DNA of 64,000 nt from Eledone cirrhosa (lineage: Eukaryota): the NCBI GenBank assembly GCA_964016885.1, contig OZ024741.1, positions 284,332,001 through 284,396,000 on the forward strand, read 5' to 3'. Below, one piece after another: positions 1 to 64,000 of the stretch; position 1 is the stretch's first letter; each line of letters opens with the position of its first letter. The notes under the pieces are model-generated. The model ran no database searches, was not told the origin of the DNA, and saw only the letters and a program-made list of their open reading frames with translations. Made by a program: the position numbers and the translations under genes.

Positions 1-49
1 CGTAAATACATGCACACACATAGACATATATATACATATTATAAAGAGT

Positions 50-165
50 CATTACTGGTACTTTATTTTATCGACCCTGTAAGGATGAAAGGCAAAGTTA
101 ACCTCGGCGGGATTTGAACTCAGAATGGAAAGGGCCGTAAATCTTTGCGTCAAAGCATGGCGTCA
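50..165 (-). mobile_element. tRNA-derived SINE fragment (main SINE family of the window)
   Basis: Reverse complement of the core 'ctgagttcaaatcccgccgaggttaactttgcctttcatccttacggggtcgataaaataaagtaccag' seen in the fuller copies at 53159 and 61143. Confidence 0.85.
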
Positions 166-209
166 AAGATCAAAATAATGCACACAAACACACATCCTCC
201 TCCTCCTCC

Positions 210-905
210 TCATCATCGCTTAACATCTATCTTCCATGCTAGCATGGGTTAGACAGGAATTGTCCCACTTGAGGCAAGATTGGTCGGGTGACCGTGTCTT
301 GCTCGTATAGGACTGTATCTGGCAGCTTTTCTATGACTGGAGGCCCTTCCTAACACCAATCACATTTGCAGTGTGGACTGGGAGCCTTTTTAACGTGTCT
401 CCTACACGACCACTTTACAGCTTGGACTGGGTGCTTCTTGACGTGACACACCTACATGAGCACTTTAGTGTGGACTGGATGTTCTGTGGTACCAACATAA
501 CTTTACAGAGAAAGGGTGGTGTGGGTGGAAGTGGGAGGATGGAGTAGGGGTAATGGGTTGGGGTGTATATTTGGTTAAGAAGTGCCTACTGACTGTAGGT
601 TTAACTTTGTATGTAAGGGAAGGCGGGTCTTCTGTATTACTGCGTAGCACCAAAGGTCTCAATTCAGTGACATTGTCTTAGAGAGGTCGGATTTTATCAT
701 ATCCAAGGTTTTTCTGGACCTACCTACTCCGTAGCTTCCATCAATTTTGATCACCCTGCACCTTTTTTATACAGCTGTCATCTTTCATGCGCATCACATG
801 ACCATACCAACATAATCTCCTCTCAAGTAAACAGCATCTGATCCCTCTTATTCCTAATTTCTCACTTAGTTCATTTATGTTTTGCCATTCGTGTTTATCA
901 TTGCC
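210..905 (-). mobile_element. RTE-type LINE 3' end / tail with a short internal tandem repeat
   Basis: Minus strand 770-900 reads like ELSEKLGIRGIRCCLLERRLCWYGHVMRMKD (RTE C-terminus). The tail 'catgctagcatggaagatagatgttaa(gat)n' recurs near 32600, 39240 and 42380. Confidence 0.65.
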
Positions 906-929
906 CTACAGGCTATAACAGAAGAGTTT

Positions 930-2620
930 AAGACCGGTTGCCCATGGGAACTTCTGTATGCAGATAATCTAATTCTCATGATGTCGAGGCTGATGTTAGG
1001 CCTCTGTCTCCCTGCTTACGTTTCAATTATAGGCGGTCTATGTCAGTGTTGATGTGGAAGTTTCCGGTGTTGTTTAGTATTTTTTTAGTCCTAACATCAA
1101 TTGCTTGGATTTCGTCTATTGTCCAATTGAGTATTCCAAACGTTGGTGTTAGGACAGGCACAGCAAACACATTGTGAACCACTGTTTTATTGTATGCAGA
1201 GATTTCAGATGATAATATTTTTCTTAATCGGTTGTAATATTCCCTGGTTACGTGTCCCTTGTTACAGATATCCTCAGAGGATATATTCTCATCTATCCCT
1301 AGGTATCTGTAGCAGTCTTCGTCAGATATTGGTGAGACAGTTCGGCCATTGATGACAATGTTGTTAGATTGGGTTGTAGTTTTTCCACGCTTTACAATCA
1401 TATATGAACATTTATCTTGGCCAAACTTTATTCCTATCTCCGTTGAGAACATTGTAACCTGGTTAAGAATTTTCTTCATCCCATTTATATTCTTGGCATA
1501 GAGTTTCAGGTTATCCACAAAGAAATTATGGGTTAAGTTCGAATTCCTGTCCTCCTGTGAACTAATTTTGTATCCTTCACATTTCTTGAGGACAAGGGGT
1601 TTTAATGACAAGATAAATAGTAACACAGAGAGACTGTCTCCTTAAAATATAACACAGTGATATTCTATTTTATCAGTAACTTTAGGATGGTAGCCCAAGA
1701 AGAAGATAATTTCTCTATGGCTCTGATAAGTGTCTGGGACTTTAGCAAGTTGGAGGGCCTCTATCATCCAAGAGTGGGGAACAGAATCAATTGCTTTCCT
1801 TTAGTCCAGCCAGACTATAACCATATTCTTCCTAAGTTGACACATCTCTAACATCGCAGTTTTGTTAATTAGGAGTTGTTCAGCACACCCCCAAACACCG
1901 TTCTTCCCGGCTGCTTGCTCATCTGTGATGATGTTATTATTGTCGCAGTGATCTTGGAAAAATAGGTTCAAACAGGCTGTATACATTTTATACATCAGCT
2001 TCTGGTATGCAATGGGTCAGTAGTGTTATGCCAAGTGGGTGTCTTTGTTCTTGGAGACCAATATTGTATGTGCTAATGTCAACTACACTGGTATATGTGC
2101 ATCACCCACGAGAGCTTGCTGGTAGAAATTGATAAGATACATCCAATAGAGTGTCAGTCTTTTGTACCAGTGGCCGAGAATCAAGTCTATTCCTGATGTT
2201 TTCCTATCTTGAAGTTTTCCTTTCACAGTCTCTAGGGTACTATCATTTATTTTGTATGTTTTTATTGCAGTGTAGAGGTAGTAGTTTTTTGGGGTTTCTT
2301 TTAGCCACACTGCATCTTGGTTGAAATTCTTCTTTTCACCCCATATTTTTCTCCAAAAAGAATCTATGTCTTTCTGGGATGGGGCCTCAGTTATATTTAT
2401 TACTTTGTCCTTCCTATCTTTATAGACTGATGTTTAGTTTTGTCTGAATCTTTTATTAATCATTTTTCTTTCAGCTACCCTATTCTGGAATTGAAGTTGC
2501 TCACTGACCGCTCTCAATTCTAGTTTGCTGGTGATCAGCTTGTATTGAAAGGTTCTGGTTGTATTGCCTATAAACATCGTTTGTTTTATTTTCACTCTTT
2601 GTTGGTGAGGTGTGTAGTTT
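930..2620 (-). mobile_element. Decayed R4/Dong-like (RLE) non-LTR retrotransposon, RT region
   Basis: ORFs 1027-1626, 1801-1995 and 2083-2310: EQAAGKNGVWGCAEQLLIN, VWLD, FVDNLKLYA, FGQDKC, YRYLGI, AVPVLT, FHINTDIDRL. Multiple stops and frameshifts. Confidence 0.85.
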
Positions 2621-2624
2621 TTTT

Positions 2625-3570
2625 ATTTGGGACAGGCTGGGACTTAGCCCGGTAGACGTCCCTCCTGCTTCTCCCCCTGCTGACGTCAAGTACCCCCAAA
2701 GCGTATGTGATGCCATCCAGTGCAGCCTGGCCTTAGACAGACTCATGCGCCAGCTCGACCAGTACCACTTTGCCTGTTTTCGCGCGGCCTCCAAACCCCA
2801 CAGTGGTGCCTGGCTCCATGTCTTGCCCTCCTTCTCCACTGACACGTAGCTGGATAACGATAGTCTGCGCATCGGCGTTTCCTTGAGGCTTGGACTCCGG
2901 ATCTGTGAGCCACATAAATGTCGCTGTGGATCCCCCGTGGACTCTTTCGGACTCTACACGCTTTCCTGTTGCCACAGTGCCGGCGGCCTTCCACGCCATG
3001 CTGCCCTCAACGAGGTCATTAAACATGGCTTGGACGCTGCAGGCTTCCCCTCCCAGCTCGAGCCAGAGGAGGCCAAACTCTCAAAATACCGGTCGTTCTC
3101 CAACAGGTTCGCGGTCGTGCACTTGGCAGTGGAGACTTCTGGTGTCCTTGGCCTATGGTGGTGAATAGGGCTACCTCCAATTCACCACCATAGGCGCTGA
3201 TCTGGCCAGCCGCAGGTGTGAACCTCGCGAGTTGGAATGGCTCTTCCAGCGCATCTCCCTTCTCACCCTCCGGGAAAACGTCTTCTCCATCCTGTCCGCC
3301 AGGGCTGTGGTGAGGCCAGTACATGGGACCCCATTTGCTCACCATACGGATTAATAGGCAAAGTTATAAACTATTGTTTCTACCGGCTGGAAGTTGGTGT
3401 TACAGTAGTAAGTAAATTTTGTTTACCTGTCTCATTGCTTTTCTTCGGTAAATTGTCCTCATTGCTTGTGTTCGGTAAATTGTTGTTGTGTCCGTTCACC
3501 CATGCCGTTTGTAGAAAATCCTTGTAAAATGAATTAAGTATTTGATCAGATATCTCTACGAATTCGAATA
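2625..3570 (+). mobile_element. CRE-like non-LTR retrotransposon 3' fragment (CCHC + RLE region)
   Basis: [46 protein letters not shown]; homologous to the C-terminus of the element at 49005-52160. Internally deleted, and the RPDG motif is missing. Confidence 0.8.
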
Positions 3571-3890
3571 AAAGGTGTCTTCAGTGGATATAGTTAGAAG
3601 AATACCCAGTTATTCAACACGACTGGTAATTATGGCATTACTGTCGGAGATAGTATTCATCTTAAATTTAATGAATAGTCTCCCACGCCAGAATATGCGA
3701 CTGTTGTATGTATGTATCTGCACATTTATGTTTGTGTGCTTGCATGCCATTGCATATGTGAATATGTCCATTTTGACTTATGTATTTAAATAACGATTGT
3801 GAGTTGGGGGGGGGGGGGTAAACAGGTATGGCAAAAACAAAAAAAGGAAGGTAACGATAAAATTATAACAATGAAAATTCCCCAATATGG

Positions 3891-6280
3891 GAAGAGAGGT
3901 AGACAGGTATGTAGTCTTGGGATTTAATTACCTGAGGGGGAGTTAATTGGTGACCCTGAGCATAGTGGATACTGATATTTGGGCATTTTCAGGCTGGACA
4001 AAGTTATAAATGAAAAGATGAAAGGAAATGTGAAGGAAGTGTATCTAAATAGGCTAGAGTGGCTACTGAAAACGAAATTGTGATGGAAGAACTTGATTAC
4101 CGCTATCAATGCCTGGGCTGTGCCAGTTATTAGATATAGAGTGGCCATTTTGAATTAGACCAAAGTAAAGATAGAGAAGTTGGATAGGCTAACATGAAAG
4201 AAAATGGTTGGCAATGGTGCATTCCATCTAAAGGCAATTAAATCCCACCACTACATACCTGTCTACCTCTCTTCAAAGTCAGGGTGGCACACTTTGCAAT
4301 ATCAAACTTCATCCCAATGTCTTTCCAGTACCAGTGAACAGTTATGACCAGTGTGATATTCACTCTTGCCAAAGAGATTTAGATTATACATAAAAAGTAA
4401 TGATTGATTTTAGGTCCTCTGTTTTCAATCTGATAGCCAATATCTCTCTCCCATAAGATCATTAATAATGAATTTATGGCAATCACAAAGAGCGATAATG
4501 AGAAGGAATCTCCTTTAAATATTCCTCTTCTTATATTGACAATACCTAGGTGTTTATTTCTTGCATACAGGTTTGTCTTCCACAAACGCATGCTAGATTC
4601 CTTTACATTAATAACACAGTCTGCTTTTCCAAACATTCTTAAAAATTTCAGTACCCCAAAATGTGGGGCCATGTCAAAGTCTATCCAAGCCATGCACAAC
4701 TTCTTTAGATGTCTTTTTCAATTATTCATTATTGCCTTGTCAACAGCAAGATGGTTTTTGGTTCCCTGAGAATTTTTCCTACATCCCTTCTCCTCAACAT
4801 GTAGTATCTCATTCTGAAGCAAATGATCATACACTTCTGCAGTAAAGATGCCTGTCAACAGTTTCCAAAACAAATTCAAGCACACAATCTACCTTTAATT
4901 TCAAACTAACAAGCCTTTCTTTTTATCTTTCATTATCAAAGTTGTGTTCTGTTCAATTATCCAACTTGGAACTCCTCTTGTAATACACAATCATTTAGGT
5001 ACTTCCTTAGGCTTTACATCTTTTCAACCAGAACCCTTGGATCCTATCTGGTCAAAGAGATTTCCAGTTTGTCATTTTCTTAACTTGCTCTTGAACATCT
5101 TCCTTTGAAATTCTTTTCTATTTCTGTTTTGGTTCTACAATTCCCCATAAATTCAACTAAACATTGTATGGATTTTTTAGCATTGGGTGCAACTTACACA
5201 CCATTTTCCTCTAACAGTGTTCTAAGGAACAATTTTTGATTTACAAAAAAAAACACAAAAACAATCTGTTCTGTTTGTATTGTTTTTGTCTATTTGCATA
5301 ATGCCTAACCCGGTTAGATTTTTGCCTTAATTTTCTGTATCACTTCTTCCATCACTACGTTCAGAATTTTCAACTTTATTTCATATGTTCTTTCTCCCCA
5401 ACTTTGACTTTTTTCCATTTTCCTCTATGCCATGCATCCATTTTACTGAAATCTTTTCTGAGATAAGTTATATCACCAGTAACCTTACAATGCTAATTAA
5501 TTTTCTCAAGTCGGTGATACCATTAGTTTCTATATAGATCATTGCATGGTTTACTCTGGTTGTTTCAGTCGCTAAACAACTTATCTCTATATTCCAAACA
5601 TCCAGCGGAGTCTTATTGAATCTAGGATCATTAAACAGATCTTTCAATCTTTTGATAATTAGACTTGTTTCTTTCCCTTCTTCATTTTCATTTTTATTCA
5701 AACTTTCAATGTCCATATCATCAACCAATTGATTTCCCACTCTCTCCACATTTAGTGGTTCATCAATTTTCTCCCTTATCAGGGCTAATTCTGCCTTAAC
5801 CTTTAGGATGCTGAATTTTTTTAATGAATTGCTTCCCTTGACACTGCATTATGTATTAAGGGGAGATTAGTCTCTTGTCGTAATTTGTCGCCAACAGCAT
5901 GCTGAAGGTTAATTGATTCATTTTGCTTGTGATCTCTATGTTTCCCCCTTTCCACATTTGCATCAACTAAGATACCTTTAGTATTAACATTCAAGCTTTG
6001 TATTTCAACTTCCAGGGCCTCTAATTCAATCTTGGTGAACCAATTGCTACGTTTAATTTTCCTTATCAGTTCCACCAAATTGTTCACTCTGATTTCAAAC
6101 ATTCCAAACATTTTCCATTGCTGAAGTTCCTGTTCACCCACACCACGTGCTCCTTCTTTTGCAAGAATATAACACCTGATTGCAATTTTGTTATCTTCTT
6201 TGCTCCATCTCCTACCTGTTTCATTGCATCATTTTATTTTGTAAACCTGTTTGAGATACTTACTCTAGAGGGTGATTATA
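3891..6280 (-). mobile_element. Decayed R4/Dong-like LINE with an inverted 3' segment
   Basis: Minus ORF 4379-4699 has MAWIDF, RRGIFKGDSFS, INHYF. The post-RT region (YLGI, NLITAINAWAVPVIRY) lies on the + strand at 3891-4240. Confidence 0.8.
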
Positions 6281-6454
6281 TGGCAAGATTAAAGAGCTCG
6301 TCCTGCCCACGAAACATCATCATTCTTCTTCTTCTTCTTCTATTACTTATTTATGGCTCTGTACCTACTGAAACCAAATCCTACAGAGATCAACTTCGCC
6401 TTTCATCTTTCTAGGGTTTGATAAAATAAAGTAGCAGTAATGCATGTGTCAATT

Positions 6455-6912
6455 GAACGCATTTGAAAGGGTTGAAGACAAGCACTTTCCTCTTCGGTAA
6501 CGCCCTCATTAACTTTTTCAGGTTTCACCTGAAAAGGACAATCAGGATGGAGAAAGAAGTGCTGCCTTCCAGTCAGTTTGTTGAAAGGTGGGTGAGAGAG
6601 GCAAGAATGGCCCGTGTGAATGGGCCTGCCGTAAGCGTGTGCCTGTAGTATCATATGAGGAAAACTAGGAGAGGGTGCTTGCCCTATCGATCAGGATGAC
6701 CGTGACTTTTTTGTGGGTTTTCTCCATGAGTGACACTCGGAAGTGCCCCCCCCCCCATTGGGGAATATTCCTGTTTCATTTTTTTGTTACTTCCTTTGTT
6801 ATTGTTTTTCTTTACACGCATAAATGCCCATTTGTACCGTACTGAGCTGTCCTTATTGTTATACTTTATGTCAACCCTTGTGGTTAATAAAGAAAGCATT
6901 ATTATTATTATT
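6455..6912 (+). mobile_element. 5'-truncated Tx1-like LINE copy (3' end of ORF2 + 3' UTR + (ATT)n)
   Basis: ORF 6463-6648 (FFRFHLKRTIRMEKEVL..FVERWVREARMARVNGP) and the UTR closely match 60400-60845. Confidence 0.9.
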
Positions 6913-7149
6913 ACAGGTATCAACAATGAAAGGAATATCACGTCAAATTCTGGTGCCTTTACTACAACTACTGATTCTACAGCAACAACTACAACAGTTA
7001 CTAGTTTCTAGCCAAGGTTTTTATTACCAACTTTAATAACTTATAACACTAGAAACAACAAAAAAATACCCAACAATGATGCAAAACTGATGTTTCTAAA
7101 ATGTAGGGCTGCACATATCTTGGCAACATCTGCTATTGTTGTATAGAAC

Positions 7150-8488
<1,339 letters not shown>

Positions 8489-9034
8489 ATAAAATATTAA
8501 ACAAATAATGAACAAACAATTCCTTATATTAAACAAAAAAAGTTCACTATTTAACGATCGTTTCTAGGGTATATATGTGTTATAATTGGTATGCATATTT
8601 AACAGATCTATGTACAAAATTATACAAAATTATACAAATTATCAAGATTAAATATACATACCTAACTCATATATACGCCGTCTTCAGAAATAATTCTGAA
8701 GACGGCGTATATATGAGTTAGGTATGTATATTTAATCTTGATAATTTGTATAATTTGTATAATTTTGTATAATTTTGTACATAGATCTGTTAAATATGCA
8801 TACCAATTATAACACATATATACCCTAGAAACGATCGTTAAATAGTGAACTTTTTTTGTTTAATATAAGGAATTGTTTGTTCATTATTTGTTTAATATTT
8901 TATCTTGACTCTGTATACCGTTTATCTTTCACCGAAATTGGATTTTCATTACATCTCTTCTTTCCATGATATCCGGAATACATTGAGTTCTTCATACGGA
9001 TTGGACACTACCGTAAACTCTTGGTAGATTTATC

Positions 9035-9036
<2 letters not shown>
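8489..9036 (+). mobile_element. Penelope-like element terminus: fold-back pLTR (arms 8489-8689 / 8694-8903) plus unique 3' tail
   Basis: Near-perfect ~200 bp inverted repeat with a 4-nt loop and one extra 9-nt unit in the right arm. Carries a hammerhead-like motif and is flanked by (TA)n on both sides. Confidence 0.7.
8691..8845 (+). ncRNA. Hammerhead-ribozyme-like motif (type I) with very long stem II
   Basis: CTGAAGA 8696-8702; gtatatatg/catatatac and ggtatgtatatttaa/ttaaatatgcatacc pairings; GAAAC-GATC-GTT 8828-8839. The base of stem II and stem I are imperfect. A mirror copy lies on the minus strand in the left arm. Confidence 0.5.
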
Positions 9037-10184
<1,148 letters not shown>

Positions 10185-10320
10185 TAGAAGGGGTATTTAA
10201 TTTGTTGGAAGTCCGACAAATATAAATGTTTATAACTGATTTAGAGCACTCAACAGTTTACTGGAGTAAATATTAAATGATATTAAATAAATGGAAACAA
10301 TATTTATAAAACCATATTTA

Positions 10321-10380
10321 TTTTATTATATATATTTCATGGATACCAAGACAACATTGGTACGCTTTCATCAGATAAAA
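10321..10380 (-). ncRNA. Type I hammerhead ribozyme (PLE pLTR copy)
   Basis: Reverse complement: ttttat-CTGATGA-aagcgtaccaa(tgttgtc)ttggtatccat-GAAA-t(atat)a-TA-ataaaa. One extra mismatch at the base of stem II. Confidence 0.7.
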
Positions 10381-13037
10381 TAAAATACAAAGTTTGTTTT
10401 ATAAATAGAGACGTACCCATGAAAATCATACCTTATCGGTTGGAAATTCACTGGATAGTGGAAATATATTAGGGTTTATTCAAACTTATGTGTGAATATG
10501 CAAATGAATATGTAAATAATTGAAAAACAACCGTTTATTTAAACTACACTGGAGAAAGAGAGAGAGAAGATATAAGGGGAGAAAGATAAAAAAATAGTAC
10601 GAGAGAGAGAGAAGAAATAAACAAGTGAGGACGAATAAAACTCATATAACGTTAATTTGGGGGAAATATATTCTAAGTATATATCTTAAGAGTACGTGTA
10701 TTTACGATTATTAGTTATTTAAAATTCGTTTATAATGTAATATTTTCTGTTATAAGTAGATAGATAAATAAATAAATAAATAAATAAATGGGTATCTCAT
10801 GTTATAGATAATTGTTTTAATGAGTTATGAGGGATATTGGTTTTGTATTTAATGTAAGTAAATATTAAGTCAAATTAAATTAAATTAACTGAATTAATAA
10901 GAATATTTATATTTATTTATTTTAAAATGGGAAGATACGGAAAAACTCCAGTTTAATTTATTTATTCGTTAGTATGAGACTATTTAGTCAAAATAAGTAT
11001 AAATGTTGAAAGATATATTTAGCCAGAATCAGTTAGTGGTTATAAATCTAATAAAAAATATTGAAAAAATATTAAAAATTTGAGAAAATAAAAAAAAAAG
11101 GATTTATAAGAGATAAGTAATTTTTAAAAGAAATAAAAATTAAAGAAATAAAAATAAAGAATTAAAAATTATTAAGATTAAAATTACAATTAAAATTAAA
11201 GATTAAAATTAAAATTAAAAAAAAAATTAGAATTATATATGTATATATTTTATGAAACTTTAAGAAGTGGAATTATAGAAAATGTTATAGATATTATGAT
11301 TTAGAGATATCAATATATTAAAACCAAGTGGATATGATTGTTATGGAAATAAGTAAAAATATTATAAATATAATTATAATTTATATATAGTTCTGAATGT
11401 TGAATTCAGGCGATGTCTACAAGAATTAAATAAATTCGTTCTTAGATTAATAGAGTTCTTACATTTAAGTATGAAAAAATTTTCCTCAACACACAATTTG
11501 CAGAATCTAGATAAAGTTGTGTTTCGGTACGCGGGTGCTTTCGTAACTATTTCCCAAGTTAATGAATAGTCCATATTCTTGCATTTTAAGTTCCATACCA
11601 GGTTTGAAAGAGAAGTTGAAGATTCTTTTCATCAAATCTTCGGAAATAACATTTGTGATTATTCCAGCGACTTTTAAATTCTGTAGAAGTCGCACCTACA
11701 TAGTTAAATATATTATCACTGTTTTTGACTGTACATTTATAGACCACGTCCTTATCTAAACACTTATTTTGTAAAGGACAGTTTGATTTAATTCTACAGT
11801 TACATTTTGCGGAGTTGTTGTTATTCAGCTTCAACTTCTCTTTCAAACCTGGTATGGAACTTAAAATGCAAGAATTTGGACTATTCATTAACTTGGGAAA
11901 TAGTTACGAAAGCACCCGCGTACTGAAACACAACTTTATCTAGATTCTGCAAATTGTGTGTTGAGGAAAATTTTTTCATACTTAAATGTAAGAACTCTAT
12001 TAATCTAAGAACGAATTTATTTAATTCTTGTAGACATCGCCTGAATTCAACATTCAGAACTATATATAAATTATAATTATACTTATAATATTTCTACTTA
12101 TTTCCATAACAATCTTATCCACTTGGTTTTAATATATTGATATCTCTAAATCATATCTATAACATTTTCTATAATTCCACTTCTTAAAGTTTCATAAAAT
12201 ATATACATATATAATTCTAATTTTTTTTTAATTTAAATTTTTAATTTTAATTGTAATTTTAATAATTTTTAATTCTTTATTTTTATTTCTTTAATTTTTA
12301 TTTCTTTTAAAAATTACTTATCTCTTATAAATCCTTTGATAATTTTTTTATTTTCTCAAATTTTTAATATTTTTTCAATATTTTTTATTAGATTTATAAC
12401 CACTAACTGATTCTGGCTAAATATATCTTTCAACATTTATACTTATTTTGACTAAATAAATTAAACTGGAGTTTTTCCGTATCTTCCCATTTTAAAATAA
12501 ATAAATATAAATATTCTTATTAATTCAGTTAATTTAATTTAATTTAACTTAATATTTACTTACATTAAATACAAAACCAATATCCCTCATAACTCATTAA
12601 AACAATTATCTATAACATGATATACCCATTTATTTATTTATTTATTTATTTATTTATCTATCTACTTATAACAGAAAATATTATATTATAAACGAATTTT
12701 AAACAACTAATAATCGTAAATATACGCACTCTTAAGATATATACTTAGAATATATTTCCCCCAAATTAACGTTATATGAGTTTTATTCATCCTCTCTTGT
12801 TTATTTCTTCTCTCTCTCTCGTACTATTTTTTTTATCTTTCTTCCCTTATATCTTCTCTCTCTCTTTCTCCAGTGTAGTTTAAATAAACGGTTGTTTTTC
12901 AATTATTTACATATTCATTTGTATATTCACACATAAGTTTGAATAAACCCTAATATATTTCCACTATCCAGTGAATTTCCAACCGATAAGGTATGATTTT
13001 CATGGGTACGTCTCTATTTATAAAACAAACTTTGTAT

Positions 13038-13095
13038 TTTATCTGATGAAAGCGTGCCAATGTTGTCTTGGTACCCTTGAAATATATATAATAAA
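13038..13095 (+). ncRNA. Type I hammerhead ribozyme (PLE pLTR copy)
   Basis: Stem I tttat/ataaa; CTGATGA 13043-13049; stem II aag-c-gtgccaa/ttggtac-c-ctt; GAAA 13079-13082; minimal stem III with palindromic ATAT loop; AUA cleavage triplet ending at 13090. Confidence 0.8.
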
Positions 13096-13146
13096 TAAAT
13101 ATGGTTTTATAAATATAGTTTCCATTTATTTAATATCATTTAATAT

Positions 13147-13427
<281 letters not shown>

Positions 13428-13440
13428 CTATATATATATA

Positions 13441-14460
13441 AAAGGAAAGTACAAACAAGGGACAGTCCCTTCTTCAGTTGTCTGCTGGAGGTCTCCGACA
13501 TTTCAACACATTAAAGACAATATGTCTATCTCCATTGTGTCAATAACTTTTGAAAGTTATTGGGGAAGGAAAAAAGGAGAGAGAAAAATAAATTAAACCG
13601 AAGGGATCACTTATACTCTCTTTCTCTCTGCTCTCTTACTACTTCCATTTTCTCTCGTCTCTGTCTCTTTTTGCCTACTCCTGCTGAGGTTAGACTTGTT
13701 TTTCTTCGCTCTCCCTATCTCGCTGTCAATAAAACCTCCTCTCTCTCCCTCTCTATCTCTTCCGGTTACTTACATACATGTGCTTCTCCTTGTGTTCCCC
13801 CCTTTATCAGTATGTTCTCTGCGTTTTTTCTTTTCTTCCCTTCTGTTTAATTTATTTTTTCTCTCTCCTTTTTTCCTTCCCCAATAACTTTGAAAAGTTA
13901 TTGACACACTGGAGATAGACATATTGTATTTAATGCATTGAAATGTCGGAGACTTCCAACAGACAACTGAAGAGAGGACTGTCCCTTGTTTGTGCTTTCC
14001 TTTTATTTCTAAATACACTTTATCAAGTAACCACACCCCCTTGTTTCTTCTCTCTCTCTCTCTCTTTGTCCCCTTACTACTTTTCCACTCCTACTCACTT
14101 CCATTTTACTTCGTCTCTTCCTCTCAGCACCTGTTCTCGCTACGATCAGATGTTCTTTTCTCTCTCTCCCGTTTGTTGTTAGTACAGGTTCAGAACTTAT
14201 GTTCAGCCCAAGTATTAACACTTTCCTCTGTCATCTAGGTTACTATCAAACTTTCATGTACTGCTGCCTCGTCTTTTCCCCTTTCTCTATCGGTATGTCT
14301 TTCTTTTTTGTTCGTTATCACCTATTATGTCTCTTTCCGGATAGCTATACATTTTAGATAAGCTATCAACGTGCTGTCTTTAATGCGTTCGAAACATCAG
14401 TGATCCACAGAAGATCGATGAGAGGGTATAGTCCTTGTGTTTCTCTCATGTTTTCTAAAT
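13441..14460 (+). mobile_element. PLE-like terminal region with inverted partial copy (13441-13607 / ~13838-14003)
   Basis: Diverged inverted repeat of ~165 bp, CT-rich UTR-like sequence, GAAATGTC...CTGAAGA motifs, a further degenerate copy at ~14370-14450, TA flanks. Confidence 0.5.
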
Positions 14461-14689
14461 ACTATATATATATATAGATAGATAACTTTCTTTTTATTTG
14501 CCACCAGGGCATCAAAGAGTGGGCGTACAATGGGGGGAGTTTACATAAAAAGTCGTCCTCAATAAGGAGGAGGCAATAACAAAATATAAAAATATAAAAT
14601 ATAACAAAAATAAATTGAATAACAAAATCCTCAATAGGGAGGAGGCGCCTTGGGTGGTCGCCCCCCCCCCAAAAAAAAAGTGTGCAACC

Positions 14690-15290
14690 CTTCTCCTCTC
14701 CTCCAGCGGGTCCTGTCAGAAACAACCATCTTCAACTGATCCGGCTGGATCCTCAAGTAACCAGCCAAGCTCATGGATGTTATGCCACCATCTTGATTAG
14801 GGGTTTCCTACCTGTTGGTTTCGCCTCTAAAATCTGTCCAGCGATTCTTTCCTGAGATATTCTAACAGCATGCTCTTAGTATTGGTGTTGTGATCTCTCA
14901 ATTCAGAGAAGAAGCGACTCTACCTGGAGTGACACTCTGATCTCCGAGCTATCTACTTCATCGAATAAATAAATAAATAAAAAAAAAATAAAAAAATAAA
15001 TAAAGAAATAAAGAAATAAAGAAATATATCTACTTCATCGAGTAACGTTACTCCACACACTCTTCGGAGGAATCCCATTTCGGCTGCTTGTATTCGCGAT
15101 CATATTCTTTCGGTCATTACCCAAGGGTTGGCATGAAAACCGAATTGAAGATAGTGAGTTTGGCTTTTATACCTACCTCCCTTCCTTCTGGTTACCGAAT
15201 GCAGAAGCTGGCTTTTGCAATTCTGGCACTTAATTCAGCCTCCTGCCTTCCATCACTCGTAAACACGGCCCTGAAGTACTTGAACAGTAG
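14690..15290 (-). mobile_element. RTE-type LINE 3' end
   Basis: Minus strand FKYFRAVFTSDGRQEAE..EVGIKAKL..AAEMGFLRRVCGVT; same family as 44660-45630. Confidence 0.8.
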
Positions 15291-18200
15291 ATATTCTGTC
15301 GAAAAACTTTAGCGGGAAAAGTTCTTTATGTAACACTTGTTGGCAGTGTATGAATCTGGAGAAAAAGTGGACAAAAATGTTGTCACGAAAGCTAGGATCA
15401 TTAACAAGGAATGCGAAAGATTTAAACTTAACGAACTAACTATAGACATATTTAAATGCTTAATTTTCGTGCAAAGATTAACTGCAAAGAAGGATGCGGA
15501 AATTCGTACAAGAATTCTGACAAAATTCGAGCAGAATCAGAACTTAACATTACAGGAAATATCTGAGGAATGTCAGAGAATTATAAATCTGAGACATGAT
15601 ACGGAAAGAATCGAAGACTACTCTCATACACAGGCGGTGTGACCTAAAATAAAAAACAAAAAAAATAATCCATGTTTCGGATGTGGAGGATTACACTTTA
15701 GATATGATTGTACTTTTAAAAACTTAAAGTTCTGCGAGTGTGGGAGAATAGGACAAAAAAAAAAATCACACTGCAAAACTATTCATCCAAGAAAAATATT
15801 CTGCCGATGTAAAGACGTCATCGGCAGAAGAAAAAAATTAATGAGACATAAAGGAAATTTGTGTGAGAAAAAATTAACAACGTGAATGTGAAATTGTAGT
15901 TAGATACAGGTAGCGACATTACTATAATCAACGAAGACACGTGGAAAACCAGGAAACCTACTTTAAATAAAACCTTGAAGATTGTACTTGTTTCGGGGAA
16001 GAAATTATATTTTAAAGGCGAAATAGTAAGTAACGTTACATTTTGTGGCAAGATTGTAAAAGTTAAAGCTTATGTATTAAGAAATATAGGAAATACAACA
16101 AATATTTTCAGTACTCACTGGATGGAGCTGTTAGACTTATGGGATTTACTCAAAAATATTTTTTGCAAAAATGTAATTGAGTCGTCCACCAGTTCAAACC
16201 AAGAGACAGAAAAAAAAAAAAAAAAATTGAAAAGGTGGGTCCTCGATGTTTTTTTCGGATGAGTTAGGTCGTTGTACTAAAACTAAAACTAAATTTCAAG
16301 TGAAAGAAAATGCGACACCTGTATTTATACCCAAACATAATATACCGGTTACAGCATTATATCAAGTTAACAAAGAATTAGATAGACTGGAAAAAATGGG
16401 AGTGATTGAAAAAATTGACCACGCAGAGTAGGCAGCTCCAAGAGTGCATGTAAAAAAAAAAAAATAACATTCGTGTATGTGCCAAGTCCAAATGAAATTT
16501 TTGCGAGACTAAACACTGAAAAGGTTTTCTCAAAATTATACCTTTTTGAAGCTTACCTACAAATACAAGTTGAAGACGAATGTACAAAGTTGTTGACAAT
16601 AAATACGCATAAAAATTTGTACAAATTTAACCGACTGTCTTTTGGCATAAAAGTTGCTCCGGCTATATTCCAACAAGTTATGGATACGATGCTGGCAGAT
16701 TGTGATTTCGGGATTGCATACTTGGACGACGTATTGACATCGGACTTATCATTAGCTTATTATAACCTAAAAATAGAAATCGTATTGGCTTCAGATGCTA
16801 GTGAGTACGGTATTGGAGTTGTGATTCTGCACCCATATGATGATGGTAGCACGAAAGCTGTAGCTTATGCCACACCTTCTTTACTATCAGCAGAAAAGAA
16901 TTACAACCAAATCGAAAAAGAGGCGTTAGCAATAATTTTTGCAGTGAAAAAATTTCACAAGTTTATTCATGAAAGTTTTCATTTACAGACTGATCACTGT
17001 CCTTTGTTGTCAATTTACGGATCAAAGAAAGGAATTCTCACCCATACAGCAAATAGATTACAATGCTGGTGCACCATTTTATTAAATTTTAAGATGGAAT
17101 ATCGACCAATCAAAAAATTAGGAGATGCTGATGGCCTAACAAGATTGATACCTAAAAATAGTGAACCGTTTGAAGATCGCAGCATTAAGTGCCGAAGAGG
17201 AAATACAAAGTATATTGTGTAACGTAGTATGGGAATTACCTGTTACCTTAGAAGAAATAAAATTAAAAGTGGAAGAAGACGTTTTTATTACGAAAATGAA
17301 AAGATTACTGAGAGCAGAAACAATAAATAAAAATATGCGGTTTGCTGAACGTATCCCAGAATTGAACTCGTACTCAATTAGTGACAATGTTCTGATGTAT
17401 GCATAAAGAGTAGTAATGCCGATCACACTACAAAAGCGAATATCTGAAGAATTTCACATTAGTCTTTCGGGAATTTCAAGAATGAAAGCCCTTAAGAGAA
17501 GTTATGTATACTGGCCCAAAATGGACCAATTGAAAAGTTGGTAAAATCCTGCAATGGTTGCGCTCTGGCAGCAAAATCGTTCACTATAAAATTTCAACCT
17601 TGGCCAAAGACAGATATTCCATGGTCCAGACTACATATAGATTTTGCAGGTCCACTAAACGGATCATATTATCTTATAGTGGTAGATAGCTTTACTAAAT
17701 GGCCTGGAATTTGATTTGTAAAAAAACAACTTCCTCGGTTACAATAAGTTTTTTACACGAATTGTTTGTAAGATATGGTATTCCTGATACCATAGTTTCT
17801 GATAATGGGACACAATTCACTGCGCATGAATTTAAAAGATTTTGTAAAATGTTCTCTATGGCAGGCATGTCAAAACCGAGGGTCACCCAAGGGCCGCATG
17901 GGTCACATATGTGTTGTCTGTGGGCTGCACACGACAACTAATTGTGCACATTACAACTAATTAAAATCATTTAATAAAATTTATTGCAGACAAATTCGTT
18001 ACTTAAATTTAGAAACATACAATGTACATAGACATTTTTTCGCAGGATTCATTAATACAAAGTAATAAAGTGGTTTGACAAAATAGTAAAATTTTAAATG
18101 GCAACATATACTTGCAGCTTGCAACAGCAACAAATGCATTGTACAAAAATTAAAACAGTTCCAAACTGAACATTTATTTGTTACTATTCAACCATTTTTA

Positions 18201-20372
18201 CTGTTTTGTCCTGAGGCTTGGCACCTCTATTTGTTGACAATTTTTGGTATGTCTGACTGAAATGTCTGTATAGTTCCGACTTTGAACAGAGATGACAAGT
18301 GTTGATCAGTCAGCCTTGTTCTCTGAGAAGTTTTTTGTTAATTTCATGAAGGAAAATACATAGGTAGAACCAAACATTGACATAATCTTTGTGGCAAACT
18401 TTCTGAAGTTTTAAAACTTTTGAGGAAGGTATGAAAAAAACCCAGGTATCCCCACTTCAAGATACTTTGCTCTGGGTGTAGAATCTGACTGTATTTCCAA
18501 TAGTTCCATCTGCAGGCTTTCTTCTGCCTTGGCAACACAAAAGGTGAATGGTGCTGAGAATAATGCAAACTGTGTTCAAAAGATGAGAAATCACAAAATC
18601 TTTCCTGAAATTCCTTTGACAACAATTCCAGGTGATTGTCAAGTTTTCTATTTTTGTTCGTAACTTGGCAACAACACCATTATGTCTGTCAACCATATTC
18701 GCAGCACCATCAGTAGATAAGCATGCAAGTTTACTCAAATCAAAACCATAGTCATGCGGAACCTGCCCGACCTTCTCAAAGATGTCCTGGCTTGTTATAG
18801 TGTCATGCATGGGGACCAGTTCAATTAGTTCTTCATAAATATCAAATTCACTATCACAAGCCCTGATGAAGATTGCAAGCTGTGCTATTCCAGTGATGTC
18901 AACAGTCTCATCAATAGCAATAGAAAAATACATTGATGATACAGCCTTCAACTGTTGCTTTAGATCACCTGACATTTCATCAATCTGTTCAGCAACAGTG
19001 TTCCTAGTTAATGAAATGTCTTTGAATAACTGTGCTTTCTCTGGACATACAATTACTTTCTCTGGACATACAATACAGCTGTTTTTACAAGGCATTGCTT
19101 TACAAAATCTCCTTTACTGTAAGATTTCCCACTCATGGCGATCATTCGGCTGAGTTCATAGCTTGCAGTAACGAAAGCGACATTCTCTTCCTGAATTTTC
19201 ATAAAACAAGTCTGTTTCTGTGTCAGGTTAGCCTTCAATTCCTTGAGTCTTGAAACACGCATTGGCTTTCATATTTATCGTAAGATCGATGGTTCGTATC
19301 ATAACGCCTTTTCAAATTGTAATCTTTTGGCGTGATGATGCAGTTGTTGTAAATTAAACAGTGTATCTTTCTGTTCACCATTGTGCAAAAATACTGTAAT
19401 TCTCACTTTTGTTGAAACACTCGTCCTTCGTTCAATTTCCTTTTTCTCTTAGCTGGAGGAGCACTAGCCATTTTAAAAGAAAAAAACTATTGAAATTTTG
19501 AAAGAAAGTTTTCTGTTTACAACTGTTAATGAGCTGCGCGTGATTCATCAGAAGTTAAAAGTAATTGATAAACGTTGCCCCCCCCCCTGAAAATCAATCG
19601 TATCGAAACATTTTTTTCTTTTATATTACGAAGATAAAACATGCTCGCGCTGTAAAAACTGTTGTGCACGTCGCAGGAGTGTTTGCAAAGGGCCGCATGC
19701 GGGCCCGCGGACCACATGTTTGACATGCCTGCTCTATGGAACATGTTACCACTCTGTCATATCATCCAAGGTCAAATGGGCAAGAGGAACGTTTTGTGGA
19801 TACATTTAAGAGGGCTTTAAAGAAAACAAACAATGAAATAGTAGATGATTTAGCACTTCAATAATTGTTATGAGTATACCGTGTTACACCAAATTCTAAT
19901 ATCCCTGCAGGCATGGCACCTGCGGAATTGATGTTCGCAAAGAAAATTAAGTTAGTGTTTGACAGTGTTACCGGGTCGAAAAAGAAAAATATCAGATAAC
20001 AAAAATAATACATTTTTCAAAATTTTTCGAAATTTGTGTTTTTTAGAATGTATAGGAAATGGTAAAGAAATGTGGGAAGGCGGTGTGATAAATAAACAAA
20101 TTTGAAAAATTTTATATATGGTAAAAAGGTTACAAATGGGAACATAAGAGACATAAATCAGTTTTAAAAAAAAGGTTTGCTGAAGAAAGAGTCACGAGAA
20201 ATGAAGAACCAATGAAAGTGTTATATATTTTCAATGTGCCAACCCCCAAAGAAATTGTTGAACCTGCACGTACGAGTATGAGGAAAAGGAAACGTACGGA
20301 ATTATTAGAAGTGGATCCAAAACGTAAAAAAATATTAAGCTTTGGGCGGAGTTTAGTTTTCAAAAGGCAGAG
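15291..20372 (+). mobile_element. Decayed Ty3/Gypsy LTR retrotransposon internal region (gag zinc knuckle, PR, RT, RNase H, IN)
   Basis: CFGCGGLHFRYDC; LDTGSDITII; YLQI..FGIKVAPAIFQ..AYLDD; SDASEYGIG..EKEALAI..TDH; RLHIDFAGP, IVSDNGTQF, YHPRSNGQEERFV. PPT-like aaaaggcagagg|tg at ~20362-20374. Confidence 0.92.
17862..19731 (-). mobile_element. hAT DNA transposon (Buster/SPIN-like, GTF2IRD2-type transposase), internally deleted
   Basis: 13-bp TIRs CAGGCATGTCAAA / TTTGACATGCCTG; 8-bp TSD CTCTATGG (17854-17861, 19732-19739); FKDISLTRNTVAEQI, FSIAIDETVDITGIAQLAIFIR, STDGAANM. Confidence 0.95.
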
Positions 20373-20387
20373 GTGGGTGAAAAGTGG

Positions 20388-20422
<35 letters not shown>

Positions 20423-20425
20423 TAT

Positions 20426-22715
20426 GTCATCAAACCGGCGGACAAGGGAGGCGCCGTGGTGGTGTGGCGCGCGGCCCTCTACACGGCCGAAGCCCTCAGG
20501 CAGCTCTGTAACCCCCTCTTTTACCGCCCTCTGCCCTCCGATCCCACCCCCCTCTACCAACAACAAGTCTCCTCCACCATCAAAGACCTTATTGCCTCCT
20601 CCCTCCTCCCCCCCACCGCTTCCCACCTCATCGTCCGCACCCCCGCACCCCACCATCTACTTCCTCCCCAAACTCCACAAACCCGACAACCCCGGCCGCC
20701 CCATCGTCTCCGCTTGCAACTGCCCCACCGAACTCATCTCCGGCTTTCTCGACTCCCTCCTCGCCCCCCTTGTCACCACCCTCCCCTCCCACATCTCTGA
20801 CACCAACCACGCCCTGCGCCTTTTCGACTCCTTCACCTACCTACCCGGCCCTCAGCCATTCCTCTTCACCCTAGACATCAAGTCCCTCTATACCGTCATC
20901 CCCCACGCCGACGGCCTTCGCGCCCTCAAACACTACCTCGACCTTCGCCCCTCCCCCATTCCCTCCACCCCCACCCTCCTTCGCCTCGCCGAGCTGGTCC
21001 TCACCCTAAATTGTTTCTCCTTCTCGGGTGAGTTTTACCAACAGGTCACGGGGGTAGCCATGGGCACAAGAATGGGCTCGAACTATGCCAACCTTTTTGT
21101 TGGCCATGTTGAGGCCCAAATCTTTGCCCAGTACACCGGCCCCACGCCCGAACTGTACGGTCGTTACATTGACGACTGTATCGGAGCCACGACCCTCACC
21201 CGAGTAAAGCTCGACTCCTTTCTCTCCTTCTTCTGCTCCTTCCACCCCTCCCTCCACTTCACTACCTCTATCTCCACCACCCACGTCCACTTCTTGGACA
21301 TCTCCGTCGCCTTCGACCCCTCCCACCACTCCCTCGTCACCTCCGCCTTCTTCAAACCCACCGACTCCCACTCTTACCTCGACTTCACCTCTTCCCACCC
21401 CACCCACACTAAACTCTCCATTCCCTACTCCCAACTTCTCAGGATCCGCCACCTCTGTAGCCGAGATGCTGACTTCGAGTCCCAGGCCCTTTCCCTAGTC
21501 AGCCATTTCATCCGCAGAGGTTACTCCCCCCCTCTCGTCCACACCGCTCTCACCCGCGCCCGTGCTATCCCCCTCTCCACCACCCTCACCCCACGCCACC
21601 GCACACCCACCCACCGTCTCCCCTTCACCATCACCTACCACCCCTCCACCTTACCCCTCCACCGCACCATCCGCCGCCTCTTCCGACGCCTCCAGTCAGA
21701 CCCCTCCACCTCCCACATCTTCCCAACCCCACCACTCCCCTCCTTCAAACGCGCACGCAATCTCCGCACCCTCCTCGTCCACAGCTCCCTACCCCCCAAC
21801 CCACGCTCCGGTTCCCCCCCGGTTCCTTCCCCTGTTCTAGGCCCCGCTGCAACACCTGTCCCCACATCACCAACACCACCACCTTCCAGGGTCCCAACGG
21901 CCACCCTCTCTCGGTCCGGCATGCCTTCCGCTGCACCTCCTCCAACCTAGTCTACGGACTTCGTTGCACGGAGTGCAGCGCGACTTATGTCGGACAGACG
22001 GGACGTCGCCTGGCGGACCGAGTCACGGAGCACCTCCGTGATATTCGTCTCGGGGGCAGTTCCCCGTCGCCCGCCACTTTGGTGGCCCTGGACACTCTGC
22101 ACGCCATCTCACAGTCTGTGGCCTACTCCAGTGCCACGGAACACCCGCCCATCGCCTTACGGTCGAACAACGCACTATCTTCATCTTACAGACCCACACT
22201 CCCCCCGGCCTGAACTCCCCACCCTTATTCCCTTAGCGTTCGACCGCCCCTCTCCCCCCACACTTATTCCCCACTAACACACCCCTCCTTTTCACCGCCA
22301 ACCCCACACTAACAATACTAACACCTCCACTCCACCCCTCATCTGACCACGCTTCCCCAACTAACATACTAACATCCCTTCCCTCCCCTCTTCTCCCACT
22401 CCCCCTCCTTATCACACGCACACACGCACCCACTTACACCACCCACCCCACACGCAACTAACATCACTAACACCCTCCAACCCCACGCACACGTACCCAC
22501 ACACCCTCGTACACCACCAACTCTACACACCCTACCCCCACTAACCCCCACTCACACCTGCATTCCACCCCTCCCCACCTCCCGTATACTAACACCCACT
22601 AACACCTCTTCACCAAACTACACACACACCAGTACACCACACTCCCTCCATAGAACCACACACACCCTTCTCTCCCCGCTCCACACTCACTCATCCCACT
22701 AACACCCCTACTAAT

Positions 22716-22746
<31 letters not shown>

Positions 22747-23692
22747 CCTCACTCCAACTCTCACACCTACCCATCCTCGCCTCCCTACCATTCCGCCCAC
22801 TGTCTCAGCACCAACTGACCACAGCACTCCCACTGCTGACCACTTCCTGTTGCGCGCGCACCCCACATCTCTCCTCTTCCGACCACCGCTTCTTGGATTA
22901 CCCACACGCGATATTGACTTCTAACCAAAATCTCCAAACATCCGTGTAACTTACCAACTTTTCAACCATCCTCTTACACCATCACCTATATAACTCACCC
23001 ACACACACACCCCCAAAAATTTTTTTTATCCACACGCCACCCACACCCACAACACGCTTAAACCACACACACGTGCTTCCCACCACATATTTACACCCTC
23101 AGCCCCCTGATTCCTCTCCCCCACCCCCTATCCACACACGCACAGACCCTCCGACCCACAAAAACACCCCCCACACACACACCTTCCTGAACATGCAACC
23201 CTGTTCTTCCCCCAACCCTCACTTTCACATACACACACACACACACACACGCACACCTAACCACACACACCACCTTCAGCCCTCCCCGCTCGGACACCCC
23301 GTCTCCCTCTCCCCACTCCACCCGCCACCACCCCTACTCACCCCACACCCTTCCACCACCTGTTTACCCCCCTTTTAATTTCAGTTTATTTTGATCATGC
23401 CTTTATTTTTAAATTTTCTCATTCCTTGTATTTTGATCATGCTTTATTTTTATTTATTATTTATTATATTTTTGTCTTTATTTGTTAATTTTTCATTCGC
23501 ACCGTTTCCTTTCGCTATATGTCTCTCCACCACTCCTCTACACACCTTTTGAACTCTGTTCCCACACACTTCTCACCTGAAGAAGGGCTTATGCCCGAAA
23601 CGTCGTCCCCCACCTACCCCCCACTCTGCTGGGCGTGAATTTAATAAACATTTATCGTACTGCCTCTCTGTTCTGTCCCTGTTCAATTTTTC

Positions 23693-23694
<2 letters not shown>
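20426..23694 (+). mobile_element. 5'-truncated Penelope-like element (Neptune-type, RT + GIY-YIG) with long C-rich 3' UTR
   Basis: IKPADKGGAVVVW, YFLPKLHK..PGRPIVS, LDIKSLYT, GVAMGT, RYIDD, FLDI, KPTDSHSYL; Cys linker PCSRPRCNTC; NLVYGLRC..YVGQTGRRLADRVTEH. Frameshifts near 20650, 21815 and 22070. TA on both sides. Confidence 0.93.
23575..23606 (+). ncRNA. Minimal type I hammerhead motif of the PLE
   Basis: ac-CTGAAGA-agggc(ttat)gccc-GAAAC-GTC-gt. No stem III loop; the ACGT palindrome fits the dimer-dependent PLE type. Confidence 0.75.
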
Positions 23695-23737
<43 letters not shown>

Positions 23738-24149
23738 ACACTCCTGAGGAAGAGAAATCTCAAAAGAGGAGCTGTTGGGAAAAAAACCCTGAACACCCTC
23801 GCATAACTGAAAGCAGACTAGATGAAATGTCTATAAATAATAACTGCAGTGAACTTTCAGGTAGACTGTGTGTACACAGTCTCTCGTTGGTAGTTTGAAA
23901 TTTTGCCTAGTGAATACTTTGCTTTACCCTTGTTTCGTACAGATATACTAAACAGGTGAGTCACACCATTATAACAGTGTTGCACTCCCTAAATGGGATG
24001 CATATGAGCCTTTTGAGGCAATTGAATTCGTCGTTACATGTCAACTTTATTAGTTCAACTCTCACACCTATACAGAAGGATTGAAGTCACCAAAGCCTCA
24101 CTGGAAAACTAATGAAGTTACTTTTCCATATGATGTTCAGCTTCCTCAT

Positions 24150-25810
24150 GGCAGAAGAGGCCAGGCCAACTCATGTCATTATCTCCTTTTAAGATCTGGC
24201 GTCTTTGGTCAGAGTGGATCCAAGGTACTTGAAAGTGTTCACTACAAGTCTTCCTCCATTCACTATGATGCTGGTTGCTGTATTCTGGCTATTACTATTA
24301 ACCAGAATCTTGTTCTTTTCTGAGCTGATCTCCATTCTGTATGTTCCTGATACTTTTTCTACTCTAGTAGTGAGCTCCTGATAATCTGTGTTACTACTTT
24401 CTATCAGGGCAATATCACCAGCAAGGTACAGGTTGAAAATGGGCCGTTCTCCTTTGAAAATAGGTGTGTAAGTTTTGGATTGCCTTTTGCATGATGTTCC
24501 CCAGGAAGATGCTGAAAAGCAATAGAGAGAGAAGTCATCGTTTGTTTAACTCCCACTGTTGTCCTGAGGAATTCTCCAGTGTTGTTAATCAGGAGAACTA
24601 CACTGCTTGAATTTTTATACAATGCTTGGATTACTTGGATGAAGTTGCTCTTGAAGTTGTAATCCTTTATCATCTGCCAGAAACCTTCATGTTAAAAGTC
24701 TTTTTTGAAATCAAAGAAGTTATGTTAGAAGTCAGATTGGTGCTGCAGATATTTTTGGGTTAGCATTCTGATCTTAAATATCAGCTTTGATGAACTCCTT
24801 TAGGGCCTGAATCCTTCCTGTTACTCTGCTAGAACTTTTTCTACTTATGTCTGTATAAAAGATCCTTTAGCAGTGCTTTACTGGGGTGTCTAATTAGACT
24901 GATTGTTCAATAATTCTGGCAGAGTCTTTAGTTTCCTTTTTTGGGTAATGTGTATCATTAGTGATTGGGTCAACTCCTTAGGCCTTTTCTTTGTTTCCCC
25001 ATATCTTCTGGCAGGTAACTGTCAGTGCCTTGATAAGTTTTGACCATCCATGATTTAAGATCTCTAATGGGATGTTATCCACTCCGGGGGATTTCCAATC
25101 TATCTTTGAGTATGTGCACTGCTTCTTCAACTTCCTCCTGGAGATATGGAGTGTCCTCAAGTTCTCTATTCTTATTGATGGAATTGTCCAGAATGTTGAT
25201 GTCATGTATGAGGTAATAAAGATCTTTGCAATACTTAGACCATCTTTTGACAACATTGGTCTTGTCTGAAGAGCAAGTCTGTTTTGTCTTGAATGACAGT
25301 GGTGATGTCTTGCTTTGGTTTTGTTAGCATTTTGAAGGTTTCATAAGCAACCCTTTTTTATCCCAACTTTGATGTTTTTGTACCAGTCTGTTATCTGCTT
25401 CTCTTTGGCTTCCTTCATTTTTTTCTTATTCTCAGCAGTGTACTACTGCCCTGCCTCCTGATCTGCTAGCTTAGTCCTGATATTGTTGGACAGGGAGTTA
25501 CTATATTATTCTAGAAGTTTGAAGGCTGTAAACTTTCCACCTATGTTAACCTCAAACATTGCTGCAACCTTAGCTTTTTGACATCAAACCTATTATGTGT
25601 AGTTCCCTTCTTATGGATATTTTCAGAACCAAATCATGATCACTGTTAAGATCTGCACCAGGTAAGGTCTTAGTTCTGGCCTTATTGATGCTAGACTTGA
25701 ACAGGTACAAAATCTCAGCAGTCATTGGCCATCTAAATTGATGGACCCAGTTTTGACCTCTACCAACAGTTCTGTAATGTCCATCTGGAGTCATAGTATC
25801 TAACAAGGTT
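24150..25810 (-). mobile_element. Decayed RTE-like LINE (EN end + RT)
   Basis: LPGADLNSDHDLV, KSPGVDNIPLE, FLRTTVGV on the minus strand; heavily disrupted. Confidence 0.75.
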
Positions 25811-26806
25811 GTCAAACACTGTCCTGGAGTATTTTACAAGACAAAAAAAAAATGGAAACAAAATAAAACTTTCATGAAATAGCATGGCAAAGACAAATAT
25901 GTATAGAAATATATGGGAGGAAGGATTTGTCTCTGGAAGCTTAGGTTGAAAGAAGGGTATTTGTGAATGGTGCAAGTTTATGTGCCAAAATGAGAGTCCA
26001 AATAGAGATCCTTGATGGAGTTACTGCAGTGTTATATGTAGTTAAGACTGAATCATATATCCTAATTGGAGACTTCAATGCACATGTTGGCACTGACTAC
26101 CTAACATGGAAAGGAATGATTGGATGGAATGGTGAAACTGATCTAAATGTGAATGGAGAGGCCTTATCAGACTTCTATTCTACTAATAGGCCCTCTATAA
26201 TGAACACCTTCCAGCACAGAGACATCCATAAATATACATAGTACAAGGGGAACCAGGGAATCAAAAATTGATTTTGTTAATGTGTCTGATCTCTTCAATT
26301 CTGTACTGGATGTTCATTTTAAGAGAGGAGCTCAACTGTCAACTGATCATCAATTAGTTTTCTGCAACCTGAGACTACCTAAAGCCAAGAGAGCCCACAA
26401 AACTTGCAGGTTCAGCTTGACCTAAGGTGGGAAATGCTGGTTGATGAGGAGCATCTAAGCCAGAGAACTCCTTGAACAACCTGAGAGGTTGAAATGGAGT
26501 GAAGACTGTTCAGCTAAACAGTTTCTGCTTCAGCTGTGAAATGCTGTGGGTGAAGGCAGTTTGGTGTGGCATTGGGTGCTCTGGTTCAATCAGGAGGTTA
26601 AAAATGTCACTTGAGGAAAGAAAGAAGTTTACAAAGCTTGGCTTAGAAATAAATCTTCCTTCTTGTACTTGTAGTACAATCAAAGTATTCTGATAGACCA
26701 ACCCACAACTTCATAATAAGAAGCCCCCCCCCCCCCCCTGCCTGCTATCAGGAATTCATCTAGGGTTCTTCATTCTGAAGAGAGGTTCATTCTCATGAGG
26801 TAGAGA

Positions 26807-26997
26807 TAATTGTTTCTACTTTTGGCACAAGGCCATCAATTATCCCAGTGCATTACTGGTACTTTATTTTATCGACCCCGTAAGGATGAAAAGCAAAGTC
26901 AACCTCGGCGGGATTTGAACTCAGATCGTAAAAGGATGTAACTATGCTGGAAAGCATGGTGTCTGACCCTCTACCGATACTGCCAATCCACTGCCCT
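26807..26997 (-). mobile_element. tRNA-derived SINE with 14-bp TSD
   Basis: Full-length reverse copy; TSD tcatgaggtagaga at 26793-26806 and 26998-27011. Confidence 0.9.
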
Positions 26998-27006
26998 TCA
27001 TGAGGT

Positions 27007-27406
27007 AGAGAATACTTTCTCTATGTAATGCTTTTAACATCTTGGGCTGAATTTCATCCTCCTCAGAGGCCTTACCAGATTTGATCGCTTTAATTCCTCT
27101 GGTGACCTCAGCTTCCAAGAGATTAGTTTTCACCCCTAGATGCACCTGTATATCAGAAGATATTGTTGTGTCTGGACTTAAGAGATCAGCAATTATTATC
27201 TCTACCTCATGAGATAATAATTGTTGATCTCTTAAGTCCAGTCACAACAATATCTTCTGATACACAGGTGCATCTAGGGGTGAAAACTAATCTCTTGGAA
27301 GCTGAGGTCACCAGAGGAATAAAAGCGATCTAATCTGGCAAGGCCTCTGAGGAGGATGAAATTCAGCCCAAGATGTTAAAAGCATTACATAGAGAAAGTA
27401 TTCTCT
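27007..27406. repeat. Fold-back inverted duplication, 196-bp arms (27007-27202 / 27211-27406)
   Basis: Arms are reverse complements with about 6 mismatches by eye; 8-nt loop. Confidence 0.92.
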
Positions 27407-28391
27407 TGTTGGCTCATGTATACTGGGTTGCCTGGATCTCTGGAAAGGCACCATAGCAATAGCAATTGGGAGTGGTAATTTTCAAGAAGGGAGACAAGAG
27501 AGATTGCTCTAATTATAGAGGAATCTCCTTGTTAAGCCTCCCAGTATCTGCTAAGTGTTGGCAAAGTAATGTAGGGACATTATTGAGTACAAGCTAGTGG
27601 ATGGACAGTGTGGGTTTTGCCGTGGATACAGCACAGCTCATCAAATATTCTCAGTGTGGTAGGTCTTCAAGAGATCATGAGAGTATTGCCAAGTAGTGTA
27701 TGCTTGTTTTGTGGACCTTGAAAAGGCACATGACTGCTTTCCACAGGACTTGTAGCAGGTTCCACAGGAATATGGGGTTGATGGACAGCTATTTGTTGCC
27801 TTGAAGTTCTATACGAATGTATAAGTGTTTGGATAAACCATTCAATGTGGGTGTCAGACTTTACCAAGGGTTTGTACTGTTACCTCTCTTGTTCATAATC
27901 TTCATAAACAGGATTGACATGAACAGTCTGGCTGGAAGTGATATCAAGTGTGGGATTATTCAGCTATTTAATTCATTGGAAGGTGTTCTCTGACATGCAT
28001 TGGATAGTTTTGCTGTAAAGACTGAGACACTTGTCCTCTCAAGAATGCCTTTATAGTGCACTCTACATGTGATTGGAGTTCCACTAAAGTAGGTGGAGAA
28101 GTTTAAGTATGGAGCCATTTTCATGTTTCTTCTGCTATACCTTGGCATTAGCCTAAACCTTGTAAGTGAAATTTGGTAGACAGAAACTGTGCTGATGCCT
28201 GTCATATATGTGTATGTATATGTGTGTGTATGTGTTATGTGTTCAACAAAAAGAGATTGATAAAATAAGTATTAAACTTGGAAAAATAAGTTCTGGGATC
28301 AACAAGTAAATCTTTTGAAATTGGTGTCCCAGTATGGCTGCTGAAACTAACAAAAGAATAACAGTATGTATATATATAGTTTCAATTTCAG

Positions 28392-28520
28392 CATCAAATT
28401 CAAGTGGTAATATTCTTCCTTGTCCAAATGCTAATACTCATTATTCAGTTTCAACTGTTCAAATAATTCAAAACATGAAGAAATCTAATTTTCTCTTGGA
28501 ACAAATACACATCAAAGAAA
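28392..28520 (+). CDS. Host gene exon A (phase 1-1), lectin/discoidin-like C-terminal strands
   Basis: tttcag|...|gtaagt; 129 nt; SNSSGNILPCPNANTHYSVSTVQIIQNMKKSNFLLEQIHIKE. Confidence 0.7.
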
Positions 28521-28905
28521 GTAAGTTCACGTTTTACTATTTCAATAAAATCCCAGATAGCCCCTTCGTATTTATTACTCTAGGCTAGTTCTTCAATGTG
28601 TGTCTGTCTATTTAACACACTAGGCTAGCTCTACATTGTGTGCACTCTTCCCTTAAGTAAAATAATTTCAACTTAAAATTTGGTAAGCTTGTGAATGTAG
28701 TTTTGTAACATCTTTTACTCTGATTATACTAAGAAAATTACTGAGCTTGCATTTTCCACTACACAATCCACACACAGCCAACCCAAATCATATTACAAGT
28801 CATGAAACAATACACCTCCCATGCACCTATTTGGTGATTTCCACAACACTGCGACAACAAAGATGATAGTGATTTATTTATGGATCACAGAAGATCATTA
28901 TATAT

Positions 28906-29130
28906 TTAACCCTTTAGCAATTACATTACTCTATATTTGCTATATTTTCATGGTAAAGGCTTTATCTCAGATAATATCTCACATAATATTGAATCTATGG
29001 GATTTTGATATTATTTATTTTGAGAACAATACCTTAACATCAGTATGAGTGGCTGGTCACAGGCAGTTTGAACAGGAAGAGGTGAGAGAATTCTGGCCGT
29101 CTACAGCCGGTTCAAATGCTAAATGGATAA
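28906..29130. mobile_element. Possible piggyBac-type MITE remnant
   Basis: ttaa-ccctttagca ... tgctaaatgg-ataa; degenerate terminal inverted repeats. Confidence 0.35.
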
Positions 29131-30399
29131 GTTAATTACATAAATTTGAATAAAATTATGATCCTTTAAGGTTCAGTGACAACCTCTCTGAAGTCTGCAC
29201 CCTGCGTGACTGTTTAGTTGACCTAAATGGTAGCATCAGTCCTGAATACTAAATCCATTCAAACAGCTACATGCTTTTATACAAAATTGAAAGATAAATG
29301 TTATTTATTCTGATATTTATCCAATCTTCTTTTTCTTTTTCTTTTTCTTTTTCTTTTTCTTTTTCTTCTTCTTCTTGAGAGGGTCGTGGGAGCAGAGTCA
29401 TCAAACACTCCTTCCAGTGGGTCCTGTCAGAAGCAACCATCTCCAACTAATCTGTTGCATTGCCAAGTGAAACAGTCCCTGTAGCCATCTTTTAGCTTAC
29501 CTCCAGCTTTGTGAGGTGTTTAGTAGCTTAATTTCAGTCCAACCACTGTGTTGAACATCGTCGATTTTTGTATAGGATCCACTTTTTATTGCATGTCACA
29601 ATTTGGTAAAAAAGAAAATGGCTTGTTTTTGTTTCACAAAAGAAGCAAAAGGCTGATTTCAAAACTGCAATTTTTCTAGTTTTCACTCACTTCACATTCA
29701 CATGGTACTCAGTTTTTCTCCAATGCAGTTCAAATATAAAAAAATTGATCCAATGCTTACTGCTAGCTCTCTTGTAAGTTCTCAAACAGTTGTGTGGGGA
29801 TTTTCTTCCACTAAAGCCTTCTATTAATCATCATAAATGGCAGAAGGACATCCACAACCTTTCTCAACTTTAAGAGTAAATTCCTCACGGTGGAATTTTT
29901 GAAAATGTCATTGCACTGTGCATTCTTTAAAACTTCCTTGGCACCAAACTTCATTGATACTTCTAACCATTTTTGTTGCACTGCAAACAAGTTTGAATTC
30001 ATAGAAATAAATTTGACAAAATCCTGTTTTGATATCTTAACTTGAAAGAGCTGAAAATTGACAAATATGTAATTTACATTAAAAATAGCAAACTGAATGA
30101 GCATAAAATAAGCTTTAAAATGATACATTATTTTACACACTTTGCATGAGTTTTTATTTTAAAAAAATGCTGAAACAAATAAAAACATACAACCTGTATT
30201 AATTTCTGAATAACTTAGCAGTTCAGTTGATCCCTCATATTCTATCCACATAATATTGTATTCATTTATTCTTTTACTTGCTGCCATGTTGGGACACTAC
30301 TGTTATGTAGGATAGACAAGGTGCTAAAATCTCTATATATAGTGTTGGATGATAATCTCTCTCTCTCTATCTATCTATCTATATCAATTCTTTCCTTGT

Positions 30400-30960
30400 C
30401 TAATATTCAGGTCCCAGTAAGGACTGCTACATCAATGTTGAAGCGTGCAAACTCCTTGCAGACAAAAGCAGTTCTCCGTTCAGGTCTTGTGCCATCTTGA
30501 AGATCGAGGGGCATTCTCACATTCCATGTGCCAAAAGTCTGAGTGGAGTGGTTGAGATAATTGAAAGATTTCAAGGGAGGGAAATTTTGAGAAGAAGACT
30601 TGAGGAGGAGAAAAGTCTTTGAGTACCAAAGCCTTGGCTGCAAATTATTTGAGGTGGTCCATAGCTCGCCACTCCATGGCACACACACTTCAGCTGACAC
30701 CATCTGCTGCGCCAAACCTGGACTTGAGAGGCAGGTTCATAATGACAGCTTGCATCGGGCTGCCGACTTGTTCCCATATGTAGAATGTCATCTTGACAAC
30801 CTACCTGCCGGGCATCAGATCGTGCTTAGTCTGATCTCTTCCTTGAATCCTTAGCACTATGGGTGGCACTACCAGGAGACAGAGCACCCAACATCTTTGC
30901 ATTGAAGTTCCTCGAGACATGCAAGCTCTTCCAGCATGACACAGTGATGATCCACAGAGG
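30400..30960 (-). mobile_element. RTE (BovB-like) LINE 5' end with endonuclease start
   Basis: TFGTWNVR..RPERRTAFVCKEFARFNIDVAVL, a typical RTE endonuclease N-terminus. Confidence 0.75.
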
Positions 30961-31185
30961 AGTATATTCTGTAGTACAATATATATATATATACAGACAA
31001 GGTACTAACATATATCTATATATACAGTGTTGGCTGATAATCTATATATAAAGAGAATTGAAATAGAAATAGAAGCATCACTGTAACATTAACTACATAA
31101 TATAGTCTAATAATGGGGTATATAAACCCACTGAATGAGAAAAAGATGGAGTACAGTATATGTGTGCTGATATCCATCTTTTTCC

Positions 31186-31365
31186 GGTGGATTGGCAGTA
31201 TCGATAGAGGGTCGGACGCCATGCTTTGCAGCGCAGCATTACGTCTCTTTATGGTCTGAGTCCAAATCTCACCGAGGTTAACTTTGCCTTTCATCCTTAC
31301 GGGGTCGATAAAATAAAGCACCAGTAATGCACTGTGATAATTGCTGGCCAAAAGTAGGAACAATT
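31186..31365 (+). mobile_element. tRNA-derived SINE
   Basis: Matches 53159-53347 along its length. Confidence 0.9.
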
Positions 31366-31914
31366 CTAAAGCTTTGCTCGCTACATTCCAAACATATTTC
31401 CTTTGTTTCCTTATATATATACATATATATATATATGCTATACTATAGTACAGTATAGCACTGGTAATGCATTAGTTATTTATTAATTTTTCATGATAAA
31501 AGACCAGCTCTATTCAGTTGTTGTTATTTAGCCAGCCCCATCACTTGAATTATCTCCTTTATGCTCCAAACAGTAAAATTTGACCATTTGATTAATGCCT
31601 CATGAAACCAGGGTAAACATAGGCCTGATACACCTCTAGGCTCAAGAAACATTTTAAAACATACTTATTGAAAATCATGCTTTTGTAAAAAAAGTTTTAT
31701 GCTAATCAAATGCCAGCTAATTTAAAGATTTTGTTACCATATTTCTAATGAAAGACTGTCCCTTACGATTTTACAATAATTTTGGAAGTAATCAAGAATT
31801 TGAAGGGATTTAGTAAAATAACTTTCTCACTATCAAGCTGTTGTTTTGAACATAGCTTAACAAACATTCTTACAAATGATTATGATGAAACATTTTTAGA
31901 TTAATATAAACACA

Positions 31915-32394
31915 TCTAAACTATAATAAAGTAAGGAGTGCGGGACTGCGTATGGTTTATTTCTTTTAATCCAGTTATTAAAATAAGTTGGATTACTTTG
32001 AATAAATAATGAATGAATATTACATAATTTATCTACTAAATTTCGTAGCTGTTGATTAAATATATTTTATTACTTATTTAAAAATTTACTTCTTTAAAAT
32101 TTTCAAATTTCAACACTTCTGGTTAGCGATCGCTTAAATAAACATTCATATATTTCCGTCACTAATTTTCTCCTAATGCAGTTTATATATAATACCGTCT
32201 TTTTTTAATGTATCATGGATTACGTTACTTATTACATAAGACAGTGTAACGCAGTCTTCATTCAATTTCTGTGTATATTGTCAATTACAATTTTATTTGT
32301 ATCATATGTACATGTATATATACTTGTGTATAATATCAATATACACACTACACATGCCAGCAGAAAACCACCCGAACGGTGGTTTTTCTGCTAG
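31915..32394 (+). mobile_element. Non-autonomous Helitron (480 bp)
   Basis: A|TCTAAACTATAATAAA 5' end; subterminal hairpin gcagaaaaccacc-cgaac-ggtggtttttctgc; 3' CTAG|T; no TSD. Confidence 0.8.
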
Positions 32395-32474
32395 TTAAAA
32401 TAAACAATGTTGTAGTGGAAAACCAGAAGTGGTTTGATGTCAAAAGGGTTCATGGTTTCTTCTAACTTTTGCAG

Positions 32475-32567
32475 ATGATGAAATTACTACTTATAACTTC
32501 CAAGATGATTATCATGTATATTATATCAGTATAAGCAATGTTACTGAGCCATTGATGAATATCATTG
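32475..32567 (+). CDS. Host gene exon B (phase 1-1), F-type lectin/discoidin-like N-half
   Basis: ttttgcag|...|gtaagg; 93 nt; DEITTYNFQDDYHVYYISISNVTEPLMNII. Confidence 0.75.
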
Positions 32568-33194
32568 GTAAGGATAAATAAAATTTCAGTAAATCATCAT
32601 CATCATTTTACACCTGTCTTTTTATGTTTGCATGGGTTGGACAAGTTTTCTTCTCTAGCATAGTTTCCTTCCCCTTGTCTTATTATCTCCTCCGTGATGT
32701 TCAGCATTTTGAAATCAACTCTCATCCCCCCTACCTTTGTCTTCTTCTTCAGTGTTCTTCATCTTCTGTAGTTTCCTTCCACTGAGATCCTATGGCAATT
32801 CTTCACACAATGATCATCATCCATGTGAATTATGTATTCATGCCATCACAGTAAATTGCCTGTGACATTCATGTGCATATAGCTGAGCATTTTACAGAAA
32901 CCTTCACTCTTAACATAGTTCTCAGGGCTATCAACATGATACAATGTGTGACAACGCTGGCTCTTTTAATTACAATGGCAACTAATTCTTTTCTAGCTGA
33001 TTAAACAGGAATAATGTAAAATAATGTGTCTTGCTCAAAGACACAATGCACAGCCATGACTCAAACTTACAACCTTTTCAATAGCATCTCCCCGAAATAC
33101 ATTAGTACTTCATTATTTTGCAGTACTGGGCAAAATTCCTGCTCTGTCCCCCCCCCCCTCCCTGTTATGAGTATGTCCAGAAGAGGCTTACATT

Positions 33195-33358
33195 TGCTTC
33201 CCACTTATCTTTGACCCTTGATCATACACTTACTCCCATTTGTTTCTGACTTACGCCTACTCCCACTTGTCTCTGACCCTCAGATATACACTTACTTTCG
33301 TTTGCTTTCGAGACTCGGTCATACATGTACTCCCACTTCTCTCTGACCCTCAGACATA
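33195..33358. repeat. Degenerate ~35-bp minisatellite
   Basis: Repeated ctcccactt..tctgaccct..catacacttac units. Confidence 0.6.
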
Positions 33359-33413
33359 AAGATAGATATGATTTAGGTTATTAATGACACATTTCTTGAA
33401 TGTTAATCCATAG

Positions 33414-33590
33414 ACTTTTCGATCGGCACTGGTGATGATAGGAGAAACTGTACTTACATACCATCCGACCCAGTAAAGAATAATACCACAGATGATATCC
33501 TCTGTGAGCCGAACACAACTGGTAGACATCTGCAGACAAGATTACAAAAAACAGTTATAATCAATATTTATGGCATCTACCTATATGGTG
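33414..33590 (+). CDS. Host gene exon C (phase 1-1), F-type lectin/discoidin-like C-half
   Basis: ccatag|...|gtaagt; 177 nt; FSIGTGDDRRNCTYIPSDPVKNNTTDDILCEPNTTGRHLQTRLQKTVIINIYGIYLYG, fitting the F.I..G..C..C..GR.V..VYG pattern. Confidence 0.8.
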
Positions 33591-35355
33591 GTAAGTACCA
33601 AGATCAACTAATGGGTGATGATGATGGCAATAGTTATATGCTGGTTGTGTGATGGTAGTATGATGGTGGTATGTTAGTGGTATGGTGATGATGTGGTGAT
33701 AATCTGGTGGTATGGAGGTGGTGTGATGGTATGCTGGTGGTATGCTAGTGGTATGGTGGTGATATAGTGATGGTGTGGTGGTATGCTGGTGGTAAGTATC
33801 AAAATGAACTCAGTGTGGTGTTGATGATGGCAATGGTTATATGCTGGTTGTATGGTGGTGATACGGTAGTGATGGTGAAGTTTTCAGGTAGTAATATAGT
33901 GAAGGAGTATAGCCTAGTGGTTAGTGGTCTGTTAATATTTGTTACTGAGGGACTGTTACATGCTGTTACTAGTATGGTGAAAGATTGATGTGACAGGGGA
34001 AGGGGTTGAAATACCTGAAAGACTAAAGGTTAATTCTGACTATGGGGTCAGGCGAGAGAAGAGTGATAGGCTGATTTTAGTATATATAGGCCAAGATAGC
34101 TTTTTTCTGGTCAAAGTTAGGGTCTAGAAGTTGATTATGCAATGATTTATTTATTTATTATTTAATGTGTCCACACAATACAATAAAATGCAAGTAAATC
34201 TATTCCACATGCTGCCACCATAAATCAAACTTAAGGGTCAGCCTGTCTTGTGGTCCTGGCTGACAGGATGTAGAAGACATTGCCCTGGAGGATGGTGAGG
34301 GAGTCGTGCTGGAACACCCATTCTACCTTGTGACACTCGCACTTTCATGTAGCCATCTTCACTCCAATACCAGTGAGTAGGGATATGGTTCAGGATCCAA
34401 GAACACCGGAAGTCTTCACTGCCACATGTTCCACCACAAACCTATCAAAAAGTGGACAATCTCAATCTTTTGTAGCCTAGATGGTGAGATAAGTTAGTCA
34501 TGGGGTCTGTGATTTACTTACAAACTGTTAAGGTTTGGCAGGGTTGTTATAACATTGGATATTTCTTCCATGTCTCTGCATTTTCAGTTCAAATACTGCA
34601 AAGCTCAACTTTGTCTTTCATTCTTTCAGGGTCAATAAAGAAAGTACCAGCTCAGTGCTGGTGCAGCCCTCCCTTCTTCCAGTCATCACTTCCTGGATGT
34701 TCAGCAGGATCAAGGGTAGGTGGGTTGAGAGGGTGTTTGTGTTTGCTCATGACTGCATAGGGATCTAAAATATTTTGCAGACGCGTGGTACAGACAACCA
34801 AGTCATACCCGATTACCAGTGATGGCTCTAGTTTAGTTTTAGACCTGTAAACATGCAAACTTACAAGTGTGTGGGAAGGGTAGTTTTTTCAAGATGGCAT
34901 TGTAGAAGTATTTCCATGTTAGAGTGGCGGTGGTGGTAGAATGGTAGTAGTGAAGAACTTCCCTGCACTAGTACTATGTTTTATTAACCTCAAAAGAATG
35001 AAAGCAGAGTTGACCACAAAATCTCAATGTCCCACATTTATTTCACTACAATATTCAGTTTATCATAACATTAAAGAATGTAAAACAATCAGATGCTTAA
35101 CATTTTGTGTACCATTTATAAATTTGTTATCAATCTTGCCATTTGAAATAAGTATTTTTAAGCTCAGTAAAAATTTCTGAAAACGTGTACTTGGGTATAT
35201 GTATATAAGACCCTCCCTCTGCCCTTTTTGGCCTTAATTTTAGTTTTAAAATTCTCATATTTTATATGAGAAAATATGGTACTATGAGATACTACAAATT
35301 GAACTTTCTATTTTGACTTATATATGTACCTGTTTTGCTATATTTCCTTCAACAG

Positions 35356-35537
35356 TCATTAAAATCTACTTCGATCATCCAAATGTTTCATCTGCCTCTA
35401 TGTCAGTGTATTTTGGGACACAGCTGGTCATAGAGAAAACAGTCGCGAGCTCTGAGAAACTTTGCTTGAACAGAAACACAGCCCAAGACACAGAGCTTTA
35501 TATTTATGTAGATATTGCTTCCTGTGCATCTACAAAT
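35356..35537 (+). CDS. Host gene exon D (phase 1-0)
   Basis: ccttcaacag|...|gtgagt; 182 nt, inside ORF 35313-35585; IKIYFDHPNVSSASMSVYFGTQLVIEKTVASSEKLCLNRNTAQDTELYIYVDIASCASTN. Confidence 0.75.
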
Positions 35538-35859
35538 GTGAGTATACTTTCTCCTGCCCATATCATTACCAGGGCCAGTGCCTAAGCAGCCTAAGCTCAC
35601 ATTTTCCCAGCTATGCACCCCAATTAAAACATACACAGCAAAAAATGTTTAATGATTCATTTATCAGAAATTATTATATATCTAATTTAATTATGCAAAT
35701 TTGTATAAAGCTGTGATCCTTTAAAGTTCAATTATGCATACCCCTGAGGGCAATAAATAAATCATTAAATATCTTTGCCACATATATTTTATTTGGGAGA
35801 ATGTGGCATAACTGAGAAAACATGATACATAATTGGGAGAGTGGAGTGCATATTGTAGA

Positions 35860-36025
35860 GCTAGCTTAGAGTGTTAAATACCCAGACACTGGCCCTGTTT
35901 CTATCTAGCTGCATTGTATGTGCCTAGCTTAGATTACTAAATACTAGCCCTGTCTTTATCTAGTTTAGATTGTCTCTACCTAGCTTAGATTGCTAAATAT
36001 CCAGACACTGGCCCTGTCTCTACAC
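35860..36025. repeat. ~58-bp minisatellite, 3 units
   Basis: ctagcttaga..taaata..ccagacactggccctgt repeated. Confidence 0.65.
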
Positions 36026-36769
36026 AGCTCCAACAGTTGTTCCCAAAATGTTATTTTCAAATCGAAATGAGTTCAATTTCATAGAATTTTCAGAAATTCA
36101 AAAATAATGCTTCCTCTCCTATGATATACACTCAAAGTCTCAATCTATGCACAAGAGCTTTTGCTATTCAAACACTAATAAAACTTCCAAATATGGGCAC
36201 TAATATTTTTGTTCCTGTAATTGTTATATTTCCCTATATCTATCTTAACAAAATATGGTGAGTAGAAAAACTGCAATCAACTGAAATTCTCCTTGCAATT
36301 TGAAGACAATATCTCCTTTTAGATGTGTTCAAATCTAAAAAATCTGCAACCCAGTTGTGGTCTCAGAGTGATCGCAAAACTCAAGTAGCAATAGAGATAT
36401 AGTAATGTAATACAAATTATATATATATATATATATTATATATATATGGTGGAGATGATGAAGGAACGTGACAAGTGGAGAGATGCTGTGCTGAATAAGA
36501 CCCATCCCATCCTTGCAAGCAGGGAAAAGCGGACATAAAATGATGATGATGATGATGATGATGATGATATATATACACATAAATGTATATTTTTGAAGAG
36601 TGTGGGCTTGCAAACTATACACATTTATTTTATAGCTACAATATTGCTGCAAAAAGAACATTTATAAATTTGTATGTGGTCAGAAATTGAAATAAGAAGA
36701 TGCATGTTTATATGTATATTTGGCTTGTTTGCTTTTTGTTCATTCATTATTAGAAAGATGAATAACAGA

Positions 36770-39130
36770 CGATAGTGATCTCATTATCATGGCTTTTCTA
36801 GGAGGTTATGGATATGGTTCAAGAAATGAAAAGGGGTCTAGGCTTCTGGAATTCTATGATGTTCTTGACCTAACCCTTTGTAACACAAACTACAGTAAAC
36901 CAGTCAGTCCTGGTTACCTACTAATCAGAGGGGCATACAAGCCAAATAAACTTTTTTTCATTTGGAAACAGGATAGGCAAATGGTTGTAAATACCAAGTG
37001 CTTTCTTGGGGAAGAATGAACCTCCCAATATAAGAGTAAGGACTACTTGGACTAAGAGATAAAAGCCAGTCTGAAGAAGGAAGACATGTAAGCTGAGAGA
37101 AACCTCAGCAGATAACAAATTCAGAGAAATCTTGCTTGATGCCTATAATAGTAAAGAAGAGGAGATGGAGACTTATAACAAAGAAAAATTGGGAATTTAT
37201 ATGGGAAAACCTGTTAAAAGCCATAAACCAGGTTTGTGGTTGGAGCAAGGTCCCAGCTAAATGGAGGGTGATATGATGGTGGAATGGCAGGATAGATAAA
37301 GCCATAATGGAAAAAAACAAGCCTGGAAAAACTAGAGAAAATAGGTAATACCTAACAGCTAGAAGAGAAGCCAGGTGCCAAATATATTTAGTAAGAGGAG
37401 AGGCAGAAAAGAAGTTTACACATGTTCTTCATTTCAAATTGCAAGACAGTGTGCTAGAAAAAAATCATCTTGTTGCTGGGGAAAAGTGTGTTTGAAATGG
37501 CAGTGGAACACTTTCCTGCTCTGATGCTGAAAAGAAAGAAGCATGGAAGTCTTACTACGAGAGACTGTTGAACAAAGAAGGGCAGTAAGAGCCTGCCCCA
37601 TATAGCTCCAACTAAAGGATCAGCAATAAAAGTTGAGAGCAGTTTGGTAAATAAAGCAATAAAGAGCAATTAAGGACATGAAAATAGAGAAAGAAGCTGG
37701 ATTGTCTAGTCAAATTGCCAAGACACTAAAAACATCTGGCTATGAACTAGTTAGAGGCATATTTAATAAAGTACTACAGACCAGGTCATGAAAGTTGCTG
37801 ACAGGGTTATAGCATAGCTAATTAGGAACAAAACCATGCTAGATGAGGTGCAGTTTGGCTTTATGCCCCCTTTCTGGTGAGATAATTGCAGAAGTACTTA
37901 ACTAAGAGTAGGCTACTCTACCTAGCGTTTGTAGATCCAGAGAAGACTTTCAACAAGGTCCCCACTCTGTAATCTGGTAGGCACTTAGGAAGTTATAGAT
38001 GAATGGCTTGTGAGAGCCATATAAGCAATGTATAAAGGTATAACCTGCAACGTGAGAGCTAGTAAGAGTACACTGATGAATCTGAAGTGCAGGTGAGGTT
38101 CCACCAGAACTCAGTCCTTAGTCCATTTCTGTTTATTATTCTCTTTCAAGTCATTACTGAGGAGTTTAAAACTGGCACCTCGAGGGAGCTCTTGCATGCT
38201 GAAGGCCTAGCCCTTATAGCTGGATCTATGGGAGAGTTAGAGGTAAAATTCCAAGCATGGAAGAAAAAAAACGAGTTAAAAGGCTTAAAAGTAAATTTAG
38301 CAAATATTAAAGTCATAATAAGTAGGAAAGAGGACAGTGGCCTTATTCAATAAGCCAGAAAGGGATAGGCAGAAATTCCATAATGGATGCACTAGAGATA
38401 CAGCAGGATTACAGACAGGCTGCAAAGCAAGATAGATTTTGTATGTGACAGATGCACAAGAAGAGTAAGCACTAAGAGCACATGGGAAATAGATTCCCTT
38501 AATTGCCAGGGAGGTTCATCAGAAGTTGTTGACAGCTTTTGTTGCCAAGGTGACCTAATCAGCAGTTGGGGAGGATGCTCTGAAAGTATGATAGCCAGGG
38601 TAAGAACAGACTATAAGAAGTTTAGAGAGGTGGTACCTCTGCTGACAGCAAAAGGCTTCTCTCAGAGTGAAGAGTAGAATTTACAATGCCTGCAGAAAAA
38701 CTGTCATTCTACACTTTGTAAGGTTGTTGATGATAGGAAAGGCACCCCACTGTAGAAACAAAGTCAAAAAGGGCCGAAAGACCTTTCAGTTGTGTCAAAA
38801 GCATGACAACCTCAGGGTGTTGGTGATCTACAGGATAAATGCACTCAGTACACACTGTAAAGTAGTTGGTGATAGGAAGGGTATCTGGCCATAGAAAACC
38901 TGCTAAACAAAGTGTCAGGAGGACTTTTCAGCTGTGTCAAAGACATGACAGTCTCCCTAATGGGGGTGATATGATAAAATGCACTTGATACAGCATGCAA
39001 TTGTTTGTAAGTAAGGTGCAGACCCCCAGTCCATCTGTGAGGTCAATAGCCTCACTTGAAACTGACTTTGACTGTGGAGACCTGTCCAACCCTTGCTAAC
39101 AGGAAAAACACATTAAATAATGATGATGGT
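36770..39130 (+). mobile_element. Decayed RTE LINE with 3' tail
   Basis: GGYGYGSRNEKGSRLLEF, HQNSVLSPFLF, ELLHAEGLALIA, GLKVN; (gat)n tail. Confidence 0.8.
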
Positions 39131-39278
39131 TATGATACACACACACATGCATATGTGTGTGTGTATGTGTGTCTGTGTGTATCATCATGTATATATATAT
39201 AAAAACAGACATTAAATGATGATAATGATGATGATACATCATCATCGTTTAACGTCTATCTTCCATGCTAGCATGGGT

Positions 39279-39309
<31 letters not shown>

Positions 39310-39344
39310 GGGTGTGAATATATGTATTCTTATATTTGTTTCAG

Positions 39345-39432
39345 ATAAATGTTAAGAGTTACAGTCAAATCGCAAACTCGATATTTATGAAAAGTACTAG
39401 AACTATGAACAGTTGTAGACTGAGATTTTATG
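39345..39432 (+). CDS. Host gene exon E (phase 0-1)
   Basis: ttgtttcag|...|gtaggt; 88 nt; only frame 0 is open: INVKSYSQIANSIFMKSTRTMNSCRLRFY. Confidence 0.7.
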
Positions 39433-40465
39433 GTAGGTATAATAGAAACCATTTTGTCATAGTTTTTCCTTCTTATACTTCATATATCAATTGATGCTGA
39501 ATATGATAAAAAAAAAAGCATTCCCTTTGGATACACAAGGTCTAACCCTCTGCATAGCACTTTCAGCAAATATCTTCTACCATAGATTTGGGTTGGTTAA
39601 TGCTTTATGAGTAACATATGCTGTATAATTTTTATGAAGGTCTTACAGCTGACCCAAAACACATACACTACTTGTAGTTTACTTCCATTTAAGGCAGTGA
39701 ATTAGCAGTGTCATTAGTAATTCAGATTTTAAATGCTTCAGTATTTATTCTGATTCGCTGTACTCTGAGTTCAAATCATGCTGTTCTAAGTAACTGAGCT
39801 ATATCTGTGTGCTGAGGATAAGATGCTCCTGTAATTCCCAGACACCCTGATAAGAGCGTATATTTATGTATGCTGTACTTTTTCATCTACTTTAGACATT
39901 AAAAAACAAAAAGAACCATGCAGAAACTGAAATAAAACTTACACACAGGCATCCTTTCCACATTAAAGATATTTTACTCTCTAAGTGACATGCAATTATC
40001 ATTTTCTTTTGTTAATATTTAGTAAGGAGAGATGAGGCAATATCCATGACTCAAACTAGAGATCTGCTCCAAATGCTTGCAAAAGAGTGGGTTCCTTTAA
40101 TGGCACCTGAAATCCATATGATAATCAAGCTAAACCAGGTGGTGATTAAGAAAAAATACCAAAAGGCATCTCGTTCATTATTCTAACAATTCCCTCAAGT
40201 CCACCATACCTGAACTGGTGATTTATTTTATCTACCTCTGAAAGAATAAAAGGCAAAGTTAGACTCAGTGGCATTTGAACTCAGAATGCAGAAAACAAAA
40301 GCAAATACTGCAAGACATTTTGTCTGATGTAATGCCTGAACCAATTCTCCACTTCTTATATGCCACCTCTATTACTTAGTTCACTATCACCTATTCTCAC
40401 TTCTATCAATAACAGCAAACATTGTAAGGCTTTTTTTGGTTGTCTTTATTGCCATTTAATTGTAG

Positions 40466-40671
40466 ATAATGATTGGCTAGCATCAATAAAAATAAATTCC
40501 AGTTCGAATTCCGTACAGAATAATATTTCACTTCTGCTTTCATCGAAGTATGAACTGACAGAAATGCGGCTTGGATATACAGAGATTTTCTTTCTTCCTG
40601 GAGGGAATTGTAACCTTACAAATAACTTATTCATAGAAACGGCCAATAATTCAACTTGGATTCTAGATGAG
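40466..40671 (+). CDS. Host gene exon F (phase 1-0), degenerate PLAT-like N-part
   Basis: aattgtag|...|gtaact; 206 nt; NDWLASIKINSSSNSVQNNISLLLSSKYELTEMRLGYTEIFFLPGGNCNLTNNLFIETANNSTWILDE. Confidence 0.75.
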
Positions 40672-41808
40672 GTAACTACAACATTCTTTTTATTGTAATA
40701 TTTCAAATTACAAAATTGTAACTAATTTAAGGACTTTATGTTATTGTTGTTTAATGTTGTAAATTGTTATTGCGGGTTGTGTTGTTGTTTTTGTTGTGGG
40801 TTGATGTTACTGATACAGACTTTGATGGAAGAATAGAACTTTCTAATGCACATTTTGCTTTTTAAGTAGTTTAAAAGAGATTTAGCTGTTAAATTTAGCA
40901 GGTAAAGAAACAACATAGACTTGATGTCTAATTCTCGCACAATGTACAGTTTTCCCATGATGTCTAGTTCTCCCATCATGTCTAATTCTCCATAGACGGC
41001 TTGTTTTTATCCACATTTCACATTTATAATTATCATTATGTAGAAATTTAAGCTTGATATTAACTACATCAACTTTATAAGTTGGTGTGAACCCAACAAA
41101 ATCATGGCTACCCTCACTGTTTCATAGAATAAATAATTATTTCTAATTTTGGCATATGAAGGGTGATGGGAAAAGTCAGTTGAATTGATCCTAGTATTTG
41201 ATTGCTACTTTGTTTTATCAACCCTGAAAAACTTGATGTTAGCAGGATTTGAACTCAGAATGTAAAGATTTGGAACAAATACTTCTATGCATTCATGTTT
41301 TTCATTGATAACATATTTCATATACTGTGAAGGTCTGTGGCTTTGTGATTAGGGTGTTATTGTGGCATGTTGTGTCCTTGAGCAAGGCACTATTTCTCAT
41401 TACTCCAATTCACTCAGCTGGAAAAGTATGAGTTGTGCCTGTAATAAAAAGACCAGCTTTACCACACACTGTGTGATTCTAAATCCCCCTGAGAATTACA
41501 TGTCTGTGGAATGCTTAGGCTCACATGTCTGTGGAATGCTTCGGCTTAGGTATGTTAGTTGCATGAGCTGGCTGTCTCATCAAATAACTAGAACACTGAT
41601 GGAGGTCCAATATTTTACATACTGTATTTCAAGTTTATCTATTTTCATATATTTCACAACATTGTAATATTCCCTATATTTCACATTTATCTATTTATAT
41701 ATATTTCCTGATATTGTCATGTCATATATTTTATATATTATAGTACACTTGGTATGTTTTACCTAGTTTATATATTTCTATATAATTCACAATATTATCT
41801 ATTATCAG

Positions 41809-41899
41809 TTGAAAATCTCCAGTGAAATCTGCAACAGATCATTTAAATTTGTGCATGGTGAATATCTCACGAAACAAATCTATTACATTTATCCTGAAG
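41809..41899 (+). CDS. Host gene exon G (phase 0-1), PLAT-like C-part
   Basis: attatcag|...|gtaaga; 91 nt; LKISSEICNRSFKFVHGEYLTKQIYYIYPE. Confidence 0.78.
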
Positions 41900-42349
41900 G
41901 TAAGAAATATTAAATACAATATATACAAAGAACATATATTTAGAAATCAGTGAATTTAAAAATTGAATTAGATTTTGCCATAATTATGACTAAATAAAAT
42001 AGTACAATGGGACATATAAACCCACTGAATGGAAAAAATGGGTATCAGCACATGTGTGCCAATAGTCAGAGTTACTGCAAAATCCTCTAATTAAATTTAG
42101 AAAATATACAACTTTTTGTATAGAGGCATGCTGATGGAAAAGGTTTAGGCATGTTTTTTGCATGAGCCCCAACTTACTAGCAAAAGCAGCACTTTACTGG
42201 ATGCCAGTGAACTATAGATAAAGAGCTGAAATATGGGGTGTCCTTCAAGACAGCCCTCAAAATGGCAAAAGATAAGGTTCAATGTGTGGGACAGGTAAAA
42301 CATTGATGAGGTGAATGAGAGGCTGGGTATAAGAGGAATCAGATTTTCT

Positions 42350-42710
42350 AAACATCATCATCGTCATTATCATTACTACCACTTTACCATGCTTGCATGG
42401 GTCAGATGGTTCTTCCCAGCATAGCATCTTTTCATTCATCTCAGTCCTTCATCATCTCCTCTGTGAGATTCAGTGATTTGAGATCAGCCCATGTCTTCTT
42501 CAGTCTCCCTCTACTGTAGCTCCCTTCCACTGGGATTTCTTGGCACTTCTTCACCCAACGATCATCATCCATACACATCAAATGACCATACCAGTGTAGT
42601 CTTCTTTCCTGCACACTACATCTGATTTCTCTTGTATCCAGCCTCTCTTTCATCTCATCTATGTTTTGCTTTTCACAAACAATAACAATGCACATTCATT
42701 GGAGCATGCT
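42350..42710 (-). mobile_element. RTE LINE 3' fragment
   Basis: ORF 42441-42695: QERRLHWYGHLMCMDDDRWVKKC..RGRLKKTW. Confidence 0.8.
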
Positions 42711-43115
42711 TATATTTACCAAAAAACCTCTCAACATAATCTTATGTAAGACACTTTATTATATTTCAAATACGAAATTAATAATGAGAAAGTTATATTA
42801 CTAAATCCCTCTACACTTGATTAAAAAAAATATTTGAAAACTATAGCCAGCATCTTTCATTAGAAATATGGTAACAAATGTGGCTAATGTTTTATGTTTT
42901 TCTAAAAACCTTCCATTATAATTTCATGTAAGAACCTTCGTTAAACTATGTTCTAAACACTGAATTAATAACGAGAAAGTTAATTATATTACTAAATCCT
43001 TCCAAATTCTTGATAATTTAAAAAATGATTTAAAAAAAATAGATAATGTCTTTTATTAGAAATATAGTCATGAAAAGGTTTTCAAAATAACTATTATGGT
43101 TTCACATTTTACTAG

Positions 43116-43354
43116 GTATAGCTAAAAGAAATTTAACAATTAAAACACGCAATTCTGGGCATGGAACTGATGATGGTGTAATTGCGAAAATATATGGTAC
43201 CCATTGCGCTTCAAACACTACTCTAGATACAATTTATGATGACTTTAAACCATTTGCTACAGACACCTTTGAAATAGCAATTCCTGATTGTGGACTATCA
43301 AAATGCATAAAACTTTTCCATTTGGGCACAAATTTGAGCTTTCATCTACATGAT
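43116..43354 (+). CDS. Host gene exon H (phase 1-0), clearest PLAT/LH2 domain
   Basis: ttttactag|...|gtaagt; 239 nt; IAKRNLTIKTRNSGHGTDDGVIAKIYGTHCASNTTLDTIYDDFKPFATDTFEIAIPDCGLSKCIKLFHLGTNLSFHLHD, fitting PLAT motifs T..GTD.V...YG, F....D.F.I, D.G, I.L.H. Confidence 0.85.
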
Positions 43355-44659
43355 GTAAGTACTTTATTATTTTTTTAATGCTGAATCACAGGCAGAAAAT
43401 GTGTGCATGTATGCGTGCATCCAGGCATAGTGTGAATATATATGTGTGTGTATGTTTGTATGTGTATGTGTGTACATGGTGTGTATGCATGTGTGTGTGT
43501 GCATGCTTGGTTGAGTGTATGTGCCTGTATATTACGGGTACACCCCATATTTGTGAGTTTTATACTTAATAATAATAATATTTTATTCGTTTGCAAGCAA
43601 ACAGCCTCATTACGCTATGTTTGTTAGATGCCCATCATCATCCTTTTGTTCTAGTGGTGGCACAGAAAAACAATTGACAACGTCATTTCTGGGTTATTGC
43701 CCTTTGTCAAGATTGTGTATCTCTTTTCTGTCATTCACAAGAACTCTTGAGAATATATAGTATTCTCTAATGTACACATCAGCTGATTAGCCTATATGAG
43801 TATATACTTAGAGAAATTAGAAGTATAGATAAAAACTGTAAACATTGGGGTGACATGTATATATTTTATATAAGACTTTGAATTGAGATACATGCATCCA
43901 GAGCACAGTATTTTAAGTATATGTTGTATAGTTATTGCTGGACTGTATAGAGCAGATCTTTAATGAGCAAACAATGGTAGTTCTATGAAATTTTTCATGA
44001 AACATTAGCATAAAACATGAAAGATCATGTAGAGATTTTGGAAGTCAGGAGTCATCAGTTTATAGGCTGTCATTGAGGTTGAGATGTGAGTTAGAATTAA
44101 ACATCTGTGTCATCCTACCCTACATATCTGGCAGTAGAGAAGGCAAGAAATGAATGTAAATCACTTGGGATAAGTTGGTGAATTAACTAGCAGTTTGGTA
44201 GATTATAGTGGTGAGTATGAATGCTTCTCATATGAAAATAACATGTAGGTAAACATTCGGACCTTTAGCCTGAAGGGAATGAAAGTGTCAAGTTTAGCAT
44301 GATGGATTCATTGCAATTTAAGTTTAGTTCTTGTTTTCATGTGGAGCTATGAGATAAATGATATAGGGTGATAGCCTAATGAGAATGTAAGTGTATTGCT
44401 TTATATAATGGATCATACAGTTATTAGGAGGAATATTTAGGTGCAGTGTTGGTGCCCCAATAAAATACATCCAGGTCACTCTGTAAATGCACCCAGTACA
44501 GTCAGCAAGACTGTAGTGCTGGTATAATACTATGATAAAATGCACAGAGTACATTCTGTAAAGTAGTTAGCATTAAGAAGAGCAGCCAACCTTAGAAACT
44601 GTGCCAAAATATTGAATGCATAAGCAAGATGAAGTCTTTCTGACTTGTCCAATCTTGGA

Positions 44660-45630
44660 TTGTGACAATTCTTCTTCTTCTTTTCCCACTTATTCTTGAG
44701 AGGGTCATGGGAAGGCAGAGTCCTCAAACACTCCTTCCAGTGGATCCTGTAAGAAGCAACTGTCTTCAACTAATCCTGTTAGATGCCCAAGAAAAACCAG
44801 CCAAGCTCATGGATGTTATCCAGTCTACTTGCTCTGGGTCTATTCCTGTCTCTCCTGCTGGTCAGTTTTACTTGTAAAATCTGTCCAGCGATTCTTCCCT
44901 GAGATATTCTAACCACATGCCCATAGTATCAGAGCTATGATATCTAAATTTGGAGAAGTAGTGGCTCTTCCTGGAGTGACTATCTGATCTCCAAGCTATG
45001 CACCCTATCAAATAACTTTACACCAAAGACCCTTTGGAGGAATCCCATTTCAGTCGCTTGTATTCTTTTGGTCCCTACCCAAGATACATGACCATAGGAG
45101 GTAAGGATTGGCATGAATACCAAATTGAAGATAATAAGTTTGGCTTTTACACCTACCTCCCTTTTTCTGATTACTGAATGCTGAAGCTGGCACATTATTG
45201 CACCAGCTCCTGCAATTCTTGCAATTAATTCAGCCTCCTACCTTCCACCACTCATGAATAGAGCCCCAAGATACTTGAACTTCACCTCCTTCAGTGGAAC
45301 TCCATTCACATGTAGAGTGCACTGTGCAGGCTTCCTTGAGAGGACAAGTGTCTCAGTTTTCACAGCACTGATTTTCATTTCAGCCATACAGCACTCGATA
45401 TCAAGTTGAAGATCACCTTCTGTCGAGTTAAGTAACACCATGTTATCTGCAAATTCCAGCCAACTGATTTTACACCTGCTAGTCATAATATTACTTCCAA
45501 CCTGGCTGCGCATGTCATTCCTGTTCATGAAAATAATGAACAGGAGAGCTGACAATATGCACCCTTGGTGAAACCTGACTCCCACATTGAATGGTTTCAA
45601 TTCAGTACCATTTATCCAAACACAAATTCG
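44660..45630 (-). mobile_element. RTE-type LINE 3' part
   Basis: VGVRFHQGCILSALLF, FADNMVL, FKYLG, QATEMGFLQRV. Confidence 0.85.
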
Positions 45631-45659
45631 TCCAACCTATATCAGTATGAAAAGTGGAT

Positions 45660-46380
45660 TTGATTATTATTGTTATTGTGTTATTTCATTTAGCTCAGTT
45701 CTGTTTCTCTATTGCCAGGTTGAGGCCTTGAACCTAGGGCAATAAAGGTTCATTGTAGAGAGAGAACTCGTCTGAGAATGTGTGCTGTTTCTAGAAGCCC
45801 AATCTTCTGTAGCTCATATTTGCTGATCTTGCAAGGAAGGATGCTAAGATGCAGGTCTGATGATTTGGGTATTAATCCTAATGCCCTATTACCACAGGGA
45901 TAGGGTTTGTGGTCATCCTACATATGCAGTTAATCTCTATTTCCAGGTCTTTGTATTCTTGTCAGCTGGTACGGAAATATCTATAAGGCTACATGTCTGA
46001 TCTGTTTTGTTTTTTATGATGATACCTGGTTTGTTGGCAGTGATTTCTCGGTCGGTTATCACAGGTATATCCCACAAGATGGAAATGTTGCCCTTTTCAT
46101 GACTGTTTTTGGTTGATGTTCATACCATTTGTCAGAAGTTTGGATGTCATGAGAGTGGCAGAGCATCCAGTGTACATATTTGGCAATGCAGTTGTGTTTT
46201 TCTATATAGTCAGTTTTTGCCAGCTTTAGACATCCGGAGATAACATTATCTACCGTTTCTTCATATTTGTAGCATATTCTGCATAGAGGACTGGTCCCAT
46301 CTTTCACTATTCTGTGACTATAGGCCTGAGTGTTTAGAGATTGGTCTTGTGCAGCAGCTAAGAGTTCCTCAGTCTCTGCT
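45660..46380 (-). mobile_element. R4/Dong-like LINE 3' end (CCHC + RLE)
   Basis: AETEELLAAAQDQSL, CRICYKYEETVDNVISGC, NKPGIII. Confidence 0.85.
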
Positions 46381-46405
46381 TTATTATTATTATTATTATT
46401 ATTAT

Positions 46406-48780
46406 TGTGCATCATTACTGCTTTACCGAGCACAGCTCTGTGCGCCTTGGGTATGAGCAGTGTAGTTTTTGCTGATGTTGTTTCTATTGTATTGATAGTA
46501 TTTTTCGTAATATGTGTGCAGTGCCTAGTAGTGTTATTTTTTGTATGCTGTATATATTTGTAAGTCCTGGGGTTTTGGCTATGTATTTGTTTGTGTGTTT
46601 CTTTATCATTCCTAGAGCACCTAGTATTATAGATATTGTTTCTGTTTTCATTTTCCAAGTTCAAGGTATTTCTATCTCTAGATTATTATATTTGGAGAGT
46701 TTCCCTATTTCCTTGGAAGATATATTGTTGTCTGAAGGGATAGATACATCTATTAGAAGGCATTTCTTTTTTTTGTGATCTTTCACTATAATATCTGGTT
46801 GGTTGGTCTTGATCTCTCTGTCTGTATGTATTGGAATATCCCAGAGAATGGCTGCTTAGTCATTCTCTGACGCTTTTTATGGTGTGTGTTTGTACCATCT
46901 TTTTTCTGTTGGTATTTCATAATGCTGGCATAATTTCGAGTGTATAAAAGTCCCAACTCTATCATGCCTGTTGACATATTCTTTTTTGGCTAGAGCTGGG
47001 CATCTAGAGACTATGTGGTTGATTGTTTCTTTCCTATCGCCACATATTCTACAGTTACTTATTGTGCTTTGTTTCATTATGTACTTCTGGTAGTTTCTGG
47101 TGGGTAGACTCTGGTCCTGAGTTGCAATTAGAAATCCTTCTGTCTCAGCTTTTAGTCCAGTGCTTCGGAGCCAATTTTGTGTGTTTTCTTTGTCTATTTT
47201 CTTTTTACTTAGCTTTTTTTGGTATTTATCGTCATTGTAAGGATTTCTCTTGTCATTGTTTTAACATGGCATTCTGGATGTCAGTTTTCAATTTAAATTT
47301 TGTCTTTCACAATTTCTAATGTTGTTTTCTCTTTGCTTACATTTTCCTCATAATTAACAGTTAGTCCAGTTTCTGATTTGAATTTTTTGGCTTCCTTGAA
47401 GACGGAGAACAGTTTTTTGTTTTGTTCGTGTTTCATGGCTATTTGTAGCTTTCCTTTGTTTTTTATTAGGTATTTTTGTAGTCCTACAGTGATTATGTTA
47501 TAAGAGTTTTCTAGTTGCATAAGGCCCCTTTTTCCTTGTGTTCTTGGTAGGTATAATCTTTCTAGTCTGATTTTGGATGGTGTATTCTAAATGCAATCAT
47601 TACTTTTCTTGCTTTTCTATCTATTCCAGCTAGTTCTTTTAGTGTCAAGTTCAAAATGTTAAAGCTGTGGCTCATTACTGGGACTGCTAAAGTGTTGATG
47701 CCAATCACCTTATTCTTTGCATTGAGTTCAGTTTTGAGTATTAACCTAATTCTTCTGTAGCATTCTTTTGAAATCTTTTCTTACATCTGTGTGTGCTGAA
47801 TCTTATCTAGTTCGTTGATTCCTAAGTATTTGTATGTCTGAGTTTGATCTAGTTCCCTTATTTCTGTTTCTTTGTTTAACATGATAGTTTATTATAAATT
47901 TTTATCTTTGGGAGATTTACTCTTTGGTTCATTGTGGAATTGCCTATTGTTTGGAGTACTTGAAGTATTTGCTTCTTTATCCGAATTTCGTCATTAGGGG
48001 TTATTTTCTCTATCTTTTTCTTCATATATCTTTTTATTTGTATTTTTGGTTGTGTTGTCTGAAATCGGTTTTTGTTGGTTAGAACTCTGTGTATATCGTT
48101 TATCGGTTTTTACGTCACGTTTTAAATGCTCTGTATGTTAATGCTCGTTAATTATTATGTTATAATTATTTGCGTCTTCGTTACGAATTTGTTCTTTTAG
48201 TTGTTCGATTTCAGTGCCTGATATTTCTTTTTTGTTTTTAATATGTATCTCCTTAAATTTGCTAGTTTATTGAGGTCAAGTATTAATCCAGAGTGTGGGT
48301 TGTTTTTCGGCCAGATTTTGTGTGCGTGTTGTTGTTTTTCGTTTTTAGGGAATAATATTGCCGTAAGGTACACGTGTATGATTGAAGTATATTCCTCAGT
48401 TGTCCATTTGTGTCTTTTTGATTTTATTAGTGGTGCTTGAGGATTAGAGCCCGGCCCATTATTTAGATCCTTAATATTTTTATTGGGTATCGGCTTTTGT
48501 GTTTGTACGCTTTTGTGCGCATTTGTTATTGTACAATTTTTTCCTTAAGTTCAAAGAACGAACATCTGTATAATTGTTTTGTGTACATTTTTCGTTGTGT
48601 TTATAATACAGGCATTTGTAATACAGTCAGTAAAGTTTGTTACTTATGTGTATCGATATCCTGTTTGTATTGTTGCGGCTAATTTTCAAAATTTACAGGA
48701 GAATAACGTTGCAAATTTTATTCATAGTTGCACAAACAACGTTACAAATCGTTTGCAATTCCTTCAGAATGAAAATATAA
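46406..48780 (-). mobile_element. Second R4/Dong-like LINE, internally deleted, ending in (TAA)n
   Basis: CRICGDRKETINHIVSRC..RHDRV, KTNQPDII; (TTA)n at 46381-46405; N-terminal region at ~47890-48450. Confidence 0.8.
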
Positions 48781-48799
48781 ACAGAGCATATAAATAAAT

Positions 48800-51700
48800 T
48801 TACAGTAGAATAACATAACAAATATGTTTTAAATATATACATAAATAACATTACAAATGCCTCGGTGACACTACAAAGGATGATACAATGAAAGATATAT
48901 TCCTTCAATGCTACAATATTAAAGAAAATGTAAAGGAAGGGGTGAACAACGGAGCTAACACCAGAGCAAAAAGACAGCAACGTCGCGAATACTGGGCAAC
49001 CTCTCTAATGATTTTTGAGGCAAGCCAGCACACTCGCAGCGTTGTCTCGAGTGATGGTGAAGCTGATGCGCTGAAACATCAAAGCACCCTCGCGAGATTC
49101 GCCAGTCACCTCTATTAGGCGAGCCGCCAGTGAGGAAAGGAACCTCGCAGTCAGCGGCCCGACTCCCCCAAACGTCTCGAAAGCCACAGGCTGAAAAATG
49201 TAGCTGGCCGACAGATCAGAGTATTTGAGGGTCTTACTCCGCTCAGCTGCAGAAGCTGTGGCTCTCGTCCTAACCGCAGCATCCAGGATGTGGGAAAGAG
49301 CAAAAGAGTCACTAACAGTGACGTCCCAGACAAGGCACCTGCCTCTCGACCAGGGGCACAGGGTAAGACCGTCAGGTCTTTTGCCGTCACTTCTGGACAA
49401 CCCAGATGGTTCCAAGACTGAGAGGATATTCGACCGGGCCAAAGCTCTCTTCAGAATGAGGTTTAGCCTCGTGTGACGCGCGAAGCGGCCGGCATTCAGG
49501 CGGTAAGAAAGACCATGGAGGCCTGTAGAATCGAGGAGTTTGCCGCAACTGCACCACAAACCCATGCAGACGTCAGCTCCCACTCTGAGAGCGATGGAGA
49601 CACGAAGTTCGCCCAGGCTAAGTAGGCCACCAACGTTGGCCACGGGTAGGGCATCGACCCAGTCGCTTGAGTATTTGGCGCTGGCAGATAATAAGCGGCA
49701 CCTTGCAAACTGATCTGACTGGACAAAGAGGAGTCGAAGGTGGCCTTCGAACTTATGCTGTCCCAAGTTCTCTGACTTCGACTGTCCTCCACCTTCTCAG
49801 GAAAAGACAAGCCCAACTCACTCCATTGCTGGAGAGCTTCACCCAACTCCCTGTTGGAACTAGTCCATGTTGGAAAGGAGAGGATTCTGCTCACCAGGGT
49901 GGAGCAAGCGTGGGTGAAGGAAAGGAAGCAAGGGAGAGAGACGGACGAACACTTACGAAGACCAAGACGCCCAAATCGCTTGGGCAACGCAGCCTGATGG
50001 CGGGACTCCGGAGAGAGTCTCACATTGACCAGGCACTCGAGTCTCCCGAAGATTAGGTCGTCGAAGCGTTGGAGTCAGGACGGAAATTTGTGAGAGGGGC
50101 TGACCCTGAGCAGATACAGAAGCTTAGGAATAGACAGGTAGTTCCTGAGTATGAAGAAACCTTGATGAGGTTCGATAACTTCGATATTCCTCAGCAGCTG
50201 CTCAAGGCCAACCATCTTCGATTGAAAGGTTGACTCGAAGGCCAGGTCTGTGCTTGGGGCTCTTAAGAAGCACCAAGCCGACGGGGAAGGGAAGGACTCT
50301 GCGAACAGGTTGATCAGCTGTTGATGTTAAGAAGCCGGGTGGTTGAGGATCCAGAGCTCACATTTGGAGCTATTGATCTGGAGACCCCGGCGGCCAAGCT
50401 CCTCCACCATTCTGTTGGCAGTGGCGAGAACCATATCCGGAGTTCTCCCCAAACAGGCATCGTTGAGGTACCAGACATTGAGGTCAACTCAACCCCCATC
50501 TTGGTGACGTCATCAATGGCCAGTGCAAACAGTGCGGGCCCGAGTGGGTCACCATGTTAGACTCCTGAGGCAGAGGTGATGATCTGGTCACCGAAGGAGA
50601 GTTAGGAGGGCTCCCGATAAGCCTGCCAAGCAAAGTGGTAGAGTTATGGGACCCTCTCTCTTACTGAGCCGAGGACGATGTCGCGGCTGACGGAGTTGAA
50701 GGCATTCCTGAGGTCAAGTTTGAGGATGACTTTGGGGATGAGGAGGGCAAGTTGGTAAATGCTCTGGCAGCATGGACAGCAGCCTCACATCTCAACCTGG
50801 TACCCACCTCCAGCTGGATGGGGGAAAATTCCTCCTCCAGTGAGTCGGAGACCAACAGCAAACACGCCTTTGCAGTGAGGCGGCGAAGAGTGCAGCCAAC
50901 TGCAATGGGGCGCAGGTCCCCGTTGGGCTTGGTGAGACCAAATAGCTTCGCACCGAAGAACAGTGGACGGATGAACGGGAGAACGTTCACTGAAGAGAAC
51001 TGATTCACAAACTGAGTCAGACTCTCCAAGAGCTCGAGTCCAGCGCCACCGGCTGATAAGGAGATACCATCCTTGAGGTGTTGAGGACGAAAGCCGTCTA
51101 TTCCCACGCCTGACCCAGCGGGGAAGGATGAATCGCCTTTAGATGATATCGGTGGTGTAAGCCGGTCTCAAGTATTCTGGTGGTTCGGGCCAGTGTAGCT
51201 GATCATCTGGGGGTGCTGATGCGTGTTTTTCTTTCAGTCGCTCAAGAGAATCAGAGTTGCACGGAGCAAGGGAGGACAGAGAAGAGAGGAGACGGACAGC
51301 CCCTTTAATGTCAAATTCGCTGAATTTGGCATTGACCGCTCGCTTGAGGTCTACCGGTTGTCTGTTGGTGGACACCGAGCTCGATGTCGAACTGAGATGA
51401 AACGTGGTTGGGGTGGACTCAAACAGCTGGAACTGCCGCTTGAGAGAGGACGCGAGGGAACCTGAATTCGCATTGTGCACGTGAAGAGAGATGAGGGGAA
51501 ACAAAAACAATTTCTGCCAGTCAGACCTATTGTTGGACGAGCAAACGTTTTTCAGTAAATTAGAGAGGGCACGTGCAAAGCTATTCCGAGCTCCCTTAGC
51601 TTTGATTTGGAGAAGCCCTGGAGGGCTGTGGCAAAGTCGTCGGTAGAGAGTTGGTCATCAAAGCATGGGGCATCCCCACGGAATACGTCAGAGTTGAAGT

Positions 51701-52480
51701 GGAACCGATTGCAGGTCCAGTGTTGAAGCCTTTCGGCTTGAGCTTTGGTGATGCCGACACAGCTTCTGTGGTAGCTTGCGTGGCATAGGTGACATTTAAT
51801 TGTCTTTAAGTACCAGCTAGTGCGGGCACAGAGAGCGCAATCAGGTGGTGGGCTGGCAGCCGCCGGCAGTAGAGGGCCAGCGCTGGAATTCGGTGGAGGG
51901 AGTGAGTCAGTAAAGGAGACAGCAGTGGTTCTAACGGTGGGACTAGAGCGGAGGTTGAGGTGGTGAGCTAACAGTTGTAGGGGTGGTGTGGTTGACCGGG
52001 TTGGATTCGTTCGGAATCTGCCGCGAATAGGAGGAGGGGGTAGGTCGGGGCAAGTTAGCTCCTCTCGTGCGTGCCGCAGTTGGTGGAGAATGAGAGGTCG
52101 AAGGCTGACCGTTTGGCACATAGTCGTTCCACCAAGCAGGTCTCTTGGTTGTTCGACGCATAGAGTGGTCTAGGTTAAAGTGGTGGCAATTTTAGCAATC
52201 GGCAATCGCCGGTGATAGTTCGGTCGAAACATCGGGCCACCGACGGGTTGAACGAATACCTAGGTGGGCTGTGCGCGAGGACGAAGTAAGGGGTGAGCAA
52301 GGGGAGGGATAGAAAGTGCAGAAGGGGTGAGAAGATTATGAGTGCGTGGAGAGGAGTGTGGTCATGTCAGAGGCAGGTAAATACAGTGGGAGAGAAAGAG
52401 CACTGAACATGCAAAGAGAAGGAAAATACATAAATAACAATAATAATTATAAATTGCTCGCAATTCGTTCAGAAGGACAA
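48800..52480 (-). mobile_element. Near full-length, decayed CRE-like non-LTR retrotransposon (PHD finger, RT, RLE)
   Basis: GIDGFRPQHL, KPNGDLRPIAVGCTLRRL, CEAAVHAAR, GDPLGPALF, LPKRFGRLGLR, RSDGKRPDGLTL, WDVTV, FETFGG; N-terminal CxxC..CxxC..HxxC..WxC. Confidence 0.88.
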
Positions 52481-52629
52481 ATATAATCTCTAAACCGTGT
52501 ATAATAATACAATAATATAAATTCATTGAACAAAAATGACAAAGGAAAGAAAAGAGAAAGAAAAAGGGGTGGGGGAATTCATCACTAAGTGCGATAATCG
52601 GCCGCACCTTAGGGATTAACTGCACACTT

Positions 52630-53050
52630 TCAGGCAAGCAAACACGCTCGCAGCATTACCACGGGTGATGGCAAGGCTAAGGCGCTGAAATAACCAGGCA
52701 CCCACACTGGTATCACCAGACACCCCAGTAAGGTGAGCCGCCATTGATGACAAGAACTTCGCTGTCAGCGGCCTAACCCCTCCGAACGTCTAGAACGCCA
52801 CAGGCTGGAAAAAATAATTATTAGATAAGTCTTGGTATTTCCGAATTTTATTCCGTTCGGCAGCGGAAGCAGTGACCCCAACATTCACGATGATATGGGA
52901 GGGAGCAAAAGACTCACCGACTGTGACGTCCCAGATGAGACACCTACCTCTCACCCAGGGACAAAGATAAGAACGTCTGGTCTCTTCCCATCACTTCTGG
53001 ATAAACATGCCGGTTCCAGAATTGTGGAGATATTTACCCATGCCGGGCTC
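52630..53050 (-). mobile_element. Additional CRE-like RLE 3' fragment
   Basis: Minus strand RSDGKRPDVL..WERGRCLIWDVTV..FFQPVAF*TFGG. Confidence 0.75.
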
Positions 53051-53158
53051 GTGGTCGCAATTTTAATAAAGAAAATTATGTTATAAGGACGATTCGTGTA
53101 TAGAATATATTTTTGGCTGACATTGTTGGTTCTCGCCCATTATGTTTCCTCTTCGTTT

Positions 53159-53347
53159 AAGGGCGGTGAATTGGCAGTATCGGTAGAGGGTCGGACGCCA
53201 TGCTTTGACGCATAGAGTTACGGCCCTTGCCATTCTGAGTTCAAATCCTGCCGAGGTTAACTTTGCCTTTCATCCTTACGGGGTCGATAAAATAAAGTAC
53301 CAGTAATCTACTGAGTAATTGCTGGCCTTGTGCCAAAAGTAGAAACA
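53159..53347 (+). mobile_element. Full-length tRNA-derived SINE with 20-bp TSD
   Basis: A-box-like tggcagtatcgg, B-box gagttcaaatcc; TSD attatgtttcctcttcgttt at 53139-53158 and 53348-53367. Confidence 0.93.
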
Positions 53348-54817
53348 ATTATGTTTCCTCTTCGTTTTCTTAGTATATTTATTATTGTTTTGTCGATAGT
53401 GACCGATTTATTTCAAATCTTGTGGGGAGCTTCGTTATAGGCATCCAAGATGTTATTCACCCCGGGCCTATTCTCTTCTTCTTTTCATTTTTCAGTGGTG
53501 GTGGTGGGTGGGTATTATTGTAACTGTTTGAATCTCTGTGGCTGTGTTTTTTTGTTGTTGTTGCCTTCTTTTTTCAAAGTCAGTAACATCGGTCTATAAA
53601 TAGATTGATGACAACTTACTTAAGTCGCTAGTGTTGTTGTTGCTGCTGCTGTTTTTGATTTCAGTTAAGTTAAATTCCAAAGCCATAACAACGGGGCGGG
53701 GTAAGGGTGTTACGTTTGTTTTCATTAAACCTGTTGTCTTGCTGCTTGCCAGTTTGGCATCAAATTCCCACTTTCTTGTCCAAAAGATTTTGAATTTCTT
53801 TGACTAGCCATGTTGGATCGATTTGGGATTTTAGGTGAGAACGGATTTTGGAACGGCCTGTAGCAAGCTACTTTCCTTTGGCGCATTTGATGCCCTTTCC
53901 GTACGTTATTTGGCTAAGTCAAGCCAATCGCCATTAACGTAAGGATATGTATCTCAACTTCCACCCAAATGGAGAAATTCCTGTTTCTTTTTAATAAACT
54001 AATTCTCTTGCAGCTTGACCTCGCTAAGGTAAAACAACCTCTTGCTTTTGTTCCGCAAACACAAACAATATGTAAAGACAAAACATCACCACGGGCCTGG
54101 CTAACGCCTCAGCCAGTTGACCGTACCTTCTAAAACCTTAACTTTGTTCCTTTCTTTTGGCATGCCAGCCCATCTAACACAGCTCTTCTCACCTTCTTTG
54201 TTAATAAATCATATAAAAACGTTGTAAAGTCTTGTGATGCTATTTACCACAACCATTGCCTTTAAATGAGATATGGAAATATTCTTTCCAGAGTTATATT
54301 CACAGCAGAGCAACAGATTATGAGACTTACAGCAGAACCTCAATTCAACTTACATTTATTGATATTACGAACCATACCTTTCCAATTACAAACAAACAAA
54401 TACATTATTGTTACATGTTCTGGTTATATATTACACGCTGCTAAAAGTTATACTGTACTATTAAGATGGTGAATGTTACATGCTGCTATACAGATAACAT
54501 GATACATCATCCACTTATGTTATAAACTGCTTCACTGGTGACTTCTATTGAAACACAATACAGAAATACAAATATTATCATTCTCACATATATCTTATTA
54601 AATACTATCTTCAGGCCCCTGAGAGTCTGTTCTGTGAAAATTATGTTTTTTTCTTTTGGCATTTGCCTGGTTCCTGATGGAAGCCAATGCTACTATTTTG
54701 AACTGGTCACGATTGGTGTAAATATGCAAAATTGACAAAAGTTGATGCCCCCCTCCGGTGGAGAAGCGTGTGTATCGTTTCACCGTCACTTTTATTATTA
54801 TTATTATTATTATTATT

Positions 54818-57800
54818 GAATGCCATGGTTGACGGAGGCTCGGCTCTGTAAGGTATTGTAAATTTTGACCGCTATAACAATTGTAAATTGTTTAAAACTT
54901 TAACCAAATTGTAGACAAAAACACCCTCCTCCTCGTGAGAGGGGTCTTTCTGCCCGTTATTTTGCCCTTCGGGGTTAAATAACCGCTTATTGGGGTTTTG
55001 TACCCAATATTTATTTTAAACAAAAAAAACATGGCAACGAAAAATAATTTTCATAGGTCACTCCCACTCATTCCGTCTTCTTCTTCCTCAATCGTCACTA
55101 CAGCAGAGAGAAGATTGTCTCTCTCCCTCCCTTCTCTTTCGCAAGCGACGCCAGTCAAGAAAAATCACATGAAAATCATGAAACATTTCTCCACGACGAC
55201 GACAATGACGAAAAAGGTGTGCGGTAAATACGAAAACTCATTTCATTCGTCTGACGTCAGGAATAATAGCAGTAGCAGCCGTAATAACAGCAGCAGCAGC
55301 AACAGTGACAAGGAAAACAACAGTAGCAGCCGAAACAGCATCAGCAGCAGCATAAACAACAACAGCATTAGCAGCAACAGCAACAACAATAGCAGCAGCA
55401 GCAACAACAACAACCACAGCAACAGCGGCGGCGGCAGTAGTCGTAGTACCTGCAGCAACAACAAAAGTAACAGCAGCTCTGACGACAACGACAACAACAA
55501 CAACAGCAGCAAAGAAAAACCAATCTCGTTTGCAGGTATCGCAAAGAACCTGGAAACCATCCTCATAACAAATGAGGAATTACAGGAAGCGAAGAAGATG
55601 GTGACGAAAACCGGACACCGAGCAATCTGCAAGGCAGTCGAAACATTTTTCGAAACCCAACAGCACTGTACGGTCACGTACCGTACAGTAAGCACAAAAT
55701 CCTGTAGGGTTGAAAGAGCCAAAGAGGCTCAAATACAAAAAGCCTTAGGGTCTGTGTGGCAGCGGAAACACATATCACCCGAGGCAAGAAATATGCCACC
55801 GTGGACGTGCTTTTTGCCACACCCCAGGAGGCAAAGGCTAAATCCTTAGTGACCCTAAGGAGCGAGGAAATGGTGTTGGTGCCCTCCTACTGCGGGAAAA
55901 AAATTGTACGGGTCAAACTGCCCCCCCCCCCCGGGATGACCCCTTCTTGGCTGGCCGCGCGTCTGTCCTCGTCGGAGTCGAGGACAAAACAACTGTACTG
56001 CAAGTACAGAAAAAAGTAAGAAAAGATTGGGTCGGCACCTCCATTGAGATGTTAATCCAAACCAACCAGGAGTGCATCGAAGCTATCCCGGATGTGATAG
56101 ACTTCGATAACGGCACTCAACTGCCCATAAGTGTTGAGGGCAAACGCCCGAAATGCTTTCGCTGTGGATCGAAGACTCACCTCAGGGCCTTCTGCAACGA
56201 GAAGACCCTGAGAAAGGAGAAAACCCCCTCCTTCCGAAACCGGCTCCACGGCTACCAGCAACAGGACAAGCGGCAACCAGTAACGATAGGTCCGTGGCAC
56301 CCATACCCACGCCACGGAAATCAAGAACAACAGCAGCAGTGGAAGTATTAACAACAAGAAACAGTAATACCAAATGCAGCTGCAACAGAGACTCCACTGC
56401 AAACATCACCAACAACAACAAGTAAAAGAGTGGAGCTGGTACCCCTCCCCGACCTCACAGAATCAGACATGGAGTGTGAGGTAGGAGAGGGATGGCAAAA
56501 CGTCGTAAGAAGGCACACACGCAGAAGCAGCGCATCGTCGCCTTCGAAAAGGGAGGAAAGAAATGAAAAAAGGGTAAAGGCTACTGCAAAGAGACTCATA
56601 GCAGCAACACCACCAACACCATCACCACCCACACTAGCACCACCATCACCACCGGCAACAACCCCACCGCCAACAACAACAACATCTTCAACACCACCAC
56701 CACAAGCACCAACATTGCAAACAAAACAACAAAACACACACACCCAGCAACAACGACAAGAAAATAGCAGAACCACACCCACCCCCAGAAAAATAAATGC
56801 ACGGCAATAAATACACACAACAAGAAACTAATGACTTACATAATTGAACACACAGACATTTCACAGCACGACTACATAATACCAGTACCAATCAAAACGC
56901 CAACTAACATAAGACTGCTAAAAATAGCACAGAAACAATACACAAACATTAAAACGAAATTCCCCAACGCAGTTGGTGATTTCAGAAACCTAGGAGGGAT
57001 TCTCAACCGGAGAGTATATTCGGACATACTCATAGAAGAGCCGACGACCAGCCGAAGGGACGATTCAACGGTCCCTTCACCAGACGATCAAGTGAAAAGG
57101 GATGGAAAAACCATCCTTCCTCTACGAAAAGTACGGTAAGTGGTCTTTCCCATCTTTTCCACTCTATTTTAAACATGACCTCACTCAGAATAGGCAGCAT
57201 AAATGCGCGTGGCTTGGAGTCGTCATGGAAGCAGGGTCACCTGCTCAACGACCTCAGGTCACTAAACATAGATGTAGTGGCCATCAGTGAGACCAGAATC
57301 TCCGAAGCACGGGCCTTCGCACCGATCTTCGGCGGCTACGATGTGTACGCATCTCCCAGCCGTCCTGGATCGGGGGGAGGAGTTGCTGTGCTTTTTCGGA
57401 GAGGTTTGGATCTCGCCATACGGGCCATCTTCCTGGACCCAGAGGGTAAGTTGGTGGTGCTGGACGTGACCAGCGGAGACGGGCAAGCTTTCAGGCTAGT
57501 GGCCGTCTATGCCCCGACAGGAGCAGGGCGGCCTGATTTCTTCCGGCGTCTGGAGACCTTTCTAGGAACGTCCCGCTCTTTAGTGTTAGTGGGCGACTGG
57601 AACGGGATCTTAGATGCACGCTGGGACTGTGTGGGATTAGCGGATAGGGGTGGAGGGTGCAAGAGCCTCACCAACCTGCTCAGGCGTTTTGAACTGTCTG
57701 ACAGGTACCGATTGGATTTCCCGAATGTGCCAATGTGGACTTGGACAAATCGTATAGGGTCATCCAGATCATATCTAGATAGAGTATTTTGTAGGGAAAT

Positions 57801-60800
57801 AGATAAGTTTAGCATAGGCTGTCCACAATTCAAGATAGTCAGCTACACGGACCACAAATTCGTGATCTGTGTGCTTGGCTTAGATAGGCTTCATAGACGA
57901 GGACCCGGCTACTGGAAGCTAAACGCGTCCTTACCAGCGCGCAAGGCCTACAGAGACCGGATTAGCGAACTAGTTAAGCGGGCGTTGACGGGGGCCATCG
58001 TCAACAACAAGTGGTGGTTTGCTCTGAAAAGAGCGATTAGAATAGAATCGATTAGGTTTAGTAAGGCTTTAGCAATAGAGAAAAATAGAGCAGAGGGAGA
58101 ACGAGTTAGAAAATTAGACGAGGCGCTTAGCAAAGGCATTGTGACTGACGTACTTGCGGCGAAATTGGCCATTGACCAATTCTTCAATGCAAAGCACGAA
58201 GGCTGCGTTGTCAGAGCTAGGGTGCGTGCTCTTAGACACGAGGGGACGAAAGCCGTTCAATGGGCCCGAGTGGCGGAGGCGCGTCGTGGCAACAAAGCCA
58301 CGATCCGGTCTTTGGTGGACCACGACGGGTGCATGCTTGTCGATCCCGGGCAAATGTGTGAAGCTTTTCAGCGACACTTCGCTCAGCTGTTCGGGGGCAG
58401 CGGTGGGCCGGGTCGAGGGATCGACTTTAGTGTCTACCTCGACGGACTGCCGCGGCTCTCGGCCACTGAGGCGGAGTGTTGCGAAAAGCCGATAACAGCC
58501 GCTGAAGTAAGGGAGGCAATGATTGGCTGCACAAGGGGTAAATCGCCTGGTTTGGATGGTCTGCCCTATGAACTTTACGTACAGATGCCAGACTTGTTCG
58601 GAGGCCTCTTGGCGGACGTCTACTGCAACTGGCAACAGAACGGGAGAATTCCCAGTTCTGTGAGCCGAGGAGCGGTGGCACTGCTGAGAAAGGATCCGAA
58701 CAAGGGGGAATAACATAGATAATTTCCGGCCCATAACTCTGCTAAACACAGAGTTCAAGATTTTGGGCAACGTGCTAGCAAAGAGGTTGGCGTTTGTCGT
58801 TGGTGGTCTGGTGGGAGAGGCGCAGACATGCGCCATTCCCGATAGATCCATCCACGACAACCTCCACCTCATGCGATACATCGTAGAGAGGGTAGCTAGG
58901 GAACCTGGCACGGGTGGGTCCTTGATCAATTTAGATCAGTCGAAAGCTTTCGATAGGGTCGACCATCGTTACCTAGCGGCAGTCCTGAGGGCGGCTGGCT
59001 TTGGGCCCGTCTTCAGAGGCTGGATCGCTGCCATGCACAGCGACATCTGCTCTGTGGTGAGAGTGAACAGTCACCTGTCGGAACCGTTCAACATCATGCG
59101 CTCGGTCCGCCAAGGATGTCCCCTCTCGTCCCTCTTGTACGTATAGACTCTCGAGCCATTACTGCACAAACTGGAGACGTTGAGGGGAGTCCCGCGCGAA
59201 CTAGGATGCGGAAGATCCGTGTCAGCATATGCGGACGAAGTCACCGTAGTGGTGTCGAACGCCAAACACATCGAGGCGATCGGCACTACACTAAGGGAAT
59301 ACGAAGCGGTGACAGGAGCAATGATCAACCAGGAAAAGTCAGTGGGCCTGCAGCTCGGCACCTGGAAAGGCAGGTCCATGCTGTCCAACAGCGTCGTCGG
59401 ACGGACCGGTTAAATTGCTAGGTGTCTGGTTCGGTCCGGACCTCCAGACGGACAAAAACTGGGACGAGGTGACGAGCAGGGTGGCTTCTCTCACCCAGAA
59501 ATGGGCGGGGAGGAAGCTATCCCTGAAAGGTCGAGCGGAGGTGGCTAACGCGCACATCGCGTCTGTCATCTGCTACCGCCTGACCGTCGTACCTTGTCCT
59601 AAGCCTCGCCTGACTGCGCTGGAGCGTTTGCTCTTTCGCTTTTTGTGGAAGGGACGCGCTCCGATGGTCAGGCGGTCCATCTGTTGTCAACACCCGCTAC
59701 GTGGAGGGCTGGGCATGCCGTGGCTGATGATGCGCAGGCACGCGCTCAGGCTGCGACATCTCCACCTCTTCCTCGACGGTGATCAGGTGTGGTCGCCGTT
59801 TGCTAGACACGTATTTCCCCAGCTCGTTTCCTTGACGGAGCTGCAGTCCTGGGTCAAGCGAAGACCGAGAGGGAGCGCCTGGAGACTGGAATGTCTTCAG
59901 GCGCTCACAGCCCTCGACCAATCGGGCAATGTGATCGGTGGAAACTCCACCTCGGCGTTCTATAGAGGATTAGTGGAGGGGAAGAGCGATGACGTACTTG
60001 GGGAAACTCTAGGCGTCGACGAAAATCAACTAGCCAATCTCTTCGGAAGAACTTTCGGGCCAGGGCCTATGGACAACTTCCAGAAATCTCTGGCCTGGCA
60101 GTGCTACCGAGGAGCCTTGCCAGTTCGGGATAAACTCTACAGGCATGGAGGTGCCGTCAGCCGGGCATGTCCGAGATGCGCGCAGGGCGACGAAACCGTC
60201 CTGCACGCACTCGTCCAGTGTCCGAAAATTGCTGACTTGTGGGTTTATGTCGAACACCTGCTGTCGCGTTTAGGACGGATCCGGCTATCATCTGAGTCCA
60301 TCGTGAGGATTGCCCTGCCCTCCTCCTTTAGCCGGGAAGGGCAGGCAGTTTTTATCTGCCTGGTGGCCATGGTGAAAGAGATAGTATGGTGGACACGTTT
60401 GAAAGGGCTGAAGATGAGCACTTACCTCTTCGGTGATGCTCTGATTGACTTTTTCAAATTTCATTTGAAAAGGAAAATCAGAGTAGAGAGGGAAGTGCTC
60501 TCTTCCCAGCATTTTGTTGAAAGATGGGTGAGAGAAGCAAGAATGGCCCGAGTGAATGGGCCTACTCTGAGTATATATCTGTAAATTAAAGGTGGAAAAC
60601 TGGGAGAGGGCACTTGCCTTGGTGGTCAGGGTCATTGTGGCTTTTTACTGGGCTTTCACCACAAATGTCCCTCCGAAGTCTCCCCCCTATTGGGGAATTT
60701 TTCATTGTTATTTTCATTGTTATTTTTGTTACATCCTCTGTTTTTGTTTTTTACACGCAGAAATGCCCATTTGTACCGTCCTGCATTGTCCTGCACTGTC

Positions 60801-60843
60801 CTTAATGTCTACTTTATGTAAACCCTTGTGGTTAATAAAGAAA

Positions 60844-60845
<2 letters not shown>
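54818..60845 (+). mobile_element. Near full-length Tx1-clade LINE flanked by (ATT)n
   Basis: ORF1 remnants 55031-57170 with zinc knuckle CFRCGSKTHLRAFC; ORF2 from 57175; (TTA)n at 54792-54817 and 60846-60902. Confidence 0.93.
57175..60584 (+). pseudogene. Tx1 ORF2 (APE endonuclease, RT, C-terminal zinc finger) with three lesions
   Basis: SINARG, ISET, VGDWN, YLDR, TDH; KSPGLDGL, LDQSKAFDRVDH, VRQGCPLS, AYADE; CPRC..ETVLHALVQC. Frameshift ~58710, stop 59144-59146, frameshift ~59405. Confidence 0.92.
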
Positions 60846-60902
<57 letters not shown>

Positions 60903-61142
60903 GTGGTGGTGATGATGATGGTAATGTTGAAGTTTATGAAGATGATGATGATGGCTGGGAGTATGTGTATGTAGTTTGTATCTTTCTAGGTATCTGTAAT
61001 CCATAACTCAATCATGTATTATTGGCAGTGTATACAAGAACAAATATAATACATCATAGAGCTTAAGGTTGCCAGAAGTCTTGGTTCTAACGGTTATAAC
61101 TCTAAAATATTTTACAATGAGGCTAATCATACATCATTATGC

Positions 61143-61327
61143 GTGGTGAATTGGCAGTATCGGTAGAGGGTTGGATGCTATGCTTTCTAGCATAGTTACG
61201 TCCCTTTACAGTCTGAGTTCAAATCCCGCTGAGGTTAACTTCGCCTTTCATCCTTACGGGGTCGATAAAATAAAGTACCATTAATGTACTGGGTAATTGC
61301 TGGCCTTGTGCCTAAAGTAGAAACAAT
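61143..61327 (+). mobile_element. tRNA-derived SINE (TSD attatgc); older copies at ~40235, ~41190, ~61635, ~62050, ~62920
   Basis: Matches the 53159 copy along its length. Confidence 0.9.
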
Positions 61328-62372
61328 TATGCAGCATTTAGCAATTCCTATACTCTGTACTGTGTAATGTGATTTTCGCCATACACCATACGTCAAGCGT
61401 GTGCCATTTGATAACTGTGCCATCTGATCACTATAGTTTCTGATTTAGAGACAAGGCCAGCAATTTGAGGGAAGGGGAAAGAGAAAATTGATTATATATG
61501 ACTTTAGTACTGAGGGCAAATCTTCCGCTATCTCTTTGAGTCTCTTTCTCTGGAAGAAATTGGCCGCATTCCAATATGGAGAGGAAGGGGCTACACCAGG
61601 AGTTTAGGGTCCTTTACCTATCTTGCTATACTTGGACTTTATTTCATCAACACCAGAAATATGAAAGGCAAAGTTGACCTCAGCAAGATTCGAAGGCAGA
61701 ATGTGAAAGGCCATAACTAAATACTGCAAAAAAAACAAACAAACCCAAAGGCATTTAGTCAGATGCTCTAATGATTCTACCTATATACTGCCCTTATAAA
61801 TATAGATATAATAAACATGGAAGTTGAATGAAACGCAATTGGATTAAAATAGAGACTATTCCTTCAGTTGTTGGATCCAACTATTTTTTCCCAGTGGCTA
61901 CTAGGCAAAATCATTCTGGAAGAAAGCTGAATATAGATTCTAATATAGCTTTAATTAATACATGTGTCCTATAATGTATTATGAGGTAGCGAATTGCCAA
62001 AGTTATTAGAACACTAGATAGAATCATTTGTGATATTTGTTTCAGCTCTCTGTGCTCTGAGTTTGAAAACCTGCTGTGGTCAACTTTGCCTTTCGTCCTT
62101 TTGAGGTTGATAAAATGTACCAGTCCAGTAGTGGGGTCAAATCTTCCTCTATATCTTTTTCTCACTTCCTCTCTATCATTCTCTCTTTCCTCCTCTGGAA
62201 AAAATAGGTTGTGTTCAGACCCTGAGAGGAGTGGACTCCATCAGATTTAAAATGTGTATGTCACCATGGTGCCCCTATAACTCTATCATGAGTTACTACA
62301 GATCCATTTTTACATAATGTAATTTTTCTCAGAGATAATCTTGCATAATACTTCATAATTTTAATTCTCTAG

Positions 62373-62463
62373 GTAAAAACATCTATACATGAAATAAATA
62401 AAAGTTATACTAGGAAGGATCCAATATTTGATACTCTGTATTGTAGTAATGAAACACGTGGAA
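62373..62463 (+). CDS. Host gene exon I (phase 0-1), PLAT-like C-part
   Basis: ttctctag|...|gtaagt; 91 nt, same length and phases as exon G; VKTSIHEINKSYTRKDPIFDTLYCSNETRG. Confidence 0.78.
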
Positions 62464-63608
62464 GTAAGTTTTACTTTGTTTTACTCATAGTATTTTGTAA
62501 CACATTTATCAAGGTTGTATGTTTGGTATTTCTTGAATAATACATGTGATCTACTTGAATATTTCAGTAAAATAGGACACAGGGGCAGACATTTGATAAA
62601 CATATGTGAAGGCAGGTGGTACATAAAGTGCTGGTCATCAGGTTCAAAGTAGGATAAAGCATTGTGGTTCTTATCACATATGCCTTCAAAGTGTCAGCAT
62701 ATGTTGTCCTCTTTCTCAACATGCACCAAAGTAGTCTACAACAATTTATTCAAGCCACTAATAATAGTAATAATGATTTCTAAGGCCAGTAACTTAGGGA
62801 GAGAGGAGGGGGATTCAATTATATCCCTCCTCAGGTCACAACACAGCTGATTTCTTCCAAAGAAGGAGAGAGCGGGAATGAGAGAAAGAGAAAATAAGAA
62901 AGATAGAGGAAGAATTGACTCCAGTACTTAACTAGTACTTTGTTTTATAGATCCCGGAAGGATGAAAGGTAAAGCTGACCTCAGCAGGATTTGAACTCAG
63001 AACACAAAGGACTGTAACTACAAGCTGAAAAGCATTTCATTTGATGCTCTAATGATACTGCTAATCCACTGCTCTTCAATAATCTGATAATATTTCTATA
63101 AGAGTAAAAATACACATCTAGTTTCATGTAGAAGGTAACTTTGCAAGCTGGGGGTGAGGTAGCATTTCATATAAGACTGATTAAGATTTGGAATATCCTC
63201 TTTAACCTGTTGCTCAATAGAGAAAGATTTCAGCAACTTTTCCTTTTGCCCTTGCTCAGTATCTCCACACTAACAAATGCTGCACAACATTTATTCCTAT
63301 ACTGCAATGATTCTGCCAATCACCCACCCTGCTCTTATATAAAATAATGTTAAACATTTCATCTTGGTATTTGGTGTTTTTATTGGAAGCAAGACCATCC
63401 AAAAATGTAACGATAAATGTTGGTCAGTTTTGATTTAAATGGGAACCCTTTGAACATGTGATTTTATTTCATAGACCCAACGGTGGTTTTGGCTGGATTG
63501 ATATCAAATGGGTTAACCAACGATTTTAATCTTTCTTATTTATCACTTTTTTCATTTTTACCATCTTACATTTTACCTATTAAGATGCACAGATATATTT
63601 ACTAACAG

Positions 63609-63823
63609 ATATCAAATGGACAGTTGTTACGAGCCAAAACACCGGTAGGGAATATCTCTCATTAAGTTTACAAGGTTCTTTGCTCAATGAATCTTTCCTG
63701 TTTTTGGCTGGTGTAAGGCGTACACAATCAGCTGATTACACTATTCACATTCAGGATATTGGACAGTTTCTTATCTTGAATTTGGAATGGTATCATTTAC
63801 CCTACACTATGGAGGACAAAAAT
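63609..63823 (+). CDS. Host gene exon J (phase 1-0), PLAT-like N-part
   Basis: actaacag|...|gtaagt; 215 nt; IKWTVVTSQNTGREYLSLSLQGSLLNESFLFLAGVRRTQSADYTIHIQDIGQFLILNLEWYHLPYTMEDKN (DIG..L.L.W motif). Confidence 0.8.
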
Positions 63824-63847
63824 GTAAGTATATAGCGATTGTTCATA

Positions 63848-64000
63848 ATGTTGGTGGTGGCAGTTGTGTTGTTTTGTTGTTGTTGGTGATGTTGTTGTTG
63901 TTGGTAGGGTTGTAGTTGATAGTGTTGATGTTGTTTCATCGTTGTTGTTGATAGTATTGTTGTTGTTGTTGGTAGTGTTGTTTTATTGTTGGCGTTGGTG
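63848..64000. repeat. (GTT)n-rich low-complexity repeat
   Basis: Direct reading. Confidence 0.85.

Follow-up and report, generated by a model that had tools for sequence, protein, structure and literature searches.

The 64,000 nucleotides of Eledone cirrhosa DNA analysed here (the window) contain part of a + strand gene whose ten GT-AG exons (A to J, Table 1) were recovered by a scan for AG-exon-GT candidates, each at the length given to it in a first-pass annotation of the same DNA. Among candidates of those lengths there is a single phase-compatible chain; spliced, it comes to 1511 nt, or 503 codons with no stop, and all ten exons have AG acceptors and GT donors. That single chain and a collinear homologue bear out the prediction of ten exons running stop-free through about 503 codons. 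For exon J an alternative acceptor lies at 63585; it would add eight residues without a counterpart in the homologues, which favours the one at 63609. The H-I intron (19,018 nt) is filled with retroelements, and the gene runs on past the window end after exon J. Its own start and end were looked for within the window and not found: crude scans for an upstream signal-peptide exon gave two candidates and then one, compared with two on the control strand, and these were dropped, none resembling the start of the homologue. A Myb match of exon E (E 0.008, under the cut-off) was dropped as chance, and Rfam gave no matches. Three listed sequencing runs, all from a single sample, have the character of DNA contigs, and the exon joints are not seen in them.

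Table 1. Exons of the gene, in positions of the window
Exon	Position	Strand	Length (nt)	Phase	Assignment	Basis
A	28392..28520	+	129	1->1	start of N-terminal F5/8-like module	identity 11/38 to XP_014780237.1, 15/39 to CAI9732741.1; family profile E 0.006; aligns just behind signal-peptide-like stretch of homologue
B	32475..32567	+	93	1->1	F5/8-like module, middle	identity 12/29 to XP_014780237.1; family profile E 4e-5
C	33414..33590	+	177	1->1	F5/8-like module, end	identity 30/59 to XP_014780237.1; E 1e-15; conserved Cys pair 18 residues apart
D	35356..35537	+	182	1->0	module 1, first half (unclassified)	identity 26/61 to XP_014780237.1; no PLAT signal; exon pattern as in PLAT units
E	39345..39432	+	88	0->1	module 1, second half	identity 6/29 to XP_014780237.1, gap-free, Cys kept; weakest of the ten exons
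F	40466..40671	+	206	1->0	first half, likely decayed PLAT repeat	identity 22/69; F+G against PLAT profile E 0.0018, 0/40 shuffles
G	41809..41899	+	91	0->1	second half, F+G repeat	identity 14/30
H	43116..43354	+	239	1->0	core of clear PLAT/LH2 domain	identity 35/78
I	62373..62463	+	91	0->1	end of clear PLAT domain	identity 8/29, Cys kept; XP_036364684.1 and XP_014780237.1 alignments span H/I and I/J joints
J	63609..63823	+	215	1->0	first half, third likely decayed PLAT repeat	identity 25/71; module against PLAT profile E 0.0035, 1/40 shuffles; global mode 0/25

Over its entire length the spliced product can be aligned with an Octopus bimaculoides protein, XP_014780237.1 (LOC106876261; uncharacterized, 925 aa): identity is 38% over 491 aa (E 9e-105), the alignment crosses all nine exon joints, and 12 of 12 cysteines are kept. 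A family profile, built from four Octopus proteins with the window sequence left out, puts the frames of eight exons (H, C, D, F, J, G, B and A) ahead of all others among 3057 six-frame ORFs, with E values from 3e-26 to 0.006 and the next ORF at E 1.3. Exon I reaches only E 11 with this profile and exon E is unlisted at E<=50; both rest on exact gap-filling in the homologue, with one conserved Cys each. By sequence comparison, this piece of gene is confirmed as real and as homologous to the octopus protein over its whole length.

The other three relatives are O. sinensis XP_036364684.1 (LOC118765933), O. vulgaris CAI9732741.1 and a second O. bimaculoides protein, XP_014791170.1 (LOC106884345), which is a paralogue within the octopod family. 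All four resemble the window gene in collinear sequence, in every cysteine and in exon borders; the O. vulgaris model skips D+E and G-J exactly at the borders of the window's exons. Overall identity to the four is 32-40% (38-40% to the closest ones), the O. bimaculoides and O. sinensis orthologues being 76-78% identical to each other, and a quick tree joins the window gene to XP_014780237.1 and XP_036364684.1 (SH-aLRT 91, below the 95 mark). These are likely to be members of a small octopod family, with four relatives found in databases. The relatives are named uncharacterized or hypothetical and have no Pfam family (none at E<=10 for XP_014780237.1, CAI9732741.1 or XP_036364684.1); a PDB sequence search has no match for XP_014780237.1 or for exon H, and chance-level matches only for alignment A6 (E 0.8-0.9) and exon C (E 0.027), while a word-based homologue search with exon H yields nothing among nine candidates. 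No paper on the family or its architecture is among the literature matches listed (main texts), and none of six family identifiers is present in the literature searched, where the gene tables of octopus papers may use other identifiers. The supposition of a lineage-restricted, undescribed protein holds for the databases and literature searched; the gene is "hidden" only here, since three Octopus species have annotated homologues, listed as uncharacterized proteins.

A two-exon pattern of phase 1-0-1, with a short exon of 88-91 nt, occurs four times. PLAT/LH2 identity is clear for one occurrence, H+I, bearing out the first-pass assignment of exon H: Pfam PF01477 matches exon H at E 2.9e-4 (22 bits, 1 bit under the cut-off of 23), the Atlas places it with PLAT at 0.94 (206 shared features), and H+I aligns with a PLAT profile in hhalign at 96.9% probability and E 2e-10 (0/40 shuffles), a score that is partly circular because the profile was built from exon H matches. 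F+G and the module from exon J onward (J+K) align with that profile weakly, above shuffles, and are likely to be decayed PLAT repeats; in global mode, over 91 and 93 columns respectively, 0/25 shuffles do as well for either. D+E has no PLAT signal, shuffles being as good in 18/40 cases locally and 23/25 globally. The shared exon phases suggest that D+E is the same cassette; its alignment with a later module of the homologue is weak (E 0.036 local; 0/50 shuffles global) and out of cysteine register. Of the proposed tandem array, then, one repeat stands clearly and two weakly, and D+E gives no PLAT signal.

Exon H is less decayed in the window than in the Octopus relatives, and this is what exposes the PLAT ancestry of the family. 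It keeps the acidic pair that precedes a conserved Phe. In each of the four octopod proteins the Glu after that pair (78% in 215 PLAT repeats) has become Lys, Arg or Gln; the 99%-conserved PLAT Trp survives in one of them, XP_014791170.1. 5-Lipoxygenase binds calcium via Asn43, Asp44 and Glu46 and membranes via Trp residues (PMC5113960, in excerpt); to judge by spacing, the exon H loop would be the counterpart of those calcium residues.

Several F-type-lectin-like modules had been expected upstream; there is one F5/8-like module, made of exons A+B+C. Its likeness to F-type lectins and F5/8 domains is a lead below threshold: Atlas scores are 0.86-0.88 (under threshold; ~100 shared features, neighbours of the F5/8 clan), fold comparison in the Atlas gives TM 0.50-0.59 on a model of pLDDT 0.34, and hhalign against 81 bacterial F5/8 domains gives a marginal E 0.065 (2/60 shuffles). 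Alignment in global mode and against seven lectin-like bacterial domains is null, and Pfam has no F5/8 match for A+B+C. The fucose motif of F-type lectins, HX24RXDX4(R/K) (PMC5712786), is absent from the window module, from XP_014780237.1 and from CAI9732741.1; the cation motif h2DGx is absent as well, and there is one candidate Cys pair only, as against two clamp disulfides. The fucolectin/F5/8 pattern first seen in B+C stays a lead, and the fucose and calcium motifs that define F-type lectins are missing, which leaves the proposed glycan binding hypothetical; the proposed lipid binding is likewise hypothetical.

The hand count of 19 N-x-S/T sequons was accurate: shuffles of the 503 residues have 8.2 +/- 2.5, and 0/5000 reach 19. 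Seven of the 19 occupy the same column in XP_014780237.1, and sequon Asn residues are conserved preferentially (12/19 vs 4/23 for other Asn, p=0.004). The excess is not significant in XP_014791170.1 (328/3000 shuffles), and 12 multi-PLAT control proteins have no comparable one (the largest is 11 vs 5.9). The 503 residues from the window contain no hydropathy peak above 1.5. XP_014780237.1 has two peaks, at residues 18-36 (2.02) and 897-915 (2.77), and its residues 751-850 have Ser+Thr fractions of 0.44 and 0.38; by hydropathy and composition it starts with a signal-peptide-like stretch and ends, beyond a Ser/Thr stalk, in one hydrophobic helix followed by ~10 residues of tail. Both known paralogues share this stalk-helix ending, and the region from the juxtamembrane segment to the end is the best kept between them (43/82 identical vs ~30% overall); PMC10140915 and PMC9261976 (in excerpt) have nothing on its juxtamembrane motif. 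Because the homologue supplies the missing ends, the exons are likely to code for the extracellular part of a type I membrane glycoprotein, and the extracellular, glycosylated character proposed at first is supported by those ends and by sequon Asn conservation. Since the gene's own start and end were not found, its membrane anchor is taken over from a relative that is 38% identical and may be a paralogue.

Somewhat to be preferred, in our judgement, is a glycosylated ectodomain of a single-pass adhesion or recognition protein, possibly with an F5/8-fold tip on a PLAT rod; the best reading gives it no signalling domain of its own. Exons A-J would account for the opening 500 residues of a protein that runs collinear with XP_014780237.1, and three PLAT domains, one clear and two likely decayed, would form the rod that keeps the tip off the membrane. 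To judge by the homologues, there would also be a signal peptide, one more module with Cys, a Ser/Thr stalk carrying O-glycans, a conserved module next to the membrane (CxCxC and an amphipathic helix), one TM helix and the short tail. The PLAT units may have arisen by tandem copying of the two-exon cassette and then gained disulfides and N-glycans, to serve now as spacer and protein-contact modules and not as calcium-dependent lipid anchors. The tip would bind a partner, probably not fucose, and, there being no cytoplasmic domain, signalling could go only via a partner, possibly one gathered by the conserved juxtamembrane module.

With the same topology, the PLAT array might instead bind lipid surfaces outside the cell (microbial or prey membranes, lipoproteins, vesicles), as a lipid-plus-glycan pattern receptor or scavenger. 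Membrane binding is common for PLAT domains (PMC7436259, PMC6299612, both in excerpt), of the sandwiches, that of the middle PLAT is the best preserved across the four octopod proteins, and its putative calcium loop retains the acidic pair and Phe; the changed Glu and Trp positions, the five sequons on H+I, which would shield its surfaces, and the strong decay of the flanking repeats make this unlikely. We give still less credence to a protective rather than a receptor role, as a structural protein (shed, or held by a GPI anchor) in the coat of skin, sucker or gut mucus: dense predicted N-glycosylation, the mucin-like stalk, the hydrophobic very C-terminus and the absence of a cytoplasmic domain would suit it, but by eye, against the usual rules for GPI signals, the hydrophobic stretch directly follows a conserved polar motif and ends charged, and a conserved Cys-rich juxtamembrane module exceeds a coat's needs. 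It is slightly less probable again that the window gene is a decaying copy, or a paralogue with another C-terminal half (secreted, multi-pass or enzymatic), as its distance from its closest relatives, the existence of paralogues such as XP_014791170.1 and a gene end outside the window would allow: ten exons are free of stops and frameshifts, all cysteines are kept, both known paralogues end alike, and the quick tree groups the gene with XP_014780237.1 and XP_036364684.1. A cytosolic, tail-anchored multi-PLAT protein like LOXHD1 is very improbable; the other exon H matches are multi-PLAT proteins, two of them named LOXHD1-like, and the C-terminal helix is immediately preceded by basic residues, but the signal-like N-terminus and stalk of XP_014780237.1, the fact that sequons are selectively conserved and every cysteine retained, and the lack of a comparable sequon excess in the multi-PLAT controls speak against it. 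Chance open frames stitched together, which several weakly scoring splice sites in a crude weight matrix might suggest, are refuted almost beyond doubt by the collinear homology, the reversed homologue reaching only E 2.4 against the window.

Returning to the adhesion or recognition protein, an architecture can now be given to a family listed in databases as uncharacterized and without a domain. If the fold holds, this is a clean case of a fast-evolving surface protein of octopods that took in a membrane-binding module of intracellular type through duplication of an exon cassette; the protein would be a candidate recognition molecule of skin, suckers, immune cells or gametes. A bolder and rather doubtful suggestion is that octopods moved a LOXHD1-type PLAT array outside and, with a discoidin-fold tip and a mucin stalk, made of it receptors for lipid or hydrophobic cues; if true, this would be the octopods' own receptor class for touched surfaces, microbes or gametes. 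For the present, the window protein is a predicted lineage-specific glycoprotein that is uncharacterized, like many in molluscs.

Among known systems, F-type lectins and F5/8 type C domains resemble A+B+C in size, in Atlas neighbourhood and in a Cys pair at a distance of 18 residues (in eel agglutinin the pair is Cys108-Cys124; PMC5712786), but A+B+C lacks their fucose and cation motifs, the CC pair and the second disulfide. Polycystin-1/REJ proteins likewise sit in the membrane and combine a large ectodomain with PLAT; the PLAT of polycystin-1 is single and intracellular (PMC13755561, in excerpt) and comes after REJ and GPS in a protein that crosses the membrane several times (PMC4890752, in excerpt), whereas in the octopod family REJ and GPS are not detected and XP_014780237.1 has its PLAT before a single C-terminal helix. 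The generalization that PLAT domains are cytoplasmic is too broad: in Plasmodium PfCCp3/PbLAP1, a signal-peptide protein, LH2/PLAT sits among adhesion domains, and sister proteins carry discoidin/F5-F8 domains (PMC10892792, in excerpt). That protein differs in having a single LH2 with LCCL, SR and LamG domains; no sequence link to the window protein was found, and it is a precedent for location only. A single extracellular PLAT has precedents, and a membrane-anchored tandem-PLAT ectodomain has no description in the literature searched. LOXHD1, with up to 15 PLAT repeats and a coiled coil (PMC11387651, in excerpt), shares tandem PLAT units with the window protein, and LOXHD1-like proteins are the nearest non-octopod matches to exon H; in a quick tree with PLAT repeats the octopod branch is very long, and the donor among LOXHD1 repeats cannot be named. 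Hydropathy never peaks above 1.2 in the named LOXHD1-like controls; the octopod family differs in having at most three to four highly diverged units, together with disulfides, predicted glycans, a stalk and a membrane helix.

Ten GT-AG exons on the + strand had been proposed, by length alone, in a first-pass annotation, and they were located by scanning for open-frame segments that match these lengths and are flanked by AG and GT. One phase-compatible chain, A to J, results; joined, it comprises 1511 nt and 503 codons with no stops. Introns measure 846 to 3954 nt, except H-I (19,018 nt), which contains retroelement remains. Starting with exon D, the phase pattern 1-0-1 occurs four times, and the short exons measure 88, 91 and 91 nt. 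This is a repeated two-exon cassette, which may have arisen by duplication. A profile of four Octopus proteins (described below) places eight of the ten exon frames on top among 3057 window ORFs, exons I and E each being missed when taken alone. A-J is well supported as a real gene; its own start and end were not found within the 64-kb window.

Repeats and mobile elements in the window
Feature	Positions	Strand	Content
Near-full-length LINE	54983-60650	+	intron H-I; PF03372, PF00078, PF13966
Second element	49008-52169	-	intron H-I; PHD finger PF00628 ahead of fragmented frames
540-codon stop-free frame	20328-22213	+	reverse-transcriptase-like YxDD region
Decayed LTR-retrotransposon pol	15334-17222	+	RT, RNase H
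DUF4371-like transposase fragment	18457-19113	-	
(AT)n microsatellite	7171-10182		about 3 kb

The endonuclease, reverse transcriptase and zf-RVT of the LINE lie in broken frames, with an ORF1-like region ahead. The fragmented frames of the second element look like a non-LTR retrotransposon, and a related fragment lies near 2500-3200. In the 540-codon element, which had no Pfam match at E<=0.001 and which we take to be Penelope-like, the YxDD region is followed by a frame resembling GIY-YIG nuclease. Several introns carry short repeats at very high copy (depth table).

Exon H, searched in full against 1.84 billion representatives, gave 27 matches at E<=0.001, of which two run in a single stretch (48% and 46% identity): uncharacterized proteins of O. 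sinensis (XP_036364684.1; P0004) and O. bimaculoides (XP_014791170.1; P0005, a paralogue). Pfam recognizes PLAT repeats in ten of 14 exon-H matches and unrelated families in two; it assigns no family to either single-stretch Octopus match. An alignment-based search with both Octopus proteins added P0051 (O. bimaculoides XP_014780237.1, 925 aa) and P0052 (O. vulgaris CAI9732741.1); P0005 as query retrieved only itself and P0051. The window protein aligns continuously with P0051 (189/491 identical, E 9e-105) and all 12 of its cysteines are kept in the homologue alignment. P0052 lacks D+E and G-J, with gaps exactly at window exon borders. Such homology makes an octopod the likely source of the window. 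The architecture, which the first-pass annotation did not recognize, is now partly resolved and so far apparently undescribed; its Octopus relatives are named uncharacterized or hypothetical. In the literature searched (most subscription papers and supplements lay outside its scope) none of six family identifiers is mentioned, and no description of the architecture occurs among the matches listed.

The PLAT assignment of exon H holds: its match to Pfam PLAT (E 2.9e-4) misses the cut-off by one bit, and the exon falls among PLAT clusters (0.94) in the Atlas, a resource giving domain-cluster neighbours, with a recognition value under the Atlas bar. Singly, eight of the ten exons had no Pfam match; the sub-threshold matches of exon E were set aside as chance. 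Against a profile of 215 PLAT repeats drawn from 22 of the exon-H matches, H+I scores 96.9% (E 2e-10), F+G reaches E 0.0018 (0/40 shuffles as good) and J with the homologues' next exon E 0.0035 (1/40); A+B+C, D+E and the homologues' later module do not match it. Global alignment of the two weak repeats covers 91 and 93 columns and beats all 25 shuffles each. Because of these profile scores and alignments, the protein is read as having one clear and two likely decayed PLAT repeats; within the tandem array first proposed, H+I is clear, F+G and J onward are weak, and D+E gives no signal. All four octopod proteins have another residue in place of the Glu that follows the conserved Phe of the clear repeat, and one of the four retains the near-invariant Trp. 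Judged by spacing, this altered loop would be the counterpart of the 5-lipoxygenase calcium loop (Asn43, Asp44 and Glu46; PMC5113960). That the whole is a lipid-binding pattern receptor we consider unlikely. Secreted or anchored PLAT arrays may exist elsewhere too: P0016 and P0001, unnamed tandem-PLAT proteins, have an N-terminal hydrophobic stretch, and P0016, a two-PLAT exon-H match, has a signal-like start.

The first pass also proposed F-type-lectin-like modules. The fucose and cation motifs of F-type lectins (PMC5712786) were absent on a motif scan. A+B+C has F5/8 type C neighbours in the Atlas (0.86-0.88; TM 0.50-0.59 on a poor model) and matches 81 bacterial F5/8 domains (127 genomes, 70 loci) only marginally (E 0.065, 2/60 shuffles as good); global mode against F5/8, and comparison with 7 lectin-like rows, were null. 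In a 990-nt DNA contig three of four differences lie inside the 177-nt exon C (33529, 33532 and 33558), two of the three changing an amino acid; considered post hoc, with one contig per run and one sample, they hint at tip-domain variation.

The explanation we favour, with guarded confidence, is a surface glycoprotein that crosses the membrane once and has a predicted role in adhesion or recognition. Its PLAT units would form a rod stabilised by disulfides and glycans, bearing a putative ligand-binding tip, and it would have no signalling tail. P0051 has a basic start, a hydrophobic stretch at 18-36 and a Ser+Thr content of 0.38-0.44 at residues 751-850. Beyond these come a CxCxC motif and an amphipathic segment, then a helix at ~897-915, after which 10 residues remain. 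P0004 and P0005 end likewise, and the paralogues resemble each other more here than anywhere else (43/82 identical). Spanning P0051 residues 844-925, this most conserved module is made up of CxCxC, an amphipathic helix, a polar motif and the membrane helix. It matched no Pfam family and may represent a wider mollusc membrane-anchor family. A similar CxC...PDxR...helix ending is presumably present on many uncharacterized mollusc proteins. A coat protein, shed or GPI-anchored, seems to us improbable.

Identity to the window protein is 39-40% for P0051/P0004 and 32% for P0005, P0051 and P0004 being 76% identical over the same region; a quick tree groups the window protein with P0051/P0004 (SH-aLRT 91). 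On sequence comparison the window gene could be an orthologue or a paralogue of these; that it is a paralogue with another end seems improbable. The genes of P0051 and P0005 are each recorded on an O. bimaculoides contig of equal length (60,576,134), which suggests one chromosome and possibly a cluster.

The spliced product has the 19 N-x-S/T sequons counted in the first pass, against 8.2 +/- 2.5 expected (0/5000 shuffles at 19), and sequon Asn is conserved at 12/19 positions versus 4/23 for other Asn (p=0.004). The P0051 ectodomain has 19 against 9.0 expected (3/3000 shuffles), P0004 9 against 4.7 (80/3000) and P0005 10 against 6.7 (328/3000); 12 multi-PLAT control proteins have at most 11, against 5.9. 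Sequon conservation, and excess relative to these controls, support the extracellular, glycosylated location first proposed. The A-J piece is very probably a real extracellular glycoprotein domain, and a cytosolic multi-PLAT protein is hardly credible.

Secreted lipases also carry PLAT domains outside the cell. Another precedent is Plasmodium PfCCp3/PbLAP1 (PMC10892792). The family is set apart from F-type lectins and, on the available portions of the papers concerned, from LOXHD1 (PMC11387651) and polycystin (PMC13755561, PMC4890752).
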